A stretch of 64,000 bases of DNA from positions 10,465 to 74,464 of IMG/VR virus record IMGVR_UViG_3300035180_002703. One strand, 5' to 3'. The notes beneath the pieces are model-generated. The model was given only the letters and a program-made list of their open reading frames with translations. It made no database searches and was not told the DNA's origin. Positions within the stretch are counted from its first letter, which is position 1, and the number at the start of each line of letters is the position of its first letter. The translations under genes were made by a program, and so were the position numbers. Of the stretch, positions 1 to 64,000 are shown in pieces. This stretch comes from a virus.

Positions 1-66
1 GATGAACTGAAGCCTCTGCCAGTCCTTCGGATACACCGCCTTCTGGCTCACATCTGTGCTATCCAT
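1..66 (-). CDS. hypothetical protein, partial (runs off window)
   Basis: Minus-strand ATG at 66 after a G-rich SD (plus-strand poly-C 69-90); frame MDSTDVSQKAVYPKDWQRLQFI is open to the window edge. Confidence 0.5.
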   Translation of the reverse strand, partial: MDSTDVSQKAVYPKDWQRLQFI

Positions 67-89
67 TCACCCCCCCCCCCTCCCCCTCC

Positions 90-320
90 TTACTGAGCAG
101 GCGACCGCTGCCCACCGAATTCCTCAGCGACTGCGGAAAGCGTTTGCTCGGCGATGTTCAAGCACATCACTGCGAGATCGTGGCAGGACAGCGTTTCGAG
201 GACAATCATCTCCCTCTCGATAGCCGATAGCAGGCTCCGTCGAATGCCTGCACTCCGGCAGAGCTCGGCCTGCTTGACCCCCAGCTTATTACGTACGGCT
301 TTGAGCTCGGTTCCTGTCAT
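90..320 (-). CDS. XRE-family helix-turn-helix regulator
   Basis: MTGTELKAVRNKLGVKQAELCRSAGIRRSLLSAIER fits the HTH_XRE pattern. Confidence 0.8.
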   Translation of the reverse strand: MTGTELKAVRNKLGVKQAELCRSAGIRRSLLSAIEREMIVLETLSCHDLAVMCLNIAEQTLSAVAEEFGGQRSPAQ

Positions 321-339
321 TGAATTCACCCCCTGGCGT

Positions 340-406
340 ATCATATCGGAATGGTGTCCAGATTGTCAATAGACACCTTGACATTTTTTTCATGGTCTGA
401 TACACT
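340..406. promoter_or_regulatory. back-to-back sigma70 promoters
   Basis: Plus strand TTGACA(378)-17-TACACT(401); minus strand TTGACA(369-364)-18-TATGAT(345-340). Confidence 0.65.
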
Positions 407-438
407 TCGCCAAACAGTCTCGGCAGGAGGATTTCAGC

Positions 439-1956
439 GTGAACTACCAGAAGGCCCCATTTCCGTGGTTCGGCGGGAAGGCCGACGCCTCGCCTACGGT
501 TTGGGCCGCACTCGGCGACGTTCCTCACTATATAGAACCGTTCGCCGGTTCTCTTGCCGTGCTACTGCGCCGCCCGCATCCGGCCAATCGTCCATACTAC
601 TCCGAGACCGTAGCCGACATTGACGCGCTGCTGACGAATTTCTGGCGGTCGGTTCAGCTCAAGCCGCAGGAGACGGCAGAGGCGGCGAGCTATCCGGTGT
701 CGGAGCTAGACAAACACGCTCGTGGGTGTCACCTTCTGAAATGGCGGCAGAGCGAGGCAACGGCGCGCCTGGCGGGCGATCCTACATTCTGCGATCCGGT
801 AGTTGCCGGGTGGTGGGCGTGGTGCGTGAGTTGCTCGATAGGCGCATGGGGCATCGGCGGCCCGTGGTGGCCGGATGAAAACGGCATACTGCGCAAGAGA
901 AAGCGCGGGACGGGGGTGCCAGGCGATGGACCGGAGACCGTCAACAACGGGCGAGGCGTCAATCATGCGAGCATGCGCGAGCCTGGAGTGCTCGGCAACC
1001 TACCTCATCTTGTCTCGAACGGACAGGGCGTCAACCGCCCGCAGTCGCGAGAACCGGGAGTGCTCGGCAATCGTCCGGAGATCGTCGACAACGGGCGGGG
1101 CGTCAATCGCCCGCAATCGCGAGAACCGGGAGTGAAAGGCGATCTGCCCCATATCAGCAAAACCGGACAGGGCGTCAATCATCCGCACACTCGCGAGCCT
1201 GGAGTGCTCGGCAATATCCCCGACTTGAACAAGCTTGGCGGTGTCAATAGTGCGCAAGCGCGCGAGCCAGGGGTGACAGGCGATCGGGTGTTTCTCACCG
1301 ACAACGGACAAGGCGTCAATCGCCAGAACATGCGCGAACTGGGAGTGATTGGCAGCTCCCCTGAGCCGCAGGATGACGTAGAGGCCGCAATCGCCAACGA
1401 CTACGAAGAGACTGGCGGCTACCATCCGATGACAATGCCGGAGGTGCGCCGATGGTTCGCGTTCCTGTCGGCCAGGCTCCGCCACGTCCGCATCATCAAC
1501 GGTGACTGGTCTGGCGCAGTCAACGGAAGCTATGAGCGGCTCATGACATCCGGAGCATCGCTCACGCTCCCCGTTCGGCAGGGTAAAGGGCCGTGCGGAG
1601 TGTTCCTCGACCCGCCTTATGGGGTAGATGACCGCTGCGACTATATCTACGGCGACAACGACAGTCTGCAGGTGGCCGCGCGCGTGCGCAAGTGGTGCCT
1701 AGAGCATGGTGACGACCCCCGCTATCGGATCGTCTACGCTGGGTTCGACCAGGAAGGCGAAGCACTGGTCGCCGCGGGTTGGCGCGAGGTCGAGTGGTTT
1801 CGCGGAGGGTTCCTCAAAGGCGGCCTGGGCAACATGAAGCGGGAAAGGGGTGATGGCCCCGGCCATCAGCAGCATCGCGAGCGTCTCTGGCTATCGCCGC
1901 ATTGCCTAACAGCATCGGAGCCAAGCGAGCCGGAACAGCCAACACTAGAGTTGTAG
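439..1956 (+). CDS. DNA adenine methyltransferase (Dam/D12-like) with internal 24-aa repeats
   Basis: PFPWFGGK, YIEPFAGS (motif I), FLDPPY (motif IV); GTG start with SD. Confidence 0.85.
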   Translation: MNYQKAPFPWFGGKADASPTVWAALGDVPHYIEPFAGSLAVLLRRPHPANRPYYSETVADIDALLTNFWRSVQLKPQETAEAASYPVSELDKHARGCHLLKWRQSEATARLAGDPTFCDPVVAGWWAWCVSCSIGAWGIGGPWWPDENGILRKRKRGTGVPGDGPETVNNGRGVNHASMREPGVLGNLPHLVSNGQGVNRPQSREPGVLGNRPEIVDNGRGVNRPQSREPGVKGDLPHISKTGQGVNHPHTREPGVLGNIPDLNKLGGVNSAQAREPGVTGDRVFLTDNGQGVNRQNMRELGVIGSSPEPQDDVEAAIANDYEETGGYHPMTMPEVRRWFAFLSARLRHVRIINGDWSGAVNGSYERLMTSGASLTLPVRQGKGPCGVFLDPPYGVDDRCDYIYGDNDSLQVAARVRKWCLEHGDDPRYRIVYAGFDQEGEALVAAGWREVEWFRGGFLKGGLGNMKRERGDGPGHQQHRERLWLSPHCLTASEPSEPEQPTLEL

Positions 1957-1982
1957 TAACAGTCGCAGAGCGTATCATACAC

Positions 1983-2027
1983 GATAGCTCCTCCCTGCGG
2001 GTTCTTGTTCCTGAAGGAGGAGCTATC
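1983..2027 (+). promoter_or_regulatory. hairpin sequestering the SD of the subtilisin gene
   Basis: GATAGCTCCTCC (1983-1994) is the exact reverse complement of GGAGGAGCTATC (2016-2027), which abuts ATG 2028. Confidence 0.65.
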
Positions 2028-2873
2028 ATGGCAGAGCCTGTGGTTATTGAAGCGACGGACGATGTTGTAGACTGGGGGCTTCAGGTAATTGGGGCAGAGG
2101 CCGCGTGGCGAGAAACGCGGGGCGAGGGCGTGCGCGTTGCGGTGTTGGATACTGGGTGGCCGCAGCACCCAGATTTGCCAAACGTGGTAGCCCGCGCATG
2201 TTTCACAGGAGACGGGGACGGGCATGATGATGTTGGGCATGGGACGCACACCGCTGGTATCATCGGGGCAATCGACAACGGGATCGGCGTGATTGGCGTA
2301 GCTCCCGGGTGCGAGCTTCTATGTGGACGTGTTATCCCCATGACCACCCCGGCGCAGCTGGCAGACGGCATCGATTGGGCGATTGAGCAGGGGGCGCACA
2401 TCATCAACATGTCGCTTGGATCACCATTTGACTATGTTGAAGTGCATATGGCGGTCAAACGCGCATACGATGCTGGGGTTGTTCTGGTCGCCGCCGCCGG
2501 GAACACATACCTGGATGGCGTTGACACGATCGCTTACCCTGCCAGGTACCCGGAGGTATTGGCGGTTGGCGCGGTCGACACGAGTCTGCATAAGGCGTCG
2601 TTTTCGGCTGCCGGTCCTGAGCTGGCAAACTCGGTTGCGATGCCAGGTGTGTCCATGCTTTCGTGCTGGCTAAATGGTGGTTACGCTCGCATGTCAGGAA
2701 CAAGCTGCGCGGCACCTATGCTGTCCGGCCTGATTGCGCTTATCATCGCACACGCCAAAGCTGATCGGTCAAGCGTACATGAAGTAGTGCAAAACACGCT
2801 GCATGCAATCGCTCGGAAGGAAGATGACTTCAACTTCACCGGGTGGGGCATCCCTGATGCAAGCAAGCTATGA
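2028..2873 (+). CDS. S8 subtilisin-like serine protease
   Basis: VAVLDTG, HGTHTAG, AAAGN, GTSCAAP catalytic motifs. Confidence 0.95.
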   Translation: MAEPVVIEATDDVVDWGLQVIGAEAAWRETRGEGVRVAVLDTGWPQHPDLPNVVARACFTGDGDGHDDVGHGTHTAGIIGAIDNGIGVIGVAPGCELLCGRVIPMTTPAQLADGIDWAIEQGAHIINMSLGSPFDYVEVHMAVKRAYDAGVVLVAAAGNTYLDGVDTIAYPARYPEVLAVGAVDTSLHKASFSAAGPELANSVAMPGVSMLSCWLNGGYARMSGTSCAAPMLSGLIALIIAHAKADRSSVHEVVQNTLHAIARKEDDFNFTGWGIPDASKL

Positions 2874-2893
2874 AGAGGGGCATGCAATAGGAT

Positions 2894-4828
2894 ATGGCTT
2901 CATGGCATATAGTCGTTATAGCGCGCGGGCTGACGACGACTAACGAGACGCTCTGGCCGCAATTAGAACAGATCGAGCAGTCGATTGTCGTCATCGACTC
3001 CGGCGCATCCCAGCCTCTTATGCGCCGGGTATCAAAGTTTGCCACCTATATGCGGATAGAGCGCCCGGCATTCAACTGGGCGGTCTATGCTAACGCCGGT
3101 GCTGCAATAGCCCCGCGCGGCACCGACAACCTCCTTTTCCTACATGACGATGTGTCGCTGACTGATGGTGCCAGCACGCTACCTGCGCTAGAGCCCGCGC
3201 TCGTTGGTAACGGGATCGGGCTCGCAGTCCCCCACATGACCGGAGCATGTAGAACGTCGGCTCAAATGTGGTCTGGCCCGTGGTTTGCGCCATATTTCCA
3301 CACGACAGAATATGTGTCCGGGGCTGTTGTGGCTGTATCGGCCAAGCTGTTTCGCGAAGTCGGCGGATGGGATGACAGATTCACCGCCGCTGACTGGCAC
3401 GCTCCGGACTTGCAGTATCGGCTTGCGGAGGCCGGCTATGTCGTCGCGGTTGTGCCTTCCATATCATGTCACCACCTTGGCTGTGTCACGTATGGTGACG
3501 CGATCGAGGCTAGAACTCATAATCAGGGCGTCTTCTGTCTTGTGCATGGCATCAGCTCCGATTGTGGGTTGCGCCCGATGTTGCCAAGAATCGCCCCACA
3601 TGAAGAGTCTTCCGAATGTTGGGTCATGAAAGGCACGACGGAGCATTTTGTTAGGTCGCTGGGAAAAACGAAGGGAACGGTGATTGTTGATTGTGAGGCG
3701 CACCCCAGTGCTGACTGGAACATGATTGTGTCCACTGTAAGGTGCTCCCCGGCGATTGACGATCGCCCCGATGTGCTCGCCGTGAATTTGGCGGGCTCCG
3801 ACAATGTAAAGCTGCATGACATGCGTCGGGGTGCTCCCACAGTGATAACGGGCAGAAGACTCCGGCTCGGTGACGAATATAGGCTCCGACAACAAGCGGA
3901 CGAAATCCACTGGGGGTTGCTGCAACATTCCGGCATTGGCGACCTTGTAATGATGACCCCGGCCATTGCCCGGTTCCGTCTAGAGTACCCTCGCGTTCGC
4001 ATCATTGCTCACGGTTACTGGGAGGCTATTACAGTTCTGGATAACCTGCCAGAGATTGATGAAATTGTATGGCACAGGGAAAGACCAATACAGGTGCCTG
4101 CGGCATTCATGGACTTTACCGGCGGGAATGCAAGAGAAGGTACGATCAGATGGCCGTACTATCAATTGGGGCTTGACCCAGATGACGATCCGGATCGCAG
4201 AATGCGATATCGGGTTAGGGCAGAAGAGTTTGATCGAGCGGTTGCATGGCTTCGGTCCGTAGGGATACGTGACGAACCCATACTAGGTCTTCAGGCACAT
4301 GGCTCATGGGCGATGAAGCAGTGGGAGCATACATCCGAGCTTTCCAGGCTGTGGCAGGCTGCCGGTGGGCGAGTAGTCCTGTTCGCTCCGGATTCGAATC
4401 GGAGGCCCGAATGCCCAGGAGCTGACATTCTCCCGCTGATGTCTATTCGTGAGGCTATGGCGGTCCTGTCTGTCTGTGATTGCTGGGTGGGGCATGACAG
4501 TGGTCCAACGCTCATTGCGGCTGCTATGCGTATACCAACTGTCGTGCTGGTTGGCTCCCACGATCCCAAGGGGTTGCTGATGGACGCGCACACCGAGAAT
4601 GTTACGGTATTCCGGGCCATCAGCCCAGACCAGTGCCGCGAGTCTCATGGGAAATCATGCCGATGCCCGATGACGCTCACTTATTGTCCTTTGAGGGGTG
4701 AGGATGGCGCTGGGGCGGATTGTCTCGATGCTGTGAATGCGGAAACAGTAATGGCGGAGCTGGAGCAGATGCCGCGGTGGTCGCGCCCGTTGGAGCAACG
4801 CTTTGGGGTGATCTCGATGTTGGATTAG
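2894..4828 (+). CDS. GT2-like + GT9 (heptosyltransferase-like) glycosyltransferase fusion
   Basis: N-terminal LFLHDD and VGGWDDRF; C-terminal GIGDLVMMTPAI and VGHDSGPTLIAAAM. Confidence 0.8.
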   Translation: MASWHIVVIARGLTTTNETLWPQLEQIEQSIVVIDSGASQPLMRRVSKFATYMRIERPAFNWAVYANAGAAIAPRGTDNLLFLHDDVSLTDGASTLPALEPALVGNGIGLAVPHMTGACRTSAQMWSGPWFAPYFHTTEYVSGAVVAVSAKLFREVGGWDDRFTAADWHAPDLQYRLAEAGYVVAVVPSISCHHLGCVTYGDAIEARTHNQGVFCLVHGISSDCGLRPMLPRIAPHEESSECWVMKGTTEHFVRSLGKTKGTVIVDCEAHPSADWNMIVSTVRCSPAIDDRPDVLAVNLAGSDNVKLHDMRRGAPTVITGRRLRLGDEYRLRQQADEIHWGLLQHSGIGDLVMMTPAIARFRLEYPRVRIIAHGYWEAITVLDNLPEIDEIVWHRERPIQVPAAFMDFTGGNAREGTIRWPYYQLGLDPDDDPDRRMRYRVRAEEFDRAVAWLRSVGIRDEPILGLQAHGSWAMKQWEHTSELSRLWQAAGGRVVLFAPDSNRRPECPGADILPLMSIREAMAVLSVCDCWVGHDSGPTLIAAAMRIPTVVLVGSHDPKGLLMDAHTENVTVFRAISPDQCRESHGKSCRCPMTLTYCPLRGEDGAGADCLDAVNAETVMAELEQMPRWSRPLEQRFGVISMLD

Positions 4829-4851
4829 GCATTCCCGCAGTGCGGGAATGC
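4829..4851. promoter_or_regulatory. palindrome TTCCCGCAGTGCGGGAA, copy 1
   Basis: 23-bp intergenic inverted repeat; same core at 29806 and 52616. Confidence 0.6.
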
Positions 4852-4855
4852 GTGT

Positions 4856-6037
4856 TTGGAGGTTGGCATGGATGCTGTCAGACCAATAGAATACTGGCCC
4901 AATGCGGTGCATGCGAGGCTGTCGGCTCGATGCCAACTGAACTGCTCATTTTGCGAACGTGTGAATTGGAAAACTGGTGACTTGCCTGCAGAGCCGGACA
5001 TGCCGGGAACGGTATGGAAAGCCATCGCCGAGAAGTACATGCCATACGTTGATGGCATAGAACTGGTAGGGCTGGGAGAGCCGACGCTGAGTGCTATTTT
5101 CCAGATGGCGTGCCTCGACGTTGTTGGCGCTGGCAAAAAGCTTTACTTCGCGACCAACGGGATGACGCTTGGGCGGAAGTGGTTGCACGAAGTGGTCGGC
5201 GAGACGCCCACAGTGTCTGTTTCGATCGATGCGTGGGATGCCGAATCCTACAAAATGATCCGCGGGGAGCCAAGCTGGGATGCTGAGAAGCAGTGGAAGA
5301 AGCTGTTGGATGGCATACGCGCGTTTAGGGCCGCCAAACCGAAAGCCCGAATGCACTCGCAGTACACCGGGCAGGTAGCGAACATCGACGGGTTGCCAAG
5401 CTTCATCAAGTTGGCAGCAAGCCTGGGGATACAGGATGTCACTCTTCGCCCCGTTCATGGGCACGCTGTAGCCAGAGAGAATGTGTCGCTTCGATACGAG
5501 CGTGATCGGACGGAGAGAGCTATAGATGCGGCGCGTGCCGAGGCTGAGAAAGCGGGAATCATGTTCATTGCCGAGCGCCCCGCATACTCGAAGCTATCTA
5601 TGAAGTCCGGGAAGCGTGTTGGCGGGGTCGTCCGTTACTTAGACTTCGTCCCGTTGAATATGGCCACCTGCCCTGTTAGCGAGGTGACATCAAGTGGTAG
5701 TACGACGACAACGACGACGACAACGACGACAACGACGCCAAAAATAGGGCCGCCGGGAGTAGGGTTTGCTGAAGGGGCTGTGGAGCCTGTCGTTATTCGA
5801 TCCAAGCGCAAGCTTCGCGACGTTGAGCCTGAGGTAGTCAAGATCAATCAGCCGGTGATCGTAGCAGCTAACGGCGAATGCTGGTCGTGTTTCGGTCGCC
5901 ACGTAGTGGGCAATGTGCTGGATGACGACTGGCTAACATTGGTTCGCAGGCCGAGATATCAGGAATTCCTTCGGAACAGAGCGACCGGACAGGTATTACA
6001 GGATACATGGTGCAGGAACTGCCCGAGGGTGATGTAG
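4856..6037 (+). CDS. radical SAM protein with SPASM/twitch-like C-terminus
   Basis: CQLNCSFC (CxxxCxxC), GLGEP, ATNG, SIDA; C-terminal CWSC...CRNC. Confidence 0.9.
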   Translation: MEVGMDAVRPIEYWPNAVHARLSARCQLNCSFCERVNWKTGDLPAEPDMPGTVWKAIAEKYMPYVDGIELVGLGEPTLSAIFQMACLDVVGAGKKLYFATNGMTLGRKWLHEVVGETPTVSVSIDAWDAESYKMIRGEPSWDAEKQWKKLLDGIRAFRAAKPKARMHSQYTGQVANIDGLPSFIKLAASLGIQDVTLRPVHGHAVARENVSLRYERDRTERAIDAARAEAEKAGIMFIAERPAYSKLSMKSGKRVGGVVRYLDFVPLNMATCPVSEVTSSGSTTTTTTTTTTTTPKIGPPGVGFAEGAVEPVVIRSKRKLRDVEPEVVKINQPVIVAANGECWSCFGRHVVGNVLDDDWLTLVRRPRYQEFLRNRATGQVLQDTWCRNCPRVM

Positions 6038-6864
6038 CTCCCGACCTACGGTGGTATATCACCCCATGTGGAATAGGCGATTATTTGTGCGTGTTCATGG
6101 CCGTTGGCGCATACTTGCGCAAATGGCCAAACGCTATAGCTCATATCGCGTATTGGCCGTGTCCTGCCGCGGAGTGTATCCTCGGGTGGGATCGCGTCGC
6201 GTACACCGCCATCACGCGTCAGCCGGATGGGTACTGGGATATTCTGCAGCAGTCTTCCCGCCATTTGGATATGCCCTGGTGGGTGTGTGGTTTCAACACC
6301 AGGAAAGAATGGTTTGACCGTTTGGGGCTGGATTGGGAACACAAGCGAATGTACTATCGAATAACTCCCGACGAAGAGCGGTTCGCATCTGGTGTCTGGG
6401 GGCCGCGGCGTCCAAGGGTATCTTTGCAGTGGCACGGCGGCGCAGCTCACAAGACGTACTCGCATATGCGGGAGGTGTATGACTGGTTTGAGAAGAGGGG
6501 CGCGAACGTCGTCGGCCTGGATCAGCGAGGAGTGTCTGATGGATATGGGCGAGCATTGCGAGGAGATTACCCTGTACGCGAAATGCTGTCAATACCAGCT
6601 ACCGCCGATATGCACATTGGGATGTGTTCTGGCCCTTCGTATGCTGCTATTGGATCAAACGTTCCCACAGTCATGCTGCTACCATATGACGACCCAGACG
6701 AAATTTTCGAGCCCCTGGAGTCTCCCCCAGTATGGTCACACTTGAAGTTTTCCGACATTGAGGGGATACCGCTTTCAGACATTCTGCGGTCGTGTGAGGA
6801 GATGTGGGATCACGTAGTCGAGAACATGTGCGGGCGGGGAGCAGGCGAATGGCGATATTGGTAG
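6007..6864 (+). CDS. GT9-like glycosyltransferase
   Basis: GIGDYL and HIGMCSGPSYAAIGSNVPTV resemble GT9 motifs. Confidence 0.65.
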   Translation: MVQELPEGDVAPDLRWYITPCGIGDYLCVFMAVGAYLRKWPNAIAHIAYWPCPAAECILGWDRVAYTAITRQPDGYWDILQQSSRHLDMPWWVCGFNTRKEWFDRLGLDWEHKRMYYRITPDEERFASGVWGPRRPRVSLQWHGGAAHKTYSHMREVYDWFEKRGANVVGLDQRGVSDGYGRALRGDYPVREMLSIPATADMHIGMCSGPSYAAIGSNVPTVMLLPYDDPDEIFEPLESPPVWSHLKFSDIEGIPLSDILRSCEEMWDHVVENMCGRGAGEWRYW

Positions 6865-7166
6865 ACATTGACGGAACGCTTGCTGAATATCACGGGTGGA
6901 CAAGCTATACGCCGGTTGGCAATCCGGTCCCCAAAATGGTAGAGCGTGTCAAGAAGTGGATCGCCCAGGGGAAAGACGTCAGGATATTCACAGCGAGAGC
7001 ATGCGACCCAAGCGAAGTGCCCGAAGTGGAGGATTGGTGCGCTAAGCACCTAGGTGTCGTCTTGCCTGTCACAAACGTAAAAGAATGGGACGCGGAAGAG
7101 ATTTGGGATGACCGCGCGGTTGGGGTTCGCCTGAACAGCGGAGAGCGGGCTGATGGGCTGGAATGA
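6849..7166 (+). CDS. HAD-family phosphatase (PNK phosphatase-like)
   Basis: ILVDIDGTLA, IFTAR, IWDDRA. Confidence 0.8.
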   Translation: MAILVDIDGTLAEYHGWTSYTPVGNPVPKMVERVKKWIAQGKDVRIFTARACDPSEVPEVEDWCAKHLGVVLPVTNVKEWDAEEIWDDRAVGVRLNSGERADGLE

Positions 7167-7176
7167 GGGGTGAGTA

Positions 7177-9408
7177 ATGACGCCTGACCTGACCATTGTA
7201 ATACCGACGCTAAACAATGTGCGATATACTGCGCAATGTATGGCATCGCTTGCTCATGCGGCAGAAGGCGTCACCTATGAGGTGGTGGTCGTAGATAACG
7301 GGAGCGATGACGAAACCCTCTCTTTCGTTGGATCGCACACTCCGGGGCAGTTGCGCGGTGGTGCGCAGGGACCATACCCGCCGAAAGCCGTCCGGTTGGT
7401 CAAGAACGATGTGCGCCGCGCGCTGGCTCGGTCGTGGAACATGGGGTTCGACGCTGCCGCCGGACGCCATGTGATCATTTCCAACAACGACGTTATCTAT
7501 GCTCCCGGGTCCCTACGCGAAATGGTCTATGCTGCGGAGAGCAGTGACCAGGTCGGGATTGTTCTGCCGCTGTCTCCGCTAGACATTACCACGGCAAAAC
7601 CGCGGCTTCTCGATCCGTCCAGTGGGCCGGAGGCGATGGCGGAAAACATCGAGGAAGTTGCCAGGTGGGACGCCGCGCGATCCAAGATTCCGAATGACGT
7701 TATGCCGGTCCGCCATCCATACATCATGCAAGGCGGGTATGTGTTCCTGCTGAAACGCGATTGCTGGAACGTCGTTGGGAGGTTTGATGAAGAGTATGAC
7801 CTGACCGGAGAGGATTACGACTACTTCTCCAGGACGTTGCGTTGGCGTAAGATCGTGCAGGCAAGGCGGGCATATGTAGAACATTTCGAGCGACAAACTC
7901 GCATGTGGCTCGGCGATGAAGAACACGAGCATGTCATGCGCAATCGTTTTCGCCTTGCCGAGAAGCGAGACGGCCAGATTGAGATGTTCAGCGTTGTGAT
8001 TCCAAACTATAATCGGATAGAAGCGCTGATTGCCGCATTGGACTCGCTTGAACATCAGACGTTCCCGCATTGGAAGGCGTATGTGATCGATGACGGGTCG
8101 CCGGACTGGGACCGTATTCAGAAAGGCGTGGCCGACCGATTTGGATGGGACGCTGGCCGGGTATGGTTCCTGCACCGACCGAAGAACTTGGGGCCGTCTG
8201 CTGCCAGAAACTACGGGCTTCGTTTGACGCGCGGAAAGTACGTGGCGTTTCTGGATTCCGACGACGTATGGAAGCCCAATCACCTTCAGCGGCATTGGGA
8301 CGTCCATGAGGTTGGCAAGTATGCGGCGGTTTACTCCAACCCAGAGTTTGCATGGAGATGGTATGACGCTGATCAGCGCAAGTTTCTTTACCGACCAGAC
8401 AAGCACCCGACCATCACCTACTGGGGGCCGTTTGACAAGGAGAGGCTGAAGGCGTTCAACTACATCCAAACGTCCTCATTGTCGGTGTGGGGGCCTCTGG
8501 CGCGTGCGCTGGAGTTCCCGGAGGGAATGCACGTCGAGGAGGACTGGGAGTACTGCAAGCGCATTGCGGAACACGGTGACATCTATCACCTAGACGAAAT
8601 AACGTGCCGCTATCATATCAGCCGCAACCCGGAGCAGGAGCACCTGATTAGCCGAGTGGTATCCTTTGAGACGACAGAAGCGTCGTGGGAAACGCGTCGG
8701 CTTGTGGTGATTCCCCACCAGCTGAGCGAGTCGGCCAAGCTGTCGGTTGTTATCCCGACGAAAGATCGGGCTGGGCTGCTTGGCAGGGCCATAGAATCCT
8801 GCATTATCTATCCAGATACGCCGGTGTGTGTTGTCGATGATGGATCGGAGGACGCGGAATCTGTCCGTAAGGTAGTAAACGAGGCGCTACTGGGCTGTTT
8901 GTTGCGATCCCAGGAGAGCAAAGGCCCTTCATGGGCAAGAAACCGCGGCGTAGAGTACATGCCGTCCGAGTGGATACAGTTTCTCGATGACGACGACATT
9001 TTGACTGCGGATTGGGGGTCTAGGCTGGCCGTGCACCTGACGGACGACTGGGATGTTATATTGGCACAAGCATTAGTACCAGATATGATGGGAGGATTCA
9101 GGGCTACTGATGATGTGTTCACGTCTCAGGTTGCCGTGCGCCGGAGCGCGTTCCTGAACGTCGGCGGATTCAAGGAAGATTTGTGGTGGGCTGAGGAGCG
9201 CGACCTTGTGGATCGCATGAAGACCTGGGGTGCGCGCATCAAATACATCAAGACGCCGCTTGTAATACGACCTGCGATTGGCGGTTCCGGTAAGCCTGAA
9301 ACCGCGCAGAAGAATGAGCCGTGCAATGACTGTGGGCCTGTGGTCTTCAGGCCGTCCGCGGCACGGGATAAGCCACAGTCGAAGCGGCCTGCGCGCCCTG
9401 GATTCTGA
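7177..9408 (+). CDS. triple GT2 glycosyltransferase
   Basis: Three IVIP..VVDDGS..N.G..FLDxDD modules. Confidence 0.9.
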   Translation: MTPDLTIVIPTLNNVRYTAQCMASLAHAAEGVTYEVVVVDNGSDDETLSFVGSHTPGQLRGGAQGPYPPKAVRLVKNDVRRALARSWNMGFDAAAGRHVIISNNDVIYAPGSLREMVYAAESSDQVGIVLPLSPLDITTAKPRLLDPSSGPEAMAENIEEVARWDAARSKIPNDVMPVRHPYIMQGGYVFLLKRDCWNVVGRFDEEYDLTGEDYDYFSRTLRWRKIVQARRAYVEHFERQTRMWLGDEEHEHVMRNRFRLAEKRDGQIEMFSVVIPNYNRIEALIAALDSLEHQTFPHWKAYVIDDGSPDWDRIQKGVADRFGWDAGRVWFLHRPKNLGPSAARNYGLRLTRGKYVAFLDSDDVWKPNHLQRHWDVHEVGKYAAVYSNPEFAWRWYDADQRKFLYRPDKHPTITYWGPFDKERLKAFNYIQTSSLSVWGPLARALEFPEGMHVEEDWEYCKRIAEHGDIYHLDEITCRYHISRNPEQEHLISRVVSFETTEASWETRRLVVIPHQLSESAKLSVVIPTKDRAGLLGRAIESCIIYPDTPVCVVDDGSEDAESVRKVVNEALLGCLLRSQESKGPSWARNRGVEYMPSEWIQFLDDDDILTADWGSRLAVHLTDDWDVILAQALVPDMMGGFRATDDVFTSQVAVRRSAFLNVGGFKEDLWWAEERDLVDRMKTWGARIKYIKTPLVIRPAIGGSGKPETAQKNEPCNDCGPVVFRPSAARDKPQSKRPARPGF

Positions 9409-9422
9409 ACGAGAGGCGATAA

Positions 9423-11912
9423 ATGCCCGAGGTTATCGGTGTATCAAGAGTAATCCTACAGCCGTTGCATCAGATGTGGACGATGCAGCGCAAGCCTCCA
9501 GCCGCCTTCACGGACTTTCTGGGGCAGTATGGCGCGCTTGGGTTCCCGCAAGTAGACGCGAATGGAATGACGGGCACCCAAACGCAGCATATGGAGATGA
9601 ACCCAGTAGCCGGATGTGTCCATGCCCGTCGGATATTCGTGCCACACAACAACACCATTGCATCCGGCGGAGACCCCTATGTAGTGCATTGCCCAAGGAC
9701 AGGGCTCCCAAGTATTCCTTGGAGTGTGGTTTATACGCGTGATGATGATACGTTTGATGAAGTTGTCCAAAGCGAATTGCATCCGCCGGGCTTCTGCGAG
9801 TGCGGCGTTATCCTCCATTGCGATGGGTATCTCCTCCCGGATGCACCCGCCGATGTAATTGCGAGCGCATATTTGCATGCCAGAGCGACTCTGTCCTCTC
9901 CATGCCAAGGGTTCACCGCATTACTGCTGCCGATTTTTCCGCAAATGACTGACACGGAAGAGGATAACCACCTCGACGTGTCGTGTGCGCTGCGATGGCG
10001 GTTGTATGGCGCGTTTTTTGACGAAGGCCCCTACAGGTGGTATTCGCTATCATTTCGCCCCGCCGGCGATGTGCGATTGGGATACAACGACTATGTCGAC
10101 TCCGACGGAGAGCCCGTGGCGGATACGTGGGTATGGATGGATAGCCCCGCAGTTGGGTCTAATTTGGGCACTCTATTTGCTGGGCAACCCAACCTAAGCT
10201 CCGAGTCGTTCATGGCGTGGGCGGGAGACGAAGCGGGTACTTATCCGTCACATTACGAACGCTCGTATGAATCAGACAATCAGATAGAAGTCCTGCTGAT
10301 GGGCGGGAACATGCTCGTCACCATAGGCTCTGGGCATACCCCGTGGGTCGTGCCGCTGATAGGGACCGACCGGTACGGCAATCACCTCTGGGGGGTGGAC
10401 TCGTTCGCTGTTGTGTCGTGGGGATGTTTCCATCACTTCTGGTCTGTTCACCCTACGAAATTCTACACAGATGCCACGATGGTGTCTAACGAGCAGAACC
10501 TTGGGTTCGTGCCCGACTATGCCCAGAATGAAACATATGTAATTCATTGCGGCCCAGACTTTGGCGCTGGGCGAACGGTGGGGTCAACCGGGTGGATACC
10601 CGCCGGCTCACCGGTCAGCGCCCAAAGAGAGTATTTGAATGGCACCAACCTGGTATATCGGTTGAACATCAGCAATGAATCGACAGGGACATGGAACGAT
10701 AATGACTACGCCGATTACACGGCAGCTGTACGCGGCGTTTCGGCGTTCATGCCAGGCATTACCTATCGCAGCGGGGGCGGAGCGGTTGCTGTTGCGCCGG
10801 AAGTCATCACGGTTAGTCACTCATTCAACCTGTCTGACCTTTCGATTACATCGCAGGCGCAGATCACCGTCAACAACTTTACCGGAGTATGGACAAATGA
10901 TTGGCAATCTGGGTTCCTCGACAATCGCGGCCATGTGGGGATTACGATTGACTTGGGAGTTATGGGTGGCGGGGTATTTCGGCAGTTTACTGGGATCGGC
11001 AATACCCGATACGATGAAGAATGGGGGGCTGGAGGGGAGAACCACATCCGGATTACCTGCCGAGATGGATGGCTGCCGCTAAACACCCCGAGATGGAACC
11101 TGCCGTGGATGGATGGGTGGAATGTTCTCTACGCGTTGGGGTGGCTGGCAGAACACGGAGGGGTATCTCCAGATAGGATCGCGTGGAGGTCGGCAATCCC
11201 GCAGTACCCCTTTGACGAAAACGCGGACGGATCGCCGAGCTACTTCTTGCCGATCGGCCCTGCCGGCACGCCTCTGACGCGGCACACTGGGGGACAGATG
11301 TTGAGTGCCGTAATGAAGAAGATCGCGAACACGATTGGCTGTTTGCTCTTCTTTGACGTGTGGGGAGTGCTTAGGCTGCAGAAGTTTTCCATCCCAAGCG
11401 GGTCGTGGGCAACAAAGACTTTCACCCACACTGCCAACTCTAATTTGTCTGAGATATTCGCCGGGGCGTCGTTCTCTTCGGACCTGTCGGAGGTTCGGAA
11501 CGCAGTAACATGTATCGGCGTGAACGCGATGGGGCCGTTGTGGAACCCGGTCGTTGCGCACTTCACTGACGAAGGAAGCGTATGGAACGATTCGTCGCCA
11601 AACTTCCTGGGATATTACAACCCGCTGGTTTGGGCTGACAACATCTTCTCCGACATCGACTTCGCATCAGAGGCTGCGTATGAGCTCTTGTCCTTCCTGC
11701 GGCTTCCTGCGAAGACAGTCCAGTTTACATCATGGTTCCCGCCGGACCGGCCCATCTATCCTCTAGATTTGGTAAGAATAGTCAACCCAAGAAGCGGCGC
11801 GGGATCGTCCTGGTATAACAACCGTGGCTTCCTTGTTTTGGCTACCCAGATGATGTTGAAGAAGGGCGCACCACCATCGATCACCATAGCCGGTCGGTGG
11901 ATGCCTAACTAG
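9423..11912 (+). CDS. putative tail/baseplate hub-like protein
   Basis: 829 aa; C-terminal LFFDVWGVLRLQ...VRNAVTCIG resembles tail hub proteins; precedes lysis genes. Confidence 0.5.
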   Translation: MPEVIGVSRVILQPLHQMWTMQRKPPAAFTDFLGQYGALGFPQVDANGMTGTQTQHMEMNPVAGCVHARRIFVPHNNTIASGGDPYVVHCPRTGLPSIPWSVVYTRDDDTFDEVVQSELHPPGFCECGVILHCDGYLLPDAPADVIASAYLHARATLSSPCQGFTALLLPIFPQMTDTEEDNHLDVSCALRWRLYGAFFDEGPYRWYSLSFRPAGDVRLGYNDYVDSDGEPVADTWVWMDSPAVGSNLGTLFAGQPNLSSESFMAWAGDEAGTYPSHYERSYESDNQIEVLLMGGNMLVTIGSGHTPWVVPLIGTDRYGNHLWGVDSFAVVSWGCFHHFWSVHPTKFYTDATMVSNEQNLGFVPDYAQNETYVIHCGPDFGAGRTVGSTGWIPAGSPVSAQREYLNGTNLVYRLNISNESTGTWNDNDYADYTAAVRGVSAFMPGITYRSGGGAVAVAPEVITVSHSFNLSDLSITSQAQITVNNFTGVWTNDWQSGFLDNRGHVGITIDLGVMGGGVFRQFTGIGNTRYDEEWGAGGENHIRITCRDGWLPLNTPRWNLPWMDGWNVLYALGWLAEHGGVSPDRIAWRSAIPQYPFDENADGSPSYFLPIGPAGTPLTRHTGGQMLSAVMKKIANTIGCLLFFDVWGVLRLQKFSIPSGSWATKTFTHTANSNLSEIFAGASFSSDLSEVRNAVTCIGVNAMGPLWNPVVAHFTDEGSVWNDSSPNFLGYYNPLVWADNIFSDIDFASEAAYELLSFLRLPAKTVQFTSWFPPDRPIYPLDLVRIVNPRSGAGSSWYNNRGFLVLATQMMLKKGAPPSITIAGRWMPN

Positions 11913-11986
11913 GGTGTACATGCTGATCATCCTGTTGGGTTTTATATGTGGGGAGGCGCAATTCATGTAGAGGTGGGCATTGAACT

Positions 11987-12325
11987 ATGGCAGAGGCTGC
12001 AGCTGGGATCACGCCGGAAGAGCGCAAGGTTGCGCGATACATTGCGACTCACTGGAAAACATTGGTACCAGCATTGGCGGTGATTATTGGCTGGGCAATC
12101 CAGTATCAGGTGGGCAACGCCCAGAACGATATTGAGCATGGCGTTATGAAATCTCAATTGCAGGTGAATGCTGCCGACAATAGGAAAGTGAAAGACGATC
12201 TTCTATCGGTGCGCGTACAAACAGAGCAGGAGCTAGGCGAAGTCAAGGCCGATGTGCGAGAGGTGAAAGCGGATATCCGCGAGGTTCGAGATACTGTTAG
12301 ATGGATTCGTGGCCGCCTAAGGTAG
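11987..12325 (+). CDS. membrane protein with coiled coil (lysis-associated?)
   Basis: One TM segment plus EVKADVR heptads. Confidence 0.6.
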   Translation: MAEAAAGITPEERKVARYIATHWKTLVPALAVIIGWAIQYQVGNAQNDIEHGVMKSQLQVNAADNRKVKDDLLSVRVQTEQELGEVKADVREVKADIREVRDTVRWIRGRLR

Positions 12326-12343
12326 GGCGGAAGGAGCACTGAA

Positions 12344-12712
12344 ATGAGCATTTGGGGTGGGATCGTACGGATGTTTACTCTGCCAAAGAATCGCAACTCG
12401 CTGTCGGATATCCTCGGGCATGACGCTGCGGATGCGATTACGGCTACCGTCAACAGCCTGGTCCAGGAGGCTGCGGCAAGCGCGCTGAAGTCGCTTGCTG
12501 GCAACATTGAACACGGATCGGACAAGATCGGGGTAGAAGTCACTCATGCAGTAACGGGAGCCCTCAAGGGGGTTTCGCCGGTACTGGCTGATACAGTCAA
12601 CGCCGCAGTTGGCGAGGCTATTGGCAATGCGAAGGCTGTTGCGTTGGATGACGTAGAGAAGCTGACGGCAAAGGTTGTCGATCAGGTCTCTGGCGCGCTG
12701 AAGCTAAAGTAG
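12344..12712 (+). CDS. hypothetical protein
   Basis: SD AGGAG, tight packing. Confidence 0.65.
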   Translation: MSIWGGIVRMFTLPKNRNSLSDILGHDAADAITATVNSLVQEAAASALKSLAGNIEHGSDKIGVEVTHAVTGALKGVSPVLADTVNAAVGEAIGNAKAVALDDVEKLTAKVVDQVSGALKLK

Positions 12713-12717
12713 CTGCC

Positions 12718-13179
12718 ATGCAAATGCTTGTTGGGGACGGGTCGTACCTAGCTGTCGGGCTACGCGTTCTGGTTGACGGAGATGACCTGCTGGTCAAGAA
12801 CGTACGGGCGACGTGGTTCGGCGGGAGTAACGACCCGGATGATTCTGGCCTTACGGCGTCTGGCGTCTCGACGCGCGGACGCCCAAATCTTATGGGGTGC
12901 TCCCTGCCTATGGACCTGGGCCCGGGCGCGAAACAGAACCCATGCCACGGATCGCCAATCCCGCGAATCCCCTGGTTCACTCGTGTGCGGGTGTATTCTT
13001 ACGTCAATCAGAGGGTGTTGACCGTCCCGCTTATTGACATTGGGCCTTCTCGGCCACCGATCGCGCACGCACCGATCGACCTGACCCAAGCAGCATATCG
13101 AGCACTCGCCGGGTCGCTGGAGAAAGATTTGAGCGTAGACTTCCGCATCATTGGCGGTGCCAGATATCTACACGGATAA
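12718..13179 (+). CDS. putative endolysin (RlpA/3D double-psi beta-barrel-like)
   Basis: ATWFGG..D...TASG, LIDIGP, IDLTQAAY. Confidence 0.6.
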   Translation: MQMLVGDGSYLAVGLRVLVDGDDLLVKNVRATWFGGSNDPDDSGLTASGVSTRGRPNLMGCSLPMDLGPGAKQNPCHGSPIPRIPWFTRVRVYSYVNQRVLTVPLIDIGPSRPPIAHAPIDLTQAAYRALAGSLEKDLSVDFRIIGGARYLHG

Positions 13180-13184
13180 CAGAC

Positions 13185-13352
13185 ATGCTCAAATTTGCTA
13201 TTCTCACACTGTGCTATGGTATTCTGGCGGCGGCGGCTACATGGACCGTTACGCCGTCGTGGCGTGCCGCGCTCTGGGGTGGTGTCGTGGGGGCCGCCGC
13301 GTACGTCAAGGGCAAGCTCGAAGAGCAGCCGGGTCAAGACAAGGAGGGCTAA
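13185..13352 (+). CDS. small two-TM protein, holin candidate
   Basis: 55-aa ORF MLKFAILTLCYGILAAAATW...GGVVGAAAYVKGKLEE with a charged tail, absent from the ORF track. Confidence 0.55.
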   Translation: MLKFAILTLCYGILAAAATWTVTPSWRAALWGGVVGAAAYVKGKLEEQPGQDKEG

Positions 13353-13658
13353 ATGGCCGCGACGGATAGACAGATGCAGGACTACTGCGACCAGAGGATT
13401 CGCGTGCGAGCCGAACAGGTTCGCGCGCTTCTGGCCGCGATGCAGGACGACAAGGCCGCGATTGACGACGTCTACGCCCGCGCGAACGATCCTAACTCTC
13501 CGTGGGCAGACGCGCGTACGGACGGCCCGCCGCATCTGCTGGTGAGCAGTGACATATTGGCCTACAACACGTTCATCATGGACATGATCGCGGCGATCCA
13601 GAACGACGCGCAGTGGCCTGTGCTATCCAAGGCGTGCGTGAGGCCGGTCGGGAGCTAA
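13353..13658 (+). CDS. hypothetical protein
   Basis: SD AAGGAGG; coupled to upstream stop. Confidence 0.65.
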   Translation: MAATDRQMQDYCDQRIRVRAEQVRALLAAMQDDKAAIDDVYARANDPNSPWADARTDGPPHLLVSSDILAYNTFIMDMIAAIQNDAQWPVLSKACVRPVGS

Positions 13659-13664
13659 TCGGCG

Positions 13665-14984
13665 ATGGCATGGACCGAACGGTACATCACGGCTTCTGCG
13701 CCGGGCGGGGGCGACGGGAGTCAAGGTAATCCGTGGACGCTCGCCGAGGGGTTGACGAACCTCGCCGCGGGCATGCGCCTCAACCTGCTTGTGGGCACGT
13801 ATACGAGGACGGCGGGGATCAACGTCACCGTAGGCGGGCCGCTCGCGATCCAGGGGTATTCGGTAACGCCGGGCGACGGCGGGCGAGCGACGATTGCATT
13901 AGGGAACACGAACGATGGCGGCCTGACGTTCAATGCCGGTTACCAGCAGGCTCGCGACCTTATCCTCACGAGCACCTATGCCGGGGGCAATCAGCTCTAT
14001 GCAGTATCTATGAACGGCACCGGTTGCACTTGCGAACGGGTTATCGCCTCCGGATGGTCTGGCAAAGCGTTCTTCCTGAATGGCAGTGAGGTAAAAACGA
14101 TCCACTGCGAGGCCTATAACTGCTGCACGAATGGGAGTTCCGGCCAAGGCGCGTTCACGATCAACTACGACGGCGGCTGCTCGATCATAAGTTGCATTGC
14201 TCACGATATCAACCCGGCGAACGCAAACTCCCACGGGTTCCTGCTGACGGAGGATAACCAGGGCGCAACGATCGTAGATTGCATTGCGGACACATGCGGC
14301 GGCTACGGGTTCTATATCAATCGCCAGCGAGTAAACCGCATAATCATCAACTGCGACGCGTACAACTGCGCGCTCGGCGGGTTCTATTGCAACGTCGCGT
14401 CGTATACGCCGGTTACCTACCTCAAGAACTGCAACGCGATCAGCAACGGCGGCTATGGCTACGCCTCGGCGCAGGCAGGGAACAAGCTGATCCTGGTGAA
14501 CTGCTTCGATTACGGGAACACATCTGGTCGATTGTACGATACCGGCGGGTGTTCGGACGAGTCGCCGAACAGTCACTATACGGCTGTCCCATATGTCGAT
14601 GGGCCGAATGGGAACTTCGCGCTCGACCGAGTGAACGGCGCGGCTGGGCGCGGGGCGTCTGCCCGATTCCTTCAGACACTCGGCTACACGGCGTCGATCC
14701 CGGCCTCGCGCGACATCGGAGCGGCCCAGCACGCGGACCCTGTACTCGGTCTGCCTGCTGCAGGGTCGCTTTACGCCGGGAAGACCGTCACGGTAGACGG
14801 CACGGCGGCGGTGACTGGCACCCTTCGCGCGTCCAACATCTCGAACCCCGACGCCGCGAACGGGGGCGAGGACCTTTCCGCTCCGATCCTCGGCTCGGGG
14901 CATACCGTTGACGGGATTGCGGGCAGTCTATCCGGCGGAAGCAGCGGCGGCATGGGCGGCATATTCGAAACGATCGTGAGGTAG
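13665..14984 (+). CDS. right-handed beta-helix protein (tailspike/depolymerase-like)
   Basis: GDGSQGNPW start and repeated (I/L)xNCxAxNxxxxGF units. Confidence 0.75.
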   Translation: MAWTERYITASAPGGGDGSQGNPWTLAEGLTNLAAGMRLNLLVGTYTRTAGINVTVGGPLAIQGYSVTPGDGGRATIALGNTNDGGLTFNAGYQQARDLILTSTYAGGNQLYAVSMNGTGCTCERVIASGWSGKAFFLNGSEVKTIHCEAYNCCTNGSSGQGAFTINYDGGCSIISCIAHDINPANANSHGFLLTEDNQGATIVDCIADTCGGYGFYINRQRVNRIIINCDAYNCALGGFYCNVASYTPVTYLKNCNAISNGGYGYASAQAGNKLILVNCFDYGNTSGRLYDTGGCSDESPNSHYTAVPYVDGPNGNFALDRVNGAAGRGASARFLQTLGYTASIPASRDIGAAQHADPVLGLPAAGSLYAGKTVTVDGTAAVTGTLRASNISNPDAANGGEDLSAPILGSGHTVDGIAGSLSGGSSGGMGGIFETIVR

Positions 14985-14988
14985 GGGC

Positions 14989-16836
14989 ATGTACCTGGGC
15001 TCATGGGCGATCAACGACGTTCTAACGTTCAGCGTAAACACGCATTCGTTCTCAACGGGCGTGGCTACGAACGCCGACTCCGCCCCCACCTATCGCGTTT
15101 ACGAGGATAACACGGCTACCCCGATTTTGACCGGGTCCATGAGCGCATTCGATAGTGCGAATGCCGTCGGCCAGTACGTCGCGCAGATAACGTTGAGCGC
15201 AGCGAACGGCTTCGAGGTCGGGAAAACGTACACGATCCGGGTCGCCGCGACCGTCGGCGGAGTAACTGGGGCATGTGTGCGAACGTTCCAGGTCGGGGCG
15301 AAGGTGAACACGACACTGGTAGCCGGTACGGCGCAGACCGCGCGCGACCTAGGGAATGCACTCCCTGCTGCGGCTCCCGGCGCGAGCGGAGGACTGCCAA
15401 CCACCAATGGCTCGAAGCTGCTCCAAACCGCGGACCTGACAGCTGGGCAGACGATCTCGGCGACCGTGACAGACAAAACCGGATTCGCGCTAACCTCCGC
15501 CGAGCATACGCTGATCTCTGGCACCGACGTTCCTGCCGGCCTAACTGCGCAGGGGTATACGACTACGCGGGCGGGCTATCTCGACACGCTCAACGGGATT
15601 GTCGCGGCCATCTGGAATGCTCTGACGTCTGGCATGGCTACAGTGGGGAGCATCGGTAAGCGCATCGCCGACTATCTCGACGTGGCGGTATCCTCGCGCG
15701 GCACGGGCACGGCACTCGACGCTTCGGGCGTACGATCCGCGGTAGGTCTCGCCTCGGCGAACCTCGATACACAACTGAGCGGAATCTCGGGCAAGACGAA
15801 CCTGATACCGGCTTCTCCGGCTGCCGTGGGGTCTGCAATGACCCTCGCGGCAAACTCCGTCAATGCCGCGGCCATTGCGACAGGTGCAATCGACGCCGAT
15901 TCGATTGCCGCCGATGCCGTTACTAAGCTCCAGAACGGGCTGAGCACCTATGCAGGAACCGATACGCCTGGCACGACTACATTGCTTAGCCGATTGTCCG
16001 CAGCGTGGGCATCACTGCTAGACGTCGCAGTGAGCACGCGTGGCACGGGAACGGCGCTTGATGCCGCGGGTGTGCGATCTGCTGTTGGCCTGGCATCTGC
16101 CAATCTTGATACCCAGCTGGGGGGCATAAAGGCGAAGACGGACTTGCTCCCAGCCTCTCCCGCCGCCGTCGGGTCCGCGATGACGTTGGCTGCGAACTCA
16201 GTCAATGCGGCTGCCATCGCGACTGGCGCAATTGACGCCGATTCTATAGCGTCGGATGCCGTTACTAAGCTCCAGAATGGGTTGAGCACGTATCAGGGCA
16301 CGGACACTCCTGGGACAACTACACTGCTCAATCGCCTGTCTGCATCATGGGCTTCACTGCTTGACGTCGCTGTCAGCAGCCGTGGTACAGGAACCGCGCT
16401 AACTGCTGGTGACGTGCGGGCAGCTATCGGGATGGCGACAGCCAATCTTGACGCTCAGCTTGCTGCGTTGCCGACGACGGCGCATATCGACGCCAGGACG
16501 CTGCCGTCTGCAAGCTACGCATTGCAGTCCAGCCTCGATGCCCATCTGCCAGCTGCCATCAAGCGCAATCAGCCGCTCCCGGCGTTCGCATTCCAAATGG
16601 TCGACGCCACTGATCACGTCACGCCCAAGGCCGGACTGACGGTGACCGCGCGGCGCAAACTCGACGGTGGCGCGTGGACCACGTGCACGAACCCGGTGAC
16701 GTTTGATGCCACGGCTCCGGTTCCGACGTACATGATCGACCTCGCGGCGGCGGACCTCAACGGCGCAGTCGTTACGTTGTGCTTTACGGCGAGCGGTGCC
16801 GATCCGCTCCAGCTTACACTACTGACGCAGGCATAG
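14989..16836 (+). CDS. tail fibre-like protein with ~114-aa tandem repeat
   Basis: Ala/Thr-rich; LDVAVSSRGTGTAL three times. Confidence 0.65.
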   Translation: MYLGSWAINDVLTFSVNTHSFSTGVATNADSAPTYRVYEDNTATPILTGSMSAFDSANAVGQYVAQITLSAANGFEVGKTYTIRVAATVGGVTGACVRTFQVGAKVNTTLVAGTAQTARDLGNALPAAAPGASGGLPTTNGSKLLQTADLTAGQTISATVTDKTGFALTSAEHTLISGTDVPAGLTAQGYTTTRAGYLDTLNGIVAAIWNALTSGMATVGSIGKRIADYLDVAVSSRGTGTALDASGVRSAVGLASANLDTQLSGISGKTNLIPASPAAVGSAMTLAANSVNAAAIATGAIDADSIAADAVTKLQNGLSTYAGTDTPGTTTLLSRLSAAWASLLDVAVSTRGTGTALDAAGVRSAVGLASANLDTQLGGIKAKTDLLPASPAAVGSAMTLAANSVNAAAIATGAIDADSIASDAVTKLQNGLSTYQGTDTPGTTTLLNRLSASWASLLDVAVSSRGTGTALTAGDVRAAIGMATANLDAQLAALPTTAHIDARTLPSASYALQSSLDAHLPAAIKRNQPLPAFAFQMVDATDHVTPKAGLTVTARRKLDGGAWTTCTNPVTFDATAPVPTYMIDLAAADLNGAVVTLCFTASGADPLQLTLLTQA

Positions 16837-16838
16837 CC

Positions 16839-17102
16839 ATGATAATCTCCTGGAGTAAACGCGGAACACGATATTTCGATTCAAGTTTCGTGCGTATTCT
16901 ATATGGACGGCTCGCCGCGGCAGTGAATCGCCGCAAGGCAGTGCGGATAGTGCCATCCATCCTAGCCGACAGCATTGCCAAAAGCTCGTGTCTTGACATG
17001 GAAACGTTAGTATCGTCGGGTGCGATTGTCCGTGATATGGGGGTTGACATAGAAACGTTAGCATCGGCAGGGCCGGTTGTTGCTGGCGCGGAGGTGGAGT
17101 AG
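16839..17102 (+). CDS. hypothetical protein
   Basis: Fills the gap between coupled genes. Confidence 0.5.
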   Translation: MIISWSKRGTRYFDSSFVRILYGRLAAAVNRRKAVRIVPSILADSIAKSSCLDMETLVSSGAIVRDMGVDIETLASAGPVVAGAEVE

Positions 17103-17431
17103 TGGATAGAGTTTCCCTAATCAAAGGAGAGTCCCGCGCCATCAAGGCTGTGGTTCGCACGACGCCCGGACAGACGTTGCAGATCACAGGCACTCCCACC
17201 TATGAGCTGACCGATGGGAATGGTGCTATGGTTTCATCCGGGAACTGCGGCGGATGGGACACTGACGCCAAACAGGCCCCGGAGGCATATGCCCTGATAG
17301 CGACGGCGGCTGTGGACCCGGGTGCATATGATCTTCTGGTTACAATGGACGTTGTAGACTCGAACTCGGTGCAACAGAGAGTAAAAGTCCATTGCGTCAT
17401 AGAGGTCATACATCACCCGCCGTGGCCATAG
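17102..17431 (+). CDS. small Ig-like virion protein
   Basis: beta-rich, PGAYDLLVT. Confidence 0.55.
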   Translation: MDRVSLIKGESRAIKAVVRTTPGQTLQITGTPTYELTDGNGAMVSSGNCGGWDTDAKQAPEAYALIATAAVDPGAYDLLVTMDVVDSNSVQQRVKVHCVIEVIHHPPWP

Positions 17432-17443
17432 AGCGGAGGCATT

Positions 17444-18526
17444 ATGCGTAAGATACAGAGGCTGTATCCACAACACGTGCTTGCAATGAATGAGCAGTGG
17501 GCGGCATTAGCGAGCGATCGTAGCCGCCCACTAGTAGAACTAGAAGCTAAAGCTAGAGAGATAATCCCAAAAGTCGGACATGCAACGGTATGGCGAGCCA
17601 GAAGTCTAGTCCTGGAAGGCAAAATCCCCGCACCGGGTTCCCTCAAACGATACGACACACCCCACGTCGGTGACAAAAAGATCGGGGACATTGACTGGCG
17701 GGAAATGCTGAATGCCACAAAGGAGTTTCAGCAGTATCGCAAAACAACATCGTGGAGCAATGATCAGGCGACATGGGAACTGGACACAGACCAGGAGGTC
17801 GGCATTGCCATTATCGGAGATTGGCACTGGGGTTCTTGGGGCACCGACTATTCGCTGATCGAGCGGTTGACGGACGAAATTGTAAACACCCCGAACCTTT
17901 ACATAATCGTCGTTGGCGATATGGAGCAAATGGCAATCCGTCTCCGTGGTGTTTCAGAAGTTACTGACAACATGTGGCCTCCGGAATTGCAGCATGCATT
18001 CACGGAGTCTTGGCTCAAGACAGTAAAAGACAAGATCGTCTGCGCATGTTGGGACAACCACAGCGTAGAGCGAGAAGAGCGAGGATCGGGCACATCTGTC
18101 TACAAGTGGATCATGTCAAGGCATGTTACCTACTTCAACGGCATTGCCCATGTGGACGTCCGCATAGGCAGGCAAATGTACCGGTTTGCCGTTTCGCACA
18201 GGTTTCGCGGTTCCTCAATGTTCAACCCTACGCATGCCCATGGCAGATACATTCGGCAGGAGGGACATGATAGGGAGATTGTTGTCGCGGGTGATACGCA
18301 CGAGCCGGGAATGATGCAGTGCATGATCGGCCAAAGACAGCGAACGCTGCTCAATTGTGGGTCGGCGCAGGTGGACTCGGGGTATGGCAAGCGATACTTT
18401 TCGCTCAAGACTGCAGAGGTGTTCCCAATGGTGGCTTTGCGACCGGACATACACAGAGTGACGCCATACTGGTCGATTACCCACTGGCTACGAATAGCTG
18501 GCCATGAGGATCAGCAGGAGGGATAG
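17444..18526 (+). CDS. calcineurin-like metallophosphoesterase
   Basis: GDWHWG, VVGD, DNH, GDTH. Confidence 0.8.
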   Translation: MRKIQRLYPQHVLAMNEQWAALASDRSRPLVELEAKAREIIPKVGHATVWRARSLVLEGKIPAPGSLKRYDTPHVGDKKIGDIDWREMLNATKEFQQYRKTTSWSNDQATWELDTDQEVGIAIIGDWHWGSWGTDYSLIERLTDEIVNTPNLYIIVVGDMEQMAIRLRGVSEVTDNMWPPELQHAFTESWLKTVKDKIVCACWDNHSVEREERGSGTSVYKWIMSRHVTYFNGIAHVDVRIGRQMYRFAVSHRFRGSSMFNPTHAHGRYIRQEGHDREIVVAGDTHEPGMMQCMIGQRQRTLLNCGSAQVDSGYGKRYFSLKTAEVFPMVALRPDIHRVTPYWSITHWLRIAGHEDQQEG

Positions 18527-18528
18527 CG

Positions 18529-18786
18529 GTGTCGGAATGTGGATGTGATCGCGGGCAAGACGGCGGAGACGTTGTGAACCATCCGAGGCACTATTGCCGG
18601 GGCGGGATGGAGGCTAAGGACATTATAGCCGCAATGATGCCACCCGAACTAACCGGGTATCAATGCTGGTGCTGGGGGAATGCCATGAAGTATATGCTCC
18701 GGCTCGGGTGTAAAGGCCCTGCGCTCGAAGACTTGGACAAGGCGTTGGTGTACCTGCGATGGCTGCGGGAGTCATTGCGCAGGTAG
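18529..18786 (+). CDS. DUF3310 family phage protein
   Basis: VNHPRHY...GNAMKY..R...K...EDLDKA..YL. Confidence 0.85.
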   Translation: MSECGCDRGQDGGDVVNHPRHYCRGGMEAKDIIAAMMPPELTGYQCWCWGNAMKYMLRLGCKGPALEDLDKALVYLRWLRESLRR

Positions 18787-18809
18787 CCGCCTTCAAATAG
18801 AATAACCCG

Positions 18810-18895
18810 AAAGTGATCAAGGCCCTGCCATCCGTGGCGGGGCCTCTATGTATCACCATACGAACAGGCAATACTTGCCTGCTTACGGCTTGATT
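18810..18895 (-). ncRNA. candidate small RNA carrying a variant leader motif
   Basis: Follows a minus-strand promoter, begins UCAAGCCGUAAGC plus a hairpin, ends at the terminator; no ORF with SD seen. Confidence 0.45.
18820..18845. terminator. hairpin terminator, possibly bidirectional
   Basis: AGGCCCTGCCA/TGGCGGGGCCT stem at the end of the late gene block. Confidence 0.55.
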
Positions 18896-18901
18896 GGTGA
18901 C

Positions 18902-18930
18902 AGTATACCACAACCCAAATGGCATGTCAA
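18902..18930 (-). promoter_or_regulatory. leftward sigma70 promoter
   Basis: TTGACA-17-TATACT with extended TG. Confidence 0.7.
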
Positions 18931-18966
18931 GCCTTTTCCGCGAATTTTCGAAACTTTCTCGCTGGC

Positions 18967-18995
18967 TTGACTTTTCCGGGAAGGCGTGATATAAT
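18967..18995 (+). promoter_or_regulatory. sigma70 promoter
   Basis: TTGACT-17-TATAAT with extended TG. Confidence 0.85.
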
Positions 18996-19030
18996 ATACC
19001 AGTCAAACAGAACGATCAACGGGGGTAAGA

Positions 19031-19348
19031 ATGCGAGAGGTAGTTGACTGGAAGCTGTATGACACAGCTAATGCCATTCGTGTAGCTGACTTGGGTGATG
19101 ACACGGAGGGCACTACCGAATGGATGGCCGGGCTTTACTGGGAGCCGAACATGGCGGAATGGTTTCTGGCAGGATTTGGCAGGTCAGAGTCCCCGCTGGC
19201 GATTGAGACAGAGGCAGGCAAGAAGTCTAACTTCGCTGGGATCAAGCCAATGTCTCAACGCGAAGCTGAGGATTTCGTGGATCGGTTTGGGGATGATGAA
19301 GCACGTCGTGAGCTAAATGACTTTCTTGCTAATGGCAGGAAGGACTGA
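19031..19348 (+). CDS. hypothetical protein, YDT paralog family
   Basis: VVDWKLYDT...LY...WFL, shared with 20693, 25704, 26061. Confidence 0.7.
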   Translation: MREVVDWKLYDTANAIRVADLGDDTEGTTEWMAGLYWEPNMAEWFLAGFGRSESPLAIETEAGKKSNFAGIKPMSQREAEDFVDRFGDDEARRELNDFLANGRKD

Positions 19349-19376
19349 GGCGCAATAGCGCAGAATGGAGGGGGAA

Positions 19377-19526
19377 ATGGACCAACACATGGCGGATGAC
19401 TTCTTCGGGCTTGCCGTTGCACTCGCAAGGGCCAAGGCTGACGAAGTGGCGATTGAGTCGGCGTTGATGTCGCTTGTGCAGACCGAGAAGCAGAATGCCA
19501 ACGACAAGCAAAAGCTTGATAGCTAG
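19377..19526 (+). CDS. small hypothetical protein (49 aa)
   Basis: SD GGAGG; MDQHMADDFFGLAVALA. Confidence 0.5.
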   Translation: MDQHMADDFFGLAVALARAKADEVAIESALMSLVQTEKQNANDKQKLDS

Positions 19527-19552
19527 CTAGCTATCGCGAAAGGAGAGGGACA

Positions 19553-20677
19553 ATGGTCATTGAGTGCAAGCGCAAAGAACTGTTCGATGCGATGGATCGC
19601 GTCTCATACGCCATCTCAAATCGAACGTCTCTGTCGGTAATGAAGCACGTGCTCATGGAAACTGTCGATAGCGACCATGTGAAGCTGAGCGCGGGCGACC
19701 TTGAGCTGTTTGTGTCAATCACCATTCCGGCATCCGTGAGGCAGACTGGTGCCTGCACGATGGAGGCCAAGCGCGGGTCGGAGCTGATTGGATCGCTTGT
19801 TGGGAATGAGGTGCTTCTCGATACGAAGCGTGGGTTTGCCGTGCATGTCGCCTGCGAAAATTCCAGGTACGTGCTCGCAGGTTTGGACCCCGAGAGCTAT
19901 CCGAGTCTGCCAGAAGTGACAGATGAAATCAGCTTCACGATTCCCCAGCGCACATTGCGAGAGATGATCAGGCAGACTGCGTTCGCGATGTCGAAAGATT
20001 ACTCGCGAGCAAACATAGCTTGCACACTGTTCGACCTTGAGGAAAGCAAGCTCACCTTGGTTGCCACCGACTCGTTCCGTCTGGCATGCCGAAGTGAATC
20101 TGTCACGGATTCCAGCGGCTCGGCTCAGTCTCTTGTGCCCTCCCGCGCCATCACGGAGTTGAGCAAGCTGCTGGAGGACGCTCCGGGCGATGTGCGTGTG
20201 AGTGCGACATCCAGTCAGATCAAGTTCTCCATGCCGAACGACATCACGTTCATTTCCAGGCTTGTCGACGGCAAGTACATTGGTTACAAGCGCGTCATCC
20301 CGGAGTCTGCGTCTATCAAGCTCAAGACCCCGCGGCGCGAGCTGCTTGATGCCGTTCGTCGCGCAGAGATTGTGGCTTCCCGCGTTTCCCACCGCGTCAC
20401 ATTCCATTGGCATGAATCGACGCTGGCTGTCACTGCCAACGAAACGGACGGTGGCAGCGCGCGCGAGCTCGTGGATGGCTACTACGGAGCGCGTACTGAC
20501 GTCAACATGGCGTTCAACGCGTTGTATCTTTCCGACGCGCTCAAGGCTATGGACGGCCAATTCGTGGAGTTCCAGATGGATGACCCGGAGCGAACGGTGG
20601 TTCTGAGGCCTGTGGATGAAAAGGACAAGCCCGCACCGGACTACCTTTGCATAGTCATGCCGATGAAGAGCTTCTAG
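19553..20677 (+). CDS. dnaN: DNA polymerase III beta sliding clamp
   Basis: 374 aa; LVATDSFRLA, SRLVDGKY, FNALYL.D.L, C-terminal IVMPM. Confidence 0.95.
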   Translation: MVIECKRKELFDAMDRVSYAISNRTSLSVMKHVLMETVDSDHVKLSAGDLELFVSITIPASVRQTGACTMEAKRGSELIGSLVGNEVLLDTKRGFAVHVACENSRYVLAGLDPESYPSLPEVTDEISFTIPQRTLREMIRQTAFAMSKDYSRANIACTLFDLEESKLTLVATDSFRLACRSESVTDSSGSAQSLVPSRAITELSKLLEDAPGDVRVSATSSQIKFSMPNDITFISRLVDGKYIGYKRVIPESASIKLKTPRRELLDAVRRAEIVASRVSHRVTFHWHESTLAVTANETDGGSARELVDGYYGARTDVNMAFNALYLSDALKAMDGQFVEFQMDDPERTVVLRPVDEKDKPAPDYLCIVMPMKSF

Positions 20678-20692
20678 ATCGGAGGCAAAGCC

Positions 20693-21064
20693 ATGAGGGA
20701 AACCGTGGATGGCACGACGTTCGACGAATCTCGCGCGGTGTTCGTGGCACACGTCGATTTCGAGGATTGCGAGGAGGATTGCGGCTGGAGCGGTGACATC
20801 TACGTGTACGACGACATAAGCAGATGGTTCCTGGTCGGGAAAGGCGGAGCATGGACCGTCTTCAGCAAGTGCATGGGTAAGTACGACGACAGGGAACCGG
20901 GGGAGGCTGTCCTTGAGCTATCCAAGGACGAAGTGATCTACCTTCTCCGAGGCGAGGCGTCCGCGGCGTCGTATGATGCACTTCAGAAGTACGCGAAAGA
21001 GCTCGATTACGACCCAGACACGGACTACGATGACGAAGAGCCGTACATCTACGTTCTGGAATGA
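20693..21064 (+). CDS. hypothetical protein, YDT paralog family
   Basis: ETVDGTTFDE...RWFLVGKGG. Confidence 0.7.
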   Translation: MRETVDGTTFDESRAVFVAHVDFEDCEEDCGWSGDIYVYDDISRWFLVGKGGAWTVFSKCMGKYDDREPGEAVLELSKDEVIYLLRGEASAASYDALQKYAKELDYDPDTDYDDEEPYIYVLE

Positions 21065-21083
21065 CGTGTGAGGGGCACCATCT

Positions 21084-21165
21084 GTGATAAAGTACCTCGG
21101 CTCCAAGCGTCTGCTATTGCCGAACATTCTTGCGTGTATAGAGGCATTACAGCCTAGGCTGAGCT
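21084..21165 (+). pseudogene. 5' remnant of a DNA adenine methylase
   Basis: MIKYLGSKRLLLPNIL resembles D12-class MTase N-termini; frame then runs into a promoter with no motif I or IV. Confidence 0.45.
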
Positions 21166-21281
21166 TCAGATGGTGCCCCCAACGTTCTGCGTTCGACTGC
21201 CGAGATCGCGGCTTTGGCCGCGCTCGGCGCATGCATGAAGCATATCCTCCAGTTTATTTCCCAATAGAACGGCATCAGGGG

Positions 21282-21310
21282 TTGACATCGTGCGAACGGC
21301 ATGATATAAT
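21282..21310 (+). promoter_or_regulatory. sigma70 promoter
   Basis: TTGACA-17-TATAAT, extended TG. Confidence 0.9.
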
Positions 21311-21323
21311 ATACATAGTAGTA

Positions 21324-21358
21324 AACGATAAGCCGCCACCGTTCGCGGGGCGCACGTT
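21324..21358 (+). ncRNA. structured leader motif copy 1
   Basis: AACG AUAAGC CGCC A CCG(UUCG)CGG GGCG CA CGUU. Confidence 0.8.
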
Positions 21359-21372
21359 ATGGGGAGAGGGGT

Positions 21373-22170
21373 GTGGAGAAAGAGTACACGCAACAGTTGC
21401 TGGATCGCGCAGTGTGGAAACACCAGCGGTGGATGCGAGAGAAACGCTACGCGGCGCAGCGGCTCAATCTGTCAGACATTCAGCTGAACGGTCTCGATTT
21501 GTCGGGCCTTGACCTAAGCTACGCCATCTGCGTCAACACGACTTTCAACAAGTGCAACCTGAAGGGCGTGAACCTGATGTTGGGTGTTGCGGCGCAGGCC
21601 CGATTCCTGGAATCGAATCTGCGAGGGGCTGATCTCTCCCATTCTATGCTGTCGGAGGCCACCTTCTGGGCGAGCATCCTGTCGGAGTCCGACTTTGGCA
21701 GCGCGAATTGCTCGGGTGCATGTTTTGACGAAGTACTGCTTACCGGGGCGAGATTCAACAAGACCATCCTGTATGACGCAGTGTTCCGAAACGCTCACAA
21801 CGTGCCGGAATCCGCTCGGGCGTTCTCCCGCATCACTCCCGAAACCGGATCGTTCGAGATGTGGAAGAAATGCGACGGAGACGTGCTGGTGAGGCTTCTG
21901 GTTCCTGCGGATGCCCATCGGGAGAACGGGTGTTCGCGTCTACTGCGGGTCTCGAAAGCCGTTGTGCTGGAGATATTGGGGCCACACGGCGAAACGACGG
22001 TCAGAAACATGTCCGATCCAGATGTCGAGTACAAGGTCGGGGATGTTGTTACTCCGCGAGAAGGCTTCAACCCAGATTGGGAGAACGAGTATTCGGGAGG
22101 AATCCACGGATATCTGTCTCGCGCAGAGGCCGCATCACCAGGTATTTACAAGATCGATGTTGACGAATGA
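21373..22170 (+). CDS. pentapeptide repeat protein with DUF5758-like C-terminus
   Basis: A(D/N)LxX repeats, then WKKC...VRLLVPADA.R. Confidence 0.9.
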   Translation: MEKEYTQQLLDRAVWKHQRWMREKRYAAQRLNLSDIQLNGLDLSGLDLSYAICVNTTFNKCNLKGVNLMLGVAAQARFLESNLRGADLSHSMLSEATFWASILSESDFGSANCSGACFDEVLLTGARFNKTILYDAVFRNAHNVPESARAFSRITPETGSFEMWKKCDGDVLVRLLVPADAHRENGCSRLLRVSKAVVLEILGPHGETTVRNMSDPDVEYKVGDVVTPREGFNPDWENEYSGGIHGYLSRAEAASPGIYKIDVDE

Positions 22171-22221
22171 CACAGAAGCGAAACACTTAGGCGCATACAT
22201 TGGAAGAGGAGGAGAGGGAAT

Positions 22222-22596
22222 ATGGTATCGATTGTAACTGTCGCAATGCCCGTGGAGATGGGGCAGAAGCTTGAGGAACTGCGTGCGGAATACGGACACG
22301 CATCGCGGTCGGCGATCGTTCGGATGGCGGTTGAATCGTTCATCCGCGGCGGCGGCGTGGGTGGAGAGAAAAGCAAGTGTCCTGCTCTGACGTGGCATGC
22401 GGTATCAGATCAGTTGCCGGACGATTCGGAGGTGAAGCTCGTAACCGTTCTCGACTCACATGGTGGCCGTTGTGTGGCGACGTCCTATTACATCAAAGGC
22501 AGCTGGTACAGTGATGGCCCATACTCGTCGCTTCCTGTCATTGCATGGACCGATTGGCCGGAGGCATGGGACGGAGAGGTGAAGAAGAATGGATAA
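22222..22596 (+). CDS. ribbon-helix-helix protein with DUF551-like C-terminus
   Basis: VTVAMP...SRSAIVRMAV; W..VSDQLP...VIAW..WPE. Confidence 0.6.
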   Translation: MVSIVTVAMPVEMGQKLEELRAEYGHASRSAIVRMAVESFIRGGGVGGEKSKCPALTWHAVSDQLPDDSEVKLVTVLDSHGGRCVATSYYIKGSWYSDGPYSSLPVIAWTDWPEAWDGEVKKNG

Positions 22597-23047
22597 TGAT
22601 GGATTGCAGGTCGCCGAACGAGCAGAAGAAGAGCGCGGGGGAGAAGCGATAAAGCCTGGCGATCTGGTGATCTGCGGCGTAAATGGTGATCGAGGCCGGG
22701 TTGTGCGAACTCACACCAAGCTGGTCTGGACGGATGAACCAGAGATGAAGGTGCACGAAGAGACTGTACTCACCTGCGAGCTGCCCGAATGGAGCACGGA
22801 ATGGGAGTACGATGTCGATGAAGTGACCCCGGTAGAGATTGCACCGACTGGCACGAACAATGCGAACTGCAGTATTCGCGTTGGAGACGTCATCCAACTC
22901 GAAGAGACAGGTCTGCTTGCACGGGTTGAGTCTGTTACACTCAAGACGAAAGGTACACACGATGGAGTCAAACAGTACCTAGCATTCTCGGTCGTTATCG
23001 AACCTGGGCAACGCATGGTCTTGTGGGATACCGAGGTTGATATTTAG
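22589..23047 (+). CDS. hypothetical protein (two SH3-like modules)
   Basis: IKPGDLV and IRVGDVI. Confidence 0.6.
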   Translation: MDNDGLQVAERAEEERGGEAIKPGDLVICGVNGDRGRVVRTHTKLVWTDEPEMKVHEETVLTCELPEWSTEWEYDVDEVTPVEIAPTGTNNANCSIRVGDVIQLEETGLLARVESVTLKTKGTHDGVKQYLAFSVVIEPGQRMVLWDTEVDI

Positions 23048-23082
23048 ACTGCGAGGAGAACAACGACGCAAAGGAGGGTGGA

Positions 23083-23302
23083 AATGGAGAACATCGGGCT
23101 GAAAGTCGGTGACAGGGTCGTGGTGCTGCATGACGGCGAGCCGGGCAAAGTGGTGTTTCTGTCTTCCTACGGCGGATGGACAACACTCACGGTCAAGGCT
23201 GATATTGGCGGATGTGGCACATGGATGCTGAACGGGCCGGATGCGATTGCCGAGGTGGTCCGCAAGGTGCCTGCAGAAACGGGATGTATCGCCAATGCCT
23301 GA
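23083..23302 (+). CDS. hypothetical protein
   Basis: SD GGAGG; LKVGDRVV. Confidence 0.6.
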
Positions 23303-23342
23303 GCTGGGGGCGTGGAGTGGAGAGGAATAGGAGGGGGAATCA

Positions 23343-23882
23343 ATGAACAAGGTCTCTCAAGAAGAAATGAAAGGAATCCTCCAGCGTCATAGTCTGTGGC
23401 TACTCACGAGCGCTGGAGGGGAGCGTGCTATGCTGGCGGGATGTGATTTGAGGGGTCTCGATCTATCGGAAGCGAACCTGGCATATGCCAACATGGCAGG
23501 CTGCATGCTCGATAATGCGAACCTTTCTCGCGCTATGATGTCGTACGCAAACCTGGCCGACGCCACGCTGAGAGGGGTGAACGCCGTCGAGGCATCGTTC
23601 GATCGGGCCAACCTTTCTCACGCGATCCTGGCGCGGGCCGATCTGACGAATGCCAACCTGGAGTGGGCGATTTGTACGCAGACGGCATTCACCTACGCGA
23701 AGATGGATGGGATTCGGTTCTACGGCATCACGCTGGTTGGTGCATGGTTCATGGGAACGTCGGCTGTCGGCCATATGATAGAGGCTGCCAAGTATGATTT
23801 GAAGAACGCGCAGTGGACGCTCGACCGCATCGAAGAAGAGACCGAGAGACAGGCCAAACACGCACAGTTGTCGCAGTCGTAG
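23343..23882 (+). CDS. pentapeptide repeat protein
   Basis: ANLxx repeats. Confidence 0.9.
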   Translation: MNKVSQEEMKGILQRHSLWLLTSAGGERAMLAGCDLRGLDLSEANLAYANMAGCMLDNANLSRAMMSYANLADATLRGVNAVEASFDRANLSHAILARADLTNANLEWAICTQTAFTYAKMDGIRFYGITLVGAWFMGTSAVGHMIEAAKYDLKNAQWTLDRIEEETERQAKHAQLSQS

Positions 23883-23884
23883 CG

Positions 23885-23922
23885 TGCCCCAGTAAGCCGC
23901 CACCTTAGGGGGCGCATGGGCA
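23885..23922 (+). ncRNA. structured leader motif copy 2
   Basis: CCCA GUAAGC CGCC A..GGCG CA UGGG. Confidence 0.8.
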
Positions 23923-23934
23923 AGGAGGGGTGGG

Positions 23935-24615
23935 ATGACGAATAAGATGTCGCAGGAGAAGCTGGATCGGATTCTGGATGCACACGAGGCATGGCTGGGG
24001 AGGAAACCTGGAGGCAGAAGGGCTAGGCTGTGCGGAAAGAACATGTCGGGGCTGAACTTCGCGGGCCGTACGCTGAGGCACATCATCTTGGCAGACGCCG
24101 AACTGCACGGTGCGAACCTGTCCGGGGCCGATCTCGACGCAGCGAATCTCAGTTGCGCGAACATGTGGAGGGTAAATGCAGAGCGAGCAACTTTCCGAGA
24201 GACGGACCTTTCTTGCGCCGATCTCTCAGGTGCGAGGCTGTTCGACGCCGATCTCGATACAGCGAATCTCAGTCACGCGAAGATGTGGGGTGCGAATGCG
24301 GAGCGGGCGGCTTTCCGAGAAGCGAACCTTTCTTGCGCCGATCTGCGGAAAGCGAACCTAGAAGGATCGGTGTTTACCCAGGCTAATCTGTCTGGAGCTC
24401 GCCTATCAGGTGCGCATATCGACGGCGCTAAGTGGACGGACGCCGTCATGGCGATTGCGGATGTTCGCGATGTGGCTCCGACCGAGGAATTCCTGGATGC
24501 TTTTTACGATTGGAAGATATGTGTAGACAGTGCATATACAACTTGCTGCCAGCGTTACGCAGTGGCGGTAGCCACCCAAACGAATGGCGCTGACGAAACG
24601 GAGGGGGAACAATGA
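23935..24615 (+). CDS. pentapeptide repeat protein
   Basis: ANLSGADL repeats. Confidence 0.9.
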   Translation: MTNKMSQEKLDRILDAHEAWLGRKPGGRRARLCGKNMSGLNFAGRTLRHIILADAELHGANLSGADLDAANLSCANMWRVNAERATFRETDLSCADLSGARLFDADLDTANLSHAKMWGANAERAAFREANLSCADLRKANLEGSVFTQANLSGARLSGAHIDGAKWTDAVMAIADVRDVAPTEEFLDAFYDWKICVDSAYTTCCQRYAVAVATQTNGADETEGEQ

Positions 24616-25193
24616 AGCGAATGACACAGAAGAAGCTGAACAAGATTCTGGATGCACACGAGGCGTGGCTTAGGATGGAGAAGAAAGGGAAGAGGGCCAT
24701 GCTTTGTGGAAAGAACATGTCCGGCTTGGACTTCTCGGGGCGAAAGCTGAGACACGCATGCATGGCGCATTCCGTTCTGATGTATGCGAACCTGCGGGGT
24801 GCGGATTTCTCAGATGCCATTCTGATCGACGCGATTATGCTAGGAGCCGACGCAGAGAATGCGGTGTTCTGGAACGCGCACCTAACATCTGCAAATTTGT
24901 TGGATGCGAACCTGCGGAATGCGGACTTCACTCAGGCGATCGTTGTGGGGATTCTTCTAACGGAGGCGAACACGAAGGGGGCGATCTGGGACGACGCTGT
25001 TCGGCAATACTGGAATAAGCCCATGTGGTACTGGGAAACCGAGTTCGGAGAGTCGAAACATGACACAAACGAAACGGAGGGGGACAATGAAGCGAATGAA
25101 GCCAATGACACAGAAGGAGCTGAACAAGGTTCTGGATGCACATCAAGCGTGGCTGAAACTGAGGAAGGGCGAGATGGCTGTCCTAGCCAGTAG
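24612..25193 (+). CDS. pentapeptide repeat protein
   Basis: ANLRGADF repeats; tail overlaps the next gene. Confidence 0.85.
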   Translation: MKRMTQKKLNKILDAHEAWLRMEKKGKRAMLCGKNMSGLDFSGRKLRHACMAHSVLMYANLRGADFSDAILIDAIMLGADAENAVFWNAHLTSANLLDANLRNADFTQAIVVGILLTEANTKGAIWDDAVRQYWNKPMWYWETEFGESKHDTNETEGDNEANEANDTEGAEQGSGCTSSVAETEEGRDGCPSQ

Positions 25194-25614
25194 GAACATG
25201 TCCGGCTTGGACTTCTCGGGCAGGAACTTGTTCTTGGCAAACCTGTCTCGTGCTGATCTGCATGGCGCAAAACTGAGAGGTACGGACCTGCAGTCTTGCG
25301 ACCTGAGCGGTGCGGATATGCATGATGTGGATGCAGAGGGTGCGTCATTCGAGAAGGCTCAGTTGACTCGTGCGTGCCTGAGGAAAGCGAACCTGCGCAG
25401 AGCAAATTTTAGCAAGGCGTGTCTTGCTGGCGCTGATCTATCGGGTGCACATATCCAGAACGCAGTCTGGGATTATGCCGACATGAACTTCGGGTTTGCC
25501 AACGGAGTAATGCCGAGGGAAGAGCTGTTAGAGGCCCTGAAGCAGTGGAAGCTCCGTGTTGATGCCGAGTACGAGAAGTTCTGCGCGGATGTTGAGGAAC
25601 ACTCGGAGAAATAG
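25087..25614 (+). CDS. pentapeptide repeat protein
   Basis: ANLSRADL repeats. Confidence 0.9.
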   Translation: MKRMKPMTQKELNKVLDAHQAWLKLRKGEMAVLASRNMSGLDFSGRNLFLANLSRADLHGAKLRGTDLQSCDLSGADMHDVDAEGASFEKAQLTRACLRKANLRRANFSKACLAGADLSGAHIQNAVWDYADMNFGFANGVMPREELLEALKQWKLRVDAEYEKFCADVEEHSEK

Positions 25615-25615
25615 C

Positions 25616-25645
25616 TTGACAAACCCGAAGAAGACGGGATATAAT
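25616..25645 (+). promoter_or_regulatory. sigma70 promoter
   Basis: TTGACA-18-TATAAT. Confidence 0.8.
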
Positions 25646-25658
25646 ATGTACGTAGAAA

Positions 25659-25693
25659 GCCGATAAGACGCTACCTGTTACGGAGCGCGCGGG
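25659..25693 (+). ncRNA. structured leader motif copy 3
   Basis: CCG AUAAGA CGCU A..AGCG CG CGG. Confidence 0.8.
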
Positions 25694-25703
25694 CTGAGGG
25701 GGA

Positions 25704-26045
25704 ATGAGCATGAAGCGTGTGGTAAATGGCCTGCTGTACGATACCGACACTTCCCATTTGATTGCGGAGGGCTTGTCGAGAGACTATTGGGGAAGATCAG
25801 CATGGCAAGGCAGCCTGTATATCACGCCGAGGTCTCGCAGATGGTTCGTAGTGGGCCACGGCGATCCCGATAGCATCTTTTCGGGAATCCCAAATAACGA
25901 GGGGATTGTGCCAGTCGACTCCAAGTTTGTCGTGGACATGCTCGAATACGTTGAGGAAGACGTGTTCAACATACTGCTGAAGTACAAAAGCGATCTTGGA
26001 ATTCGCGATGCCGACGAAGTGCCAATTGGCACGGTCGGCTGCTAG
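25704..26045 (+). CDS. hypothetical protein, YDT paralog family
   Basis: VVNGLLYDT...LYITPRSRRWF. Confidence 0.75.
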   Translation: MSMKRVVNGLLYDTDTSHLIAEGLSRDYWGRSAWQGSLYITPRSRRWFVVGHGDPDSIFSGIPNNEGIVPVDSKFVVDMLEYVEEDVFNILLKYKSDLGIRDADEVPIGTVGC

Positions 26046-26060
26046 AAAGGAGAGGGAACA

Positions 26061-26408
26061 ATGAAGCAAGTCATTGACGGTATTCGCTACGATACCGAGA
26101 AGGCGGTTCCTGTTGCGCGGGTCTCCGGCAATAGCGGAACCCCGCACTGGTTCAGTGGCACGCTCTACATCACTCCGAGGTCTCGCCGGTGGTTTATGTC
26201 GGGCGATGGCGGTCCATACAGTCCGTTCGGCCAGAGCGTCGGCTGGGGCGCATACGCCAGCGGATCGGGGATCGCACCTCTAACTCCGGAGCGCGCTCGG
26301 GAGATTCTTGAGGGAGGGGATGATGAGTGCCAGAGCGCGATGGAAAGGTATGCCGAGGAGCTCGGCATCGTCGACGCGGATGACGTGAAGGAGCTGGCCA
26401 CTGTCTGA
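26061..26408 (+). CDS. hypothetical protein, YDT paralog family
   Basis: VIDGIRYDTEKA...LYITPRSRRWF. Confidence 0.75.
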   Translation: MKQVIDGIRYDTEKAVPVARVSGNSGTPHWFSGTLYITPRSRRWFMSGDGGPYSPFGQSVGWGAYASGSGIAPLTPERAREILEGGDDECQSAMERYAEELGIVDADDVKELATV

Positions 26409-26466
26409 TCGGTCCAGAACCCCGGGGGGGCAGGCAGAACACCCCCCGGGGGAAGAATAGAAGGGG

Positions 26467-26495
26467 TTGACAAGCCGACTATCGTATGATATAAT
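26467..26495 (+). promoter_or_regulatory. sigma70 promoter
   Basis: TTGACA-17-TATAAT, extended TG. Confidence 0.9.
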
Positions 26496-26509
26496 ATGTA
26501 CATAGTCAA

Positions 26510-26540
26510 GCCGATAAGCCGCCAACAAGAGGCGCACGGC
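26510..26540 (+). ncRNA. structured leader motif copy 4
   Basis: GCCG AUAAGC CGCC AACAAGA GGCG CA CGGC. Confidence 0.8.
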
Positions 26541-26555
26541 GAAAGGAGAGGGAAC

Positions 26556-26864
26556 ATGAACAGCACCGAGGCTCCTATGACGCTCACCGCGCTGGCCGCC
26601 GATCAGGAGTGGAACCTGGTGGAGTCGCTCAAGGGCATCGCTGACGGGCAGCGTGTTCCAGAGACCATCGACACTCTGGTTCGTCTCGCCGAGGAGTATC
26701 AGAAGTCCGCTCGCGATAAGCTGGCCGAATCGGAAAGGCTGAAGAAGTATCCTGTATCGGCGCACTTCCTCGCTCACGAGAAGGAATGCGACGCGCTGGA
26801 TGACGCTCGGGTTGCCAAGGCGTACAACGACATGGTGGATAGGCTCACGAAGTACCTGCACTGA
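26556..26864 (+). CDS. hypothetical protein
   Basis: SD AAGGAG; LKGIA.GQ...ET..TL shared with 26974. Confidence 0.7.
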   Translation: MNSTEAPMTLTALAADQEWNLVESLKGIADGQRVPETIDTLVRLAEEYQKSARDKLAESERLKKYPVSAHFLAHEKECDALDDARVAKAYNDMVDRLTKYLH

Positions 26865-26865
26865 C

Positions 26866-26930
26866 TGCCGAAACCGGCTTTCGGGCCGGTCTGCACCGGG
26901 CGGCTCCCGGCGCACTGAAGAGGCAAGCCG
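26866..26930 (+). ncRNA. type II hammerhead ribozyme
   Basis: UGCC GAAA-stem III(UUCG)-GUC-stem I-CUGAAGA GGCA; loop I CGGCU complementary to 3' AGCCG. Confidence 0.92.
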
Positions 26931-26959
26931 ATAAGTCGCCACCTTAGGGGGCGCAACGG
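26927..26959 (+). ncRNA. structured leader motif copy 5
   Basis: CCG AUAAGU CGCC A..GGCG CAA CGG. Confidence 0.8.
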
Positions 26960-26973
26960 AGGGGAGGGGAGAA

Positions 26974-27378
26974 ATGGATGACGTTGGTAGTGGTGGCTCC
27001 GTCTGGAGCGAAACCGTCTGGAAGATGCCGATGACGCTGGAGCTCCTGGAAAGACAGGCGATCGGTGCGGAAAGCGCGGCGCAGGAACACTCCGAGATTG
27101 CCAAGAGGGCTACCAGCCGGGCGGAAGCGAAGAAGGCGCGAGAGGAAGCAGATTACCTGTACGAGCTGGCCGACGAATACCGAGGGCTCGCACGTGATCT
27201 GAAGGGGATCGCGGAAGGACAGACGCTGGAAGAAACGGTGAAGACACTGCGCAGTCTATCGCGAAGGAAGACAGGTATCCAACGACACAGGCAGTTGAGC
27301 GACTATGAGGAGATGGCAGATATTCTGTCATTCTACCTGCGAGGATATACGGGAGAGGAGGATCACAATGAACAGTGA
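26974..27378 (+). CDS. hypothetical protein
   Basis: SD, helical. Confidence 0.7.
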   Translation: MDDVGSGGSVWSETVWKMPMTLELLERQAIGAESAAQEHSEIAKRATSRAEAKKAREEADYLYELADEYRGLARDLKGIAEGQTLEETVKTLRSLSRRKTGIQRHRQLSDYEEMADILSFYLRGYTGEEDHNEQ

Positions 27379-28030
27379 AGACACCTGGGCCAAGTGCCAT
27401 GTGGACGTGGCTAACGCCGCGCTCGGTATCGCCCGCGAATACGGGCATCCGTGGGCGCATAGCTCCGTGGTTCCTCAAGCTGGGGGGTGGGAGCCAGAGG
27501 ACAAGCGACCCACGCTCGAAGAAATCAAGATGCACATCCCGTGTCGGATCGCACGCGGCGTTCTCACTCCGCGCGTCTCCTACGACGAAAACGGTTGGGT
27601 GCTGAGATTCAAGACGCCGGACGGGCGCGCGACCATCCAGGTGTCGCATGAGACGGACCGCGACACGGAGTATTCAGTCACTGTCTGGAGGTCAGACGGA
27701 TCGTGGGCGCGAGGCACGAAGTCTGGGCATTTCATCATGGTCGGGGCCGACGACACTCGCTGGGGTATGCGCCATATGAAGGCATGGCAGCGAGCGTGGC
27801 GTGCGATTGGCATCGAGCCGCCGGAGTTTCCCGGGGTTCTCCGCGCTGAGTGGGACCTGATCGTCGACGCAGACAGTCCATTGCCAACAGGCACCGAGGA
27901 TATATCGGGGGCAACCGTCCAGATCATGCCCTCGGCGCTCTTGACGGGGAGGGACCTGCTCAAACTGGTGCAGTATGCACGACACGTTATCGTCCGGGAT
28001 GACGACTACCGGGCGTATCCTCTGGCATAA
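27368..28030 (+). CDS. hypothetical protein, AW.RAW paralog family
   Basis: AREY...HMKAWQRAW..IG..PPEFP. Confidence 0.7.
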   Translation: MNSEDTWAKCHVDVANAALGIAREYGHPWAHSSVVPQAGGWEPEDKRPTLEEIKMHIPCRIARGVLTPRVSYDENGWVLRFKTPDGRATIQVSHETDRDTEYSVTVWRSDGSWARGTKSGHFIMVGADDTRWGMRHMKAWQRAWRAIGIEPPEFPGVLRAEWDLIVDADSPLPTGTEDISGATVQIMPSALLTGRDLLKLVQYARHVIVRDDDYRAYPLA

Positions 28031-28033
28031 CGG

Positions 28034-28062
28034 TTGACGGGATCGGCGTGATGGGATATAAT
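28034..28062 (+). promoter_or_regulatory. sigma70 promoter
   Basis: TTGACG-17-TATAAT. Confidence 0.8.
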
Positions 28063-28103
28063 AAGTGTGCCGATATGGCTAATCTGATGGGAGGGACATA
28101 TGC

Positions 28104-28322
28104 ATGAAAGGCAGGCCACGAAGAGAGATGCAGAGTTGCGATGTTGCGCTCTGGGAGTACGGTGGAGTACGGGCGTTCGTTGAGGAGCTAGACGCCGAAG
28201 GAGTTCCTCGCCCGAAGATCATTCAGGCGATTTCGGAGGCGGCTCCAGACGCGAAGATTCCGAAGTCCGCTCAAACGATCGGTAACTGGATACGGTACTG
28301 GAAGAACCCCGATCGCGGCTAA
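28104..28322 (+). CDS. small HTH-like protein
   Basis: SAQTIGNW recognition-helix-like segment. Confidence 0.5.
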   Translation: MKGRPRREMQSCDVALWEYGGVRAFVEELDAEGVPRPKIIQAISEAAPDAKIPKSAQTIGNWIRYWKNPDRG

Positions 28323-28341
28323 CGAGAGAAGGAGGGGGGAA

Positions 28342-28608
28342 ATGCCGGACCTGGTGTTGCAAACGGGCGTCAAAGTTCCCGCTCGCGATGTTACAGAAGC
28401 TTGGGCCATGACCGTGCCCGGCGATGGCGCGGAGATACACGTCAGGCTGCGGGACCGCGCACCGTTCTGCTTGGCGTTCGCATCTGAGCTGAGAAGCGCG
28501 CCGATACATGACATGATCGAGAGGCTGACGGACTGGCTCCGCTCACCTCAAGGCGATTTCGACCTGGAGGCCGAATGGCGCGAGGCGGATACGCGCGCGG
28601 GGCTCTGA
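28342..28608 (+). CDS. hypothetical protein
   Basis: SD AAGGAGG. Confidence 0.65.
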   Translation: MPDLVLQTGVKVPARDVTEAWAMTVPGDGAEIHVRLRDRAPFCLAFASELRSAPIHDMIERLTDWLRSPQGDFDLEAEWREADTRAGL

Positions 28609-28620
28609 AAGGAGAAGCAC

Positions 28621-28947
28621 TTGACCGACGAATATGCGGGCCTTAGAATACGGCGGTACGAACGAAAGCGGGCTCGAAGGGAGAAATTCCTGGAGAACTC
28701 ATGGCGCACGCTGATCGCAGTCGCAGTCCTGGCAGGCATCGCAGTGGAGTATCACAGGCTGCAGGTTCTGGATAAGCTCGCACAGTCGCCGGTGGTGGTT
28801 TACATGCCATCGGAGCGGAAGGCGATGCGCGAGGTTCGACCGCTCGCGAGCCGGGGGAGGCGCGTTGTTCGCGAGTCAAGCGATCCGCATTACAAGGGAA
28901 TGTTGCCGGCATTGCCAGACCTGCCGGGGAGAGGAGAGGGAGAATGA
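28621..28947 (+). CDS. membrane-anchored hypothetical protein
   Basis: TTG start with SD; basic N-terminus then one TM. Confidence 0.55.
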   Translation: MTDEYAGLRIRRYERKRARREKFLENSWRTLIAVAVLAGIAVEYHRLQVLDKLAQSPVVVYMPSERKAMREVRPLASRGRRVVRESSDPHYKGMLPALPDLPGRGEGE

Positions 28948-29747
28948 GCGAGGCCGAGGAGAAACATGAGGCGGTGGGCTCCGCAGAGTGGGCCGCGAAG
29001 CGTTGCATCAAAATGCAGGGGGGTAAGTGGTACCTGCCAGTGGCTCCGCGCGTACAGTGGTTTAGAACGGTGCATCCCGACTGGGGTATCAGCACGTCCC
29101 TGATCGAGGGCGGCCACGAGGCGGGGTTCGCGACGGTGCAGGCGATCATCTACAACCCCGAGGGCCGGCTGCTCGCATCCGGGATGAAGACCGAGTCCAA
29201 GCATGACTTTCCCGCAGGGTGGGTCGAGAAGGCGGAGAGTGGCGCTGTGGGCCGGGCGCTGGCATTGCTCGGGTTCGGCACGCAGTTCACGCCGGAACTT
29301 GACGAAGCGCCGCGGATCGTCGATACTCCACGGCGTCCCGTCTCGGATCACGGAGGCCTGCCGGTGTCCACGAAGGTCACGGACAGCATCTGGGAGGGTG
29401 ACGGACCCTGTCCGTTCTGCCATGCCAAACCTGGCACGGGGCACGTCGAGGCGTGTCGATACATCGGAAAGTCGCCCGAGGAGGTGGACAAGGACATCGC
29501 GGCACGGCGATGGATCGCGGAGTTGGCGAAGCGCGGCTACACTGACAAAGAAAGCCGCGCGCGTGTTCTCCGCGACGTGTTGACATGGAAGGCCGGCGGG
29601 AAGGTCAACCCGCGAGTCCCTCCGCCGGTGCTTTCGACTTACACTGCCGCCGACTTCAGGCTCGCGGTCGATAACCTGGAGGCCTACGAGGCGGTGCGGA
29701 ACAAGACCGATCAGGCGCTCGCATCGAGCGCTGACTTCACGGATTAG
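28944..29747 (+). CDS. single-strand annealing recombinase (Rad52/Sak-like)
   Basis: YLPVAPRVQWFR...EKAESGAVGRALALLGFG. Confidence 0.65.
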   Translation: MSEAEEKHEAVGSAEWAAKRCIKMQGGKWYLPVAPRVQWFRTVHPDWGISTSLIEGGHEAGFATVQAIIYNPEGRLLASGMKTESKHDFPAGWVEKAESGAVGRALALLGFGTQFTPELDEAPRIVDTPRRPVSDHGGLPVSTKVTDSIWEGDGPCPFCHAKPGTGHVEACRYIGKSPEEVDKDIAARRWIAELAKRGYTDKESRARVLRDVLTWKAGGKVNPRVPPPVLSTYTAADFRLAVDNLEAYEAVRNKTDQALASSADFTD

Positions 29748-29766
29748 ACATGCTACATAACTCGGT

Positions 29767-29808
29767 GAAACCCCGTCCGCCGCCGGTTCGTCGGGCGGGG
29801 TTTCTTTC
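29767..29808 (+). terminator. intrinsic terminator
   Basis: GAAACCCCGTCCG/CGGGCGGGGTTTC followed by TTT. Confidence 0.65.
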
Positions 29809-29821
29809 CCGCAGTGCGGGA
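29806..29821. promoter_or_regulatory. palindrome TTCCCGCAGTGCGGGA, copy 2
   Basis: Same core as 4829 and 52616. Confidence 0.6.
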
Positions 29822-29836
29822 GAAGGGAGGGTGGGT

Positions 29837-30157
29837 ATGCCTTGGTATAGGATGACCGCTAAACCGCGCTCTGCGAGCGAATCCTGGGTCTTTACGTGCC
29901 CTTCCTGCGGGCACGAGGCGTGGGCGGTTAGCGAGGAACTTCCTGGCTATACTCGCATCGAATGGGGCTGCATCAGCCCGGATTGCCCGGCGGGCGGTTC
30001 GCAGTGGATCGAGCACAAGAGGGAACGCGCGGTGGCGGCTCCGGAGGGGCGCTCGTGGGGCGCAGTCAACGTGGCGATTGTCGTTGCGGCCCTGGTCGCG
30101 TTCTGGTGGGGGTTCGTGCCCTGGGCCGTCGAAATGCTGGTCCGACTCTGGAAGTAG
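29837..30157 (+). CDS. zinc-ribbon membrane protein
   Basis: CPSC...EWGC...C plus C-terminal TM. Confidence 0.6.
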   Translation: MPWYRMTAKPRSASESWVFTCPSCGHEAWAVSEELPGYTRIEWGCISPDCPAGGSQWIEHKRERAVAAPEGRSWGAVNVAIVVAALVAFWWGFVPWAVEMLVRLWK

Positions 30158-30182
30158 CTCTGCGAGGCAAAGGAGGGGGGAA

Positions 30183-30548
30183 ATGGGTTCTGAAGTGAGC
30201 CGGGAGCGGATGTCGTCTCAAGAACAGTCGATGTTGACCGGCGTGGTTGATTTCGAACTATTCGAGCTCACCTGTCCGCGCTGCGGGGCCACGGCCGTTG
30301 CCATTGCCGAGTCGCGAGATGGCGGCGTATATGCCGAGTGGGATTGCTGCGACGACATGTGCGGGCTGCATGGGGGTATGTGGACGGAGGAGTGCTCGCG
30401 GGATCGTGGGCCGATGAAAACTATGCCGCCGGTGGCGATCATCACGCTTGCGAATCTGAGGCTGGCTGCGATAGCTATCGGGATATTGCTGGCGTTCTGC
30501 TTGCATTACAGCGGATTTCTTCACGCGCTGACTGCGGTGCTTCGATGA
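30183..30548 (+). CDS. zinc-ribbon membrane protein
   Basis: CPRC...EWDC...C plus TM. Confidence 0.6.
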   Translation: MGSEVSRERMSSQEQSMLTGVVDFELFELTCPRCGATAVAIAESRDGGVYAEWDCCDDMCGLHGGMWTEECSRDRGPMKTMPPVAIITLANLRLAAIAIGILLAFCLHYSGFLHALTAVLR

Positions 30549-30937
30549 ACGAGAAGTCTTCTTCCGGTGGCTGGGAAGTCATCAGGTCCGCGATGGGCCG
30601 TGAGCTGGCCATGTTCAACGAGTACAGGCCGGCGACGTTCGAGTCACATTCGCTTTTGCGACGTTGCCCGTATTGCGGGCATTTGTCCGACCTTTCCGTT
30701 AGGTGGCGTCCCGGGGGGGCCTACGTCGAATGGGACTGCGAGCCGCGGTATTGCGGGCGACGCGGCTACGCATGGTGGAGGCGCAGGCCGCTGATCAGCA
30801 GGCTTCTTCGCAAGCTTCGGCGCGAGGGGATTACGCGCGATGACCTCAAGCGTCTCGGGGCAATCGCGGCAGAGGTCGCCTTCTGGCTTTGCTACGCTGC
30901 ATGGATGGCATCACTACTTGCGAAACTACGGAGATAG
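30545..30937 (+). CDS. zinc-ribbon membrane protein
   Basis: CPYC...EWDC...C plus TM. Confidence 0.6.
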   Translation: MNEKSSSGGWEVIRSAMGRELAMFNEYRPATFESHSLLRRCPYCGHLSDLSVRWRPGGAYVEWDCEPRYCGRRGYAWWRRRPLISRLLRKLRREGITRDDLKRLGAIAAEVAFWLCYAAWMASLLAKLRR

Positions 30938-30940
30938 AAA

Positions 30941-31897
30941 TTGGGCACGCTATCGGAAGGACTGCTGGCACGATTGAACGAACCTGTCCCGGCAGGTGCG
31001 CAGGAGCGATACCTGGAATGGCTCGACGCGGGGTTGTTCGCGCCGGTGCCGGAGATCGGGCCGTCGGAGCTGCGGGAATGGGTGAGACTGTCGATTACTC
31101 GGGTGAAAACGCTGGCATTCAAATTGGGCATGCTCTACGCGTACGGCACACAGACGTTCGGCGAAGAGGTTAGACAGGTCGCGGAGGAAGCGGGCGTTAG
31201 CTTGCATACGATCGAGAACAACGCGTCGATCATTCGCAGGTTCGGTGGATCGCCGGAACTGCGGGCCATTGCGGCAAGCGACGGCATCACCACGCGGCAT
31301 TTGGACGCGCTATGCGACCGACGCCTGGACGACTCGGAGCGGGTGGAGCTTGGCAAGACGATTGTCGATCGCGGGATGTCGAGCATTGCGGCTCGGGCGC
31401 TCGTTCGGGAATACGTCTCGGCGCGCGAGGATATCAAGGAATCGCCGGAATGGTCTCCGGGCGGGCCGTTCGACGCGTCGGCGGCGTCGAGGGCGGTGGA
31501 CGCTGTCATCTCCTCCGCGAAGGCGCGCGATATCGCGTCGGTCCTTCTTGGCCTGCTCGATGACCGTCTGCCAGACTGGCGCGCGGAGTTCGGTATCGCT
31601 CGTGACGCTGACAAGTGCGACGCGCTGCAGGCGGCTATGAGTGCCCTTCTGACGGCATACAAGGCGCATGGTGGGACGTTGGAGGATATCATGGCCGCCG
31701 ATCCGACGATTGGCCGCCGGTGCGACTGGGTGTCGGAAATGACCGGGGAATGCATACCTGCCATCATCGAAGGCTATGCGCGCGGTGGTAGGACTGTGCT
31801 CGTAGACGTCGACGGATTTGACAGGGACCGCGGGCGCGCGCGTATCGTTCCGACCGAGGCTGTCCGTCTTGAGCTCACACGCAAAGGAGGCTCATAG
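30941..31897 (+). CDS. hypothetical protein, possible HTH DNA-binding
   Basis: QVAEEAGVSLHTIEN; start uncertain. Confidence 0.55.
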   Translation: MGTLSEGLLARLNEPVPAGAQERYLEWLDAGLFAPVPEIGPSELREWVRLSITRVKTLAFKLGMLYAYGTQTFGEEVRQVAEEAGVSLHTIENNASIIRRFGGSPELRAIAASDGITTRHLDALCDRRLDDSERVELGKTIVDRGMSSIAARALVREYVSAREDIKESPEWSPGGPFDASAASRAVDAVISSAKARDIASVLLGLLDDRLPDWRAEFGIARDADKCDALQAAMSALLTAYKAHGGTLEDIMAADPTIGRRCDWVSEMTGECIPAIIEGYARGGRTVLVDVDGFDRDRGRARIVPTEAVRLELTRKGGS

Positions 31898-31898
31898 C

Positions 31899-32291
31899 AT
31901 GGTTGGTTCCCGTCGGATGAAGTACGGCAATAACCGGGTTCGGGTGGATGGGCAGTTGTTCGACTCTGTCGGAGAGTACGAGCATTGGAAGCATTTGCGG
32001 GAACGGGAGGCTGCCGGGGAGATCAGTGATCTGAAGCGACAGATGGCATTCGAGCTTGCTCCGTCACTTGTCCTCTGGGGTCGCAAGAAACCTGCATTGC
32101 GATACATCGCCGATTACGTGTACATGGAGAACGGCGAGCGTGTTGTCGCTGACTACAAGGGCGGGCCGCTGACGCCATTGTTTCGCGCGAAGGCGCATCT
32201 GCTGAAGGCGGTGCATGGCATCGATATCCTCATTGTGCGTGGTCGGGCCGATCGTCGCGGGAGGGGCGGAAATGAAGCGAATAACGCTTGA
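31899..32291 (+). CDS. DUF1064-family endonuclease
   Basis: KYGN..V.VDG..FDS..E...Y.ADY.Y...DYKG. Confidence 0.85.
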   Translation: MVGSRRMKYGNNRVRVDGQLFDSVGEYEHWKHLREREAAGEISDLKRQMAFELAPSLVLWGRKKPALRYIADYVYMENGERVVADYKGGPLTPLFRAKAHLLKAVHGIDILIVRGRADRRGRGGNEANNA

Positions 32292-33663
32292 TCTGAATGA
32301 TCTGGTTGTGCAGGGAAACATTCGGCGTTTGACGTTTGCCGAACGGGGCGCGTTCGACATATTATTGGAGCAGTATATCACGCGCGGAGGCTCGCTGCCG
32401 TTGGACGTGGACGAATGTTGCGATTTGGCCTCGGCGCGAACTGAGGAGGATCGGGCGGTAGTGAAGTCGACGCTGTCGGCGGCGTTTCGTGCGACCGATG
32501 ATGGTTGGCGCAGCACCTGGGCCGATGGTCTCGCGGAGCGTGTCGGTCGGCGTTCGGACACCTATCGGGAGAATGCCGTGGCGCGTTGGTCGAAGTCGCG
32601 GAATGGCGTTGATATCGCTGATAATGCATGCAATAGCATCGGCGAAAATGCAATTGCAATGCAATTGCATCCGGAGAAATGCAATTGCATCGGCTCGAAC
32701 GGGATCGGACCGAAAATCGCATCTGATAGTGCTGATAATGGCGTTGATATCGCTGATAACTCATGCAATTGCATCGAATCACATGCAATTGGAATGCAAT
32801 TGCATCAGGCGGAATGCAATTGCAATGCAATAGCATCGGCGGGAATGCAATTGCATCAGGCGGAATGCAATTGCAATGCAATAGCATCAGATTGCATGAA
32901 TTCGCATGGAATCGCGTCGAAAAGCGTCCAAGATGGCGATGATGACGCTGTTTCTGACGTTCCCCCCCCTTATAACCCCCCTATATACAAAGACTCTATA
33001 CTAATACAAAGAGTCTTTGACTCTAAGAGACTCTCTACCTCTGAAGACTCTATATCTAACAAAGAGTCTTGTAAGACTCTAAAAGACTATAAAGACGAAG
33101 AGAGTCTTGGCGTTGAGAAGAGAGATTGTACGAATTACCACTCTTGCGCAAATCGCGTCGATTTTGCGCTTTTCGATGTCGAAAACGACGTTGAAGCACA
33201 GGGCGATGGCGTTGCGCAACCTGACGTCGCGAACAACGCCACGACGCTGGACCCGGGGCACGGTGGTAGTAGTCGCTCGAAAGGATGGACCGCGGAGGAA
33301 GTGAAGGAGAAACAGTTGCGTGGCTTCAACAGGTTCTGGGAACTTCAACCCCGAAAGGTCGATAAGGCTCGGTGCTGGGCATGGTGGCAGCGCAACGTTC
33401 GCGAACGCGGCATCGCTCCGGCTATCATCAACGGCTTCAAGGCATATCTCGCCACGTGCAATCCGGAGGATAACTTCAAGTACGCGAAGCGACCCATAAC
33501 CTGGCTCCGTGGTAGGTGCTGGGAGGACGAAGGGCTCGATCCTTCTGCTCTGGAGGCTGTTCTACCTGCTCGCGAACCCATCCGCGATCTCGGATTCGAG
33601 TATAGTGCAGAGAATCTCGAACGAACGCTCGGAATCTCGCTTCCACGCGCGAAAAGCGGCTAA
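32272..33663 (+). CDS. phage replication initiator (YdaU/DUF1376-like N-terminus)
   Basis: ERGAFDILLEQY, central repeats, FNRFWELQPRKVDK...TWLRGRCWED; upstream of DnaB. Confidence 0.8.
   Translation: MKRITLDLNDLVVQGNIRRLTFAERGAFDILLEQYITRGGSLPLDVDECCDLASARTEEDRAVVKSTLSAAFRATDDGWRSTWADGLAERVGRRSDTYRENAVARWSKSRNGVDIADNACNSIGENAIAMQLHPEKCNCIGSNGIGPKIASDSADNGVDIADNSCNCIESHAIGMQLHQAECNCNAIASAGMQLHQAECNCNAIASDCMNSHGIASKSVQDGDDDAVSDVPPPYNPPIYKDSILIQRVFDSKRLSTSEDSISNKESCKTLKDYKDEESLGVEKRDCTNYHSCANRVDFALFDVENDVEAQGDGVAQPDVANNATTLDPGHGGSSRSKGWTAEEVKEKQLRGFNRFWELQPRKVDKARCWAWWQRNVRERGIAPAIINGFKAYLATCNPEDNFKYAKRPITWLRGRCWEDEGLDPSALEAVLPAREPIRDLGFEYSAENLERTLGISLPRAKSG
32600..33110. repeat. iteron-like repeats, probable replication origin
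   Basis: Many TGCAATTGCA palindromes (32646-32880), then AT-rich AAGACTCT/AGAGTCTT repeats (32989-33108). Confidence 0.65.
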
Positions 33664-33767
33664 TCCGGTTCGTTGTACTCGTTTCGGCTTAGAACGCGTC
33701 TGCGGGCATCCTGGCGCGATTACGGGGCATTGTGGAAGTTCGACGAAACTAGCATCGGAGGATTCGC

Positions 33768-35153
33768 GTGAGTAACAACCGTCTGCCGCCGCAAAGTCTG
33801 GAAATGGAACAGGCAGTCTGCGGCGCTATGCTGATCGACCCGGAAGCGGTCTGGACGTGCGCATCCATTCTCCGACAAACGGACTTCTACCGAGTCGAAC
33901 ATGGTACCGTCTTCGCAGCAGTCATCGCCGTCGCGTCGCGCGGGCAGGCGGTCGACGTGCTCACAGTCCAAGAAGAGCTTCGCTCGGCAGGCAATCTCGA
34001 AACTTGCGGAGGCGCTCCTTATCTGGTTCACCTCACAGACTGTGTACCTTCTGCAGCTAACGCGGAATATTATGCTAAGGTCGTGGCGGAGAAAGCTACT
34101 CTGCGACGTATCTCGGACGCTGGCTCGCAGCTGCGTACGATGGTCTATGCGGATTACGACGAAATCGGCGATGTCTGCGATAAGGCGTTTCGTACGGTCA
34201 TGGACGCAGTTTCGCATCGTGATAGTCGCAACCCATCAGACGCTCGTACGCTGGTCGAAGAAATTCTCGCGGAAGTCGATAAATTGCGCGAAACTGGAGA
34301 AATTCCGGGCCTTTCTACCGGATTCGCTGATCTCGATACGGCAACGGCGGGGTTCTGCGGAGGTGAACTCGTTATCGTCGCAGGCGCTCCGTCTATGGGC
34401 AAATCGGCTTTCGCGCTCCAAATCGCTCGCCACGTCGCTCGCAAGCACGGGCCCGTCCTTATCGTCTCACTCGAAATGTCTGGACGGGAAATCATGCATC
34501 GACAACTTTCTATCGAATCTGGTATCGACCTGCTACGATTGCGACGCGGAATGGTCTCGAAGGAAGAGCGAGAAACGCTAGATAGAGTCGGAAAGACTCT
34601 CTGCTCGGAACCGGTGCTCATTCACGATCGCGGCGTCGATTCGCTCGGCGCAATCCGACAAGCAGTTCGACGAATGAGGCCGGAACCGGTTATGGTGCTC
34701 GTCGATTACCTGCAAATCATGCGAGTCGAACGTGTCACGGATAATCGGGCGCAGGACCTCGGCGCTATCTGCAGAGGCTTGAAACGTCTCGGCATGGATT
34801 ACGAAATGCCAGTGGTCCTATTGTCACAACTTTCACGCGAAATCGCAAGGCGAAACGATCGCAAACCGGTTATGTCTGATCTCCGAGACTCGGGCGCGAT
34901 AGAACAGGACGCGGATATCGTGCTCGGATTGTATCGCGAGAATTACTACAAGTCACAAGGCGTTGTAACGCGAGACTCGCCACCGGAGGAAGCGGAAATC
35001 CTGATCATGAAACAACGCAACGGGCCGCGCGGTTCGGTTCGCGTTATGTTTCGACCGGCTACGGCGCAGTGGGCGTCTGGAATGTTTGGCGCGCGTGCTG
35101 ACGCATACACGCGATATGATCAGACGCCAAACGATGAAGACTATACCGACTAG
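33768..35153 (+). CDS. dnaB: replicative DNA helicase
   Basis: PPQSLEMEQ, GAPSMGKS, SLEMS, VDYLQ, LSQLSR, DLRDSGAIEQDAD, KQRNGP. Confidence 0.95.
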   Translation: MSNNRLPPQSLEMEQAVCGAMLIDPEAVWTCASILRQTDFYRVEHGTVFAAVIAVASRGQAVDVLTVQEELRSAGNLETCGGAPYLVHLTDCVPSAANAEYYAKVVAEKATLRRISDAGSQLRTMVYADYDEIGDVCDKAFRTVMDAVSHRDSRNPSDARTLVEEILAEVDKLRETGEIPGLSTGFADLDTATAGFCGGELVIVAGAPSMGKSAFALQIARHVARKHGPVLIVSLEMSGREIMHRQLSIESGIDLLRLRRGMVSKEERETLDRVGKTLCSEPVLIHDRGVDSLGAIRQAVRRMRPEPVMVLVDYLQIMRVERVTDNRAQDLGAICRGLKRLGMDYEMPVVLLSQLSREIARRNDRKPVMSDLRDSGAIEQDADIVLGLYRENYYKSQGVVTRDSPPEEAEILIMKQRNGPRGSVRVMFRPATAQWASGMFGARADAYTRYDQTPNDEDYTD

Positions 35154-35164
35154 GAGGGGAAGTT

Positions 35165-35503
35165 ATGCAGGTACCGGAACTCTTCACGATCGCGCGCGAA
35201 GCGGGCGTGCGCGTTCGCTTGATGGATGGGCGGATCGTGTTCGGGCCGCGCGCGGCGTTCGAAGCTCTACCGGCGCATGTTCAAGATGGTCTGCGTGCAG
35301 CGAAAGCGATCTTTGCATTACACGTGGACGAAACCGGAGAGGTGACTGGCTATCGGCAGTGGGGGCCGTGCGACGACACGGCGCATCCGGAAGGTCTCGG
35401 GCGTTGTGCAGTCTGTTGGCGGATAGTTCACAATGATGGCGTTTGTCGCATAGGCGATAACGGGGAATTCACGATCACTCACTCGGCTTGTTCTGGTACA
35501 TAG
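35165..35503 (+). CDS. hypothetical protein
   Basis: SD AGGAGG. Confidence 0.6.
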   Translation: MQVPELFTIAREAGVRVRLMDGRIVFGPRAAFEALPAHVQDGLRAAKAIFALHVDETGEVTGYRQWGPCDDTAHPEGLGRCAVCWRIVHNDGVCRIGDNGEFTITHSACSGT

Positions 35504-35616
35504 ATGGTAACGTTTTGGTCAATTTCAGGCTGTTTGGTAAGGCTTTGGTAAGGCGATGGTCAAGTCCTGGTAAGTTTGGTAAGGCTTTGGTAAGCTTCTG
35601 GTAAGGCTTTGGTACC
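35494..35616. repeat. 11-bp-phased TGGTAAG array
   Basis: TGGT at 35494, 35505, 35516, 35535, 35546, 35557, 35568, 35577, 35588, 35599, 35610. Confidence 0.85.
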
Positions 35617-35701
35617 ATCCTCGTGCTGTTTCTCCTTGTACTATCCTCAACGTCCGATAATGTGCTTTACGCCATTCGAGAAACTTTTTTTCGAAGTGGG
35701 C

Positions 35702-35730
35702 TTGACAAGCTCGGGCCGTTATGGTAGTAT
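35702..35730 (+). promoter_or_regulatory. sigma70 promoter
   Basis: TTGACA-17-TAGTAT, extended TG. Confidence 0.75.
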
Positions 35731-35771
35731 ATATTCATAACAAGGCGAAAGACGGAAGGGGGGCGAGGGGA

Positions 35772-36005
35772 ATGTGTTCAGTCGATGTAGAGGCGTTGCG
35801 GGATACCGTGAAGTGGCTTCGGGGGAGAAGTGAAGATCATCTTGTAGTAGCTCGGAACTGGGATAACGACGTCGCATACTATAGCGCTAAGCCGGGCTAC
35901 CGAGAAGAGGTTCAGGTGTATGCGGCGTTTCGGGATTCGTTTCGCAAGCGATCGGCGGAGGTGTTGGAGATCGCGGAGATGGTCGAGAAAGCGATACTAC
36001 CATGA
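35772..36005 (+). CDS. hypothetical protein
   Basis: SD, helical. Confidence 0.6.
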   Translation: MCSVDVEALRDTVKWLRGRSEDHLVVARNWDNDVAYYSAKPGYREEVQVYAAFRDSFRKRSAEVLEIAEMVEKAILP

Positions 36006-36022
36006 TGGAAGGAGGCAGGGGA

Positions 36023-36247
36023 ATGTCAGATGTGTTGCGTACGAGGCTGTTGGTAGGGAAACTGCGCGAGATTGGAACCGGTCTGCGAGAAAGCCAGGAG
36101 AAGTGTCCTGACAAGACGAACGCGATTGGTTGGGGTGATCGGGCGGATGGCGTGGAGGCTTTTGCTGACGCTCTGTCTAAGGCGCTGGACTCACACGCGC
36201 GATATGATGTGGAAACGGCGTTTGAGATTGTGTTTGGCGCGCGATAG
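36023..36247 (+). CDS. hypothetical protein
   Basis: SD AAGGAGG. Confidence 0.6.
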   Translation: MSDVLRTRLLVGKLREIGTGLRESQEKCPDKTNAIGWGDRADGVEAFADALSKALDSHARYDVETAFEIVFGAR

Positions 36248-36250
36248 AAA

Positions 36251-36313
36251 GCCGAAACCGGTCTTCGGGCCGGTCTATGCAGGACGGCTACCTGCATACT
36301 GAAGAGGCAAGCT
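36251..36313 (+). ncRNA. type II hammerhead ribozyme
   Basis: GCC GAAA-CCGGUC(UUCG)GGCCGG-UC-UAUGCAGG(loop)CCUGCAUA-CUGAAGA GGC. Confidence 0.92.
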
Positions 36314-36314
36314 T

Positions 36315-36347
36315 CTGCATAAGTCGGCACCTTCGGGGCCGCGGCAG
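36315..36347 (+). ncRNA. structured leader motif copy 6
   Basis: CUGC AUAAGU CGGC A CC(UUCG)GG GCCG CG GCAG. Confidence 0.8.
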
Positions 36348-36360
36348 GTTGGAGGTAGAT

Positions 36361-36669
36361 ATGACGTCGCAGGAGGAGTCTCGGGTGCGCCGTGTTCTGT
36401 CGGATTTATACTATGCTAGCAGTGAGGGGGAAGGACTGGCGAAGCAGTGGGAAGAGTGGGCACATGAGGCCGAAACTAATCAGAACAAGTGGATATCTGC
36501 TGAAGCGAAGGCGAAGAAGGCAGAATACTGCAGGAAGATTGCGGGGGTTCATGCTATGACTGCGATGCATTTGGGCGGTATTGCGGATGCTATTGCGGGT
36601 GCTATCAACGCTGGTGCGCTTGACGCGCTGGAAGACATATTCGGCGCGGTTTACGGGGTTCGGGATTAG
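36361..36669 (+). CDS. hypothetical protein
   Basis: SD GGAGG. Confidence 0.65.
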   Translation: MTSQEESRVRRVLSDLYYASSEGEGLAKQWEEWAHEAETNQNKWISAEAKAKKAEYCRKIAGVHAMTAMHLGGIADAIAGAINAGALDALEDIFGAVYGVRD

Positions 36670-36686
36670 CTTTGGCGTTGTGCTAG

Positions 36687-36719
36687 GCGCATAAGTCGGC
36701 ACCTATCGGGCCGCGGCGC
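36687..36719 (+). ncRNA. structured leader motif copy 7
   Basis: GCGC AUAAGU CGGC A..GCCG CG GCGC. Confidence 0.8.
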
Positions 36720-36735
36720 ATGGAGGGGCGAAGGA

Positions 36736-36990
36736 ATGTCTAAGGCGGAGCGGTTGCGGGGGCTAGTGTCGAAGTTGTACGAGATGGCGGATGGTGCGGG
36801 CGTTCGCGCGGCTTATAATCAAAGCTTGGCGAATAGGGAGCGGGAGTCTGAAGTGTGGGTTGCGCCGGAGTCGCGCGCGGCATTGGTCGCTATGTACCGG
36901 GCTCAAGCTGACGCTGCGGCGAATAGGAAGCTGGAGCTAGCATGGCTTGCTAATCAGGTCGAGCAGATACTGGATCAGGAGGGGGAATGA
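36736..36990 (+). CDS. hypothetical protein
   Basis: SD, helical. Confidence 0.65.
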   Translation: MSKAERLRGLVSKLYEMADGAGVRAAYNQSLANRERESEVWVAPESRAALVAMYRAQADAAANRKLELAWLANQVEQILDQEGE

Positions 36991-37289
36991 TGGATATCGA
37001 ACTGCTTCGAGTGATCGTTCAGGAACTGCGGGCCCGGGCCGCGAAACTGCAGGAAGAGGCGGGCGCATGGGCGGAGGATATGCAGAACATGGAGGCGAAG
37101 GCCGAAGCGAGTCCGGCGTTTCGCGAGGAATACTTGGAGAGTGCACGCGTGTCGAAGATATTCGCTAATGCAGGAAAGGCGCACGCGAAAGAACTGTCGG
37201 AGTTGGCGGAGCTGATCGATTCTGCCACGAACGGTTTCGCGGGCAAGGCGTTGTGCACGGCAATCGAGAGCGCGGCGCGGGCGCGCTAG
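36987..37289 (+). CDS. hypothetical protein
   Basis: ATGA coupling. Confidence 0.65.
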   Translation: MMDIELLRVIVQELRARAAKLQEEAGAWAEDMQNMEAKAEASPAFREEYLESARVSKIFANAGKAHAKELSELAELIDSATNGFAGKALCTAIESAARAR

Positions 37290-37302
37290 AAGGAGGGGAG
37301 CG

Positions 37303-37854
37303 ATGGATTTCGATAGGGTCGAAGGGGTTGCGTCGGAGTTGGAGTTCCGGGCGCGAGAGTATCGCAGACTCTCTCAGGAGGCCGCGGAGGCCGCGGAGAG
37401 GGCCGAGAAGTCGGACGGTTGGCAGACTCCTGAAGACAAGGCGCGCGAGGTGGTTCTGCACAAGGCGCGCGCGGAGTTGTACACCATGCGGGCGAGTGAG
37501 ATGGAGGATATGTCTCGGCGGTTGTACGACGCGTTGTATCCTGCCGAGGAGAAGGGCTGTCCGTCGTCGAAGAACTTCGACAGTCTCCGATTTGTCATGG
37601 CGGATATGTGGCATCGCGTGCAGGAATATCGCGATAACTCGCCGGAAATGCTGGCAGTTATCGTTCGGGCGGAGCAGGCGGATTGTTGGAAGACTGCGGA
37701 GGCCAAGGCGCGCGGGTGTGCATACTACGGGGAGTATGCGAAGGGATACAAGGACTGGGCGCGGGAGCTTGAGGATTTGGAATACGATTTGCGATATGGG
37801 CTGTTTCCTGAAGAGTACGAGCAGGAAGAGGAAGAGGAGAAGGAGGGGGAATAA
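37303..37854 (+). CDS. hypothetical acidic protein
   Basis: SD AAGGAGG; Glu-rich tail. Confidence 0.7.
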   Translation: MDFDRVEGVASELEFRAREYRRLSQEAAEAAERAEKSDGWQTPEDKAREVVLHKARAELYTMRASEMEDMSRRLYDALYPAEEKGCPSSKNFDSLRFVMADMWHRVQEYRDNSPEMLAVIVRAEQADCWKTAEAKARGCAYYGEYAKGYKDWARELEDLEYDLRYGLFPEEYEQEEEEEKEGE

Positions 37855-38132
37855 TGGACGCGAATCTGTTTTCGAAGTTCGTCTGCATGGTCAACGACCG
37901 CAAGGATGGTAAGACGTTCGGCGCGGATTTGAGGCTCAGGCCGAGTGGTCGTTTTATCCTCGTCGCTGACGAAGTCGAAGTCGCGAAGGCGCTGGGGCGG
38001 GAATACTACGACTGCGACCCGCGGAGGACTGCCATTGTCGAGATCAGCGTTCGCGATGCGTTCGCGATGATGGCGCGTGACTGTGACGAAGAGACTCTTG
38101 CGCACTATGCCCGCGTGTTGGCGCGGGCATAG
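37854..38132 (+). CDS. hypothetical protein, paralog of 38148
   Basis: FG.DLRL.P.GRF.LV...A.ALGR. Confidence 0.7.
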   Translation: MDANLFSKFVCMVNDRKDGKTFGADLRLRPSGRFILVADEVEVAKALGREYYDCDPRRTAIVEISVRDAFAMMARDCDEETLAHYARVLARA

Positions 38133-38147
38133 GAAGGAGGCGGAGGA

Positions 38148-38450
38148 ATGTCTGCAAAGTCGCGTTCGACGGGGTACCGAGAAGAGCGGTCGGAACATGT
38201 CTGCGTTCTCAGTACGCTATCGTACCATAATCCGTTTGGGCCGGAATTGCGGATAATGCCAGATGGCAGGTTCTTCATGGTCGGAAACGCGGGCGAGATC
38301 GCTGACGCGTTGGGACGGGATACCTGCGAAGGCAGTCGGTGGGCTAGCGTCGTTGTGTCGATCACGGCGCGCGAGGCGTTCGAACTACTGACGCGCGAAG
38401 GTGATTCGGAAACGTTGTCGCGCTATGCGTTCGCGCTAGCTGGCATGTAG
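38148..38450 (+). CDS. hypothetical protein, paralog of 37854
   Basis: FGPELRIMPDGRFFMV. Confidence 0.7.
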   Translation: MSAKSRSTGYREERSEHVCVLSTLSYHNPFGPELRIMPDGRFFMVGNAGEIADALGRDTCEGSRWASVVVSITAREAFELLTREGDSETLSRYAFALAGM

Positions 38451-38474
38451 GGAAACATACCAGGCAACGAACAC

Positions 38475-38503
38475 TTGACAAGTCTTTGCGGGCGTGATAT
38501 AAT
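38475..38503 (+). promoter_or_regulatory. sigma70 promoter
   Basis: TTGACA-17-TATAAT, extended TG. Confidence 0.9.
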
Positions 38504-38526
38504 ATGTGTGTTGGTGAACGGGAGGG

Positions 38527-38557
38527 GCCGGTAAGTCGCCACTACGGGGCGCGCGGT
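38527..38557 (+). ncRNA. structured leader motif copy 8
   Basis: GCCG GUAAGU CGCC A C(UACG)G GGCG CG CGGU. Confidence 0.8.
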
Positions 38558-38570
38558 TCGGAGGTGTTCG

Positions 38571-38954
38571 ATGGACGCGAAGGGGCTGGCGGTTCGTGTG
38601 AACGCGTTGCAGTGGCGAATCTGGAAGGGCGTCGGGGTCGAAGTGTCTTATGATGACGCTTACCGATTGCGAGGGGCGGCGGAGAGTCTGCGCCGGTGGT
38701 ATCGCATGGAATACGGAAACGGGCGCGGTCAGGTAACGCGCGATAAGTCTGGCAGGTCGGTTTTCGTCGATTGCGTTACGACTAAGGCGAAACCGGTTCC
38801 AGATCGTGAGGCGGTGGCGTTGCGTGAGGTTATGGAGGTATGCGCAAGGTGCGGTTTGGCATACCGAACGAGCCACGATTTCCGTGGTTCGGTCTTGTTC
38901 GTGTTCTCTCAGTCGGATACTACTGCGCATCCGAAGGCGGTCGCGTGCGAATGA
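38571..38954 (+). CDS. hypothetical protein, paralog of 40732
   Basis: DDA..LR.AA..LRRWY..E.G. Confidence 0.7.
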   Translation: MDAKGLAVRVNALQWRIWKGVGVEVSYDDAYRLRGAAESLRRWYRMEYGNGRGQVTRDKSGRSVFVDCVTTKAKPVPDREAVALREVMEVCARCGLAYRTSHDFRGSVLFVFSQSDTTAHPKAVACE

Positions 38955-39532
38955 GACCGCGAACCGATTGGGCGCAGATCGCGCCGAAACACTGGGACCG
39001 TGTCAGCGTCGGCATGGCGAACGCTGTGCTGCGCGTGGCGCGCGTGGTACATGGCGCGCGGAATGACCTCGAAACATGGATAACGTCAAGCGCCGTACCT
39101 GTGCGGGGCGAGTGGATGGGGGAGCATCCGAAGTTGGAGGATATCGCCGAAGGGCTTTCCGTTGTCGAGGATTTGCCGTTCGTGTCTCAGTATGATGGGC
39201 GATTCCACTACTACCAGGACATTCGAGAAGGGATTTTCTCGTGTCGCGTGTCCGAGCCCGTTCATGGCGGAGCTGTCGAAACGATCATAGAAACTGGTGC
39301 GGGTTGGTCCGCGCTTGCGGGGATGGTCGATTCCGAGGGGTTCTGCGAGGTTCGCGGAAACATGGAGAAGGCGGATTCCTACTGGTACGAGGCGTGGGCG
39401 GCGATAGGTTTGACGGCACCTATGGGGCCGGTTATGAAACATGGAGAGGGAGAGTGTCTGCGGTGGTTCAAGCGCGGATACGGGCATTATGCCGGGCCCA
39501 TTCAGCTGTCGTTACTCTTGGAGGCGGTCTGA
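38951..39532 (+). CDS. hypothetical protein with C-terminal QLSLL
   Basis: ATGA coupling; distantly like the AW.RAW family. Confidence 0.65.
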   Translation: MRPRTDWAQIAPKHWDRVSVGMANAVLRVARVVHGARNDLETWITSSAVPVRGEWMGEHPKLEDIAEGLSVVEDLPFVSQYDGRFHYYQDIREGIFSCRVSEPVHGGAVETIIETGAGWSALAGMVDSEGFCEVRGNMEKADSYWYEAWAAIGLTAPMGPVMKHGEGECLRWFKRGYGHYAGPIQLSLLLEAV

Positions 39533-39559
39533 ACGGGAGCACGAAAGCCGGGGGGGGGC

Positions 39560-39588
39560 TTGACAAGCTCTGTCGAGTGTGATATAAT
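39560..39588 (+). promoter_or_regulatory. sigma70 promoter
   Basis: TTGACA-17-TATAAT, extended TG. Confidence 0.9.
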
Positions 39589-39609
39589 ATGTGTGCAGTT
39601 GGACGGGGG

Positions 39610-39648
39610 GCCGATAAGTCGCCATTGCCAGTCTGGCAGGCGCGCGGT
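39610..39648 (+). ncRNA. structured leader motif copy 9
   Basis: GCCG AUAAGU CGCC AU UGCCA..UGGCA GGCG CG CGGU. Confidence 0.8.
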
Positions 39649-39656
39649 TCGGAGGA

Positions 39657-40334
39657 ATGAAGATGGACGCGGAGCAGGTTTGGGCGGCGTTGCCGGTGCG
39701 TTTGAAGAATGTGGCGCTTGCCATGGCCCGTGAGTATAATCACGGGTGGGCCGCGTCGTCTGCAGTACCGCCGGCGGGCGAATACTGGGAGTTTCCGGAG
39801 GAGGTCCCGTCGTTGGATCAGATCAAGGCGGGAACTCCTGAAGGACCGCGCGGGCGTGGTATCGCCGGCCCGTGCGTGTCGGGAGCTGACGGATTCTTGT
39901 ACATTACTCATGGCTCGGCCACGGGCAGGCTGCTCATTATCGTTCGGTATTCGGAGCAGGAGGGCGAGCGGTATACCGTGCGCATCGCTCGTCCGAACGG
40001 GAGGAACGCGCAGGGAACATACTGCGTGGATCAGCAGCAGTATGCCGGGAGCGCGGAGGCTACCGCGTGGGGCCCGCGGCATTTTGCCGCGTGGCATCGC
40101 GCGTGGGGAGTGCTTGGCCTTTCTCCGGCGTTCCCGGAACTCGCGCGAGAGTGGGAGTTCGACTTGACGGAGGAAGGAATCCCGAATGACGGGCGGTTGG
40201 AGTTTGCGACCGTTCACCTGCGGGCGGGAGCCCGTCCGCGGGCGGAGGACTTGTATGATTGTCTTCGCATCGCTGACGCAGTCTATGTTCACGGGGCGAA
40301 CGGAGGAGTCGCCCGGATAGTTGCGCAGGACTGA
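39657..40334 (+). CDS. hypothetical protein, AW.RAW paralog family
   Basis: VWAALP...AREY...HFAAWHRAW. Confidence 0.75.
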   Translation: MKMDAEQVWAALPVRLKNVALAMAREYNHGWAASSAVPPAGEYWEFPEEVPSLDQIKAGTPEGPRGRGIAGPCVSGADGFLYITHGSATGRLLIIVRYSEQEGERYTVRIARPNGRNAQGTYCVDQQQYAGSAEATAWGPRHFAAWHRAWGVLGLSPAFPELAREWEFDLTEEGIPNDGRLEFATVHLRAGARPRAEDLYDCLRIADAVYVHGANGGVARIVAQD

Positions 40335-40375
40335 TCGGCGGGAGCAGGTTCGGGCGCGTGCAGGTGCGGGCGAGG

Positions 40376-40615
40376 GGCGCAGAGTCTCTCGCTCGTGCTT
40401 GCGCGTGCTCGTGCGTGTCGGGCGCGTACGCGGGCGCATACGGTCGGGCGCGTGTTCGTGGTACCCGCGGGCGTTCGCGCGCGTCTCCGTCGATCCTGGC
40501 GCGATTATGGCGCATTCTGGCAGGGGCCCGGGCCGTCGTGCGTGCGTGCGTGCGTGTTCGCGTGCGTGCGTTCGCGTGTTGCCGTCTATGGTATCTGGCA
40601 ATAGGCGAAACATAC
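40376..40615. repeat. dispersed GC-rich intergenic repeat, copy A
   Basis: GGCGCAGAGTCTCTCGC...GATCCTGG block also at 41826-41973. Confidence 0.8.
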
Positions 40616-40638
40616 CGGGATAATCTTTCGGGCAGGGC

Positions 40639-40667
40639 TTGACAGGTTCGGCGGCGCATGGTAGTAT
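40639..40667 (+). promoter_or_regulatory. sigma70 promoter
   Basis: TTGACA-17-TAGTAT, extended TG. Confidence 0.75.
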
Positions 40668-40679
40668 ATATGCATAACT

Positions 40680-40718
40680 ACCGATAAGTCGTCACTACCG
40701 AGAGGCAGGGCGCGCGGT
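40680..40718 (+). ncRNA. structured leader motif copy 10
   Basis: ACCG AUAAGU CGUC A..GAGA loop..GGCG CG CGGU. Confidence 0.8.
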
Positions 40719-40731
40719 GCGGAGGGGTGAC

Positions 40732-41106
40732 ATGGACGCATACGATAAGACCGAACTCGTTCGGTTGCGGATTCTCGCCGGGTGCGGTGTCAAGCTTGCC
40801 TTTGATGATGCGCAGACTCTGCGCCGGGCCGCGCGAACGCTTCGCCGCTGGTACGAGGCGGAATGTGGGGATGCATCGGGCGTCGTTTTCCGCGGGCCGG
40901 GCGGTAAGCCGTTCCGCGAGTCTTATACGGGCGCGTCTGTTCCCGTACGCGATATGGAGTCTGGCGCGGTCCGCCGCGTGCAGGAGGTTTGTACGCGGTA
41001 TGGGCTAAGCTATAAGCTGAACACGGACCCGCGCGGCGGCGTGCTATATGTTACGTCTCCCGCGTTGTCGTTAGATTATTCGTTCGGTGTGCCCGTCGAC
41101 GTTTGA
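40732..41106 (+). CDS. hypothetical protein, paralog of 38571
   Basis: DDAQTLRRAARTLRRWYEAECG...DPRG. Confidence 0.75.
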   Translation: MDAYDKTELVRLRILAGCGVKLAFDDAQTLRRAARTLRRWYEAECGDASGVVFRGPGGKPFRESYTGASVPVRDMESGAVRRVQEVCTRYGLSYKLNTDPRGGVLYVTSPALSLDYSFGVPVDV

Positions 41107-41138
41107 TGGGGCGCAGGTTCGGGCGGGGTGCTGGTAGT

Positions 41139-41176
41139 CGCCGGTAAGGCGCTAACGCGAAGGCGGGCGCGCGGCG
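41139..41176 (+). ncRNA. structured leader motif copy 11
   Basis: CGCCG GUAAGG CGCU AA..GGCG CG CGGCG. Confidence 0.8.
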
Positions 41177-41189
41177 CAGGAGGGATTCG

Positions 41190-41594
41190 ATGGATTCTCA
41201 TGAGGTGTGGGCGGCGCTTCCGGAGCATGTGCGCGAAGTGGCGCAACGCATCGCGCGCGAATACGGGCCGAATGTCTCTCTTTCCGAGTCGGCGTTCGAG
41301 TGTTGCGGCGGGTTGTGTTGGGGATACCGCGGGTATGACGGGGCCCGATTCTATATCGCGATACTCTGGACCGAGGATAGGGGGTTGCGGTGCTTCGTTG
41401 GGGTCGACGGATACCTGCCGCATATCGCATATGGTTCGTGTTCGCTGACGGACGGGAAACTGCTTGAGCATCATGCAGACTCGGGAGAGTGGCAGGACCG
41501 TCACTATGCGGCGTGGCGTCGCGCGTGGGGCGCAGTCGGGTTGTCTGTGCCGTTTCCGGGAGCGGCGCAGGAGGTTCGCTATGATTGTCTGTGA
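41190..41594 (+). CDS. hypothetical protein, AW.RAW paralog family
   Basis: VWAALPEHV...HYAAWRRAWG. Confidence 0.75.
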   Translation: MDSHEVWAALPEHVREVAQRIAREYGPNVSLSESAFECCGGLCWGYRGYDGARFYIAILWTEDRGLRCFVGVDGYLPHIAYGSCSLTDGKLLEHHADSGEWQDRHYAAWRRAWGAVGLSVPFPGAAQEVRYDCL

Positions 41595-41790
41595 TTATCA
41601 CTCCAAGGGCCGGGGCGCGTCGTTCTCCGGGTCTCGGGTGACTATTCGGACCGCTTCAGGCAGTGTAGTCGACGTTATCTACGTGCCGTCATGGTACGGT
41701 TTGAGGTACCTGCGGCAGCATCCGTCTGGTACATACGGGCGCAGGTTCTCGGCGGCGTGCGCGCGGGCCCGGGAGTTGGATCAGGGCTAA
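41581..41790 (+). CDS. hypothetical protein
   Basis: SD AGGAGG. Confidence 0.55.
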   Translation: MIVCDYHSKGRGASFSGSRVTIRTASGSVVDVIYVPSWYGLRYLRQHPSGTYGRRFSAACARARELDQG

Positions 41791-41825
41791 GCGCGGTTCT
41801 CGGCGGGCGCAGTAAGCGGGCGGGA

Positions 41826-42241
41826 GGCGCAGAGTCTCTCGCCCGTTCGCGTGCGTGCGTGCTCGTGCTCGTGCTCGTGCGTGCGTGCGTGTCGGGCGCG
41901 TACGCGGGCGCATACGGTCGGGCGCGTGTCGCAGGTACCTGCGGGCGTTCGCGCGCGTCTCCGTCGATCCTGGAGCGGTTGCGGCGCATTCTGTCGCGGT
42001 GGTAGTCTGTCGGCGGCGTGTTCGCGTGTCGGTCGTTCGCGCGTGCGTGTTCGCGTGCACTACCTGCCGGGCGCGGTGGTAGTCTACCTGCCGGCGGCGC
42101 GGGCTGGATCGGGCGGCGCAGGTACCACGGCGGGCGCGTCGTGCTCGTGCTCGTGCGTGCGTATGCGTGCGTGCGTATGCGTGCGCGTGCGTGTTCGCGT
42201 GCGCGTTGCCGGGGGGTTGTCTGGCAATAGGCGAAACATAC
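41826..42241. repeat. dispersed GC-rich intergenic repeat, copy B
   Basis: Matches 40376-40615, including TCTGGCAATAGGCGAAACATAC. Confidence 0.8.
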
Positions 42242-42263
42242 TAAGTTTTTTTAGTCGCGGCTA

Positions 42264-42292
42264 TTGACTCGGCGCGCGCGGCGTGGTATTAT
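42264..42292 (+). promoter_or_regulatory. sigma70 promoter
   Basis: TTGACT-17-TATTAT, extended TG. Confidence 0.75.
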
Positions 42293-42303
42293 CTATGCAT
42301 AAC

Positions 42304-42342
42304 AACCGGTAAGGCGCTATCGCAAAGGCGAGGCGCGCGGTT
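42304..42342 (+). ncRNA. structured leader motif copy 12
   Basis: AACCG GUAAGG CGCU A UCGC(AAAG)GCGA GGCG CG CGGUU. Confidence 0.8.
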
Positions 42343-42349
42343 CGGAGGA

Positions 42350-42739
42350 ATGAAAATGGACGCTCTGCAGCAGGTTCGCGAAGCATGGGCCGGTCTGCCG
42401 TACCTGGTGAAGGCGCGCGCGGGCGCGGTGGCGGCAGTGTTCAACGTCGACGAGCCTTCTGACTATGCGTTTGTCGGTTCAGACGGTGCCTATGGCTGGT
42501 CGTGTGCGGTAGTTCCGAGCGGGCTTTCTGTTCTCATTCGTTCCCGGGCGTCCGGTATGCTCCTGGTCGTTACTGTGTACAACGAGGAAGGGCAGGCTAT
42601 CACGGCGTCGATCGGAGAGGACATGTTCGAAACTACAACGATCGGTACGGAGTGGGGGCCGCGGCAAGCGGCGCTTTGGAATCAGGTTTGGGCGGTTCTC
42701 GGATACCGTATGCCGTTTCCTGTTCCCGTGAAGTGCTAG
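42350..42739 (+). CDS. hypothetical protein, AW.RAW paralog family
   Basis: AWAGLP...WGPRQAALWNQVW..LG...PFP. Confidence 0.7.
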   Translation: MKMDALQQVREAWAGLPYLVKARAGAVAAVFNVDEPSDYAFVGSDGAYGWSCAVVPSGLSVLIRSRASGMLLVVTVYNEEGQAITASIGEDMFETTTIGTEWGPRQAALWNQVWAVLGYRMPFPVPVKC

Positions 42740-42785
42740 GCGTGCAAGGGCCGGGCGGGGCGCAAGCTCCGCTCGGCTTGCAGGT

Positions 42786-42825
42786 CGCCGGTAAGTCGCT
42801 AACGCCGGAAGGCGGGCGCGCGGCG
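42786..42825 (+). ncRNA. structured leader motif copy 13
   Basis: CGCCG GUAAGU CGCU AA CGCC(GGAA)GGCG GGCG CG CGGCG. Confidence 0.8.
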
Positions 42826-42838
42826 CAGGAGGAATGAC

Positions 42839-43018
42839 ATGGCCGGTTTCGTTGTCTGCTACATGCCGTCGGCGCAGTCGGCAGGTTCGGCGGAGCAGGT
42901 TCGGCGCGTGCAGGTTCGCGCGCAGGATACCCGGGCGCAGGACCGGGCGCGGGCGGTGCAGCGGGCGCAGGCGCGGCGTGCGAAGCTCTTCGAGCGGGCC
43001 GCCGAGTCTGTCGAGTAG
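42839..43018 (+). CDS. 59-aa Arg/Ala/Gln-rich peptide
   Basis: SD GGAGGA 5 nt before ATG 42839; absent from the ORF track. Confidence 0.5.
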   Translation: MAGFVVCYMPSAQSAGSAEQVRRVQVRAQDTRAQDRARAVQRAQARRAKLFERAAESVE

Positions 43019-43019
43019 T

Positions 43020-46000
43020 TCGGCAGGGCGGGAGGTTTCGACGGCGCAGGGGCTTGCCGTCGAAGATCGGGCGGGGCGCGCGAACGCTCCGCCCATTCTT
43101 TCGCGTGTCGTACATAGGCGGGCGCGTGTCGCAGGTACCTGCGGGCGGTTCCGTGCGTCTCCGGGCATCCTGGAGCGGTTGCGGGGCGTTCTAGCGGGCG
43201 CGTTCGCGTGCAGTCTGCAGGATAGGCGGCGCAGGTACCCGGCGGGCGCAGGTACCCGGCGGGCGCAGGTACCCGGCGGCGCAGTCTGTCGGAGATCCGG
43301 CGGGCGCAGGTACCCGGGCGGCGCTTACCCGGCGGCACTACCCGGCGGCACTACCCGGCGGGCGCAGGTTTCGGCGGGTTCCGTACCCGGGCGGCGCTTA
43401 CCTGTTCGCGTATCCGTTCACTACCTGCGGGCGTCGCTTCTACCCGTACCCGTTCTGCTACCCGTTCCGTACCCGTGCGGCGCGTGTCCGTCCATCCTGG
43501 AGCGAAAGCGGCGCATTCTGGCAGGTACCCGGCGGCACTACCCGGGCGCAGGTACCCGGCGGCGTACCCGTTCACTACCTGCGGGCAGGTACCCGGGCGG
43601 CTACCCGGCGGCTACCCGTTCCGTACCTGCGGGCGGAGCTTCTACCCGGGCGGAGCTTCTACCCGGGCGGGCAGGTACCCGGTGGACGCGTTCGCGCGCG
43701 TTCTACCCGTCGACCGGCTACCCGTTCGCGTGCAGGATACCCGGGCGGCGCTTACCCGGCCCATAGGCGGCGCTTACCCGGGCGGGCCCATAGGCGGGCG
43801 GCTACCTGCTACCTGCTACCCGGGCGGAGCTTCTACCCGTTGCCATTCGGCGGCGCTTCTACCCGGCCCATAGGCGGCCCATAGGCGGCGCTTACCTGCT
43901 ACCCGGGCGGCTACCTGCTCTGCTACCCGGCCCATAGGCGGCAGGTACCCGGGCGGCAGGTACCCGGGCGGCTTGCCGTACCACGGCGGGCGGGTCCATA
44001 GGCGGGCGGGTTCCGCAGGTTCCGTACCCGGCGGCGCTTGCCGTACCCGTTGCCGTACCTGCTACCCGGGCGGCAGGATAGGCGGGCGGGCCCATAGGCG
44101 GGCGGGTTCGGCGGCGTACCTGCTACCTGCTACCTGCTACCCGTTGCCGTACCCGGCGGCGCTTGCCGTACCTGCTACCCGGGCGGCGCTTCTACCTGTT
44201 CGCTCGTACCTGCTACCCGTACCCGTGCGGCAGGTTCCGTGCTCGTGCAGGTACCCGGGCGGCGCTTACTGCTACCCGTTGCCGTACCCGGCGGCGTGTT
44301 CGGCTCGTGCTACCCGTACCCGTTACCCGTGCAGGTTCGGCGGCAGGTACCTGCTCTGCTACCCGGCTTCTACCCGGCTTCGGCTTCGGCGCGCGGCTTC
44401 ACCTTCTACCCGGCTTCATGGCGCTTACCTGCTACCCGTACCCGTGCAGTCTTCTGCTACCCGGCTTCTGCTCGTGCAGGTTCGGCAGGTTCGCGATACC
44501 CGGCGGCTTCTACCCGTCGACCGTCTACCTGCTACGGCGTCTTTGCCGTACCTGCTCTGCTACCCGTACCCGGTGCGGCGGCTTCGTACCCGTGCAGGTT
44601 CGCGCGCGGCTTCTACTCGGCGGCTTTCGGCGGCTTCTACCCGTCGACCGTCTACCTGTTCGGCGGATTTGCCGTACCCGTACCCGTACCCGTACCCGTA
44701 CCCGTGCAGGTTCGGCGGCGGCTTCTACCCGGCTTCACCTTCTACCCGGCTTCTGCTACCCGGCTTCGTACCCGTGCGGCTTCGCGGTATCCTGCGGCTT
44801 CTACCCGGCTTCTTCTCGGCTTTGGACGGCTTCGCGGCGGCTTCTACGGAGCTTACCTGCTACCTGCTTCGCGGCGGCTTCACCTTCGCGGCTTCTCGGA
44901 GGATACGGCGGCTTTCTGCTACCCGGTGCGGCTTTCTGCTACCCGGCTTCACCTTCTCGGCTTCACCTTCTCGGCTTTCTGCTACCCGTGCGGCTTCGGC
45001 TTCACCTTCTCGGCGGCTTCTACCCGGCTTCTCGGAGGATACGGCGCTTACCCGTTACCCGTGCAGGTTCGGCGGCTTCGGCGGTCTTCGGCTTCTACCC
45101 GGCTTCTGCTACCCGTGCGGCTTCGCGGGTTCGGCTTCGGCGGCTTCTGCTACCTGCTTCGCGGCGGCTTCTACCTGCTACGCGGCTTCGCGGCTTCTGC
45201 TACCCGGCTTCTACCTGCTACCCGGCTTCTACCTGCTACGCGGCTTCTACGGCGCTTCTACGGCTTCGGCGGCGCTTACCTGCTACCCGTACCCGGTGGA
45301 CGCCTTCGCCTTCTCGGCGGCTTCTACGCGGCTTCTACTGCTACCCGTGCGGCTTCGCCTTCGGCTTCGGCGGCGGCTTCTGCTACCTGCTACCTGCTCT
45401 GCTACCCGGCTTCGGAGTGATACCCGGCTTCGGAGTGTTTCGGAGGATACGGCGCTTACCTGCTACGCGGCGGCTTCGCGGGTTCGGCTTCTTCGCCTAC
45501 TCGGCGGCTTCGTACCCGTGCGGCTTCTACCTGCTACCCGGCTTCTCGGCTTTCGGCGGCTTCCATGGCGCTTACCTGCTACCTGCTACCTGCTACCTGC
45601 TATCTGCTACCTGCTACCTGCTATCTGCTACCTGCTACCTGCTACCTGCTACCTGCTATCTGCTACCTGCTACCTGCTACCTGCTACCCGGCTTCTTCTC
45701 GGCTTCTCGGCGGCTTCGGAGTGTTTCGGAGTGCTACCCGGCTTCGGCGGCTTCGGTCGCAGGTATGGGCGCAAGCATGGGCGCAGGTATGGGCGCGGCT
45801 TCTGCTACCTGCTACCCGGCGGCTTTGGACGGCTTCGCTTGTGCTACCCGTACCCGATACCTGCGCCATACCCGGCGGCTTCGCGGCTTTGGACGGCTTC
45901 GGAGTGTTTCGGAGGATATGGCGGCTTCGCGGCTTCTGCTACCCGGCTTCTACCCGGCTTCTATGCGGCGGCTTCTGCTACCTGCTACCCGGTTTCTATG

Positions 46001-46090
46001 CGGGTTCGGGTTCGGGTTCGGCTTCTACCCGGCTTCTGCTACTCGGCGGATTCGGAGTGTTTCGGAGTGTTTCGGAGGATTATCGGCAGG
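43020..46090. repeat. ~3 kb low-complexity mosaic of short words
   Basis: Built from CTACCCGG, CGGCTTC, TACCTGC, GCAGGT, TACCCG; tandem TACCTGC run at ~45573-45688. Confidence 0.9.
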
Positions 46091-46116
46091 TTCGCGCGAA
46101 TTTTCGCATACGAGGC

Positions 46117-46146
46117 TTGACAGTTTCGCGGGTTATTATCTATAAC
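46117..46146 (+). promoter_or_regulatory. probable sigma70 promoter
   Basis: TTGACA-18-TATAAC. Confidence 0.55.
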
Positions 46147-46246
46147 ACGGCGAATCTGCTGGTACGCCGTGTCCGTGCGCCGTAGCTTATCGGCGCGTAT
46201 GATATAGGCGGAAGGTCGTACTACTTGCGGTCTTCCGCCATTCTTT
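46145..46246 (+). ncRNA. candidate small RNA complementary to the leader motif
   Basis: Three consecutive inverted repeats, the last terminator-like; middle segment CCGUGCGCC-GUA-GCUUAUCGGC. Confidence 0.55.
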
Positions 46247-46422
46247 GGGGAGCATAGGGAGTAAGGGAGCATGGGCAGGGAGCGTCGGAATCTCTCGGCG
46301 GTCGAATTGGAGCAGGAACGGCGGGAGCGGGAGAGGGAGCGAAGGGAGCGGGAACGGCGCAGGAGTCGGCGCAGTAAGCGTCGCGGGTGGATGGATTCGG
46401 CGCAGTATAGGGAGTATGTCTG

Positions 46423-47259
46423 ATGCCGCGGACTAAGGGAGCGAAGGCGGGGGGTGACGATTCGAACGTCGCGCCGGTACGGACTACGAAGGGTCCGCCT
46501 ACTATGCGTGGCGCGCGGGAGATTGGGCAGCTAGTAACGGAGGAAGACGCGGCGGCCATTCGTGCGCAAGCGGAGGAGTATAATCGTGCGTCTGAGGAAC
46601 GAGAGTCGCTCGAAGTTGGAAAGGGGATACTCCCTCGGCGTCGCAAGGCGATAGTTCCTCGGCGTGCGAGGCCGAAGGGAGAGCTTGCGCCACTTCTTCC
46701 GCAGCAGGAGTTATTCGTCAAGGAGTATCTGACGCGTGCGCATAGAAGCGCGGCGGTTGCGGCGCGGCTTGCGGGGTATGGCAGGGATAAAGACGTCCAT
46801 AAAGTGATGGGCTATAAGCTAGTCCATCAGCCCAATATCAAGAATGCCATTGCGCGTGCGTTAGAAGCGACTCGGATGGAGGTCGAGGAGGCCATGTCGC
46901 GGCTTGGGGCTGCGGCGCGCGGGGTTGGTGCGTATCTACGCGCGGACGAAACCGGGTATTTGACGTTGGACGTGAAGCAGATGCTCGAAGACGGCAACGG
47001 TGATTTGATTGTTGAGATATCGGATAACGGGCGGGGTCAGACGGTGAAATTTGCGAATCCGCAGGAGGCTCAGAAGTTCATTGCGTCTGTTGGTATGAAA
47101 GTTGAGACGGGGTTTGGCGCGAAGAACGTTCAGCCTACTGCGCGGGTGGATGTTGACTTGAACGTAGTATTCAAGAGCGTGGCGGACATTTTGACGGAGC
47201 GTGCGGGGTTGACGATCGACGCGGAGAAATCGCCCAATGAATATACCGACGTCGATTGA
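46423..47259 (+). CDS. terS: terminase small subunit
   Basis: QELFVKEYL...AARLAGY...PNIKNAI; overlaps the TerL start. Confidence 0.8.
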   Translation: MPRTKGAKAGGDDSNVAPVRTTKGPPTMRGAREIGQLVTEEDAAAIRAQAEEYNRASEERESLEVGKGILPRRRKAIVPRRARPKGELAPLLPQQELFVKEYLTRAHRSAAVAARLAGYGRDKDVHKVMGYKLVHQPNIKNAIARALEATRMEVEEAMSRLGAAARGVGAYLRADETGYLTLDVKQMLEDGNGDLIVEISDNGRGQTVKFANPQEAQKFIASVGMKVETGFGAKNVQPTARVDVDLNVVFKSVADILTERAGLTIDAEKSPNEYTDVD

Positions 47260-49132
47260 TCCTCTTTCCGCGGAGCGGATACAAGCGGCCATTGATGCGT
47301 TGAAGGCGCAGGGCAAGGACCCGACGCTAGAGTTGAACACTGCGATGCAGGAGGCGCAGCAGAAGGCCTTTCGAGTATGGCGAGATGGCAGTCCTCCGAT
47401 GTCGCTTGGTCCGTTTGCGTATCGGGTTGCGGGGTTCAACCTATCGGCGCGTCAGGAGGCGGCGTTTCGTGGCGCGGGGTTATGGTATCCGCAGGATGTG
47501 ATATCGCCCGACAGGCGTGTTCAGGAGGTTGTGCTAGCGTTTGGCAAGGGCAGCGGCAAGGACCGTATCGCGAGCATATTCATTGCCTACATGGCGTACT
47601 TGGTGCTTCACTTGGCGGGTGATCCTGCGATCTACTATGGTCTTGCGCCAAAGACGCCATTGCACATCCTGAACGTCGCGCCGTCGGAGGACTTGGCGCG
47701 GCGTGTTTTCTTTGCCTACCTGAAGCAGGATATCGGGAGTGATTTGTTTGCGCCGTTCATTACGAATCCGAAGATGCAGATACTGTCGGACGAAATCCGG
47801 TTTCCAGATGTTGGGTTGTACTTGTACTCGGCGCATTCCAACTCGAAGGGTATGGATGGGTACAACCTATTGGCATGGATCATGGACGAAGCCGATGACT
47901 TCCTCGATAACGAGAAGCGGAGCAATGCGGATATCGTCCACAACATCCTGCGGTCTTCTGCCAACACCCGTTTGCGGAACCGTTGGGTTGGAATGGTTAT
48001 CAGCTACATGCGGTATGCGGAGGGGTTTGTAGACCGCGTATACCGTCGTGGCAAGGGCGACCCGACGTTCTTTGTTGACAAGGCGGCGACGTGGGAGGTG
48101 CGCGAGGATGTAAGTCGTGACGATCCGGGCATTGCGTCCGACTACGCGAACGACCCGGCGGATGCGGCGGCGCGGTACGAGTGTAGGCCGCTTCAGATTG
48201 CGGATGCGTTCTTCGAGATGCCGGAGAAGATCGACGCGGCTGTTGATAACGAGCGGTTTCCGTGCATTGACGTGGTGACGAACGAGATCATACGGTCGGA
48301 GCGTCCGGACGGATCGGTGATTGAGACGATAGGTGGGGGTTTACTGAGTTCCCACCCAAAGCCTGGGGCGACATACTTTCTAGCGGGTGATGGCGGGCTT
48401 TCGGGCGACTCCTTTGCCATTGCATTGTTCCGTGTTGACGCGCAGGAGAGGGGCGCGGAGTGGCTATGCCCGGATTGCACGCGGTTCGGGACTGATCAGG
48501 AGGTGCTCGGTGTAGCGCACTACGAGATCATGCCGCCGTATTCTCGTGCGGAGGAGGATGCTTACTGCGGCGTGTGTGGGATGGCGATCACCGAGCGTGA
48601 ATACGGCACGTTACGATGCGACGGGTGGGCGCACAAGGTAATGGGCGAGCGCAAGTCGGTGCTTGTGAACGGTCGTCCTGTGACGTTGCCACAGGTGATT
48701 GAGGAGGGTCTGTTGGAGTTCAGGCCGGAGCGTGCGTCTCGGGTTGGGCAGGTCAACCGGCCCGTAAACTTCGCGTCGGTTCAGAATGTGTGCCGAGACA
48801 TTATCCAGTCGTGCGCTGTGGTACAGGCTCGGTTTGACCCCTGGAACACTGCGCAGATGGTGCAGGGGTTGCAGGGCGTTTGCGATGTAGACGTTATTCA
48901 GTTCTCACAACCGGAGCAATACCGTCGGGCGCGGGTTGTCAAGGCGATGTTGTATGCAGGGTTGATTTCTTTGTTGCCGAATGAGAAAAGGGACAAGGAA
49001 TGGAAGCGTCTACAGCGAAATAAGGAGCGTATCGATCACCCCGAGGGAGGGTCCAAGGATTTGTACGATGCGGAGTCTGTTGCCATATGGTTGGCTGCCC
49101 GATGGGCATGTGGCGCGCTAGAGGTGGTCTAA
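47237..49132 (+). CDS. terL: terminase large subunit
   Basis: GKGSGKD Walker A, IMDEAD Walker B, FDPWN, IDHP..GSKDLYDA. Confidence 0.9.
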   Translation: MNIPTSIDPLSAERIQAAIDALKAQGKDPTLELNTAMQEAQQKAFRVWRDGSPPMSLGPFAYRVAGFNLSARQEAAFRGAGLWYPQDVISPDRRVQEVVLAFGKGSGKDRIASIFIAYMAYLVLHLAGDPAIYYGLAPKTPLHILNVAPSEDLARRVFFAYLKQDIGSDLFAPFITNPKMQILSDEIRFPDVGLYLYSAHSNSKGMDGYNLLAWIMDEADDFLDNEKRSNADIVHNILRSSANTRLRNRWVGMVISYMRYAEGFVDRVYRRGKGDPTFFVDKAATWEVREDVSRDDPGIASDYANDPADAAARYECRPLQIADAFFEMPEKIDAAVDNERFPCIDVVTNEIIRSERPDGSVIETIGGGLLSSHPKPGATYFLAGDGGLSGDSFAIALFRVDAQERGAEWLCPDCTRFGTDQEVLGVAHYEIMPPYSRAEEDAYCGVCGMAITEREYGTLRCDGWAHKVMGERKSVLVNGRPVTLPQVIEEGLLEFRPERASRVGQVNRPVNFASVQNVCRDIIQSCAVVQARFDPWNTAQMVQGLQGVCDVDVIQFSQPEQYRRARVVKAMLYAGLISLLPNEKRDKEWKRLQRNKERIDHPEGGSKDLYDAESVAIWLAARWACGALEVV

Positions 49133-49758
49133 TGACAGAGGAAGAGTTTAGACGGACCTTCGACCCGTTACGCTCCTATGCGCTTCATCTCGCTCGTGCT
49201 ATGAGTTGTTCGGCTGATGAAGCGGAGGACGTGGCGCAGGACGCTATGGTAAGGGCATACAATCATCGGGACGAATACGACCCGATGCGGCCCGCCCGTG
49301 CCTGGTTTACGGTGATTGTGCGACACATTGTGATCGACCATCATCGCAGGGCTGCGCACCGGGAGCACGTTGTGGAGGTTGCGCGTGACGCGTACCCTGT
49401 AGTGACGCGCGATCCGTCGTGTGATTTGGCGATACTGGGCATATTAGCGGATGCCGCGGCGCGTGCGAGTTGTGGTGCAATGGACATAGACGCTGCGATC
49501 ATGGCGCATGTGCAGGGGTACACGTACAAGGAGATTGCGCGCGAGCTGTCGATGGAGGGGAGATTTGTAAGCGTTGCCCAGGCAAAGAGATTGGCGCGCG
49601 TAGGTCTCGACCGATTGAAATCGGAGCTACTTCGCGCGGGTAGTGGGGTTCCGAGCAATGACACCAGGTCCCGCAGACGCCGATGCCGTAGCAGAGACAT
49701 GAGGATTGAGATTGAGAGTGAGGATTGCCAGGGATCGCTTCCATTTCTGATTGACTAG
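49132..49758 (+). CDS. ECF-type RNA polymerase sigma factor
   Basis: AEDVAQDAMVRAY...WF..IVR...ID..R (region 2); GYTYKEIA (region 4). Confidence 0.88.
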   Translation: MTEEEFRRTFDPLRSYALHLARAMSCSADEAEDVAQDAMVRAYNHRDEYDPMRPARAWFTVIVRHIVIDHHRRAAHREHVVEVARDAYPVVTRDPSCDLAILGILADAAARASCGAMDIDAAIMAHVQGYTYKEIARELSMEGRFVSVAQAKRLARVGLDRLKSELLRAGSGVPSNDTRSRRRRCRSRDMRIEIESEDCQGSLPFLID

Positions 49759-49779
49759 AAGGCTTGGCTGGGATATAAT
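49751..49779 (+). promoter_or_regulatory. sigma70 promoter of moron 1
   Basis: TTGACT-17-TATAAT. Confidence 0.8.
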
Positions 49780-49889
49780 AAAGGCGCGATCGTGTATCGT
49801 GGGAGGGGACCGGGTTGGAGATACGGCGGTCTTGGACGAACATGGCGGCCAGTTATTGTGTTGAGAACGTAGATAAGGAGGGGGGAGCT

Positions 49890-50645
49890 ATGCCTGGAGT
49901 ATTTGTGCCAGAAGGCATTGATGAAGTTCTGAGGTCCCATAAGAGGTGGTTGAGCGGTAGAGGTGGAGGGGAGCGAGCCAACCTGTCTGGGGTCGATTTG
50001 TCGCACATCAGGTTTGGGGATGTGAAGCTGAAGGACGCTAACCTGGCAGAGGCCAACCTTGATGAAGCGTGGTTGGTTGGTGCTGATCTGTGTGGTGCCA
50101 ACCTTTCCGGTGCGAGCATGAAGTGTACGACGTTGAGCAACGCGTCACTTCGCGGGGCTAATCTGACGAACTCGGATTTGTTTGACGCGGACCTGAGGTC
50201 TGCCGATCTAACCGGGGCGAATCTGTCCGGCGCGATGTTGAGCCGGACGCAACTGAAGAATGCTATATGCGATAATGTGATTGCTGCTGGGATGTCGCTT
50301 GTTTACGTCAAGGGAGCGCCCGAATCGTTGCGCGCATGGTCGTCCATCGTGCCAGAGACTGGCTCATTCGAGCTGTGGAAGCGATGCCGCGATGGTGTGA
50401 TAGTAAGGCTGTTGGTCCCAGAGGATGCGAAGCGAACGAACGCGGCAAGACGTGCTGTGCGGGTATCCAAGGCTATTGTTCTGGAAGTAATTGGTGCCGA
50501 TGAAGCTCGCAGCTTGTATTCGAATGATGTTGTCTATCGCGTTGGTGAAACGGTCGAGCCGGAGGACGAATACGAGGACGATTGGACAATGAGCTGTGCG
50601 TCGGGCATCTACGGGTACTTGACACGGCTAGAGGCAGAAGCGTAG
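49890..50645 (+). CDS. pentapeptide repeat protein with DUF5758-like C-terminus
   Basis: ANLSGA repeats; WKRC...VRLLVPEDAKR. Confidence 0.9.
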   Translation: MPGVFVPEGIDEVLRSHKRWLSGRGGGERANLSGVDLSHIRFGDVKLKDANLAEANLDEAWLVGADLCGANLSGASMKCTTLSNASLRGANLTNSDLFDADLRSADLTGANLSGAMLSRTQLKNAICDNVIAAGMSLVYVKGAPESLRAWSSIVPETGSFELWKRCRDGVIVRLLVPEDAKRTNAARRAVRVSKAIVLEVIGADEARSLYSNDVVYRVGETVEPEDEYEDDWTMSCASGIYGYLTRLEAEA

Positions 50646-50701
50646 TACGGCACGGCGATTTGGCCGCATGAAGTGGCGTGTGGCCCGCCACTGAGCGAGA
50701 T

Positions 50702-50756
50702 GGCTCCAATCCGCCAGGCAGAGTTCCCGGCGGGCTGGAGCCGTTATCGCTTGTTT
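50702..50756 (+). terminator. terminator-like hairpin of moron 1
   Basis: GGCTCC...GGAGCC long hairpin plus T-rich tail; homologous to 53815. Confidence 0.55.
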
Positions 50757-50769
50757 GGAGGATACTGAG

Positions 50770-52605
50770 GTGATGACCTTCGGCATTGATTCCGGCCCTG
50801 TTGGCGAGGCTATTTCCAACGCATTGCAGTCTTTTCGCCCTAGTTTGTGGGATCGATTGCGCGGGTCCGACCACTTGCGCGGTCTTGCATTGGAACACAT
50901 GGCGAAGGCGTATGTGAGCGCCGAAAAGCGCACGCTGGAGGCTGCAGAGCAGGGCGCAGTTGTTGCACAGACGCTAATGCTTGGTGGGCGATATGGAACC
51001 ATGCAGGGCGTGCAGGATAAGACGGAGGCCACATGCTCAGCATTGCGGCTGTATGCGCGTCAATGCGAGGCGGTTGCTGCCATTCGCCAATGCAGGGTTT
51101 CTCAGATCGCGCCTTTCGCTAGCCGTCCGGAGATCGATCATGGGATGCCTAAGGGGCCCGGGTTCCGCGTTCGGATGACAAGCCGATCTCATGAAGCAAC
51201 CCCAGAAGATCGGCACAACATCGAGCGTTTGGAGCAGATGATCGAGGAATGCGGGTTTGTAGAGCCGCCGGAGGACGAACGTCCGATAACCTACCAGCGA
51301 GGGTTCGAGCCATTCCTTCGCATGGTTATCGACGATAGGTTGACGTTGGGCTGGTTCGCCGTGAGGATGTGGAGCGACAAAGAAGACCCGCACCGGTTCC
51401 CCGTTGTTAGTTTCCAGGCTTGGGACGCAGGAAGAATCCAGCACGCTCGTGGTTGGGTTGACAAGGTAAAACGCGGGGTGCCTGTGCATACGCCCCCCGT
51501 GGATATGCGCGAGGACCCACATGGGCGAGTGCGATATGTGGAGGTCGGCGAGGGCTCGTCTACCGGCAGCGTGATTGCTCAATACACGGACAAGCAAATG
51601 GCGATGTGGATCGGGCAGCCTCGCACTGATACTCGCCTCAACGGGTATGGGCTAGGTGAATGTGAGTTGGCGATGTCCTCCGCGGCGTCGTGGGTATATG
51701 CGAGGCAGTACAATTCGCTTCGCTTCCGCCGAGATAGTCTGCCCAGAGGCTTCCTGACTGTGTTTGGCAATGTGGACGAACACGCATTGCAGCGCATCCG
51801 GCTTTCGTTTGCTCAGCAGGGCACTGGGGTGGATAATTCGCGGAGCTTCCCGATTGTGCACGGAACGCCCCAGACGGGGTCGTCCATTCAATGGACGCCG
51901 ATCGACATGTCCTCAAGAGACATGGAATACACCCAGTTCTTTTACACGTTGGGAGTGATCATCCACGCGTTGTTCCAGATTCACCCAGACGAAACCGGGT
52001 TTGCCAGCGCGTCCCCGTTCCGTGCCGCTCTGTCCGAACCTTCTCCGGAGTCACAGCTCAAATGGTCTCAGGACAGAGGGCTGAACGACCTTCTGCGGAG
52101 CGTCGCGTCGTTTATGAACCGGCAGATCGTCTGGCGTCTCTATCCAGATCGTCGGTACTCGTTCGAGTTTGTTGGGCTGGGTGATTATGATCGAATGCAG
52201 CGTGTCGAGTATTACGCTCAGATGCTGGCAACTGGCATGATTACTCCACGCGATGTGTGGGCGGAGCTTGACCAGCCGCTCCCAGAGGGCCTTGAGGATC
52301 ACCCAGCATGGGACTTGCCGATGCCGTTTGCTCAGGGGCTTCAGTATGTTGACTCTCAGCGGCAGCAGGCGATTGCGGAACAGCAGCAGCAACAGCAGCA
52401 GGCCCAGGGGCAGGAGGCGCACCAGGCGAGCATGGACGCCCATCGCATGCAGATGATGGCGCAAAGCGGCCAGCAGCAGATGGAGGGTGGTGAAGAGGGA
52501 GATGAAGAGAACGGGCAGGTCGATAGGTCTGCGGGTTATTCTATGCAGAAAGCGTTGGCAGACATACCGATCTATCTAGAGCCGCTATTGGGGCGGCACG
52601 CGTAA
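50770..52605 (+). CDS. portal protein (SPO1/Twort-like)
   Basis: PRTD...GYGLGECE, PRGFL, RDMEY, HPDETGF, SQDRGL..LL. Confidence 0.88.
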   Translation: MMTFGIDSGPVGEAISNALQSFRPSLWDRLRGSDHLRGLALEHMAKAYVSAEKRTLEAAEQGAVVAQTLMLGGRYGTMQGVQDKTEATCSALRLYARQCEAVAAIRQCRVSQIAPFASRPEIDHGMPKGPGFRVRMTSRSHEATPEDRHNIERLEQMIEECGFVEPPEDERPITYQRGFEPFLRMVIDDRLTLGWFAVRMWSDKEDPHRFPVVSFQAWDAGRIQHARGWVDKVKRGVPVHTPPVDMREDPHGRVRYVEVGEGSSTGSVIAQYTDKQMAMWIGQPRTDTRLNGYGLGECELAMSSAASWVYARQYNSLRFRRDSLPRGFLTVFGNVDEHALQRIRLSFAQQGTGVDNSRSFPIVHGTPQTGSSIQWTPIDMSSRDMEYTQFFYTLGVIIHALFQIHPDETGFASASPFRAALSEPSPESQLKWSQDRGLNDLLRSVASFMNRQIVWRLYPDRRYSFEFVGLGDYDRMQRVEYYAQMLATGMITPRDVWAELDQPLPEGLEDHPAWDLPMPFAQGLQYVDSQRQQAIAEQQQQQQQAQGQEAHQASMDAHRMQMMAQSGQQQMEGGEEGDEENGQVDRSAGYSMQKALADIPIYLEPLLGRHA

Positions 52606-52615
52606 TACAAGCATC

Positions 52616-52632
52616 TTCCCGCAGTGCGGGAA
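52616..52632. promoter_or_regulatory. palindrome TTCCCGCAGTGCGGGAA, copy 3
   Basis: Same core as 4829 and 29806. Confidence 0.6.
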
Positions 52633-52659
52633 CGTGCCCAAGGATAAAAGGAGATTCCA

Positions 52660-52938
52660 ATGGGAGCAGTGCCATTCCACCCAAGCCGCAACAATCACCC
52701 GACGGCTCCATCTACACAGTGGGAGCTGGTCGATCTTTCCGGTGGTGATTGGATTCCACAGAACTTCGTACCGAGATATCTGTTTATCGGAGGCGCTGGG
52801 AACTTGAGCGTGTGCGACCAAAACGGCGGGTCTGTGCTGACTGCATATCCGGTGCAGGCGGGGTGGATGTTGCCGCTCGCTGTGGGCAGGGTCGTTGCTG
52901 CCACAACGACTGCAACAAACATCCTCGCGCTGAAGTAG
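52660..52938 (+). CDS. head spike base-like protein (RcGTA Rcc01079-like)
   Basis: RYLFIGGAGNLSV...LPL.V.RV.A.TTATNILAL. Confidence 0.65.
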   Translation: MGAVPFHPSRNNHPTAPSTQWELVDLSGGDWIPQNFVPRYLFIGGAGNLSVCDQNGGSVLTAYPVQAGWMLPLAVGRVVAATTTATNILALK

Positions 52939-53004
52939 CCGCATTCCATTTATTGCCCGGCGGTGTATAATAAGTGCGACGGGCAATCACTAGAGGAGGG
53001 GGAA

Positions 53005-53760
53005 ATGGACTCGGACGATGTGCAAAAAGCTTTGGAGCAGCACGATCTGTGGCTGCACAACGGAGTTGGGGGACGTCGCGCGAACCTGGCTGGAGCATGC
53101 CTGTCGGATATGTTCCTGATGCAGGTCAATCTGAGGGGCGCTAACCTCGCCGGAGCGAGTTTCTCGGGCGCGATCTTGAATGGGGCTGACTTGTCGTATG
53201 CGAACCTCGCGGATGCGGACTTTCAGCATGCCAAGATGGGGCGGGCCACTCTGGCCGGGGCTATCCTGGCACGAGCCAATTTCGCTGATGCTGACCTATC
53301 GGATGCTAATCTGAACCAGGCAAACCTGGCTGGGGCCAGCTTCAAGCGTGCTCAGTTGACGCACGTCACATGCTGGGGCGTGATTATGGCGAACGTCAAT
53401 CTTGAGCACGCAGCCGATATCCCGGAGCACATGCGGATTTTGTCTTCTATTGTGCCGCCAGATGGCCCGTTCGAGATGTGGCAACGATGTGCCAACAACG
53501 TTTACGTGCGGTTCAGGGTCCCCAGCGATGCAAAGCGAACAAACGGTGGATCGCGCCGCATTCGGGTATCCAAGGCGTTGGTCACGAAGATCGTTAGCGA
53601 TACCGACGCCACAGAAGCCCGAAGCTTGTATGATGACAAAGTGTGCTATCACCTAGGTGATATTGTCGATCCGGCTGATGGCTATGATGATGACTGGACG
53701 TCGTGGCTTGGGCGTGGGATTTACGGGTATTTGACGCGAGAGGAAGCCGCGTTGATGTAG
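53005..53760 (+). CDS. pentapeptide repeat protein with DUF5758-like C-terminus
   Basis: ANLAGA repeats; TATAAT at 52966 upstream. Confidence 0.9.
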   Translation: MDSDDVQKALEQHDLWLHNGVGGRRANLAGACLSDMFLMQVNLRGANLAGASFSGAILNGADLSYANLADADFQHAKMGRATLAGAILARANFADADLSDANLNQANLAGASFKRAQLTHVTCWGVIMANVNLEHAADIPEHMRILSSIVPPDGPFEMWQRCANNVYVRFRVPSDAKRTNGGSRRIRVSKALVTKIVSDTDATEARSLYDDKVCYHLGDIVDPADGYDDDWTSWLGRGIYGYLTREEAALM

Positions 53761-53814
53761 CTCGCGATGATGACTTGGCCGATGTAGTGCGGCGTGCGAC
53801 CCGCTATTGAGCTG

Positions 53815-53868
53815 GCGGCTCCAATCCGACGGGCAATGTTCCGTCGGGGAGGGGCCGCTTTCGTTTGT
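53815..53868 (+). terminator. terminator of moron 2
   Basis: GCGGCTCC...GGGGCCGC followed by TTTCGTTT. Confidence 0.65.
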
Positions 53869-53881
53869 GTGAAGGAGTGAA

Positions 53882-54616
53882 TTGGTGCGCAGACAGGCTC
53901 CGAGGGGTGGTATCGGCAGGTATAGGGGCGGTCAGTTTATAGATACGGCCACGTTGCGATTGCAGTCTCAAGACGCCGTATCCAGCATGGGCAGGATATT
54001 AGAGGACTTCGGCGTCAGGTTGCAGTTCTTGCGTGCGGTTTATGAGCAGAACGCAGCGCTTCGAATGGTGCGAGACCTGCCAATCACCCCAATGCCATTG
54101 TCTACAATCGAGTACCAGATGAAAGCCACGATACGTGACGTCTATGAGCGCGCGTTTCTGGCTGGAAAGCGTTCCGCTGGGAACCTCTTTGGCATTACTC
54201 CGGACGAAGCGAAAGCGATTCGTAGAGCGCGGCTCGATGAATACAAGTGGCTGAGGAAGTTCCTGGCAGACATCCGCGGCGGTGGTGGCCGGATTAGATA
54301 CCAGGATCGAATGGACTATTATCGTGGCGCGGCGCGCGAGATATTCTGGCTTGGATGGGTCTTGGCTGATACCAGGCCAAGCAGGAAGATAACTTGGCAT
54401 TGGGGCGATACGGTCGATCACTGCTCTGATTGTCGAGGATATGCCAATCATGGGCCATACACAGTGGCCGACTTTCGCAGGAATGTGATGTCCCGAGGCC
54501 ATCTGCCCCAATCTGGGGCGCTCGAATGTATGGGGTATAGCTGCCGGTGTTGGTTGTCGGACAACTATGGCCTGTTGGGTAAGGATAATGCAGCACAACT
54601 AGGGGGGCGAGGATGA
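53882..54616 (+). CDS. MuF-like minor head protein
   Basis: W......HCSDC....GPY...LP.SG..EC...CRC; follows the portal. Confidence 0.6.
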   Translation: MVRRQAPRGGIGRYRGGQFIDTATLRLQSQDAVSSMGRILEDFGVRLQFLRAVYEQNAALRMVRDLPITPMPLSTIEYQMKATIRDVYERAFLAGKRSAGNLFGITPDEAKAIRRARLDEYKWLRKFLADIRGGGGRIRYQDRMDYYRGAAREIFWLGWVLADTRPSRKITWHWGDTVDHCSDCRGYANHGPYTVADFRRNVMSRGHLPQSGALECMGYSCRCWLSDNYGLLGKDNAAQLGGRG

Positions 54617-54780
54617 AGCTTAGGCGGTGGTTGCGACAGGCATTGGTACGTAGCACGTGGCATTTAGCTCGGCGCTATGGGGTGCGATGGACCGTACGGT
54701 ACCTTTGGCTGGGCTGGAAGCTGGGTTGGGCAGGAGAGGAGGAATCGCAGCGGTTTCTCTCGCGTGCGCTTGGAAGATAG
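54613..54780 (+). CDS. small basic hypothetical protein (55 aa)
   Basis: ATGA coupling; MKLRRWLRQALVRS. Confidence 0.45.
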   Translation: MKLRRWLRQALVRSTWHLARRYGVRWTVRYLWLGWKLGWAGEEESQRFLSRALGR

Positions 54781-55038
54781 AAAAGATGGCACTATTTATC
54801 GCCCATGACAAGCGTACATATTGTGACACCTGCAGCCTAGTCGAGTAGGGAGTGATAGCAACCCGTCCGGGATGAGCGGCTCGAACCCGCCCCGGGTAGA
54901 CAGATGCCCTCGCTGGTGCGTTTCTGGTAGCTTGTGCGGCTTCCGCCATGTACATGGCGGAGTAAACCAGCCTGCAGGTGTTCTTTGTTTGAGTATTAGT
55001 CAGTCAACGGAGCCCGCTTCAGATGGGCGGCTGGGGCA

Positions 55039-58000
55039 TTGCGCATGAAACTGATTATCGGTGGTATTGTTCGCTTTATGAAGGCTGTCCGTGCTCGCGC
55101 TCGTGATGTGGGCATGGGCTCATTGTTTGATACGGACGTCTCTGAGCCCCAGCCGAAGACGTCAGAACCTCCAAAGCCCCGAACGAACCATTCCACCAGT
55201 CCCCAGCGGACTCGTGCGACTACTGCCCCCAAAAGCCGTGCGGCCAAGCCGAAAAGCCCGGCGGCTCACATGGGGAGTTTGTTTGACTTTGATGGAGGTG
55301 ATCTGTTTGACAATGGCGGAATAGAGTTCTATCATGAATCTGGTGGAAACAATCAGAAGGCGTCTGCGCAGCCGGAGACCCGCCCAAAGCCGGAGCCCCA
55401 CCCAAAGCCAGAGCCCCGCCCCGAGCGGCCTCGCAATACTACCGGCACCAAAAGCCGCGTGGCCAAGCCGAAGAGCTCGTCGGCTCATATGGGGAATTTG
55501 TTTGACTTTGATGAAGGCGATCTGGTTGACAACAGCGGAATAGAGTTCTATCATGAGTCTGAGGGTAAGAGCCAGGAATCGCCTGCACAGCATGAGCACG
55601 GCGAGGCCGAGCAGCACGATGTTGGCACTGTTGCCGATTGGGAGTTCGAGCACAAGCACCCGCGCGCGCAGTCTGGCACCCCGACATATAACCCGGAAAC
55701 TGGCAAGCAGATCAAGCCGGGTCAGTTTGCACCTAAGCAGGACACTGGAGAGGACGAAGAGACACCAAAGGAGGGTGGAGATGTTGACACATTGGGGGCT
55801 TCTGTACATGAAGCACCTGAAGCAGTTCAGGCCGAAGCTGTACAGAGAAATGAAGAAAGCGGGAGAGCTGGAGAAGTTCGCCCTGAGGGCACAGGAGTCG
55901 GCGAAAGACATGTTCGAGATACTGGTGAGGCGAGGGGTGGACCCGCACGACGCGAAGATCAGGGCGGAGAGAACGTACATCCTGCTTCCGGACGAAAAGG
56001 AAGTGCCCGACCTAGCGAACAACCCGTATCAGACCGGATAGAACCTGCCCATGCCGATGTAGAGATTGTCGGCCAGTTTTCTGCGCCGACGAAGGTCGGG
56101 AACGACTACCGAATTCGCGAAGACGACGATATTGGCGGAGGCAACGAGAGGGAGAAGCTCGACCGCAACATGGAGGCTATCCGAATACTGAAAAGCCTCC
56201 AGGAAAGCGGTAGAATGGCAACGCCTGAAGAGCAGGCGAAGCTGGCGTTGTATACCGGATGGGGATGGGCGCAGGAAGTCTTCAGGTCTCGGTATGTAGA
56301 CAGCCGGTGGAGTAAAGACTTCGATGAGTTGGAGGACCTGCTAACTGGGGAGGAATACGAGGCGGCAAGGGACTCTATTGTCAATGCCCACTACACATCC
56401 AAAGAAGTTGTCGAATCAATCTATGGCGTTCTGCGCGGAACCGGGTTCTATGGTGGCCGCGTCCTTGAGCCTGGGTGCGGAGTTGGCAACTTCATCGGCT
56501 TGATGCCACCCGACATGTGGGCGCGATCTCAGATTACCGGCGTGGAGAAGGAAACCATTGCCGGGTCGATCGCAAAGCACCTCTATCAAAGCGCAGATAT
56601 TCAGGTTACGCCAATGCAGAATTCTGTGTTGGCGGATAACTTCTACGACCTCGCTATTGGCAACGTCCCGTTTGGCAACTTCGGTGTTGCCGACATAGAA
56701 TTTGAGCGAACGGGCAGGCAGTACCTCGAACGATCCATCCACAACTACTTCTTCGCCAAAGCGCTTGACAAGGTGCGCCCGGGTGGCTTGCTGTGTATGA
56801 TCACGTCGACATACGCAATGGACTCCCAAACTGGGAAGCTGTGGCGCGAATACATGGCCAAACATGCTGATCTGTTGATGGCATTGAGGTTGCCGGGGGA
56901 AACTTTTGCAAAGAACGCTGGGACGAAGGTGACTTCGGACATTCTGTTCTTGCGGAAGCGCATGCCTGGCGAAACGGGAACCGGCGAAAAGTGGGCGGAT
57001 GTTGTTGAGACACCCATAGACATCAATCTTGCCAACGGCGAGAAGCACACGGTGACTGTGGAGCTCAATGAATACTTTAGGGACCATCGCGACCACGTGT
57101 TGGGCAAGATGTTGAATTACAACCCGCTCATACCGAATGGCCGTGGCACCTCTGTGACTAGCGATGGGAGGAACATCCAGAGAGCCATTGCGCAGGCCGG
57201 CTTGAAGCTTCTAGGCATCTACAAGGCGTCGGAGACGCCCAACAATAAGCCCGATGCGGATAGGATTATTGCCCCGGAGGGTTTGAACCAGGGCGGCTTT
57301 ATCGTGCAAGGCGGTAAGGTCTATGTGCGGGAAGGCCGCGAACTTGTTCCGCGCAACGTGTCCCCGACGGACGTGCGCAAATACGAGCGAATGACCGCGT
57401 TGAGAGATCATACGCGCGCGCTGATCATTGCAATGGGGAGCCATGATTCAACAGATGCTGAAATAGCCTCCATGCAGTCTGATCTCACCAATTTGTATTC
57501 GTCCTTCTACAACAACCACGGCTACCTGCATGACCCAAAGAACGTTCGCACGTTTGGAGATGACCCCGACTACCCGCTGTTGTTGGGGTTGGAAACCAAG
57601 AGTGGCAATCGGTGGGTGAAGTCCGATATCTTCACGAAGCGGACCATTGTGCCTGCGTCCAAGGCGACCCACGCCGATAGTGCTCGCGACGCCATGATGA
57701 TCTCCCTACGGGAGAACGGCGGAATCGATCTGGAGCACATGGCGAATCTAACTGGGAAGTCGCAGGAAGAGGTGCAGGCCGAGCTTGTCCGAACCAGTGT
57801 GGCGTTTGTCAATCCAGGTGGAAGCCTAGAAACGGCGGATTCTTATCTGTCTGGAGACGTTAGAAAGAAGCTGGCCGAGGCACGTGCTGCTGCCAAGCTC
57901 GACCCAAAGTATAAGCCAAACGTGGATGCGCTTGAGGCGGTGCAGCCGGTCGATCTGGCACCAGGCGAGATTGATGCGAATTTTGGTGCTCCGTGGATAC

Positions 58001-61000
58001 CCAACGATGTCATCGTCGAGTTCATGAACCAGATCATCGGTTACACTAGAGATCACAGTGCGGAATTCAACGAAGTTGACGGTGAATGGAGGCTGGACAC
58101 CGGCCCGCTTACTCGCACGTGGAGCCCCGCCCGGCGGCAGTTTGAAACTGAGGAAGTAGACATCCTGAAAATGCTTCGCACGACTATAAATGGGAAGCAT
58201 ATTGTTGTGTACAAGACGGAGGGGTATGGAGATACCGCGCGCAGAGTAGTGGATGCGGTGGCCACAGAGGTGGCTCAGCAGCGGCAGGAGGCATTGCGCA
58301 ACGAGTTCCGGAAGTGGGCGTGGTCAGACCCGGAGCGTGCGGAAAGCCTTGCGAAACGTTACAACGTTATGTTCAACAATCTGCGCCAGCGCCAATACGA
58401 CGGATCGCACCTAGAGTTGCCCGGATTGTCTGCCGGTTGGGCGGCACCGGGGAAGATGCATAAGCATGTGAAGGACGCTATTTGGCGTCAGCTCCAGAGT
58501 GGCACGACACTTTTGGCACACGCGGTCGGCGCTGGGAAGACTGCCGAGATGATCGGCGCGGCTATGGAAATGCGCCGGTTGGGAATGGCGCGCAAGCCGA
58601 TGTTTGTTGTCCCAAACGGTCTTGTTGGGCAATGGGCAGAGGAAATCAGGGGCATGTATCCGGGTGCGAAGGTGCTCATGACTACTCCGCAGGACTTTAC
58701 GCCGAGCCGCCGTCGGGCACTGGCAGCTAAGATCGCGACGGGGGATTGGGATGCGGTTCTGGTAGCTCATTCCCACTTTACCAAATTGCCACTGTCTGCT
58801 GATGCGCAAGAAGAGTACATCAAAGAACAAATTGAGCAAATAGAACACGCCATTGCGTCCAAAGACCGCACGGAAACAATGAAGAAGCTGGTCAAGGCTA
58901 AGCTGCGGCTTGAGGTGAAGCTACAGAAGCTGAGAATGAGCCAGGATGAAAACACGATCCCGTTCGAATCCCTTGGCGTCGATCAGCTGTTCGTAGATGA
59001 ATTCCACTTGTTCAAGAACCTTGGGATAACGACCAAGCGCCAAAGCGTTGCTGGCTTGCCTACTGGGAATGGAAGCGCGCGTGCGCTCGATATGTACATG
59101 AAGACGCAACATCTCATTAGGCGGAACAACGGTCGAGGCGTCGTCGCGGCGACCGGAACACCGATTGCTAATTCTATTGCCGAGATGTACACCATGATGC
59201 GATACCTGTCGAACGACAGGCTGAGGGCGGCTGGCCTGGGGCATTTCGACTCTTGGGCTAACAACTATGGTGAGGTGGTGAGCTCGGTTGAGTTGAAGCC
59301 GAACGGCAAATATGGCGTTAGGCTAAGGTTCTCAAAGTTCACGAATGTTCCAGAACTCGCGGCCATGTACCAGCAGTTTGCCGACGTGAAGACGCAGGAG
59401 GACTTGAACCTAAAGCTGCCAAAGGCGAAGCGGCTTCCTGTGATTTGCCCGCCATCGCCATCTCAGATTGCATACATCAAACAGTTGCAGTATAGGGCTG
59501 AATCCATCTTGGGAGAACATGGAGAGCGACCACCGCTGAATGAAGACAACATGCTGAAGCTGATGTCCGACTGGAGGAAGTGTTCTCTTGATATAAGGCT
59601 GGTCGATCCTAGCGCTCCTGAAAACCCTGACAGTAAGGTCAACAGGTGCGTGACCAATGTGACGAATGTGTACAAACGTACGAAGGACAATCTCGGCACT
59701 CAGATATTGTTCCTCGATCTGGGCACACCAAAAACCAAGGATAACGCTCGGGCGTCTCGCGTTGACATTGATGCCCCAGACGAAAACGACTTGACTGCGG
59801 AGGAGAGAAGCCTCCAAACGAGCGTCTATGAGGACTTGCGCAAGAAGCTGATTGCTCAGGGCATCCCAGCACACGAGATTGCATTCATCCATGATGCCAA
59901 GACGCAGAAGGATAAGGTCGATCTATTTGATGACGTGAATCAGGGCAAGATTCGCGTGCTCATCGGCTCAACGGAAAAGATGGGTGTCGGGATGAATGCC
60001 CAGAAGAAAGTTGCCGCCCTGCATCACATCGATTGCCCGTGGCGTCCATGCGACCTCGAACAGCGAGAAGGACGGGCCATTCGACAGGGCAATGAAAACG
60101 AAGAAGTAGAACTCTATTTGTACGCCACCGGTGGTGAAGGCAACGCGATGTCTGCTGACACCTTGATGTATCAATACGTTGAGACAAAAGGCAAGTCGAT
60201 CAATCAGATACAGCAGGGCAAGACTGACGGACGGACGATGGATGACGTCGGACTGGTAATTACCGCCGGCGAAATGAAGGGACTATCCAGCGCTAACCCG
60301 CTTGTCCGGGAGAAGGTTGCTGTCGATAACGAGCTACATAAGCACGAGAGGCTGGCACAGGCACACATCATTGAACAGCAGAAAATTAGCTATCGGGCTC
60401 ATGTGATACCCAAAGAGAATGAAGAGCTTGCCAAGAAACTCAGAGTGATTGGCGATGACGAAAAGCACTACATGGCCAATAAGTCCGACCACTTCTCTGC
60501 GGTAATCGATGGGAAGACATATACGAACCCAGAGGAAGCGGGAAACATTATCAACAAGAAAATGATAGAGGCGCATTTTGCCCCTGGGGTATCCGCTGTC
60601 GGTTCGTTGGACGGGTTCACTATACTGATAAGAGGTGGCGAATCGCCAGAATTGTCGTTGACGCGCGACCCGACGGCTGCATCTAAAGGGTTGGCTGCCA
60701 CATACTACTGTGGGGTTGGCGACGGGGGCCGTTCGACGGCTGCCAAGATGACATATGCGTTATCTAGCATCCCCGGTCGCATCAAGCATATTCAAGAAAC
60801 GATTGAGAATAACAAGAAGGAGGCGGAGTCTCTGATGAATGCAATGCGCCCCTTTGAGCATCAAGAGAAGCTAGAAGAACTCCGCCGCCGTGCGGAGGAG
60901 ATCAACGAACAGCTTGGAGTCACCAAGAAGGATAACAGCGCATTCTCGGAAGATGACGATGAAGGCGACGATTCCGTTGACTATGAGGGCCTTGAAAAAG

Positions 61001-62709
61001 CGTTGTTGCGCACCGTGATCATCTCTGGGTCCAACAAGCAAACTGTCGATCGTGCGATGGATGCAATCGAGAAGGCGATCGCGCTGAATAGGCAGACGGG
61101 CAGCATGCAGGGTAAGGCATCATACATGACGCCGATGCGGTCTTTGGCGAATGCCGCTCAATCTGTGTATTCGGGCGCTCGCCGGGCTATTCAGACGGTT
61201 CGATCCCCCCGCATGGCGTCTGTGGCAGCTGCTGCGCGCATGAGGGGCGTTGGTGGAAACCAGTATGAAGCTGCGGACAGCGAGCATGCTGCGCGCGTCG
61301 TGTCTAAGTTGGGAGCGAAGCGCGGCATGTCCGTGGGCGAGCCTCGTAGAATGATCTCGGCTGGGTCCAGAGGTCAGGCTGCGGTTGCACATACTGTAGA
61401 TGTCAATGGCCGGCAGGTCCAGATTACGCAGAAGCCGAAGGCGAGTTTGCAGAACATGCAGCGCCCACCGAAGGCAATGCCGAAGACGCCGAAGACGCCA
61501 TCGATGCCAAAGCAAGCCGTGCCACAAACAGAGAAGGTTATGCCGCCGGTCAACGTTCACGATCGTGCCGTAAACCTGGGCATGCATCATGTCGCGACAA
61601 ACACAAAGGCGAAGCGGAACTGGTATGGCAAGCGAATTGGCGATATTGCCTACCATGACTACCACCATCCGAGGCCGCACGTGGCAGCTCGGCTCCTCCG
61701 TAGCGGCCTGCAAGAGACGCACAAGGTGTCCAACATTCGCCGTCGCAAGGTCTACATGAAAAACGGTACGGCACGCGTAGTCGCGGCATTTCATGCCACG
61801 CCGAAGAATGGCGGTTCATCGCACATCATCAGCGTAATGAGGAAGAGCGTCGTCGATCCAGCCATGTGTCGTCCTATCGTCATCACAGGGGTCGAGGGGC
61901 TTATCTTCAAGGCGTTGGATGACCATGACGTCCGCCTGCTTTCGTTGTTTACCCGGCAGGAGGGTCCCCTGAGCAAAGCCGCCGGCGGAAATGGCCAGAT
62001 GGCTTTTGACTTTGGGGGCGAGTCGGAGAACCATTCGAAAAAGAAGCCGGAAGTCGGTGGCGGTAAGCGCAATGTCGTACGCAAGCCCGATGCCAAAACG
62101 CCAAGCGTTGGTGTCCTTCCCGGCTTAGGGGATGACCATCCGAACGAACCCGCGCCTAAAAGCCCGACGGTGGCTGCTCCCGCCAAGCCTCCGGCCACTT
62201 CCCCGAGCGTGGATGCCAAACCGACGGTTACTGTGAAGCCCGCCGACGATACCGATTATTCTGAACACAAGTCGCGGTATGAGAATGCGATGAGCAAGTA
62301 CAAAGAGGCCGATGAATGGCACGCCAAGACGCACCAGGCATACCGTAAGGGTGACGTTAGCCATAGGGGAATGGTGAATGCCATCGAGCGGCTTGAGGAC
62401 GCTCACCATGCATTGCTCGACGCGAACCATCGACTGCCTAGACACCTTAGGAAGGTCCCTCCGGAGCCTTCGTATAGTCTTCCTATCCCCAGAGAGCATG
62501 TAGATCAGTATCGCAAAGCGCGCGCCAACTACAACAAGGCCTCCGCTGAACACGATGAATTGTCTGCGAAGCACTCTCGCGGAGAGGTTGGCCGCCATGA
62601 GGTGGAGTCTGCTCGTAGGCGGAAGTTTGATGCTGGATTGGCGGCTATGGATGCGGACCGTAAGCTGACGTCGGCGCTTGAGCGGTTCAGATCACAGGGC
62701 GTTTATTGA
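55039..62709 (+). CDS. giant DarB-like virion protein: N6-adenine MTase + SNF2 helicase with low-complexity extensions
   Basis: LEPGCGVGNF, GNVPF, AHAVGAGKT, VDEFH, ATGTPIANS, QREGRAIRQGN. Confidence 0.9.
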   Translation: MRMKLIIGGIVRFMKAVRARARDVGMGSLFDTDVSEPQPKTSEPPKPRTNHSTSPQRTRATTAPKSRAAKPKSPAAHMGSLFDFDGGDLFDNGGIEFYHESGGNNQKASAQPETRPKPEPHPKPEPRPERPRNTTGTKSRVAKPKSSSAHMGNLFDFDEGDLVDNSGIEFYHESEGKSQESPAQHEHGEAEQHDVGTVADWEFEHKHPRAQSGTPTYNPETGKQIKPGQFAPKQDTGEDEETPKEGGDVDTLGASVHEAPEAVQAEAVQRNEESGRAGEVRPEGTGVGERHVRDTGEARGGPARREDQGGENVHPASGRKGSARPSEQPVSDRIEPAHADVEIVGQFSAPTKVGNDYRIREDDDIGGGNEREKLDRNMEAIRILKSLQESGRMATPEEQAKLALYTGWGWAQEVFRSRYVDSRWSKDFDELEDLLTGEEYEAARDSIVNAHYTSKEVVESIYGVLRGTGFYGGRVLEPGCGVGNFIGLMPPDMWARSQITGVEKETIAGSIAKHLYQSADIQVTPMQNSVLADNFYDLAIGNVPFGNFGVADIEFERTGRQYLERSIHNYFFAKALDKVRPGGLLCMITSTYAMDSQTGKLWREYMAKHADLLMALRLPGETFAKNAGTKVTSDILFLRKRMPGETGTGEKWADVVETPIDINLANGEKHTVTVELNEYFRDHRDHVLGKMLNYNPLIPNGRGTSVTSDGRNIQRAIAQAGLKLLGIYKASETPNNKPDADRIIAPEGLNQGGFIVQGGKVYVREGRELVPRNVSPTDVRKYERMTALRDHTRALIIAMGSHDSTDAEIASMQSDLTNLYSSFYNNHGYLHDPKNVRTFGDDPDYPLLLGLETKSGNRWVKSDIFTKRTIVPASKATHADSARDAMMISLRENGGIDLEHMANLTGKSQEEVQAELVRTSVAFVNPGGSLETADSYLSGDVRKKLAEARAAAKLDPKYKPNVDALEAVQPVDLAPGEIDANFGAPWIPNDVIVEFMNQIIGYTRDHSAEFNEVDGEWRLDTGPLTRTWSPARRQFETEEVDILKMLRTTINGKHIVVYKTEGYGDTARRVVDAVATEVAQQRQEALRNEFRKWAWSDPERAESLAKRYNVMFNNLRQRQYDGSHLELPGLSAGWAAPGKMHKHVKDAIWRQLQSGTTLLAHAVGAGKTAEMIGAAMEMRRLGMARKPMFVVPNGLVGQWAEEIRGMYPGAKVLMTTPQDFTPSRRRALAAKIATGDWDAVLVAHSHFTKLPLSADAQEEYIKEQIEQIEHAIASKDRTETMKKLVKAKLRLEVKLQKLRMSQDENTIPFESLGVDQLFVDEFHLFKNLGITTKRQSVAGLPTGNGSARALDMYMKTQHLIRRNNGRGVVAATGTPIANSIAEMYTMMRYLSNDRLRAAGLGHFDSWANNYGEVVSSVELKPNGKYGVRLRFSKFTNVPELAAMYQQFADVKTQEDLNLKLPKAKRLPVICPPSPSQIAYIKQLQYRAESILGEHGERPPLNEDNMLKLMSDWRKCSLDIRLVDPSAPENPDSKVNRCVTNVTNVYKRTKDNLGTQILFLDLGTPKTKDNARASRVDIDAPDENDLTAEERSLQTSVYEDLRKKLIAQGIPAHEIAFIHDAKTQKDKVDLFDDVNQGKIRVLIGSTEKMGVGMNAQKKVAALHHIDCPWRPCDLEQREGRAIRQGNENEEVELYLYATGGEGNAMSADTLMYQYVETKGKSINQIQQGKTDGRTMDDVGLVITAGEMKGLSSANPLVREKVAVDNELHKHERLAQAHIIEQQKISYRAHVIPKENEELAKKLRVIGDDEKHYMANKSDHFSAVIDGKTYTNPEEAGNIINKKMIEAHFAPGVSAVGSLDGFTILIRGGESPELSLTRDPTAASKGLAATYYCGVGDGGRSTAAKMTYALSSIPGRIKHIQETIENNKKEAESLMNAMRPFEHQEKLEELRRRAEEINEQLGVTKKDNSAFSEDDDEGDDSVDYEGLEKALLRTVIISGSNKQTVDRAMDAIEKAIALNRQTGSMQGKASYMTPMRSLANAAQSVYSGARRAIQTVRSPRMASVAAAARMRGVGGNQYEAADSEHAARVVSKLGAKRGMSVGEPRRMISAGSRGQAAVAHTVDVNGRQVQITQKPKASLQNMQRPPKAMPKTPKTPSMPKQAVPQTEKVMPPVNVHDRAVNLGMHHVATNTKAKRNWYGKRIGDIAYHDYHHPRPHVAARLLRSGLQETHKVSNIRRRKVYMKNGTARVVAAFHATPKNGGSSHIISVMRKSVVDPAMCRPIVITGVEGLIFKALDDHDVRLLSLFTRQEGPLSKAAGGNGQMAFDFGGESENHSKKKPEVGGGKRNVVRKPDAKTPSVGVLPGLGDDHPNEPAPKSPTVAAPAKPPATSPSVDAKPTVTVKPADDTDYSEHKSRYENAMSKYKEADEWHAKTHQAYRKGDVSHRGMVNAIERLEDAHHALLDANHRLPRHLRKVPPEPSYSLPIPREHVDQYRKARANYNKASAEHDELSAKHSRGEVGRHEVESARRRKFDAGLAAMDADRKLTSALERFRSQGVY
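55781..56041 (+). CDS. nested out-of-frame TnpV-like protein
   Basis: SD AAGGAGG/GGAG before ATG; WG..Y.KHLKQFRPKLYREMKKAGELEKF. Confidence 0.65.
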   Translation: MLTHWGLLYMKHLKQFRPKLYREMKKAGELEKFALRAQESAKDMFEILVRRGVDPHDAKIRAERTYILLPDEKEVPDLANNPYQTG

Positions 62710-62739
62710 TGTTGGGCGTGCGGCCCACTGGAGGCTGTC

Positions 62740-63417
62740 ATGAAAAGCCAGGACATGCGAAAGGCGATTGAAGCATGGTGCGACATGATTGTTGAGGACC
62801 TGCGCAAGGCGGTTGAGGATGCCGACATCGCGGCGTCTCCGCAGGTGAAAACCTCAAATCCGCGCGTCTCCCAGCTTCCCAAGCAGGCTGGCACACCAAA
62901 GAAAGATAACCCGGAGCATGCGGCGGCTTTATCGAGATATCAAGATGCATTGAAACATTACCGAAAGGTCGAGGCCGAGCATTCCACTGCATACAACCAT
63001 TACTTCAAGAGCCCCCGCATCTGTGCTAATGACTACAGCCGCGCCCTGGCGAAGCTTGATAGCGCTCATTACGCACTTCGCACCGCAAGGTCGCGATTGC
63101 CCCAGCATTTGAGAGAGCCGTTGCCGAAGATGCCGTATAACGTTGAAATGCCAGAAGAGGTCGGTCGCTTTAGGGCTGCCCGTGCTGAAACCCGGAATGA
63201 GTTGAAAAGGCATTTGGGCGTATTGCTCCGCAGGTCTACCGGTGAAGTAACGCCAGAACAGGTTGCCGAAGCAAAGCGTGGCGCAGAAGCAGTGTTGGGT
63301 AAGGAATTCTCCAACCGGGGGAAGCTGAATTCTGACCTTGTGCGACATCGCGCAATGGCTTTGGACCCAACGCAGAGAATGCGTATCCTAGCTCGGCGCA
63401 TGGCTCATGGAGAGTAA
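62740..63417 (+). CDS. hypothetical protein paralogous to the giant protein's C-terminus
   Basis: RY..A...Y......H...L..AH.AL..A..RLP.HLR. Confidence 0.7.
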   Translation: MKSQDMRKAIEAWCDMIVEDLRKAVEDADIAASPQVKTSNPRVSQLPKQAGTPKKDNPEHAAALSRYQDALKHYRKVEAEHSTAYNHYFKSPRICANDYSRALAKLDSAHYALRTARSRLPQHLREPLPKMPYNVEMPEEVGRFRAARAETRNELKRHLGVLLRRSTGEVTPEQVAEAKRGAEAVLGKEFSNRGKLNSDLVRHRAMALDPTQRMRILARRMAHGE

Positions 63418-63420
63418 CCA

Positions 63421-64000
63421 ATGCAAAAGGATAACGTCGAGGAGCCTGTGTCGAAGGAGCAGGCTGCATACAATACGGCGCTTGCCAGGTTTCGTAAGCT
63501 TGATGCAATTCATCGCAGAGTAGAAGCAAAGTACCGAGGCCACGAGATCAGCCACACTGATTTCCTCCAGTCTATGGCGCGCCGAACATCTGCGTTGTCC
63601 AAGCTAGATGATGCCAGGCGCAAACTGTCTTCTGGCGATACTGGTAAAGGCGCTGGGATTTCCCATACGATCGGTAGCCAGAATAAGAAAGAGGATACAG
63701 TCGGGGTCTCGGGCCGCCACTATGAATGGCCGGACCATACTGCTGTGCCAAAATATTTTGATAGGCTATACAAAGAGCATATGGCGGATCATAAGAAGAA
63801 GCGTGGGCGGGTACCAAGCCAGATTTGGGATGAATTGTACCGTTCGGCACTGATTGAGGCGATGGATAATGCAAAGTCGCATCGAATGGATGCAGAGCGT
63901 CACAGGATGGGGAACCTGACGCATGAGGCATATGCATCCAGCCTCCGCAGTCTCATGGGGTCGTACCATGCATTTGAGAAGGCCAATAACGATTTGCCGG
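63421..64000 (+). CDS. hypothetical protein, partial
   Basis: SD GGAG; MQKDNVEEPVSKEQAAY, open to the window end. Confidence 0.65.
   Translation, partial: MQKDNVEEPVSKEQAAYNTALARFRKLDAIHRRVEAKYRGHEISHTDFLQSMARRTSALSKLDDARRKLSSGDTGKGAGISHTIGSQNKKEDTVGVSGRHYEWPDHTAVPKYFDRLYKEHMADHKKKRGRVPSQIWDELYRSALIEAMDNAKSHRMDAERHRMGNLTHEAYASSLRSLMGSYHAFEKANNDLP

Follow-up and report, generated by a model that had tools for sequence, protein, structure and literature searches.

The divergent promoters at the end of the rightward block

The window analysed here is a stretch of 64,000 nt comprising bases 10465–74464 of a single 74,464-bp virus contig, that of a phage whose hosts are uncultured bacteria, and all coordinates given below are window positions. 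Almost all phage genes reside on the plus strand. The long rightward block ends with a DUF3310 gene (18529–18786, plus strand), preceded by a metallophosphatase/exonuclease-like gene (17444–18526, plus strand), and it is the 3′ UTR of the DUF3310 gene to which the RNA predicted here is antisense. The earlier note had this RNA pointing into the tail/lysis genes. The first genes it faces are instead the DUF3310 and the metallophosphatase/exonuclease-like genes, the tail-fibre-like and beta-helix genes begin only ~2 kb past this pair in the direction of the RNA, and no lysis gene was identified. To the right, an early divergent promoter (TTGACT-17-TGATATAAT; 18967–18995, plus strand) drives a 105-aa gene (19031–19348) and the gene of a DnaN clamp (19553–20677), with the replication genes beginning just downstream of the divergent promoters.

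The leftward promoter is intergenic and was identified as a sequence match in a genome scan, with its −35 hexamer TTGACA at 18925–18930 (minus strand) and, at a spacing of 17 nt, the extended −10 element TGgTATACT at 18902–18910 (minus strand; TATACT itself at 18907–18902). TTGACA-17-TGgTATACT corresponds to 11/12 positions of the sigma-70 consensus plus an extended −10, and its TGGTA-type element places it in the same class as the early promoters of the phage. Within the whole 74,464-bp genome, 11/12 sites occur ten times on the plus strand and twice on the minus strand, the latter being the 18930–18902 site and a site at 369. Simulating 200 first-order Markov random sequences with the dinucleotide transitions of the genome yielded 0.13 such 11/12 sites per strand, none of them with the TG, and the minus-strand TTGACA-17-TATACT element is confirmed as a real-looking promoter. 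The arrangement back-to-back with the 18967 promoter was likewise confirmed, the two −35 hexamers being separated by 36 bp. Based on the promoter geometry, and in the register seen for the other promoters of the phage, transcription is predicted to start at A18895 (18894–18896, minus strand), 7 nt past the −10. A second back-to-back promoter pair is located at 340–406, where the promoter at 369 (minus strand) drives an 84-aa HTH regulator (344–90), which is a real gene, and the promoter at 378 (plus strand) drives a 505-aa protein with a methyltransferase-like N-terminus. Two near-identical promoter-like strings at 55307 and 55526 reflect an internal repeat of the 2556-aa ORF (55039–62709) in which they lie; this ORF combines an Eco57I-type methylase region with SNF2/helicase domains, a domain mix that we take to resemble that of phage P1 DarB.

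The region between the promoters contains an A/T-rich zone common to both. Two exact copies of the 12-mer CTTTTCCGSGAA, 38 bp apart and the only ones in the window, are found at the −35 hexamers, one at each. Box 1 (CTTTTCCGCGAA; 18933–18944, plus strand) adjoins the leftward −35, and box 2 (CTTTTCCGGGAA; 18971–18982, plus strand) overlaps, within the rightward promoter, the final two −35 bases and the first part of the spacer. Both boxes are candidate operators and could couple the two promoters. We compared the reads of four DNA runs at the promoter region, where the strains were too close to be informative. Two variants were nevertheless observed: an A18924G exchange in the spacer beside the leftward −35, found in metagenomes X3 and X4, and an insertion of 11 nt, about one helical turn, after 18964 in the strains of X3, X4, and X6. 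This insertion at 18964/18965 is positioned between the divergent promoters and between the two boxes, reading GATCAACATGT, or GATCAGCATGT in X6. In run X5, which contains a more distant relative, no alignment with the window was obtained to the left of 18965 at a threshold of 80%, as judged over the 30 bases adjoining the junction.

These features raise the question of a role at the level of the DNA, with divergent transcription and the two boxes forming a switch or a replication/packaging signal, and leftward transcription opening or priming the DNA or tuning the 18967 promoter. The two exact 12-mers, one per −35 and found only here in the window, the shared A/T-rich zone, the insertion of about one helical turn in other strains, and the replication genes just downstream would all fit such a role. 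We nevertheless consider it highly improbable: the promoter region contains neither iterons nor a DnaA-box-like array, the minus-strand-specific stem-loop described below would be left unexplained, and a better candidate origin is found elsewhere, at 35533–35614, where 7.6 iteron-like copies of an 11-bp unit (TTTGGTAAGGC) follow the DnaB gene and precede the next promoter.

To place the phage, we searched for its relatives and its host. No near relative was detected in a phage collection by megablast and blastn, and IMG/VR gave no match with the clamp, a 360-aa phage protein, or the exact promoter string as queries; searching IMG/VR with an alignment of the clamp resulted in a single distant match (L070) of 29% identity. 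A metagenome scan revealed one close relative (L001, 96%), whose contig begins at ~19203, to the right of the promoter region, whereas the remaining metagenome loci are host dnaN genes having nothing else in common with the phage. The DnaN clamp displays 40–44% identity to clamps encoded on the chromosomes of Armatimonadota MAGs, Chthonomonadales among them, and from this likeness we infer that the host is probably an Armatimonadota bacterium. The same identity also suggests a past capture of dnaN. The 360-aa phage protein has no prophage relative among 401 Armatimonadota genomes. The public sequencing runs containing the stretch are DNA runs from sediment, microbial-mat, and hot-spring metagenomes, with no RNA run among them; at the sediment and microbial-mat sites, the phage is an abundant one.

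Coding potential and fold of the predicted RNA

The first bases of the RNA as quoted in the earlier note were correct as read, and its description of the RNA as ORF-less holds. The sole frame past the predicted start, which is antisense to the DUF3310 gene, opens with an ATG at 18859 and encodes 78 aa up to 18623. This frame lacks a Shine–Dalgarno sequence, whereas strong GGAGG sites precede the genes of this phage, yielded no match against PHROG, and exhibits non-coding codon usage, its codon score being −0.165 compared with a mean of −0.059 for 190 minus-strand decoy ORFs and +0.19 for real genes. On the plus strand, a 40-aa ORF (18848–18970) was considered as a type I toxin and rejected by eye, as it is not hydrophobic. 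Similarly, a 12-mer (GGGTTATTCTAT) in common with position 52533 was discarded, since repeats of that length are expected by chance.

The first 44 nt from A18895 form a 5′-terminal stem-loop, SL1 (18852–18894, minus strand), of 18 pairs with a GUA triloop and a CAGGCAA/UUGCCUG core (18881–18865), leaving one 5′ base unpaired with the stem beginning at +2. The calculated fold energy for SL1 was −17.9 kcal/mol on the minus strand (z −4.98), whereas the plus strand exhibited −10.7 kcal/mol (z −2.81), being 7 kcal/mol weaker because three G·U pairs become A·C. Of the evidence internal to the sequence, this strand asymmetry, in a stem-loop that begins where the RNA is predicted to start, argues most strongly that selection may have acted on the minus-strand RNA.

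Following a linker of 4–5 nt, the GC-rich hairpin SL2 (18820–18845) exists as had been described, and based on its fold energy and terminator score it is a terminator candidate for both convergent transcripts. Its stability is marginally higher in the plus-strand RNA (−22.4 kcal/mol, compared with −19.5 kcal/mol for the minus strand), owing to a U·G pair in place of a C·A mismatch, and SL2 probably acts at the end of the rightward block as well. On the minus strand it is followed by a U-rich tail (UUGAUCACUUUCGGGUUAUUCUAUUU; 18794–18819), with 6 U in 12 positions and then UUAUUCUAUUU; its plus-strand side continues with AUACGAACAGG and has no U-rich tail. With a terminator score of −27, minus-strand SL2 is on a par with the evident terminator of the phage at 46207 (−27), on an E. 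coli-calibrated scale that is negative for every hairpin in this phage, and a terminator consensus scan made no call at SL2.

The full 96-nt RNA folds with a z of −4.3. Its best matches in Rfam, at 15.4 and 12.8 bits, fell short of the respective cut-offs of 37 and 45. A search of the phage genome for complementarity in trans revealed none longer than 11 nt, leaving the cis transcript as the only strong pairing partner. As the DUF3310 stop codon occupies 18784–18786 and the 3′ end of the RNA is predicted at ~18800–18818, the two would overlap in coding sequence only upon read-through.

Relationship to the motif A leaders

The phage carries 13 confirmed copies of a leader, motif A, between 21322 and 42826, with an architecture of P1, RUAAG-N, P2, a bulged A, a variable hairpin, P2′, CR, and P1′, followed by GGAGG. 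A first covariance model, derived from five copies, recovered eleven at E ≤ 0.3 in the 21–43 kb region, and these eleven were used to rebuild it; MAFFT alignments of the leaders misplaced gaps, and the other copies were realigned to the five-copy model instead. In the resulting alignment 98% of the cells were paired, compensatory changes were observed in 6/9 pairs, and no Rfam family corresponds to motif A. Using model R2 with filters off, the 13 true copies scored 19.9–49.5 bits, with 33 places in the window exceeding 8 bits. The next match after the 13 copies was the reverse strand of 46177–46196 at 19 bits. This “anti-leader” core, the reverse complement of a mini-leader, belongs to a unit at 46117–46246 (plus strand) having a promoter (TTGACA-18-TATAAC) and a strong terminator (46207–46239) followed by ATTCTTT, a candidate anti-leader small RNA. 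Furthermore, an Rfam Hammerhead_II match at 26866–26933 (plus strand; 38.7 bits, cut-off 37) ends inside leader copy 5. In 68 genomes of the likely host order, the leader model resulted in four weak matches, all lacking UAAG and a ribosome-binding site, which were judged to be chance.

The RNA had been proposed to start with a variant leader motif resembling copy 4, whose quoted context was correct (TCAAGCCGATAAGC at 26506–26519). A 13-nt leader-like string, TCAAGCCG-TAAGC, is indeed present in SL1 at 18892–18880, matching TCAAGCCG(A)TAAGC of copy 4 over 8 + 5 bases with one base missing, at an equal distance from the −10. Such a match is expected only ~0.004 times genome-wide, as estimated from pattern length and genome size, indicating that the likeness is not due to chance. 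The hairpin of the predicted RNA also begins one base past UAAG, as in the leaders, a half-motif (RUAAG-N-hairpin) that occurs ~28 times by chance in the genome outside the leaders. Aligning the whole cassette to that of copy 4 gave a score modestly above shuffles (z 2.6).

Scoring against the leader covariance model, which the earlier note had named as a check, placed the RNA far below the 13 copies: on its own it reached 4.2 bits with R2, in an alignment that requires bases upstream of the predicted start, and it is absent from the 33 window matches above 8 bits. The RNA has no closing P1′ strand, no bulged A, no CGCC-type P2, and no ribosome-binding site (no GGAGG). CACCA/UGGUG, the sole P1-like pairing, draws on bases that precede the predicted start, and a GCC/GGU pairing lies 8 nt away rather than 2, so that P1 is not closed as in the leaders. 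The shared GCCGUAAGC is base-paired within the best fold of SL1 instead of forming an internal loop, and GUAAG is present but paired. The predicted RNA is thus outside the leader family, and the proposed label should be given up or shrink to “13 bases in common with leader copy 4”.

This likeness is best explained by descent from a promoter–leader cassette that was duplicated, inverted, and since remodelled, and it is no sign of a functional leader. In a rival interpretation, any RNA made here would be functionless, the promoter being either an inverted and decayed cassette that still binds polymerase or a by-product of the A/T-rich zone shared with the 18967 promoter. In its 13-nt string and in register the element agrees with the copy 4 cassette, yet the other leader parts and the gene are gone, which fits decay, as does the failure of the X5 sequence to align just upstream of 18965. 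Antisense promoters are, moreover, reportedly often not conserved, to go by the title of one study. We consider a functionless relic unlikely, as it would be expected neither to retain an 11/12 match with TG nor to present a minus-strand-specific stem-loop of 18 pairs at the predicted 5′ end.

The earlier note had offered the RNA as a decoy for whatever binds the leaders. In such a scheme, its 5′ end would mimic the leader 5′ half (P1 strand, RUAAG, and hairpin) and titrate a leader-binding factor or the anti-leader RNA 46117–46246. Besides the identity to copy 4 in its register and the position of the hairpin relative to UAAG, the pairing of its first 20 nt with the anti-leader core (46172–46196) at −18.4 kcal/mol is compatible with this role, true leaders giving −13.7 to −22.2 kcal/mol. 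A duplex of this energy is, however, only within the top 6% of random 20-mers, over 45 nt it is at the background median, and the half-motif itself recurs ~28 times by chance. With a covariance score of 4.2 bits compared with at least 19.9 and the shared string buried in SL1, the decoy proposal is left without positive support, and we regard it as very unlikely. In an extended version, the RNA would be the third player of an RNA-only circuit, whose leader 5′ half soaks up the leader-binding factor or the anti-leader RNA and which, if true, would set the expression strength of the 13 leader-controlled early genes; to this we attach hardly any credence.

The second proposal of the earlier note, a conditional antisense transcript produced by antitermination, rests on the same leader motif, which the model leaves unsupported (4.2 bits). 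Its more general form is a long antisense transcript, with the polymerase passing SL2, perhaps conditionally, and continuing across the DUF3310, metallophosphatase, and tail-fibre genes, which would thereby be silenced at an early stage of infection. Judged by its score, SL2 with its tail falls short of a strong terminator, and the promoter belongs to the early class, both in keeping with such a transcript; for the N4-like phages LIT1 and LUZ7, late genes have been suggested to be silenced by antisense transcription (PMC9163698). Against this, the supposed antitermination motif is not a leader according to the covariance model, and SL2, with its U-rich tail on the minus strand, scores equal to the evident terminator at 46207. 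Taken together, a long transcript appears distinctly unlikely.

A candidate boundary RNA and its comparison with known systems

We conclude that the phage most likely makes a two-hairpin non-coding RNA of ~90 bases from the leftward promoter. As to its function, our leading but tentative interpretation, held with slightly less than even confidence and drawn by analogy to lambda oop, is a short and stable non-coding cis-antisense or boundary RNA at the end of the long rightward block. Host RNA polymerase with its primary sigma factor would start at ~18895 on the minus strand and stop mostly at the U-rich tail, releasing a non-coding RNA of ~80–100 nt composed of SL1, the 4–5-nt linker, SL2, and the tail. 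This RNA would lie wholly in the gap that separates the final stop codon of the rightward block from the first early promoter, and would be the exact antisense of the 3′ end of the rightward transcripts. Convergent firing could then interfere with polymerases leaving the upstream block, and a duplex formed with the 3′ UTR or a read-through transcript could expose the latter RNAs to double-strand-specific cleavage.

In favour of a boundary RNA are the promoter match and its early class, the lack of a coding signal, the fold of SL1, the U-rich tail confined to the minus side, the lack of longer complementarity in trans, and the precedents of oop and the N4-like phages; the only other minus-strand 11/12 site, moreover, drives a real gene. 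Evidence against it comes from SL2, whose plus-strand form has a small advantage in stability, and from the fact that no hairpin passes the E. coli-calibrated score, rendering the 3′ end of the RNA uncertain. In addition, the short form overlaps no coding region, unlike oop, and the X5 sequence left of 18965 did not align. The earlier suggestion of an antisense transcript against late genes is plausible with respect to the antisense role, with its nearest targets shifted to the DUF3310 3′ UTR and then to the DUF3310 and metallophosphatase genes.

The element itself is a well-founded prediction and follows a familiar pattern, that of ordinary phage antisense/boundary RNAs. If confirmed, it would provide a small regulatory RNA in a phage of a probable Armatimonadota host, a phylum with almost no phage molecular biology, and would illustrate how gene blocks are delimited in a phage with its genes nearly all on one strand. 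The unusual items of this genome are its neighbours, namely the covarying leader motif, the hammerhead–leader cassettes, and the candidate anti-leader RNA, and the predicted RNA matters mainly as a possible accessory to the leader system.

With respect to that system, the resemblance is confined to the 5′ part, where the copy 4 string, its distance from the −10, and the hairpin one base past UAAG are in common with the motif A leaders, whereas the RNA differs from them in lacking P1′, the bulged A, a ribosome-binding site, and a gene, in its P2, and in its score of 4.2 vs. 19.9–49.5 bits. A different comparison is provided by the N4-like Pseudomonas phages LUZ7 and LIT1, in which bidirectional terminators and transcripts antisense to late genes were mapped, with a silencing of these genes being proposed (PMC9163698). 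Common to both cases would be phage transcription opposing late genes of the reverse orientation, and hairpins used by converging transcripts. The transcripts of LUZ7 and LIT1 are, in contrast, long coding-operon transcripts mapped by experiment, whereas here we predict an isolated ORF-less unit in a phage with its genes almost all on one strand.

The lambda oop RNA has a promoter of its own, from which it is transcribed leftward up to a hairpin terminator, and is antisense to the 3′ end of cII, acting by an RNase III-linked cleavage (PMC5869508). There is neither sequence nor Rfam similarity between the two RNAs, the host phylum differs, ~52 bases of oop overlap the cII coding region whereas the predicted short form covers only the 3′ UTR, and a role for RNase III here would be by analogy. 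Like oop, the predicted RNA is short, non-coding, and leftward, has a sigma-70 promoter to itself, a hairpin terminator candidate, and no ORF, converges on a rightward transcript to whose 3′ end it is antisense, and adjoins the replication genes.

Follow-up and report, generated by a model that had tools for sequence, protein, structure and literature searches.

Thirteen copies of a small folded leader RNA lie in the window (the whole 64-kb stretch of DNA that was analysed), all on the + strand and each before an early gene, and none was found in the first 10.5 kb of the viral record. A leader measures 31–40 nt from P1 through P1'. The P1 helix (4–5 bp, of free sequence) leads into a 6 × 2 internal loop in which R-Y-A-A-G-N faces C-R, followed by a 4-bp P2 helix whose loop-proximal C-G pair is constant, an invariant bulged A after P2, and a short P3 that mostly starts with CC/GG and carries a variable, often stable apical loop. 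As previously noted for several copies, five of the 13 apical loops in the window are of the UNCG (three) or GNRA (two) type. A covariance model built from the 13 window leaders and run with filters off gave 44–53 bits for these 13, and the next-best site in the 64 kb scanned reached only 10.7 bits; the window count is therefore exactly 13, and all the intergenic copies that the preliminary description had listed as sharing one fold are present. In addition, a partial leader pattern matched nine times in the window, against 0.02 matches expected by chance. The leaders are:

21324–21358, + strand: leader 1 (52.6 bits), P1 AACG/CGUU, UUCG loop; GTG start at 21373
23888–23920, + strand: leader 2 (51.9 bits), P1 CCCA/UGGG, operon-internal; ATG at 23935
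25659–25693, + strand: leader 3 (48.6 bits), P2 CGCU/AGCG; start at 25704 or 25710
26510–26540, + strand: leader 4 (44.5 bits), a 7-nt loop only, without P3 helix; ATG at 26556
26927–26960, + strand: leader 5 (51.2 bits), 3-nt 3' loop (CAA), directly 3' of hammerhead 1; ATG at 26974
36315–36347, + strand: leader 6 (47.5 bits), P1 CUGC/GCAG, P2 CGGC/GCCG, UUCG loop, 3' of hammerhead 2; ATG at 36361
36687–36719, + strand: leader 7 (50.3 bits), P1 GCGC/GCGC, operon-internal; ATG at 36736
38527–38557, + strand: leader 8 (48.1 bits), UACG loop; ATG at 38571
39610–39648, + strand: leader 9 (49.9 bits), P3 of 5 bp; start probably at 39663
40680–40718, + strand: leader 10 (52.3 bits), P2 CGUC/GGCG, GAGA loop; ATG at 40732
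41139–41176, + strand: leader 11 (47.8 bits), P1 of 5 bp, operon-internal; ATG at 41190
42304–42342, + strand: leader 12 (52.3 bits), P1 of 5 bp; start probably at 42356
42786–42825, + strand: leader 13 (50.2 bits), P1 of 5 bp, GGAA loop

The spacing of leader 13 fits better with the ATG at 42839 (a 59-aa ORF) than with the Arg/Gly-rich 310-aa frame starting at 42834. The genes behind leaders 1 and 2 encode a pentapeptide-repeat/DUF5758 protein and a pentapeptide-repeat protein, respectively.

Promoter-like sites were found before seven of the 13 window leaders, five with a perfect TTGACA-17-TATAAT and two with a 10/12 match, and type II hammerheads before two others, in agreement with the earlier counts:

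21282–21310, + strand: sigma70-type promoter, TTGACA-17-TATAAT, 12/12, ending 13 nt before leader 1
25616–25645, + strand: promoter, 12/12, ending 13 nt before leader 3
26467–26495, + strand: promoter, 12/12, ending 14 nt before leader 4
38475–38503, + strand: promoter, 12/12, ending 23 nt before leader 8
39560–39588, + strand: promoter, 12/12, ending 21 nt before leader 9
40639–40667, + strand: promoter, 10/12, with TG, ending 12 nt before leader 10
42264–42292, + strand: promoter, 10/12, with TG, ending 12 nt before leader 12
26866–26933, + strand: type II hammerhead 1, 38.7 bits, above the Rfam gathering threshold of 37
36250–36316, + strand: type II hammerhead 2, 31 bits (E 0.01), below the Rfam threshold of 37

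Hammerhead 1 has its GUC at 26889–26891, and its predicted 3' product begins at 26892, 35 nt 5' of leader 5, whose P1 is overlapped by the 3' tail of the ribozyme. Hammerhead 2 has the same architecture, with a predicted cut after 36275. Since a ribozyme-made 5' end lies 35–40 nt before the leader, with the ribozyme hairpin in between, a leader behind a ribozyme is not itself 5'-terminal. No promoter or ribozyme was detectable upstream of four window leaders and of some leaders in relatives.

Pattern scans and two covariance models brought the leader family to 56 copies from 19 sources. Leaders occur, besides this phage, in 15 or more further records of phages or mobile elements, and the sources include other uncultured phages with 40–65% GC as well as three Clostridia/Eubacteriales assemblies; the local GC content around the motif is 40–70%. 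The bacterial genomes have one leader locus each, and only one of 151 genomes of that bacterial class, the query genome itself, contained a leader. The genes downstream of the leaders encode unrelated small orphan proteins, and the leader-bearing genes form paralogous, fast-changing families. No RNA run contained this phage. In relatives, the promoter reads TTGACA-17-TGgTATAGT and ends about 16 nt 5' of P1, threshold-passing type II hammerheads adjoin leaders in G001 (two), G002, G004, and G005, and a 65-bit pistol ribozyme stops 1 nt 5' of P1 in the assemblies L120 and L128; hammerheads above the Rfam threshold occur in the window phage and in five relatives. The leader is coupled to promoters and to two ribozyme classes, and it is spread across unrelated gene contents. 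This coupling to both kinds of ribozyme and the wide occurrence of the motif outside this phage go beyond the preliminary description.

The stems covary, as had been proposed. Among the 13 window copies, 92% of the cells are paired and 8/10 pairs change on both sides, values reached by 0/500 shuffles, and slid controls are 33–55% paired. Across the family, represented by 46 distinct copies drawn from 19 sources, 95.2% of the cells are paired, against 32–57% in slid controls, 9/10 pairs change on both sides, and 99 cells are changed on both sides, against 29 in shuffles (0/500 reach 99). In the 56-copy alignment A6, no variation is seen in the loop AA, the first pair of P2, the bulged A, or the C of the 3' loop. 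For the core positions fixed in the sequence patterns by which the majority of distant copies were initially detected, however, the apparent invariance is inflated. The thermodynamic z-scores of isolated leaders are unremarkable (−1.9 to +0.55), and the structural evidence is therefore covariation, not stability.

These data bear on the idea that the leader is mainly a DNA-level homology patch for gene-cassette shuffling with an incidental RNA fold, by analogy with PeSL, which acts in DNA shuffling in T4-type phages. In line with this idea, metagenome contigs of four runs have joints with both ends in or beside leaders (e.g., 42799 to 38544), a 4477-nt skip (38564 to 43042) is seen in metagenome contigs, and the leader-bearing families are paralogous and change fast. 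However, short-sided joints in such contigs carry little weight, homologous recombination would not be efficient between arms so short and variable, and compensatory changes in 9/10 pairs together with invariant unpaired bases indicate selection on RNA, which makes the homology patch scarcely credible.

The motif had not been recognised in the preliminary description, and no Rfam 15 family matches the leader. In a scan up to E 5, neither CRISPR-DR nor any other Rfam family was matched, and this weighs against the leader being an RNA decoy for host defence that soaks up a host RNA-binding nuclease, as do Racr CRISPR-repeat mimics or pseudo-ToxI. The early, multi-copy, and promoter-proximal arrangement is reminiscent of viral solitary repeat units (PMC10651486), and neighbouring genes, such as those for pentapeptide-repeat proteins, resemble anti-defence cargo. 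Nevertheless, a mimic should copy one repeat, whereas the stems covary freely, and a decoy role would leave unexplained why the leader is so closely tied to the SD and the start codon, so that we regard a decoy as highly improbable.

The leader ends a few nucleotides before a strong Shine-Dalgarno (SD) sequence, as described earlier: the distance from P1' is 0–6 nt in 56/56 copies, the start codon follows about 12–17 nt 3' of P1' (alignment A6), and the SD columns and start codon align nearly gap-free across all copies. In silico, SD accessibility was barely altered by the state of the leader (0.53 vs. 0.42 unpaired). The earlier proposal of a cis RNA element thus holds as regards a covarying element before the SD of early genes, and the interpretation is partly supported: among the functions then suggested, the fixed position best fits a translational enhancer or a similar RBS-linked role.

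The same spacing has no role in a processive nut/put-type antitermination signal, another function proposed at that time, in which the nascent hairpin, with or without a protein, would modify RNA polymerase for terminator read-through. Like lambda nut (boxB) and HK022 put, the leaders are small promoter-proximal RNA hairpins of early operons, lying just downstream of early promoters; cleavage by an upstream ribozyme would keep the new leader tethered to the polymerase, and the conservation of RNA polymerase could explain the wide host range. However, the leader consists of a single hairpin of about 35 nt, whereas nut/put RNAs comprise two stems of about 70 nt; its apical loop is not conserved, unlike boxB, its spacing to the SD is fixed, and its thirteen copies, several of them operon-internal directly before cistrons, exceed nut/put usage. 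Moreover, terminator-like sites are not enriched in the early operons (16 vs. 12.3 expected). We therefore consider antitermination very doubtful.

The conserved core could instead form the operator of a sequence-specific RNA-binding protein, of phage or host origin, that represses or activates translation of the whole early set. Comparable operator systems are those of T4 RegA, the MS2 coat protein, and ThrRS. Together, the invariant unpaired AAG, the bulged A, and the constant C-G pair resemble a protein recognition surface. Proteins bound at the position that the leader occupies, immediately 5' of the SD, block 30S entry, as established for the thrS and rpsO operators, and thirteen early cistrons would be co-regulated. 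Nonetheless, no RNA-binding domain was found among the more than 40 window proteins scanned, which counts against such an operator, and the ribozymes and promoters just upstream would remain unexplained. Furthermore, BLAST revealed no protein family that the high-GC phages have in common with the distant records bearing leaders, which argues against a dedicated phage-encoded partner, although many records are fragments and a remote shared protein would escape BLAST. With no protein family co-occurring with the leader across distant records, a protein operator appears rather unlikely.

A candidate trans RNA is encoded further downstream, just 5' of the late terminase genes:

46117–46246, + strand: candidate trans RNA with its promoter, the RNA (~94 nt) at 46153–46246

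Its promoter-like site is TTGACA-18-TATAAC, with a weak −10 hexamer, and it has a 14-bp terminator (46207–46239) followed by ATTCTTT. The fold is stable (z −2.85) and presents GCUUAU in an 8-nt apical loop. In segment 46173–46194, 9 nt are complementary to the 3' arm of the leaders and 10 nt to their 5' arm; 12–19 of 19 arm positions pair (mean 17.1), and U or G lies opposite the variable R/R/N positions of the leader. Both arms of leader 4 are the exact complement of this segment (19/19), the best values in 40 simulated sequences being 15–18.

The main role of the leader might be to bind an antisense RNA made by the phage itself, in an early-to-late expression switch: the apical GCUUAU would first meet the leader loop AUAAGN, pairing would spread into both arms, and the resulting interrupted duplex of about 19 bp adjoining the SD would block ribosomes or invite RNase III. 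Bipartite pairing is a feature of known phage antisense regulators (P1/P7 c4 RNA, P22 sar, and lambda OOP), and the 46153–46246 RNA could likewise pair, in a c4-like manner, via two short segments beside the RBS, although no Rfam C4 match was found and, in contrast to those systems, there would be thirteen targets with one structured leader and conservation of the RNA does not extend to relatives. Complementarity that is bipartite, exact for leader 4, and wobble-tolerant at variable positions is unlikely by chance, the RNA comes with a promoter-like site and a terminator of its own and with a stable hairpin that exposes the seed, its placement before late genes suits a switch, and P1 is (G/A)CCG in 9/13 window leaders, beyond what pairing alone requires. 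On the other hand, no counterpart was found in any of G001–G005, G007 (a complete genome), and G013 (89% complete). For leaders 6 and 7, just 12–14 of 19 positions pair, other GC-rich sites score equally in a duplex-energy scan, and segment 46173–46194 may be what is left of an inverted leader with an internal deletion. The antisense role suggested earlier has thus gained a candidate partner, but it does not account for the P2 5' strand and the bulged A, both invariant and untouched by the RNA, and as the main function we find it quite improbable.

Taken together, the leader may belong to a widespread, previously undescribed family of structured 5'-UTR leaders in phages and related mobile elements, and may provide early orphan genes with a portable 5'-UTR expression module that conserved host machinery probably reads; we give this joint reading a probability of about 0.5. 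The module would act on translation or stability. A structural insulator or stabiliser needs no invariant AAG/C/bulged-A core, and therefore a specific partner must exist, which we infer to be a host component. Placed at the 5' edge of a strong SD, the leader would make each early orphan cistron autonomous, with an efficiently translated and/or stable mRNA, and its invariant core would be a docking surface for the conserved host component. Our first guess for this component would be the 30S platform next to the SD; a 5'-end-dependent RNase, or the factor that blocks it, comes second. The upstream promoter, hammerhead, or pistol ribozyme would supply a fresh 5' end and cut the module free of upstream RNA. 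Counting against this reading are the small change in SD accessibility with leader state, the leaders for which no upstream promoter or ribozyme was detectable, and the 35–40 nt that separate a leader from a ribozyme-made 5' end. A likely addition in this phage is the 46153–46246 RNA, which could pair with the two arms of every one of the 13 leaders; its promoter-like site lies immediately 5' of the terminase genes, and it may shut off early genes late in infection.

Several known systems resemble this expression module in part. Stabilisers linked to the 5' UTR and SD include the ompA 5' hairpin, the aprE leader, cryIIIA STAB-SD, and the SP82 stabiliser. Like the leader, these are stem-loops near a 5' end beside a strong SD, found on highly expressed messages; however, they are single-gene elements without a shared sequence core, and here a distance of 35–40 nt from a ribozyme-made 5' end is possible. 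In RiboJ-type synthetic insulators, a ribozyme and a hairpin are placed before the RBS, the presumed benefit being expression that is independent of upstream context. The order of self-cleaving ribozyme, hairpin, SD, and gene is the same here, but the present module is natural, uses a type II hammerhead or pistol instead of the sTRSV ribozyme, and has a hairpin with a conserved sequence core, which an insulator would not need. In the proposed role, it would be a natural counterpart of synthetic ribozyme-hairpin-RBS insulators; the term RiboJ occurs in passages of PMC7536230.

According to the titles of PMC2839356 and PMC4122927, PeSL is a composite promoter-terminator motif. Its cassette combines an early promoter with a hairpin. 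As here, this short repeated regulatory cassette precedes variable orphan genes in hyperplastic regions, and there are hints of recombination at the repeats in our case too. The present leader differs in lying 3' of the promoter, within the 5' UTR and adjoining the SD, in having an invariant internal loop, and in its RNA-level covariation across unrelated phages.

Finally, passages of Perreault 2011 (PMC3088659) describe clustered prophage hammerheads that flank single genes, including ardA, and are proposed to cut polycistronic RNA into gene-length mRNAs. Those ribozymes are likewise of type II and lie between small phage or anti-restriction-type genes, and these passages mention no conserved element 3' of the ribozyme, whereas here a covarying leader follows it and also occurs without a hammerhead, behind promoters or a pistol. 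That the leader directly follows either a strong promoter or a self-cleaving ribozyme of one of two unrelated classes suggests a job for those ribozymes.

All 13 elements that the preliminary description had grouped under one architecture were found in the window, all on the coding strand. Each leader comprises an outer stem (P1) of 4–5 bp, an internal loop in which R-U-A-A-G-N lies opposite C-R, a 4-bp stem P2 (CGNN/NNCG), a bulged A, and a variable hairpin (P3). When R1, the covariance model built from the 13 window copies, was run without filters, these copies scored 44–53 bits and the next best window site 10.7 bits, and thus the count of 13 is exact. The stems had been described as differing between copies while keeping their pairing, and this was confirmed: in the window alone, 92% of the cells were paired and 8 of 10 pairs were changed on both sides, whereas none of 500 shuffles reached the observed values and slid controls paired at 33–55%. 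Isolated leaders mostly adopted the proposed fold with energies no better than those of shuffles (z-scores not significant), and the case for a structure therefore rests on covariation.

The source record is 74.5 kb long and about 67% complete, and the window corresponds to its bases 10465–74464. Genes of the window are carried by the + strand in three blocks:

To ~20 kb, + strand: block 1, tail and glycosyltransferase genes
21 to 43 kb, + strand: block 2, small genes, mostly orphans, including a DnaB helicase and two pentapeptide-repeat proteins
33768–35153, + strand: DnaB helicase
46.4 kb onward, + strand: block 3, small terminase, large terminase, and portal

The first two leader-headed genes (21373–22170 and 23935–24615) encode the pentapeptide-repeat proteins, one with a DUF5758 tail; such proteins are often DNA mimics directed against host defences. 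Four DNA runs, of sediment or microbial-mat metagenomes, contained the window phage, and no close relative was found among GenBank phages by megablast and tblastn. A related-locus search with the large terminase (TerL) alone returned no relative. TerL homologues at 81% and 66% identity exist on other contigs, and none of the relatives retrieved with a TerL profile (~40% identity) had a leader within 10 kb.

All 13 window copies end 13–16 nt before a start codon, the starts having been chosen by this spacing. The proposal that the leader ends a few nucleotides before a Shine–Dalgarno sequence (SD) held throughout the 56-copy alignment A6, in every copy of which the SD (GGAG) begins 0–6 nt past P1', the 3' strand of P1. 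Proteins encoded downstream of the window leaders belong to at least seven families, with paralogues only 25–48% identical, and the leaders are far better conserved than the paralogous proteins they precede. In a folding calculation, SD accessibility went from 0.53 to 0.42 when the leader arms were forced unpaired, which is no clear effect. Behind leader 13, a 59-aa ORF (42839–43018) matches the leader-to-start spacing and is followed by a terminator; the 310-aa Arg/Gly/Pro-rich frame at 42834–43766 is probably spurious.

A search of phage metagenomes had been suggested, and exact-pattern scans of IMG/VR and of one genome per prokaryotic species, with matches screened by covariance model, showed that full-length copies are present outside this phage. 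An initial scan of viral contigs with a narrow pattern gave no match, and looser patterns yielded copies; a hammerhead-plus-leader pattern yielded false positives only, and blastn of one low-GC leader gave no match, the leader core being too short for BLAST. The sources recovered were as follows:

G001–G005: related high-GC phage records, 2–5 leader copies each
G006 and G008: records with full-length leader copies
G007: complete 41-kb phage, leader-bearing
G009: leader-bearing record, local GC 40%
G013: 76-kb record, nearly complete, leader-bearing
Several short contigs: further full-length leader copies
Three Clostridia/Eubacteriales metagenome-assembled genomes: leader-bearing

A second model (R2) detected 56 leader copies in 19 sources at E ≤ 0.001. 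Among the 46 distinct sequences, 95.2% of the cells were paired, both-side changes occurred in 9 of 10 pairs, and 99 double-changed cells were observed versus 29 in shuffles, with slid controls pairing at 32–57%. Two loop adenines, the loop-proximal C-G pair of P2, the bulged A, and the C of the 3' loop strand never varied in A6; the loop G was kept in 54 of the 56 copies, and loop positions 1 and 2 varied only as R and Y. Because TAAG, parts of P2, and the 3' CGC were fixed in the patterns that retrieved the distant copies, part of this invariance was built in; a real core is supported by the further copies that R2 detected inside these loci and by the free variation at other positions. Each of the three bacterial assemblies has all of its leader copies at one locus, and the motif occurred in one of 151 sampled genomes of that bacterial class, namely the query genome, a pattern expected of a mobile element.

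The motif had not been recognised when first described, and cmscan, run as had been proposed, agreed: no Rfam 15 family matched any leader, either at gathering thresholds over the whole window or at E up to 5 over 21000–47000, and none matched the leaders at the relatives' loci. No description of the leader was found in the literature. As far as these Rfam 15 and literature searches show, the covarying leader family, its invariant core, and its coupling to promoters and to ribozymes of two unrelated classes are new.

Several known identities were considered. A kink-turn would require a 3-nt bulge and then tandem sheared G.A/A.G pairs; inspection of the sequences showed no such GA/GA arrangement, the loop strands reading R-Y-A-A-G-N and C-R in 56/56 copies. 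A split SD using UAAG was ruled out on topology, and a sigma70-dependent pause element was also ruled out, as the key T is absent and copies also occur within operons. In 16S helix 21, the S8 site has a 5' strand that UAAGUC presumably resembles; the three bases of the 3' strand needed by S8 are without a counterpart in the leader. A further presumed likeness is with CCUAAG, one strand of the 11-nt tetraloop receptor. It is highly improbable that the leader is a decoy RNA of the Racr type, that is, a viral solitary CRISPR-repeat unit: among the CRISPR-DR models of Rfam, none gave a match at E up to 5, and the leader stems covary between copies.

With regard to upstream context, the seven copies described as following sigma70 promoters do so, behind five perfect TTGACA-17-TATAAT promoters and two matching at 10 of 12 positions; the −10 hexamer ends 12–23 nt before P1. 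The two hammerheads reported were assigned to type II, one of them passing the Rfam threshold (Hammerhead_II, RF02276: core CUGANGA, GAAA, and GUC, stems I and III closed, ≥37 bits) and the other having the same layout at a lower score. The remaining four window copies are operon-internal and have no recognisable element upstream. Pistol ribozymes (RF02679, threshold ≥34.5 bits) were found in two Eubacteriales/Clostridiales assemblies, L120 and L128, whose loci hold 4–5 further leader copies. The ribozymes of the window and of these assemblies are:

26866–26933, + strand: hammerhead 1, predicted, 38.7 bits
36250–36316, + strand: hammerhead 2, predicted, 31 bits, below threshold, same architecture
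L120:1169–1238 and L128:1125–1194: pistol ribozymes, 65.2 bits each, ending 1 nt before P1 of a leader

In the relatives, hammerheads scoring 42–54.5 bits stand directly before leaders. Five type II hammerheads passed the threshold (two in G001 and one each in G002, G004, and G005), with a 3' tail running into P1; the leader that follows the G005 hammerhead is truncated by the contig end. A twister-like match abutting one further copy was weak (E 0.16) and was not counted. Three kinds of element thus occur upstream of leaders, namely a sigma70/sigmaA-type promoter, a type II hammerhead, or a pistol ribozyme. The promoters often carry a TG and often lie behind a terminator; in G001–G005, they read TTGACA-17-TGgTATAGT and end ~16 nt before P1. 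Promoter-driven leaders of these five records have a terminator with an A-run and a T-run (AAAAAAACUYGGGAUUUUUU) immediately before the promoter, so that the full cassette consists of terminator, promoter, leader, SD, and gene.

Other sequences recur at this position. In L115, L120, and L128, copies with neither promoter nor ribozyme have the A-rich repeat CAGAACAGAAC directly before P1, which may be a host RNase cleavage site or an unrecognised component of the leader module. In G006 (loci L191/L164), a conserved block with AGCGGGAGCGUUGC, once with CUGAUGAG nearby, lies ~40–70 nt upstream of three leader copies; the block matched no Rfam ribozyme and may be a variant or an unknown processing element.

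Taken from sequence comparison, the leader would best be read as a portable expression module, to which we assign a probability of about 0.5. This reading is favoured by the strict juxtaposition with the SD, which implicates ribosome binding or a process coupled with it, by the convergence upstream of three devices that make 5' ends, which suggests a need for separation from upstream RNA or for closeness of a 5' end, and by an invariant core without a co-travelling protein. Proteins downstream of leaders in the relatives are small and mutually unrelated; in an all-against-all comparison, the high-GC phages shared no protein family with the distant records that carry leaders, and no RNA-binding candidate emerged when more than 40 proteins were scanned with Pfam and PHROGs. 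We consider it unlikely that the leader is the operator of a protein; the invariant core, together with the wide host range and the lack of a co-travelling protein, points to a conserved host partner.

An antitermination signal of the nut/put kind is very improbable, as the hallmarks are absent: there is no conserved GNRA-like apical loop as in boxB and no two-stem fold of ~70 nt as in put, whereas the leader is a single 31–40-nt hairpin whose apical loops and P3 length vary freely. Among the three roles initially suggested, the antitermination role thus loses ground, the ribosome role linked to the SD gains from its strict position, and antisense targeting is retained as a possible add-on only.

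In such a portable expression module, the fold of the leader would hold the surroundings of the SD constant, and the leader would dock on conserved machinery, for which the 30S platform is the most plausible candidate and a factor of 5'-end-dependent decay the alternative; a promoter or ribozyme would turn each cassette into an autonomous message. Structured mRNA immediately 5' of the SD is known to be located at the 30S platform. Strong promoters and ribozymes of two unrelated classes converge on one covarying leader at the ribosome-binding site of fast-evolving early genes. We tentatively propose that phage and mobile-element ribozymes of unrelated classes (type II hammerhead, pistol, and perhaps twister) may serve to release leader-headed mRNAs, and that the AAG/bulged-A core may be a ribosome docking site or a block to 5'-end-dependent RNases, which would put 5'-OH messages on a par with primary transcripts in translatability and stability. 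If true, this would provide a general function for bacterial and phage ribozymes and would define a new class of RNA element directed at the ribosome or at RNases. The purpose of these self-cleaving ribozymes has been an open question since the 2011 catalogue, and the leader turns it into a concrete assay, that is, of its effect on the translation and decay of 5'-PPP and 5'-OH messages and of the partner that binds the invariant core. In uncultured phages, early or anti-defence gene cassettes can readily be marked by the motif, which is also a natural template for context-independent expression parts.

Ribozyme-punctuated phage operons have been known since 2011, and Perreault et al. 2011 (PMC3088659) proposed gene-length mRNAs as the product of operon-RNA cleavage by prophage hammerheads; the layout of the leader module extends this proposal. 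The same layout is used in synthetic ribozyme-hairpin-RBS insulators. Repeated promoter-hairpin cassettes are likewise already known from T4-type phages, as in the accounts of PeSL in PMC2839356 and PMC4122927; the promoter-plus-leader units here, which flank variable paralogous genes, may be cassettes of this type, and contig joints at leaders have short sides. These joints, in contigs of the four sediment/mat metagenomes, are 42799->38544, 38564->43042 (a 4.5-kb skip), and 41571->42746; being in or beside leaders (38544–43101), they suggest strain variants that differ by whole leader-gene cassettes. The joining of leader 13 to leader 8 supports shuffling as a side effect, weakly and with short flanks; that the leader is purely a DNA-level shuffling patch is scarcely credible.

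A candidate small RNA complementary to both leader arms was also identified, just before the terminase genes:

46117–46246, + strand: antisense unit with −35 TTGACA, 18-nt spacer, weak −10 TATAAC, a transcript of ~94 nt (46153–46246), and a 14-bp terminator at 46207–46239

Its layout resembles the short terminated transcript of a lambdoid late promoter. Positions 46173–46194 are the complement of the leader 3' arm (9 nt) and 5' arm (10 nt) with GUA between them, matching copy 4 at 19/19 and all 13 copies at 12–19 of 19 (mean 17.1, G-U counted), with U or G opposite each of the three variable leader positions; in 40 simulated sequences, the best match of this type was 15–18/19. The RNA has a predicted fold with z −2.85 and presents GCUUAU, complementary to the leader internal loop, in an 8-nt apical loop. 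Leaders ranked high in a duplex-energy scan of the antisense core, as did other sites. For a c4-like antisense target, the complementary trans RNA would be expected to be conserved together with the leader. No counterpart was found in G001–G005, which are fragments without the terminase region, in the complete G007, or in the nearly complete G013; a weak recurrent complement in G001, G002, and G004 was rejected as apparent coding sequence with neither promoter nor terminator.

From its sequence, the RNA would make a credible switch from early to late expression, in this phage possibly one RNA with thirteen targets, and may equally well be a leader copy that was inverted and has lost an internal part; that it is functional at all seems to us rather doubtful. 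The antisense RNA cannot explain the family-wide invariants, because it does not pair with the P2 5' strand and the bulged A, and it is plausibly a lineage-specific add-on and not the reason for the leader's existence.

The hairpins 43069–43094, which ends the last leader-bearing unit, and 46207–46239, which ends the antisense unit, are both strong terminators with the identical tail ATTCTTT. Between two terminators, the 3 kb at 43100–46120 have 65–69% GC and a strongly negative AT skew, and a 715-aa open frame (43973–46120) matched neither Pfam nor PHROG. This region shows many internal skips and back-joins in metagenome contigs, and thus appears to be a variable repeat-like array and not an ordinary gene. 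Finally, weak matches to a microRNA-hairpin model on both strands (32815–32886 and 32619–32669) correspond to long palindromic hairpins within a gene adjoining the helicase gene:

32215–33663: DUF1376 gene

These palindromes may represent an origin-like inverted repeat.

Follow-up and report, generated by a model that had tools for sequence, protein, structure and literature searches.

Among the type II hammerhead ribozymes of bacteria and (pro)phages, copies between phage genes were recognised as early as 2011 (Perreault et al. 2011, PMC3088659). Hammerheads flank phage genes, where processing of polycistronic RNA has been proposed (PMC3088659), and type II hammerheads near phage-like genes cleave in vivo in Desulfovibrio vulgaris (PMC8782182); the biological role of bacterial and phage hammerheads has been called largely elusive (PMC6765202). 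In the engineered element RiboJ, the sTRSV hammerhead and a 23-nt hairpin precede the ribosome binding site (PMC6206723); the construct raises mRNA and protein levels, its cleavage stripping off the upstream context and leaving a structured 5' end (PMC6206723). In haloviruses HF1/HF2, a variant hammerhead precedes the start codon of a helicase gene by 13 nt, and the mapped transcript 5' end falls within 3 nt of the cleavage site (PMC3088659).

The hammerhead considered here (HH1) lies at 26866-26930 of the window, the whole 64,000-nt stretch that was analysed, which comes from a 74.5-kb uncultivated-phage record (IMG/VR; CheckV 67%), is present in sediment and microbial-mat samples, and encodes a sliding clamp, DnaB, terminase, portal and a DarB-like protein. 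With the described RF02276 type II hammerheads it shares the core, the topology, the pseudoknot between loop I and the 3' tail and the intercistronic phage site (PMC3088659, PMC8782182), as well as the proposed role of cutting polycistronic RNA (PMC3088659). It differs from them in that the window and six related contigs place a covarying 33-nt leader between ribozyme and Shine-Dalgarno sequence (SD), a leader that is also used behind promoters and whose orthologous units exchange promoter for ribozyme. The order of ribozyme, hairpin leader and ribosome binding site is that of RiboJ, the closest functional analogue of the HH1 module, by analogy of function and not by shared descent: HH1 is natural and of type II, whereas RiboJ is synthetic and built on the type III sTRSV ribozyme, and the downstream element of the window clade has a RUAAGN internal loop and a bulged A. 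The HF1/HF2 variant resembles HH1 in being viral and in standing before an early gene, but belongs to an archaeal virus, has a variant core, precedes the first ORF of its transcript instead of lying between cistrons, and has no shared leader. We favour, with moderate confidence, the reading that HH1 is an active, probably constitutive type II hammerhead between two cistrons of an early operon, serving as a natural insulator and 5'-end generator before a separate leader. The operon and the parts of HH1 are as follows.

26467..26495, + strand: sigma-70 promoter TTGACA-17-TATAAT, 12/12 consensus, driving the operon that holds HH1
26510..26540, + strand: leader copy 4, promoter-proximal, before the first cistron (39.7 bits with leader model R1)
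26556..26864, + strand: first cistron, 102 aa, stop codon TGA at 26862-64; weak paralog of the downstream cistron
26866..26930, + strand: type II hammerhead HH1, from Rfam match and manual reading of the core
26866-69 / 26922-25: stem II of HH1, UGCC / GGCA
26870-73: GAAA of the core
26873-26890: stem III, 6 bp plus a possible U-G
26889-91: cleavage triplet GUC, predicted cut after C17 (C26891)
26892-26914: stem I, 8 of 9 pairs formed, one A.C mismatch
26901-05 / 26926-30: pseudoknot, loop I CGGCU with tail AGCCG, 5 bp
26915-21: CUGAAGA of the core
26961..27378, + strand: SD GGAGG (26963-67) and second cistron (26974-27378, 134 aa)

No terminator-like site was predicted between the promoter and HH1. 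The small flanking ORFs, including both cistrons, matched no family in Pfam or PHROGs; likewise, 20 kb of sequence had no megablast match among GenBank phages, a DnaB-based search for related loci retrieved no relatives, and a scan of genome contigs, with 0 matches, gave no host clue. Elsewhere in the window, at least 5 copies of an ATGCAAT-rich repeat with units of about 20-31 nt, including the palindrome TGCAATTGCA, occupy 32600-32910 inside an ORF (32215-33663) that matches replication-initiation and primosomal PHROGs, and look like origin iterons within the initiator gene. Additionally, short GC-rich words (CTACCTG, CCCGTA, GGCTTC) form a strand-asymmetric array of 3 kb over 43200-46120, where GC reaches 0.685 and AT skew falls to -0.48. 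The array lies in or around two long ORFs (42834-43766 and 43973-46120), neither of which has a PHROG match.

The identity of HH1 as a ribozyme is well supported. In a cmscan search, 26866-26933 matched Hammerhead_II (RF02276) over the full model (1-66) at 38.7 bits (E 2.5e-4 for the window), which passes the Rfam gathering score of 37 bits by 1.7 bits; none of 14 control genomes scored above the same cut-off with the Rfam model, and no other Rfam family matched in the window at E<=1. The conserved core (CUGANGA, GAAA, NUH triplet) is present as CUGAAGA, GAAA and GUC, the core-adjacent pairs U26892-A26914, C26869-G26922 and A26873-U26890 are canonical, stems I and III are loop-closed and stem II is open in the cmscan alignment, as in type II topology, and the pseudoknot of loop I with the tail 3' of stem II counts 5 bp against a minimum of 4. 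Minimum-free-energy (MFE) folding of 26866-26976 and 26892-26976 did not separate this GC-rich RNA from shuffles (z about 0.7; 0.74). The match confirms 26866-26930 as a complete type II hammerhead and a genuine member of a known ribozyme family. The initial annotation had already placed the core, stem II, cleavage site and pseudoknot partner, and on re-reading the sequence every coordinate proved correct; the cmscan with Rfam Hammerhead_II that it proposed gave the above-threshold, full-model match, and its description of the ribozyme as fused to a leader copy also holds, with model R1 scoring 26924-26962 at 41.1 bits (E 2.5e-10).

A paralogous hammerhead (HH2) with its own leader stands further downstream in the window.

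36250..36313, + strand: paralogous type II hammerhead HH2, predicted cleavage after C36275 (31.0 bits)
36315..36347, + strand: leader copy 6 (35.9 bits), starting 1 nt past the HH2 pseudoknot tail without overlap and followed by ORF 36361-36669

The Rfam match of HH2 spans 36250-36316 and, at 31.0 bits, falls below the cut-off of 37. Core and stem II are identical to those of HH1, stem I is completely rewritten yet paired, and the pseudoknot has 4 bp (GGCU/AGCU). The relatives, six contigs (G001 to G006) that with the window make up the seven contigs referred to below, came from IMG/VR pattern scans, of which the first, for the leader, gave 14 matches, 9 of them due to chance, and that for a hammerhead 3' part plus leader gave 40, about 34 of them due to chance. 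Each relative carries one or two Hammerhead_II matches of 42-54.5 bits, and the set includes a single further match at 32 bits. In all 10 ribozyme-leader modules the hammerhead begins 0-3 nt past a stop codon. In an alignment of 10 distinct hammerheads from the seven contigs (11 hammerheads in total), 93.8% of cells are paired, and 0 of 500 shuffles match the alignment score. Of the 9 pairs of stem I, 5 show compensatory changes; the pseudoknot is paired throughout (100%) and includes a C-G/U-A swap, loop GGUU going with tail AACC and loop GGCU with tail AGCC. This covariation in stem I and pseudoknot indicates that the ribozyme fold, pseudoknot included, is under selection.

Two of the related hammerheads depart from this picture in their own ways. 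The one at G002:427-495 (also L010:427-495, - strand; 32.1 bits) is followed by an intrinsic-terminator-like hairpin with a T run and then by a TTGACA-17-TATAGT promoter and a leader, so that the ribozyme closes a transcription unit at its 3' end instead of preceding a cistron. The other, G003:24412-24472 (also L011:8077-8137, + strand), scores 43.6 bits despite the core CCGAUGA (U4 to C) and may cleave slowly or not at all; in G006 the orthologous hammerhead keeps the usual CUGAUGA.

A wider scan of IMG/VR for hammerheads with the same stem III (CCGG...CCGG) added 50 distinct type II hammerheads, spread over 46 other phage loci (L071-L116). The stop codon of the preceding gene ends 0-10 nt upstream (mostly 0-3 nt) or overlaps the 5' strand of stem II in 48 of them, so that the ribozyme should be unable to fold while a ribosome terminates there, and vice versa, and an SD and start codon follow 21-39 nt downstream in 43. 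The succession of stop codon, ribozyme and SD is thus generic for phage type II hammerheads. No leader was found among the 50. The window clade inserts its standard leader between ribozyme and SD, which places the start codon 50 nt downstream.

This leader was counted by a descriptor scan together with a covariance model (R1) built from 23 copies. The window contains 13 copies and the seven contigs together 33, with three to five in each relative. The window copies, with UAAG starting at 21329, 23893, 25664, 26515, 26932, 36320, 36692, 38532, 39615, 40685, 41145, 42310 and 42792, all lie on the + strand, 0-10 nt before an SD and start codon; within the seven contigs all 33 share one strand and precede an SD-ATG. 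The structure reads P1 - RUAAGN - P2 - bulged A - P3 - P2' - CR - P1', with 94.3% paired cells, two-sided changes in 6 of 10 pairs, and an alignment score reached by 0 of 500 shuffles; these values come from alignment A3 with an explicit structure, MAFFT/RNAalifold on 11 window leaders having misaligned the 3' arms. A search of Rfam returned no family matching the leader. Copy 5, the one behind HH1, conforms to the leader of the clade, with a P1 of only 3 bp and an extra A on the 3' side.

26927..26960, + strand: leader copy 5 (41.1 bits with R1), its P1 5' strand overlapping the HH1 pseudoknot tail
26928-30 / 26957-59: P1 of copy 5, CCG / CGG, 3 bp
26931-36: internal loop AUAAGU
26937-40 / 26950-53: P2
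26941: bulged A
26942-43 / 26948-49: P3

Readings of the RUAAGN loop as a K-turn, UAA/GAN or 11-nt receptor were rejected as unsupported: the opposite strand has only 2 nt (CR). A further element of the window, at 46117-46246, consists of a TTGACA-18-TATAAC promoter-like site, the stretch CCGTGCGCC-GTA-GCTTATCGGC (46172-46194, + strand) and a terminator-like hairpin; in reverse complement, the stretch matches the 3' arm and the 5' arm of leader copy 4, so it is a possible antisense RNA to the leaders. A regular-expression search of the six relatives with a very permissive pattern gave no clear counterpart. Three pentapeptide-repeat proteins are encoded in the window (21373-22170, 23935-24615 and 49815-50645; PF00805 confirmed for 23935-24615), and two of the three genes follow leader copies 1 and 2.

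The leader occurs in three settings. Among the 33 copies of the seven contigs, 16 stand behind sigma-70 promoters, 10 behind hammerheads and 7 behind neither; in the window the corresponding numbers are 7, 2 and 4. The 7 promoter-borne window copies lie 12-23 nt past the -10 hexamer of strong sigma-70 promoters, 5 of which show 12/12 consensus. Conversely, 10 of the 11 hammerheads have a leader 1-9 nt past stem II (the exception is G002:427-495), a count to be read with the caveat that the modules may share descent, so that repeated adjacency does not amount to independent events, and that nearly every gene of the relatives' small early block has a leader, so that adjacency could partly reflect regional co-occurrence. 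Across the seven contigs, three orthologous gene families swap promoter for hammerhead.

225-aa family: behind a promoter in the window (39615), behind a hammerhead in G004 and G006, behind neither in G001, G003 and G005
126-aa family: behind a promoter in G004, behind a hammerhead in G003, behind neither in the window (41145; 134-aa homolog)
95-aa family: behind a promoter in G003, behind a hammerhead in G006, none found without one or the other

Furthermore, a promoter or hammerhead lies just upstream of 8 of 12 leader genes against 5 of 78 others (Fisher p 6.6e-6), a comparison that rests on approximate gene calls and covers the window contig only. Both this enrichment and the exchange of promoter and hammerhead between orthologs support the view that the ribozyme takes the place of a promoter, which would fit cleavage supplying a 5' end there. 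The earlier proposal that cleavage gives an internal cistron a new 5' end near the leader gains from the swaps and the enrichment; its further statement that this end is placed as in the promoter-proximal copies does not quite hold, the predicted cut lying 35-44 nt before P1 (35 in HH1) and the predicted transcription starts only 6-17 nt before it. Moreover, a leader does not require a 5' end close by, since 7 of the 33, a fifth, have neither kind of 5'-end generator in front of them. Altogether, we read the leader as a separate 5'-UTR module, specific to the phage clade of the window and its six relatives and mostly located near RNA 5' ends.

In front of the leaders that lack both promoter and hammerhead, no other ribozyme class was detected with Rfam (E<=0.5-1). 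In the region G001:14927-14975, a GC-rich hairpin (GCCCGCC-N8-GGCGGGC) without a T run precedes the leader with UAAG at 14918, and similar GC-rich hairpins precede promoter- and ribozyme-less leaders at equivalent sites in G003 and G005. Such hairpins might serve in processing or protection and thereby mark an RNA end in a third manner, beside promoter and ribozyme. Copy 2 of the window starts 5 nt past a stop codon, with no promoter or ribozyme there. A metagenome contig of 1214 nt (L120) joins the end of a G002/G004-like gene and a hammerhead to this very leader, and the pentapeptide-repeat gene of L120, 92% identical to the window gene behind copy 2, thereby stands in a unit behind a hammerhead. 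The contig is a mosaic, G002/G004-like at nt 1-123, window-like (92%) at 105-837 and G003-like (89%) at 829-1214, and its joint between the G002/G004-like and window-like parts lies inside the leader P1/UAAG; conserved intergenic RNA motifs may act as recombination joints between gene modules.

In HH1 the ribozyme and the leader not only adjoin but overlap. The pseudoknot tail (26926-30) and P1 (26928-30) have three paired nucleotides in common, and G26927 has no partner in P1, for a total overlap of 3-4 nt. The initial annotation had AGCCG (26926-30) doubling as the 5' outer stem of leader copy 5; the nucleotides paired in P1 are CCG (26928-30). In HH2 tail and P1 are 1 nt apart; among the relatives they overlap by 1 nt in two modules (G003b, G006b), abut in two (G001, G005) and lie 4-5 nt apart in four (G002, G003a, G004, G006a), so that the 3-nt overlap occurs in 1 of 10 modules and the others overlap by 1 nt or are separated by 0-5 nt. 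Estimated stabilities are -6.6 kcal/mol for the HH1 pseudoknot duplex and -2.3 for the 3-bp P1. Transcription reaches the pseudoknot tail 27 nt ahead of P1', and the predicted cut would leave both pseudoknot strands together on the 3' product. Because the pseudoknot is transcribed first, is stronger and is kept on the 3' product, any interference would run from ribozyme to leader and not the reverse. We read the HH1 overlap as local compaction and not as a conserved switch.

Under the favoured reading, transcription from the promoter at 26467-26495 would run through cistron 1, whereupon HH1 would fold and cut the nascent RNA after C26891. This would leave cistron 1 with a message that stops at the stem III hairpin and carries a 2',3'-cyclic phosphate. 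The message of cistron 2 would start from a 5'-OH on U26892, the first nucleotide of stem I, its 5' end closed by the stem I hairpin and the pseudoknot and located 35 nt before the leader, which directly precedes the SD. We infer that cleavage takes place in vivo and that the cut would separate the stability and translation of the two cistrons. The hammerhead would be one of three interchangeable leader contexts (promoter, ribozyme, nothing), and it is this interchangeability that suggests that HH1 acts in nature as RiboJ does by design, insulating an internal cistron and providing its 5' end.

Other explanations of the same arrangement differ in what they leave unexplained. The ribozyme might mainly serve the upstream message, trimming its 3' end past the stop codon and leaving a protective stem III hairpin, with the nearness of the leader due to tight gene packing; this agrees with the stop codon that adjoins the hammerhead in every window-clade module and in 48 of the 50 cases from other phages, and with G002:427-495, where terminator and fresh promoter follow the ribozyme. 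We consider it unlikely as the main role, given that it does not account for the replacement of promoter by hammerhead before orthologous leader-gene units, although upstream and downstream roles are not exclusive. A regulated switch, in which pseudoknot and P1 would be mutually exclusive and a factor or sRNA at the leader would tune cleavage, or cleavage would control leader folding, could draw on the nucleotides shared by the HH1 tail AGCCG (26926-30) and P1 CCG (26928-30), and on the complementarity of 46172-46194 (+ strand) to both leader arms. Such a switch is distinctly improbable: the overlap is not conserved (a 1-nt gap in HH2, 1 nt of overlap in two modules, 0-5 nt of separation in six), the pseudoknot at -6.6 kcal/mol outweighs P1 at -2.3 and has a 27-nt lead in transcription, the retention of both its strands on the 3' product means that P1 would not be released by the cut, and 50 hammerheads of the same build exist in other phages without the leader. 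Neither a conserved alternative fold nor a ligand domain gating the active fold, as a glmS-like or allosteric switch would need, was found in the comparison of the 10 modules or with Rfam at E<=1. The earlier suggestion of competing folds, with binding at the leader tuning cleavage, is for these reasons not upheld, the 3-nt overlap being confined to HH1 and the pseudoknot being both stronger and made earlier.

That hammerhead and leader are conserved intergenic linkers, offering short homology for module recombination with little regulatory role, would account for the switch of L120 from G002/G004-like to window-like sequence inside the leader P1/UAAG and for the breakpoints of the ortholog context swaps, which likewise fall at P1; stem I, the pseudoknot, P1 and P2 all carry compensatory changes, however, which point to selection on RNA structure and not only on DNA identity and make this account very unlikely. 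Least plausible of all is a chance match or decayed, non-cleaving relic: the margin of 1.7 bits above the cut-off, the A.C mismatch in stem I and the MFE folding no better than shuffles (z 0.74) can be cited for it, but the complete core, the canonical core-adjacent pairs, the rewritten but paired stem I of HH2 and the 42-54.5 bits of the orthologs in relatives leave it hardly any room. A more speculative extension of the favoured reading, in our view doubtful, is that the leader works only near an RNA 5' end, for instance as a loading site for a factor of phage or host or as a 5' stabiliser, that the ribozyme is the promoter-free end maker inside operons, and that the nucleotides shared by pseudoknot and P1 in HH1 would impose sequential folding of ribozyme and leader, a built-in timer.

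HH1 itself is of a kind known since 2011, while the ribozyme-leader cassette and its interchange with promoters appear modestly new. The same leader-gene units standing behind a promoter, a hammerhead or neither constitute a natural comparison for hammerhead function, and the main value of the finding may lie there, in that the idea of an insulated 5' end would be directly testable in the window clade through a few reporter constructs.

Follow-up and report, generated by a model that had tools for sequence, protein, structure and literature searches.

The 64-kb stretch of DNA analysed here (the window) was taken from a 74.5-kb IMG/VR virus record (bases 10465-74464), whose completeness CheckV puts at 67%. 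Its terminase large subunit, portal, tail protein and DnaB-type helicase genes identify it as part of a tailed dsDNA phage, and it also encodes pentapeptide-repeat proteins. Almost every gene is on the + strand. The early/replication region, between ~19 and 43 kb, consists mostly of small genes without known function; eight sigma-70 promoters within it come close to perfect (TTGAC(A/T/G)-N17/18-TATAAT) and include an extended -10 element. A blastn comparison of positions 35000-39000 with the INPHARED phages returned no matches. The six sequencing runs that contain the stretch are all of DNA, with no RNA run among them, and come from metagenomes of sediment, microbial mat or hot spring. Repeats are also visible at two places, as a cluster of ATGCAATTGCA within a putative replication-initiator gene (32600-32900), iteron-like in appearance, and, upstream of the terminase genes (43200-46100, + strand), as 3 kb of short words (CTACCTG, CCCGTA, GGCTTC and others) arrayed with strand asymmetry.

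Within the early region, an ORF of 81 amino acids without a family match (36002..36247, + strand) ends with the stop codon TAG at 36245-36247, 2 nt before a type II hammerhead ribozyme at 36250..36313 (+), here called HH2, which was recognized from its sequence, an Rfam alignment, covariation and a clade-specific model (R2). It is followed by a structured leader (copy 6, 36315..36347, +), a Shine-Dalgarno sequence GGAGG 3 nt 3' of the leader (36351..36355, +) and a second ORF without a family match (102 amino acids, 36361..36669, +, with its ATG at 36361). From 5' to 3' on the + strand, HH2 comprises one side of a 3-bp stem II (GCC/GGC, 36251-53/36306-08), GAAA (36254-57), a 7-bp stem III with a UUCG loop (36257-63/36268-74), the GUC triplet (36273-75) whose last base, C36275, corresponds to C17, an 8-bp stem I (UAUGCAGG/CCUGCAUA, 36276-83/36291-98) with the 7-nt loop ACGGCUA, and CUGAAGA (36299-305). 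Stems I and III are loop-closed and stem II is open, which is the type II permutation, and the core contains the CUGANGA, GAAA and NUH cleavage triplet required of type II hammerheads. Loop-I nucleotides GGCU (36286-89) can pair with the tail AGCU (36310-13, +) in a 4-bp pseudoknot of three Watson-Crick pairs and one G.U pair, which places it marginally at the expected minimum of four. The pseudoknot is required for fast hammerhead cleavage and type II examples are active in vivo (PMC3088659, PMC8782182), although cutting a 6-bp pseudoknot to 4 bp slowed cleavage ~20-fold (Perreault et al., PMC3088659).

A related type II hammerhead, HH1, lies 9384 nt upstream (26866..26933, +; detected with RF02276 and R2) with predicted cleavage 3' of C26891. 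The preliminary description had presented HH2 and its leader as a second cassette, 9.4 kb from the first, in which stem I was rewritten while the core and loop were kept, with predicted cleavage after C36275 and a leader copy a few nucleotides downstream. All of these features are present in the sequence. The stem I of HH2 differs from that of HH1 (UGCACCGGG/CCCGGCGCA, with one A.C mismatch) at four pairs with pairing retained, the core and loop GGCU are unchanged, cleavage is predicted 3' of C36275 of the GUC triplet, and leader copy 6 starts one nucleotide after the HH2 tail.

The Rfam type II model (RF02276) aligns to HH2 from end to end with 31.0 bits, below the gathering cut-off of 37 that HH1 exceeds with 38.7 bits; the corresponding E-values for HH2 are 1.2e-4 locally, 0.011 in a 28-kb scan and 7e-6 per genome. 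The covariance model R2 was built from eleven hammerheads on other contigs, with the window sequences left out, and when run over the whole 64-kb window with filters off it returned only two matches, HH1 with 72.7 bits and HH2 with 66.8 bits (rough E 2e-15 for HH2). Minimum free energy (MFE) folding of the 116-nt HH2 cassette did not recover stem II; stem II was likewise missed for HH1, and MFE z-scores were weak for both hammerhead-leader cassettes. With a stem II of only 3 bp, such folding says little about a hammerhead. Across 12 aligned hammerheads of the clade, 95.7% of the cells pair, and both sides change in seven of the nine stem I pairs. The pseudoknot covaries as well, with GGCU:AGCC replaced by GGUU:AACC and alignment columns 40/63 switching from C-G to U-A. 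Selection therefore acts in this clade on the fold of the ribozyme and on its tertiary contact. All clade hammerheads are on the coding strand and start mostly 0-3 nt after a stop codon.

The low RF02276 score raises the question of whether HH2 is a decaying copy, slow or inactive and kept by descent only. Its pseudoknot is the weakest among the clade copies, two unpaired A's widen its loop I, and decay does occur in the clade: one hammerhead, G004_a (L019:4413-4481), reads CCGAUGA instead of CUGAUGA, a change of core U4 to C that its orthologues in G006 and L044 do not share, and is possibly an inactivated copy. However, every invariant core position of HH2 is intact, its stem I is fully paired despite the four pair differences from HH1, it scores highly against the clade model and G003_b and the metagenome contig L043 have retained the stem I type of HH2. 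We consider decay improbable. HH2 is confirmed, at the level of sequence, as a genuine-looking type II hammerhead and a further member of a known family, for which self-cleavage is predicted.

The leader has the form P1 - RUAAGN - P2 - bulged A - P3 - P2' - CR - P1', with a Shine-Dalgarno sequence and start codon a few nucleotides on. In copy 6 these elements are P1 CUGC/GCAG, the internal loop AUAAGU / CG, P2 CGGC/GCCG, the bulged A36329 and P3 CC-UUCG-GG, and both P1 and P2 are compensatory relative to other copies. In an alignment of the 13 window copies and three from relatives, 91.9% of the cells pair and eight of the ten pairs change on both sides, with slid and shuffled controls nowhere near these values. 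In the window, a covariance model of the clade leader (R1) recovered exactly these 13 copies, which all occupy the + strand from 21.3 to 42.8 kb, and scored copy 6, which is in its seed, at 42.2 bits (36314-36365). An Rfam scan of 18.5-46.5 kb (E<=1) assigned the leader to no known family. A role as a DNA-level operator was rejected because several G.U pairs fit the + strand RNA only.

Promoters precede seven of the 13 window leaders, hammerheads two, and neither four, such that the ribozyme is absent from 11. The leaders that follow a promoter are copy 1 (21323..21376), which lies 13 nt after the promoter at 21282-21310 (TTGACA-17-TATAAT), copy 3 (25658..25711; promoter 25616-25645), copy 4 (26509..26559; 26467-26495), copy 8 (38526..38575; 38475-38503), copy 9 (39609..39666; 39560-39588), copy 10 (40679..40736; near-consensus promoter 40639-40667, TTGACA-17-TAGTAT) and copy 12 (42304..42359; 42264-42292, TTGACT-17-TATTAT), all on the + strand. 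Promoter-to-leader spacing is 12-23 nt in these seven copies, which places the leader 5-16 nt from the predicted transcription start. Copy 5 (26928..26959, +) is 3' of HH1 and is followed by an ATG at 26974; like copy 6, it thus has a hammerhead ahead. Neither a promoter nor a ribozyme accompanies copy 2 (23887..23938, +; ~3 nt after a stop codon), copy 7 (36686..36737, +), copy 11 (41139..41193, +) or copy 13 (42786..42842, +), and the Rfam scan (E<=1, 18.5-46.5 kb) found no other ribozyme before these four. The orthologue of copy 2 in contig L046 has a hammerhead ahead.

Ahead of some leaders that lack both promoter and ribozyme stand long hairpins, rich in GC and with no U tract. Copy 13 follows such a 12-bp hairpin with a GCAA loop (42740-42785), and in L020, just upstream of G005:23716, a hairpin GCCCGCC...GGCGGGC stands before the leader. 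These hairpins could be nuclease processing sites and thereby a third generator of 5' ends.

Further observations concern the leader itself. The 11-nt GNRA tetraloop receptor has the sequence CCUAAG/UAUGG. The internal loop of the leader, U-A-A-G opposite C-R (36319-36324/36342-36343 in copy 6, and present in all 13 copies), presumably resembles the AA-platform half of this receptor. The P3 loops of many leaders in relatives are GNRA tetraloops (GAGA, GCAA, GAAA). Downstream of the early region, positions 46118-46245 (+ strand) contain a TTGACA-18-TATAAC promoter, a short RNA and a terminator-like hairpin at its end. Within this RNA (~46140-46245), CCGUGCGCC matches the 3' arm of leader copy 4 in exact reverse complement and GCUUAUCGGC the 5' arm, which marks the RNA as a candidate anti-leader small RNA; a search for a counterpart in the fragmentary relatives found none and returned only the leader reverse complement. 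The leader motif also occurs in contigs of uncultured Clostridia/Eubacteriales metagenome-assembled genomes (MAGs) with AT-rich flanks (L049:4368-4425(-), L049:3750-3805(-) and L050:3269-3319(+)), where the layout is unchanged and P2 covaries (CCCG/CGGG); one of these copies has a phage integrase and a protein with an LPD25 domain as neighbours. The motif therefore extends far beyond the phage clade. No type II hammerhead was found in the two leader-bearing Clostridia-type MAGs.

The juxtaposition of hammerhead and leader was followed in six close relatives, five obtained by an exact-pattern leader scan of IMG/VR and one through a search with a conserved 615-amino acid protein. They share up to ~90% amino acid identity with the window in some genes (tblastx), with a mosaic early region, and a search of viral contigs with the DnaB-like helicase found no relatives. 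Whole-record searches with RF02276 and R1 found both hammerhead and leader in all six, and neither in 13 more distant records or in the chance-match record G001. Over the seven related viral records, the hammerhead adjoins a leader in 10 of 11 instances, the two model matches either overlapping by up to 5 nt or lying no more than ~12 nt apart, and a metagenome scan added four contigs with hammerhead-leader junctions; the junction pattern had no matches in genome contigs. The junctions cover three stem I types, several variants of the leader and no fewer than four unrelated genes downstream, and the order is always stop codon, ribozyme, leader, Shine-Dalgarno sequence. Upstream of 18 leaders in relatives there is a terminator plus promoter in nine cases, a hammerhead in seven and a GC-rich hairpin in two. 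The exception to adjacency is G003_b, the closest relative of HH2 by stem I, where an intrinsic terminator and a promoter stand, in that order, between ribozyme and leader; L043 is arranged in the same way. Several other candidates were discarded as leader carriers: L005 and L006, recovered with the pattern CTGAWGAGNCAAGC...RTAAGNCG, were chance matches in coding sequence only, and L007/G001 and L048 were chance or weak pattern matches without supporting hammerhead or leader copies.

This recurrence bears on the proposal in the preliminary description that ribozyme and leader form a selected expression module. The predicted linkage was found in relatives and recurs there, whereas the notion of an inseparable unit did not survive, since most window leaders are ribozyme-free and L003/L004, L046 and G003_b each separate the parts. 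We therefore regard the idea as partly supported: the linkage is real and recurrent, yet the pair is divisible. An alternative that takes this divisibility further is that the ribozyme is active but its leader neighbourhood is a by-product, hammerheads having inserted or recombined into gaps between genes that leaders already filled and the conserved ribozyme and leader sequences serving mainly as homology points for mosaic module exchange. Part of the adjacency must indeed come from position alone, because the leader fills the gap before the ribosome-binding site (RBS) of many early genes. In L046, a hammerhead stands before a leader and pentapeptide gene 92% identical to window 23886-24618, and the homology to the window begins exactly at the leader, upstream of which the window has a different gene and no ribozyme. 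One and the same hammerhead type can have different flanking genes: type B is found with two genes on its upstream side and at least three leader-gene modules on its downstream side. In the unrelated phage contigs L003/L004, seven related type II hammerheads each stand directly before AGGAG and a start codon with the leader absent, and the leader copies of the Clostridia-type MAG contigs are hammerhead-free. The viral contig L004 has five type II hammerheads within 2 kb (L004:3432-5462, +), each between short genes.

Against this by-product explanation, the clade has no hammerhead directly before an RBS without a leader, and the ribozyme always precedes the leader, never the reverse. Moreover, leaders stand at ~13 of ~40 early + strand gene starts by a rough count, and it is unlikely by chance that seven combinations of hammerhead type and downstream gene would all fall on leaders. 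We consider it rather unlikely that the neighbourhood is merely a by-product, while giving this explanation more weight than decay of HH2.

A more intimate connection was also considered, in which the hammerhead tail competes with leader P1 for pairing and a leader-binding factor controls cleavage. The HH1 pseudoknot tail AGCCG (26926-30) overlaps leader P1 by three nucleotides, in favour of such a switch. In HH2, however, the tail (36310-13) ends before P1 (36315-18) begins. Among the cassettes as a whole, the overlap amounts to 0-3 nt and stem II lies 4-11 nt from P1. The competition is therefore not conserved, and a conserved tail/P1 switch was rejected; of the explanations considered, this is the one to which we attach the least probability.

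We think it fairly probable that HH2 is functional, cutting polycistronic early mRNA immediately ahead of a shared 5' UTR and insulating this UTR in a manner analogous to the synthetic element RiboJ. We predict that HH2 folds during transcription and cuts itself 3' of C36275 in the early/replication transcript. Hammerhead cleavage in general leaves a 2',3'-cyclic phosphate and a 5'-OH. The upstream message would keep its stop codon, the cut lying 28 nt after it, and would end in the stable stem III hairpin with a 2',3'-cyclic phosphate, while the downstream message would begin with a 5'-OH and the stem I hairpin, followed by the intact leader, the Shine-Dalgarno sequence and the gene. The leader would act as a separate, clade-wide 5' UTR element that usually stands behind a source of 5' ends, either a sigma-70 promoter, often with a terminator first, or a hammerhead. 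Because the leader is usually placed in this way, the ribozyme may serve to free the leader and RBS from upstream RNA and from ribosomes ending the previous gene. Cleavage would also uncouple the decay of upstream and downstream messages, with possible effects on stability and translation. As predicted transcription starts otherwise lie 5-16 nt from the leader, it is plausible that internal genes obtain from the ribozyme a 5' UTR that resembles one made by a promoter and is free of context. Distance from a promoter is not the reason for the ribozyme, since HH1 belongs to a short operon headed by the promoter at 26467-26495 and is only ~400 nt from it. The four window leaders without a nearby 5'-end generator count against this explanation, and the terminator that follows the HH2-like ribozyme in G003/L043 hints that the ribozyme also serves the upstream message at its 3' end, which may be equally important.

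A broader proposal, which we regard as possible but doubtful, is that promoters and hammerheads are interchangeable 5'-end generators for a single structured leader regulon. With hammerheads as a natural insulator of the RiboJ type, all early genes, both promoter-proximal and internal, would then present one leader to a common regulator, either a protein or the candidate anti-leader RNA, and the leader itself would be an old 5' UTR motif of mobile elements shared with those of Clostridia.

Type II hammerheads are known to lie between genes of phages and prophages, and processing of polycistronic phage RNA between cistrons has been proposed as the function of those in prophages (Perreault et al. 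2011, PMC3088659); for HH2, too, this is the most economical interpretation. Like the members of RF02276 (PMC3088659), HH2 has the same core and the permuted topology with an open stem II and a pseudoknot between loop I and the 3' tail, and it shares their intergenic, coding-strand position in phages with more than one copy per genome. It differs in falling below the family cut-off, in belonging to a close-knit subgroup, particular to the clade, in which stem II and the base of stem III do not vary, and in being coupled to a structured leader rather than standing directly before the RBS. Ribozyme-punctuated phage operons similarly have clustered hammerheads between cistrons, where they presumably cut long transcripts into gene-length mRNAs (PMC3088659, PMC6765202), whereas here the ribozymes alternate with sigma-70 promoters before one covarying 5' UTR hairpin. 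This alternation before a shared leader suggests that the downstream 5' UTR context is what matters. The ribozyme-punctuated phage operon itself is already known; hammerheads and promoters alternating before one covarying leader are a variation on it.

The role of phage hammerheads has been an open question since 2011 (PMC3088659, PMC6765202), and a 2019 review still described it as unresolved (PMC6765202). The clade described here provides a natural comparison, with the same covarying leader behind a promoter, a ribozyme or neither, sometimes at orthologous genes, and such a comparison could therefore tell whether hammerheads act on the downstream 5' UTR, on the upstream 3' end or have no effect.

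The closest functional parallel is RiboJ, a synthetic insulator in which a hammerhead and a 23-nt hairpin precede the RBS (PMC7536230). The order of parts, hammerhead, hairpin and RBS, is the same. The proposed likeness to RiboJ, whose cut removes the upstream RNA context, is one of function and not of membership. RiboJ is an engineered combination of a type III hammerhead from satellite RNA with an arbitrary hairpin, whereas the phage arrangement is natural and type II, and its hairpin has a conserved internal loop and also occurs ribozyme-free. For synthetic biology, the phage arrangement would supply a natural equivalent of ribozyme insulators.
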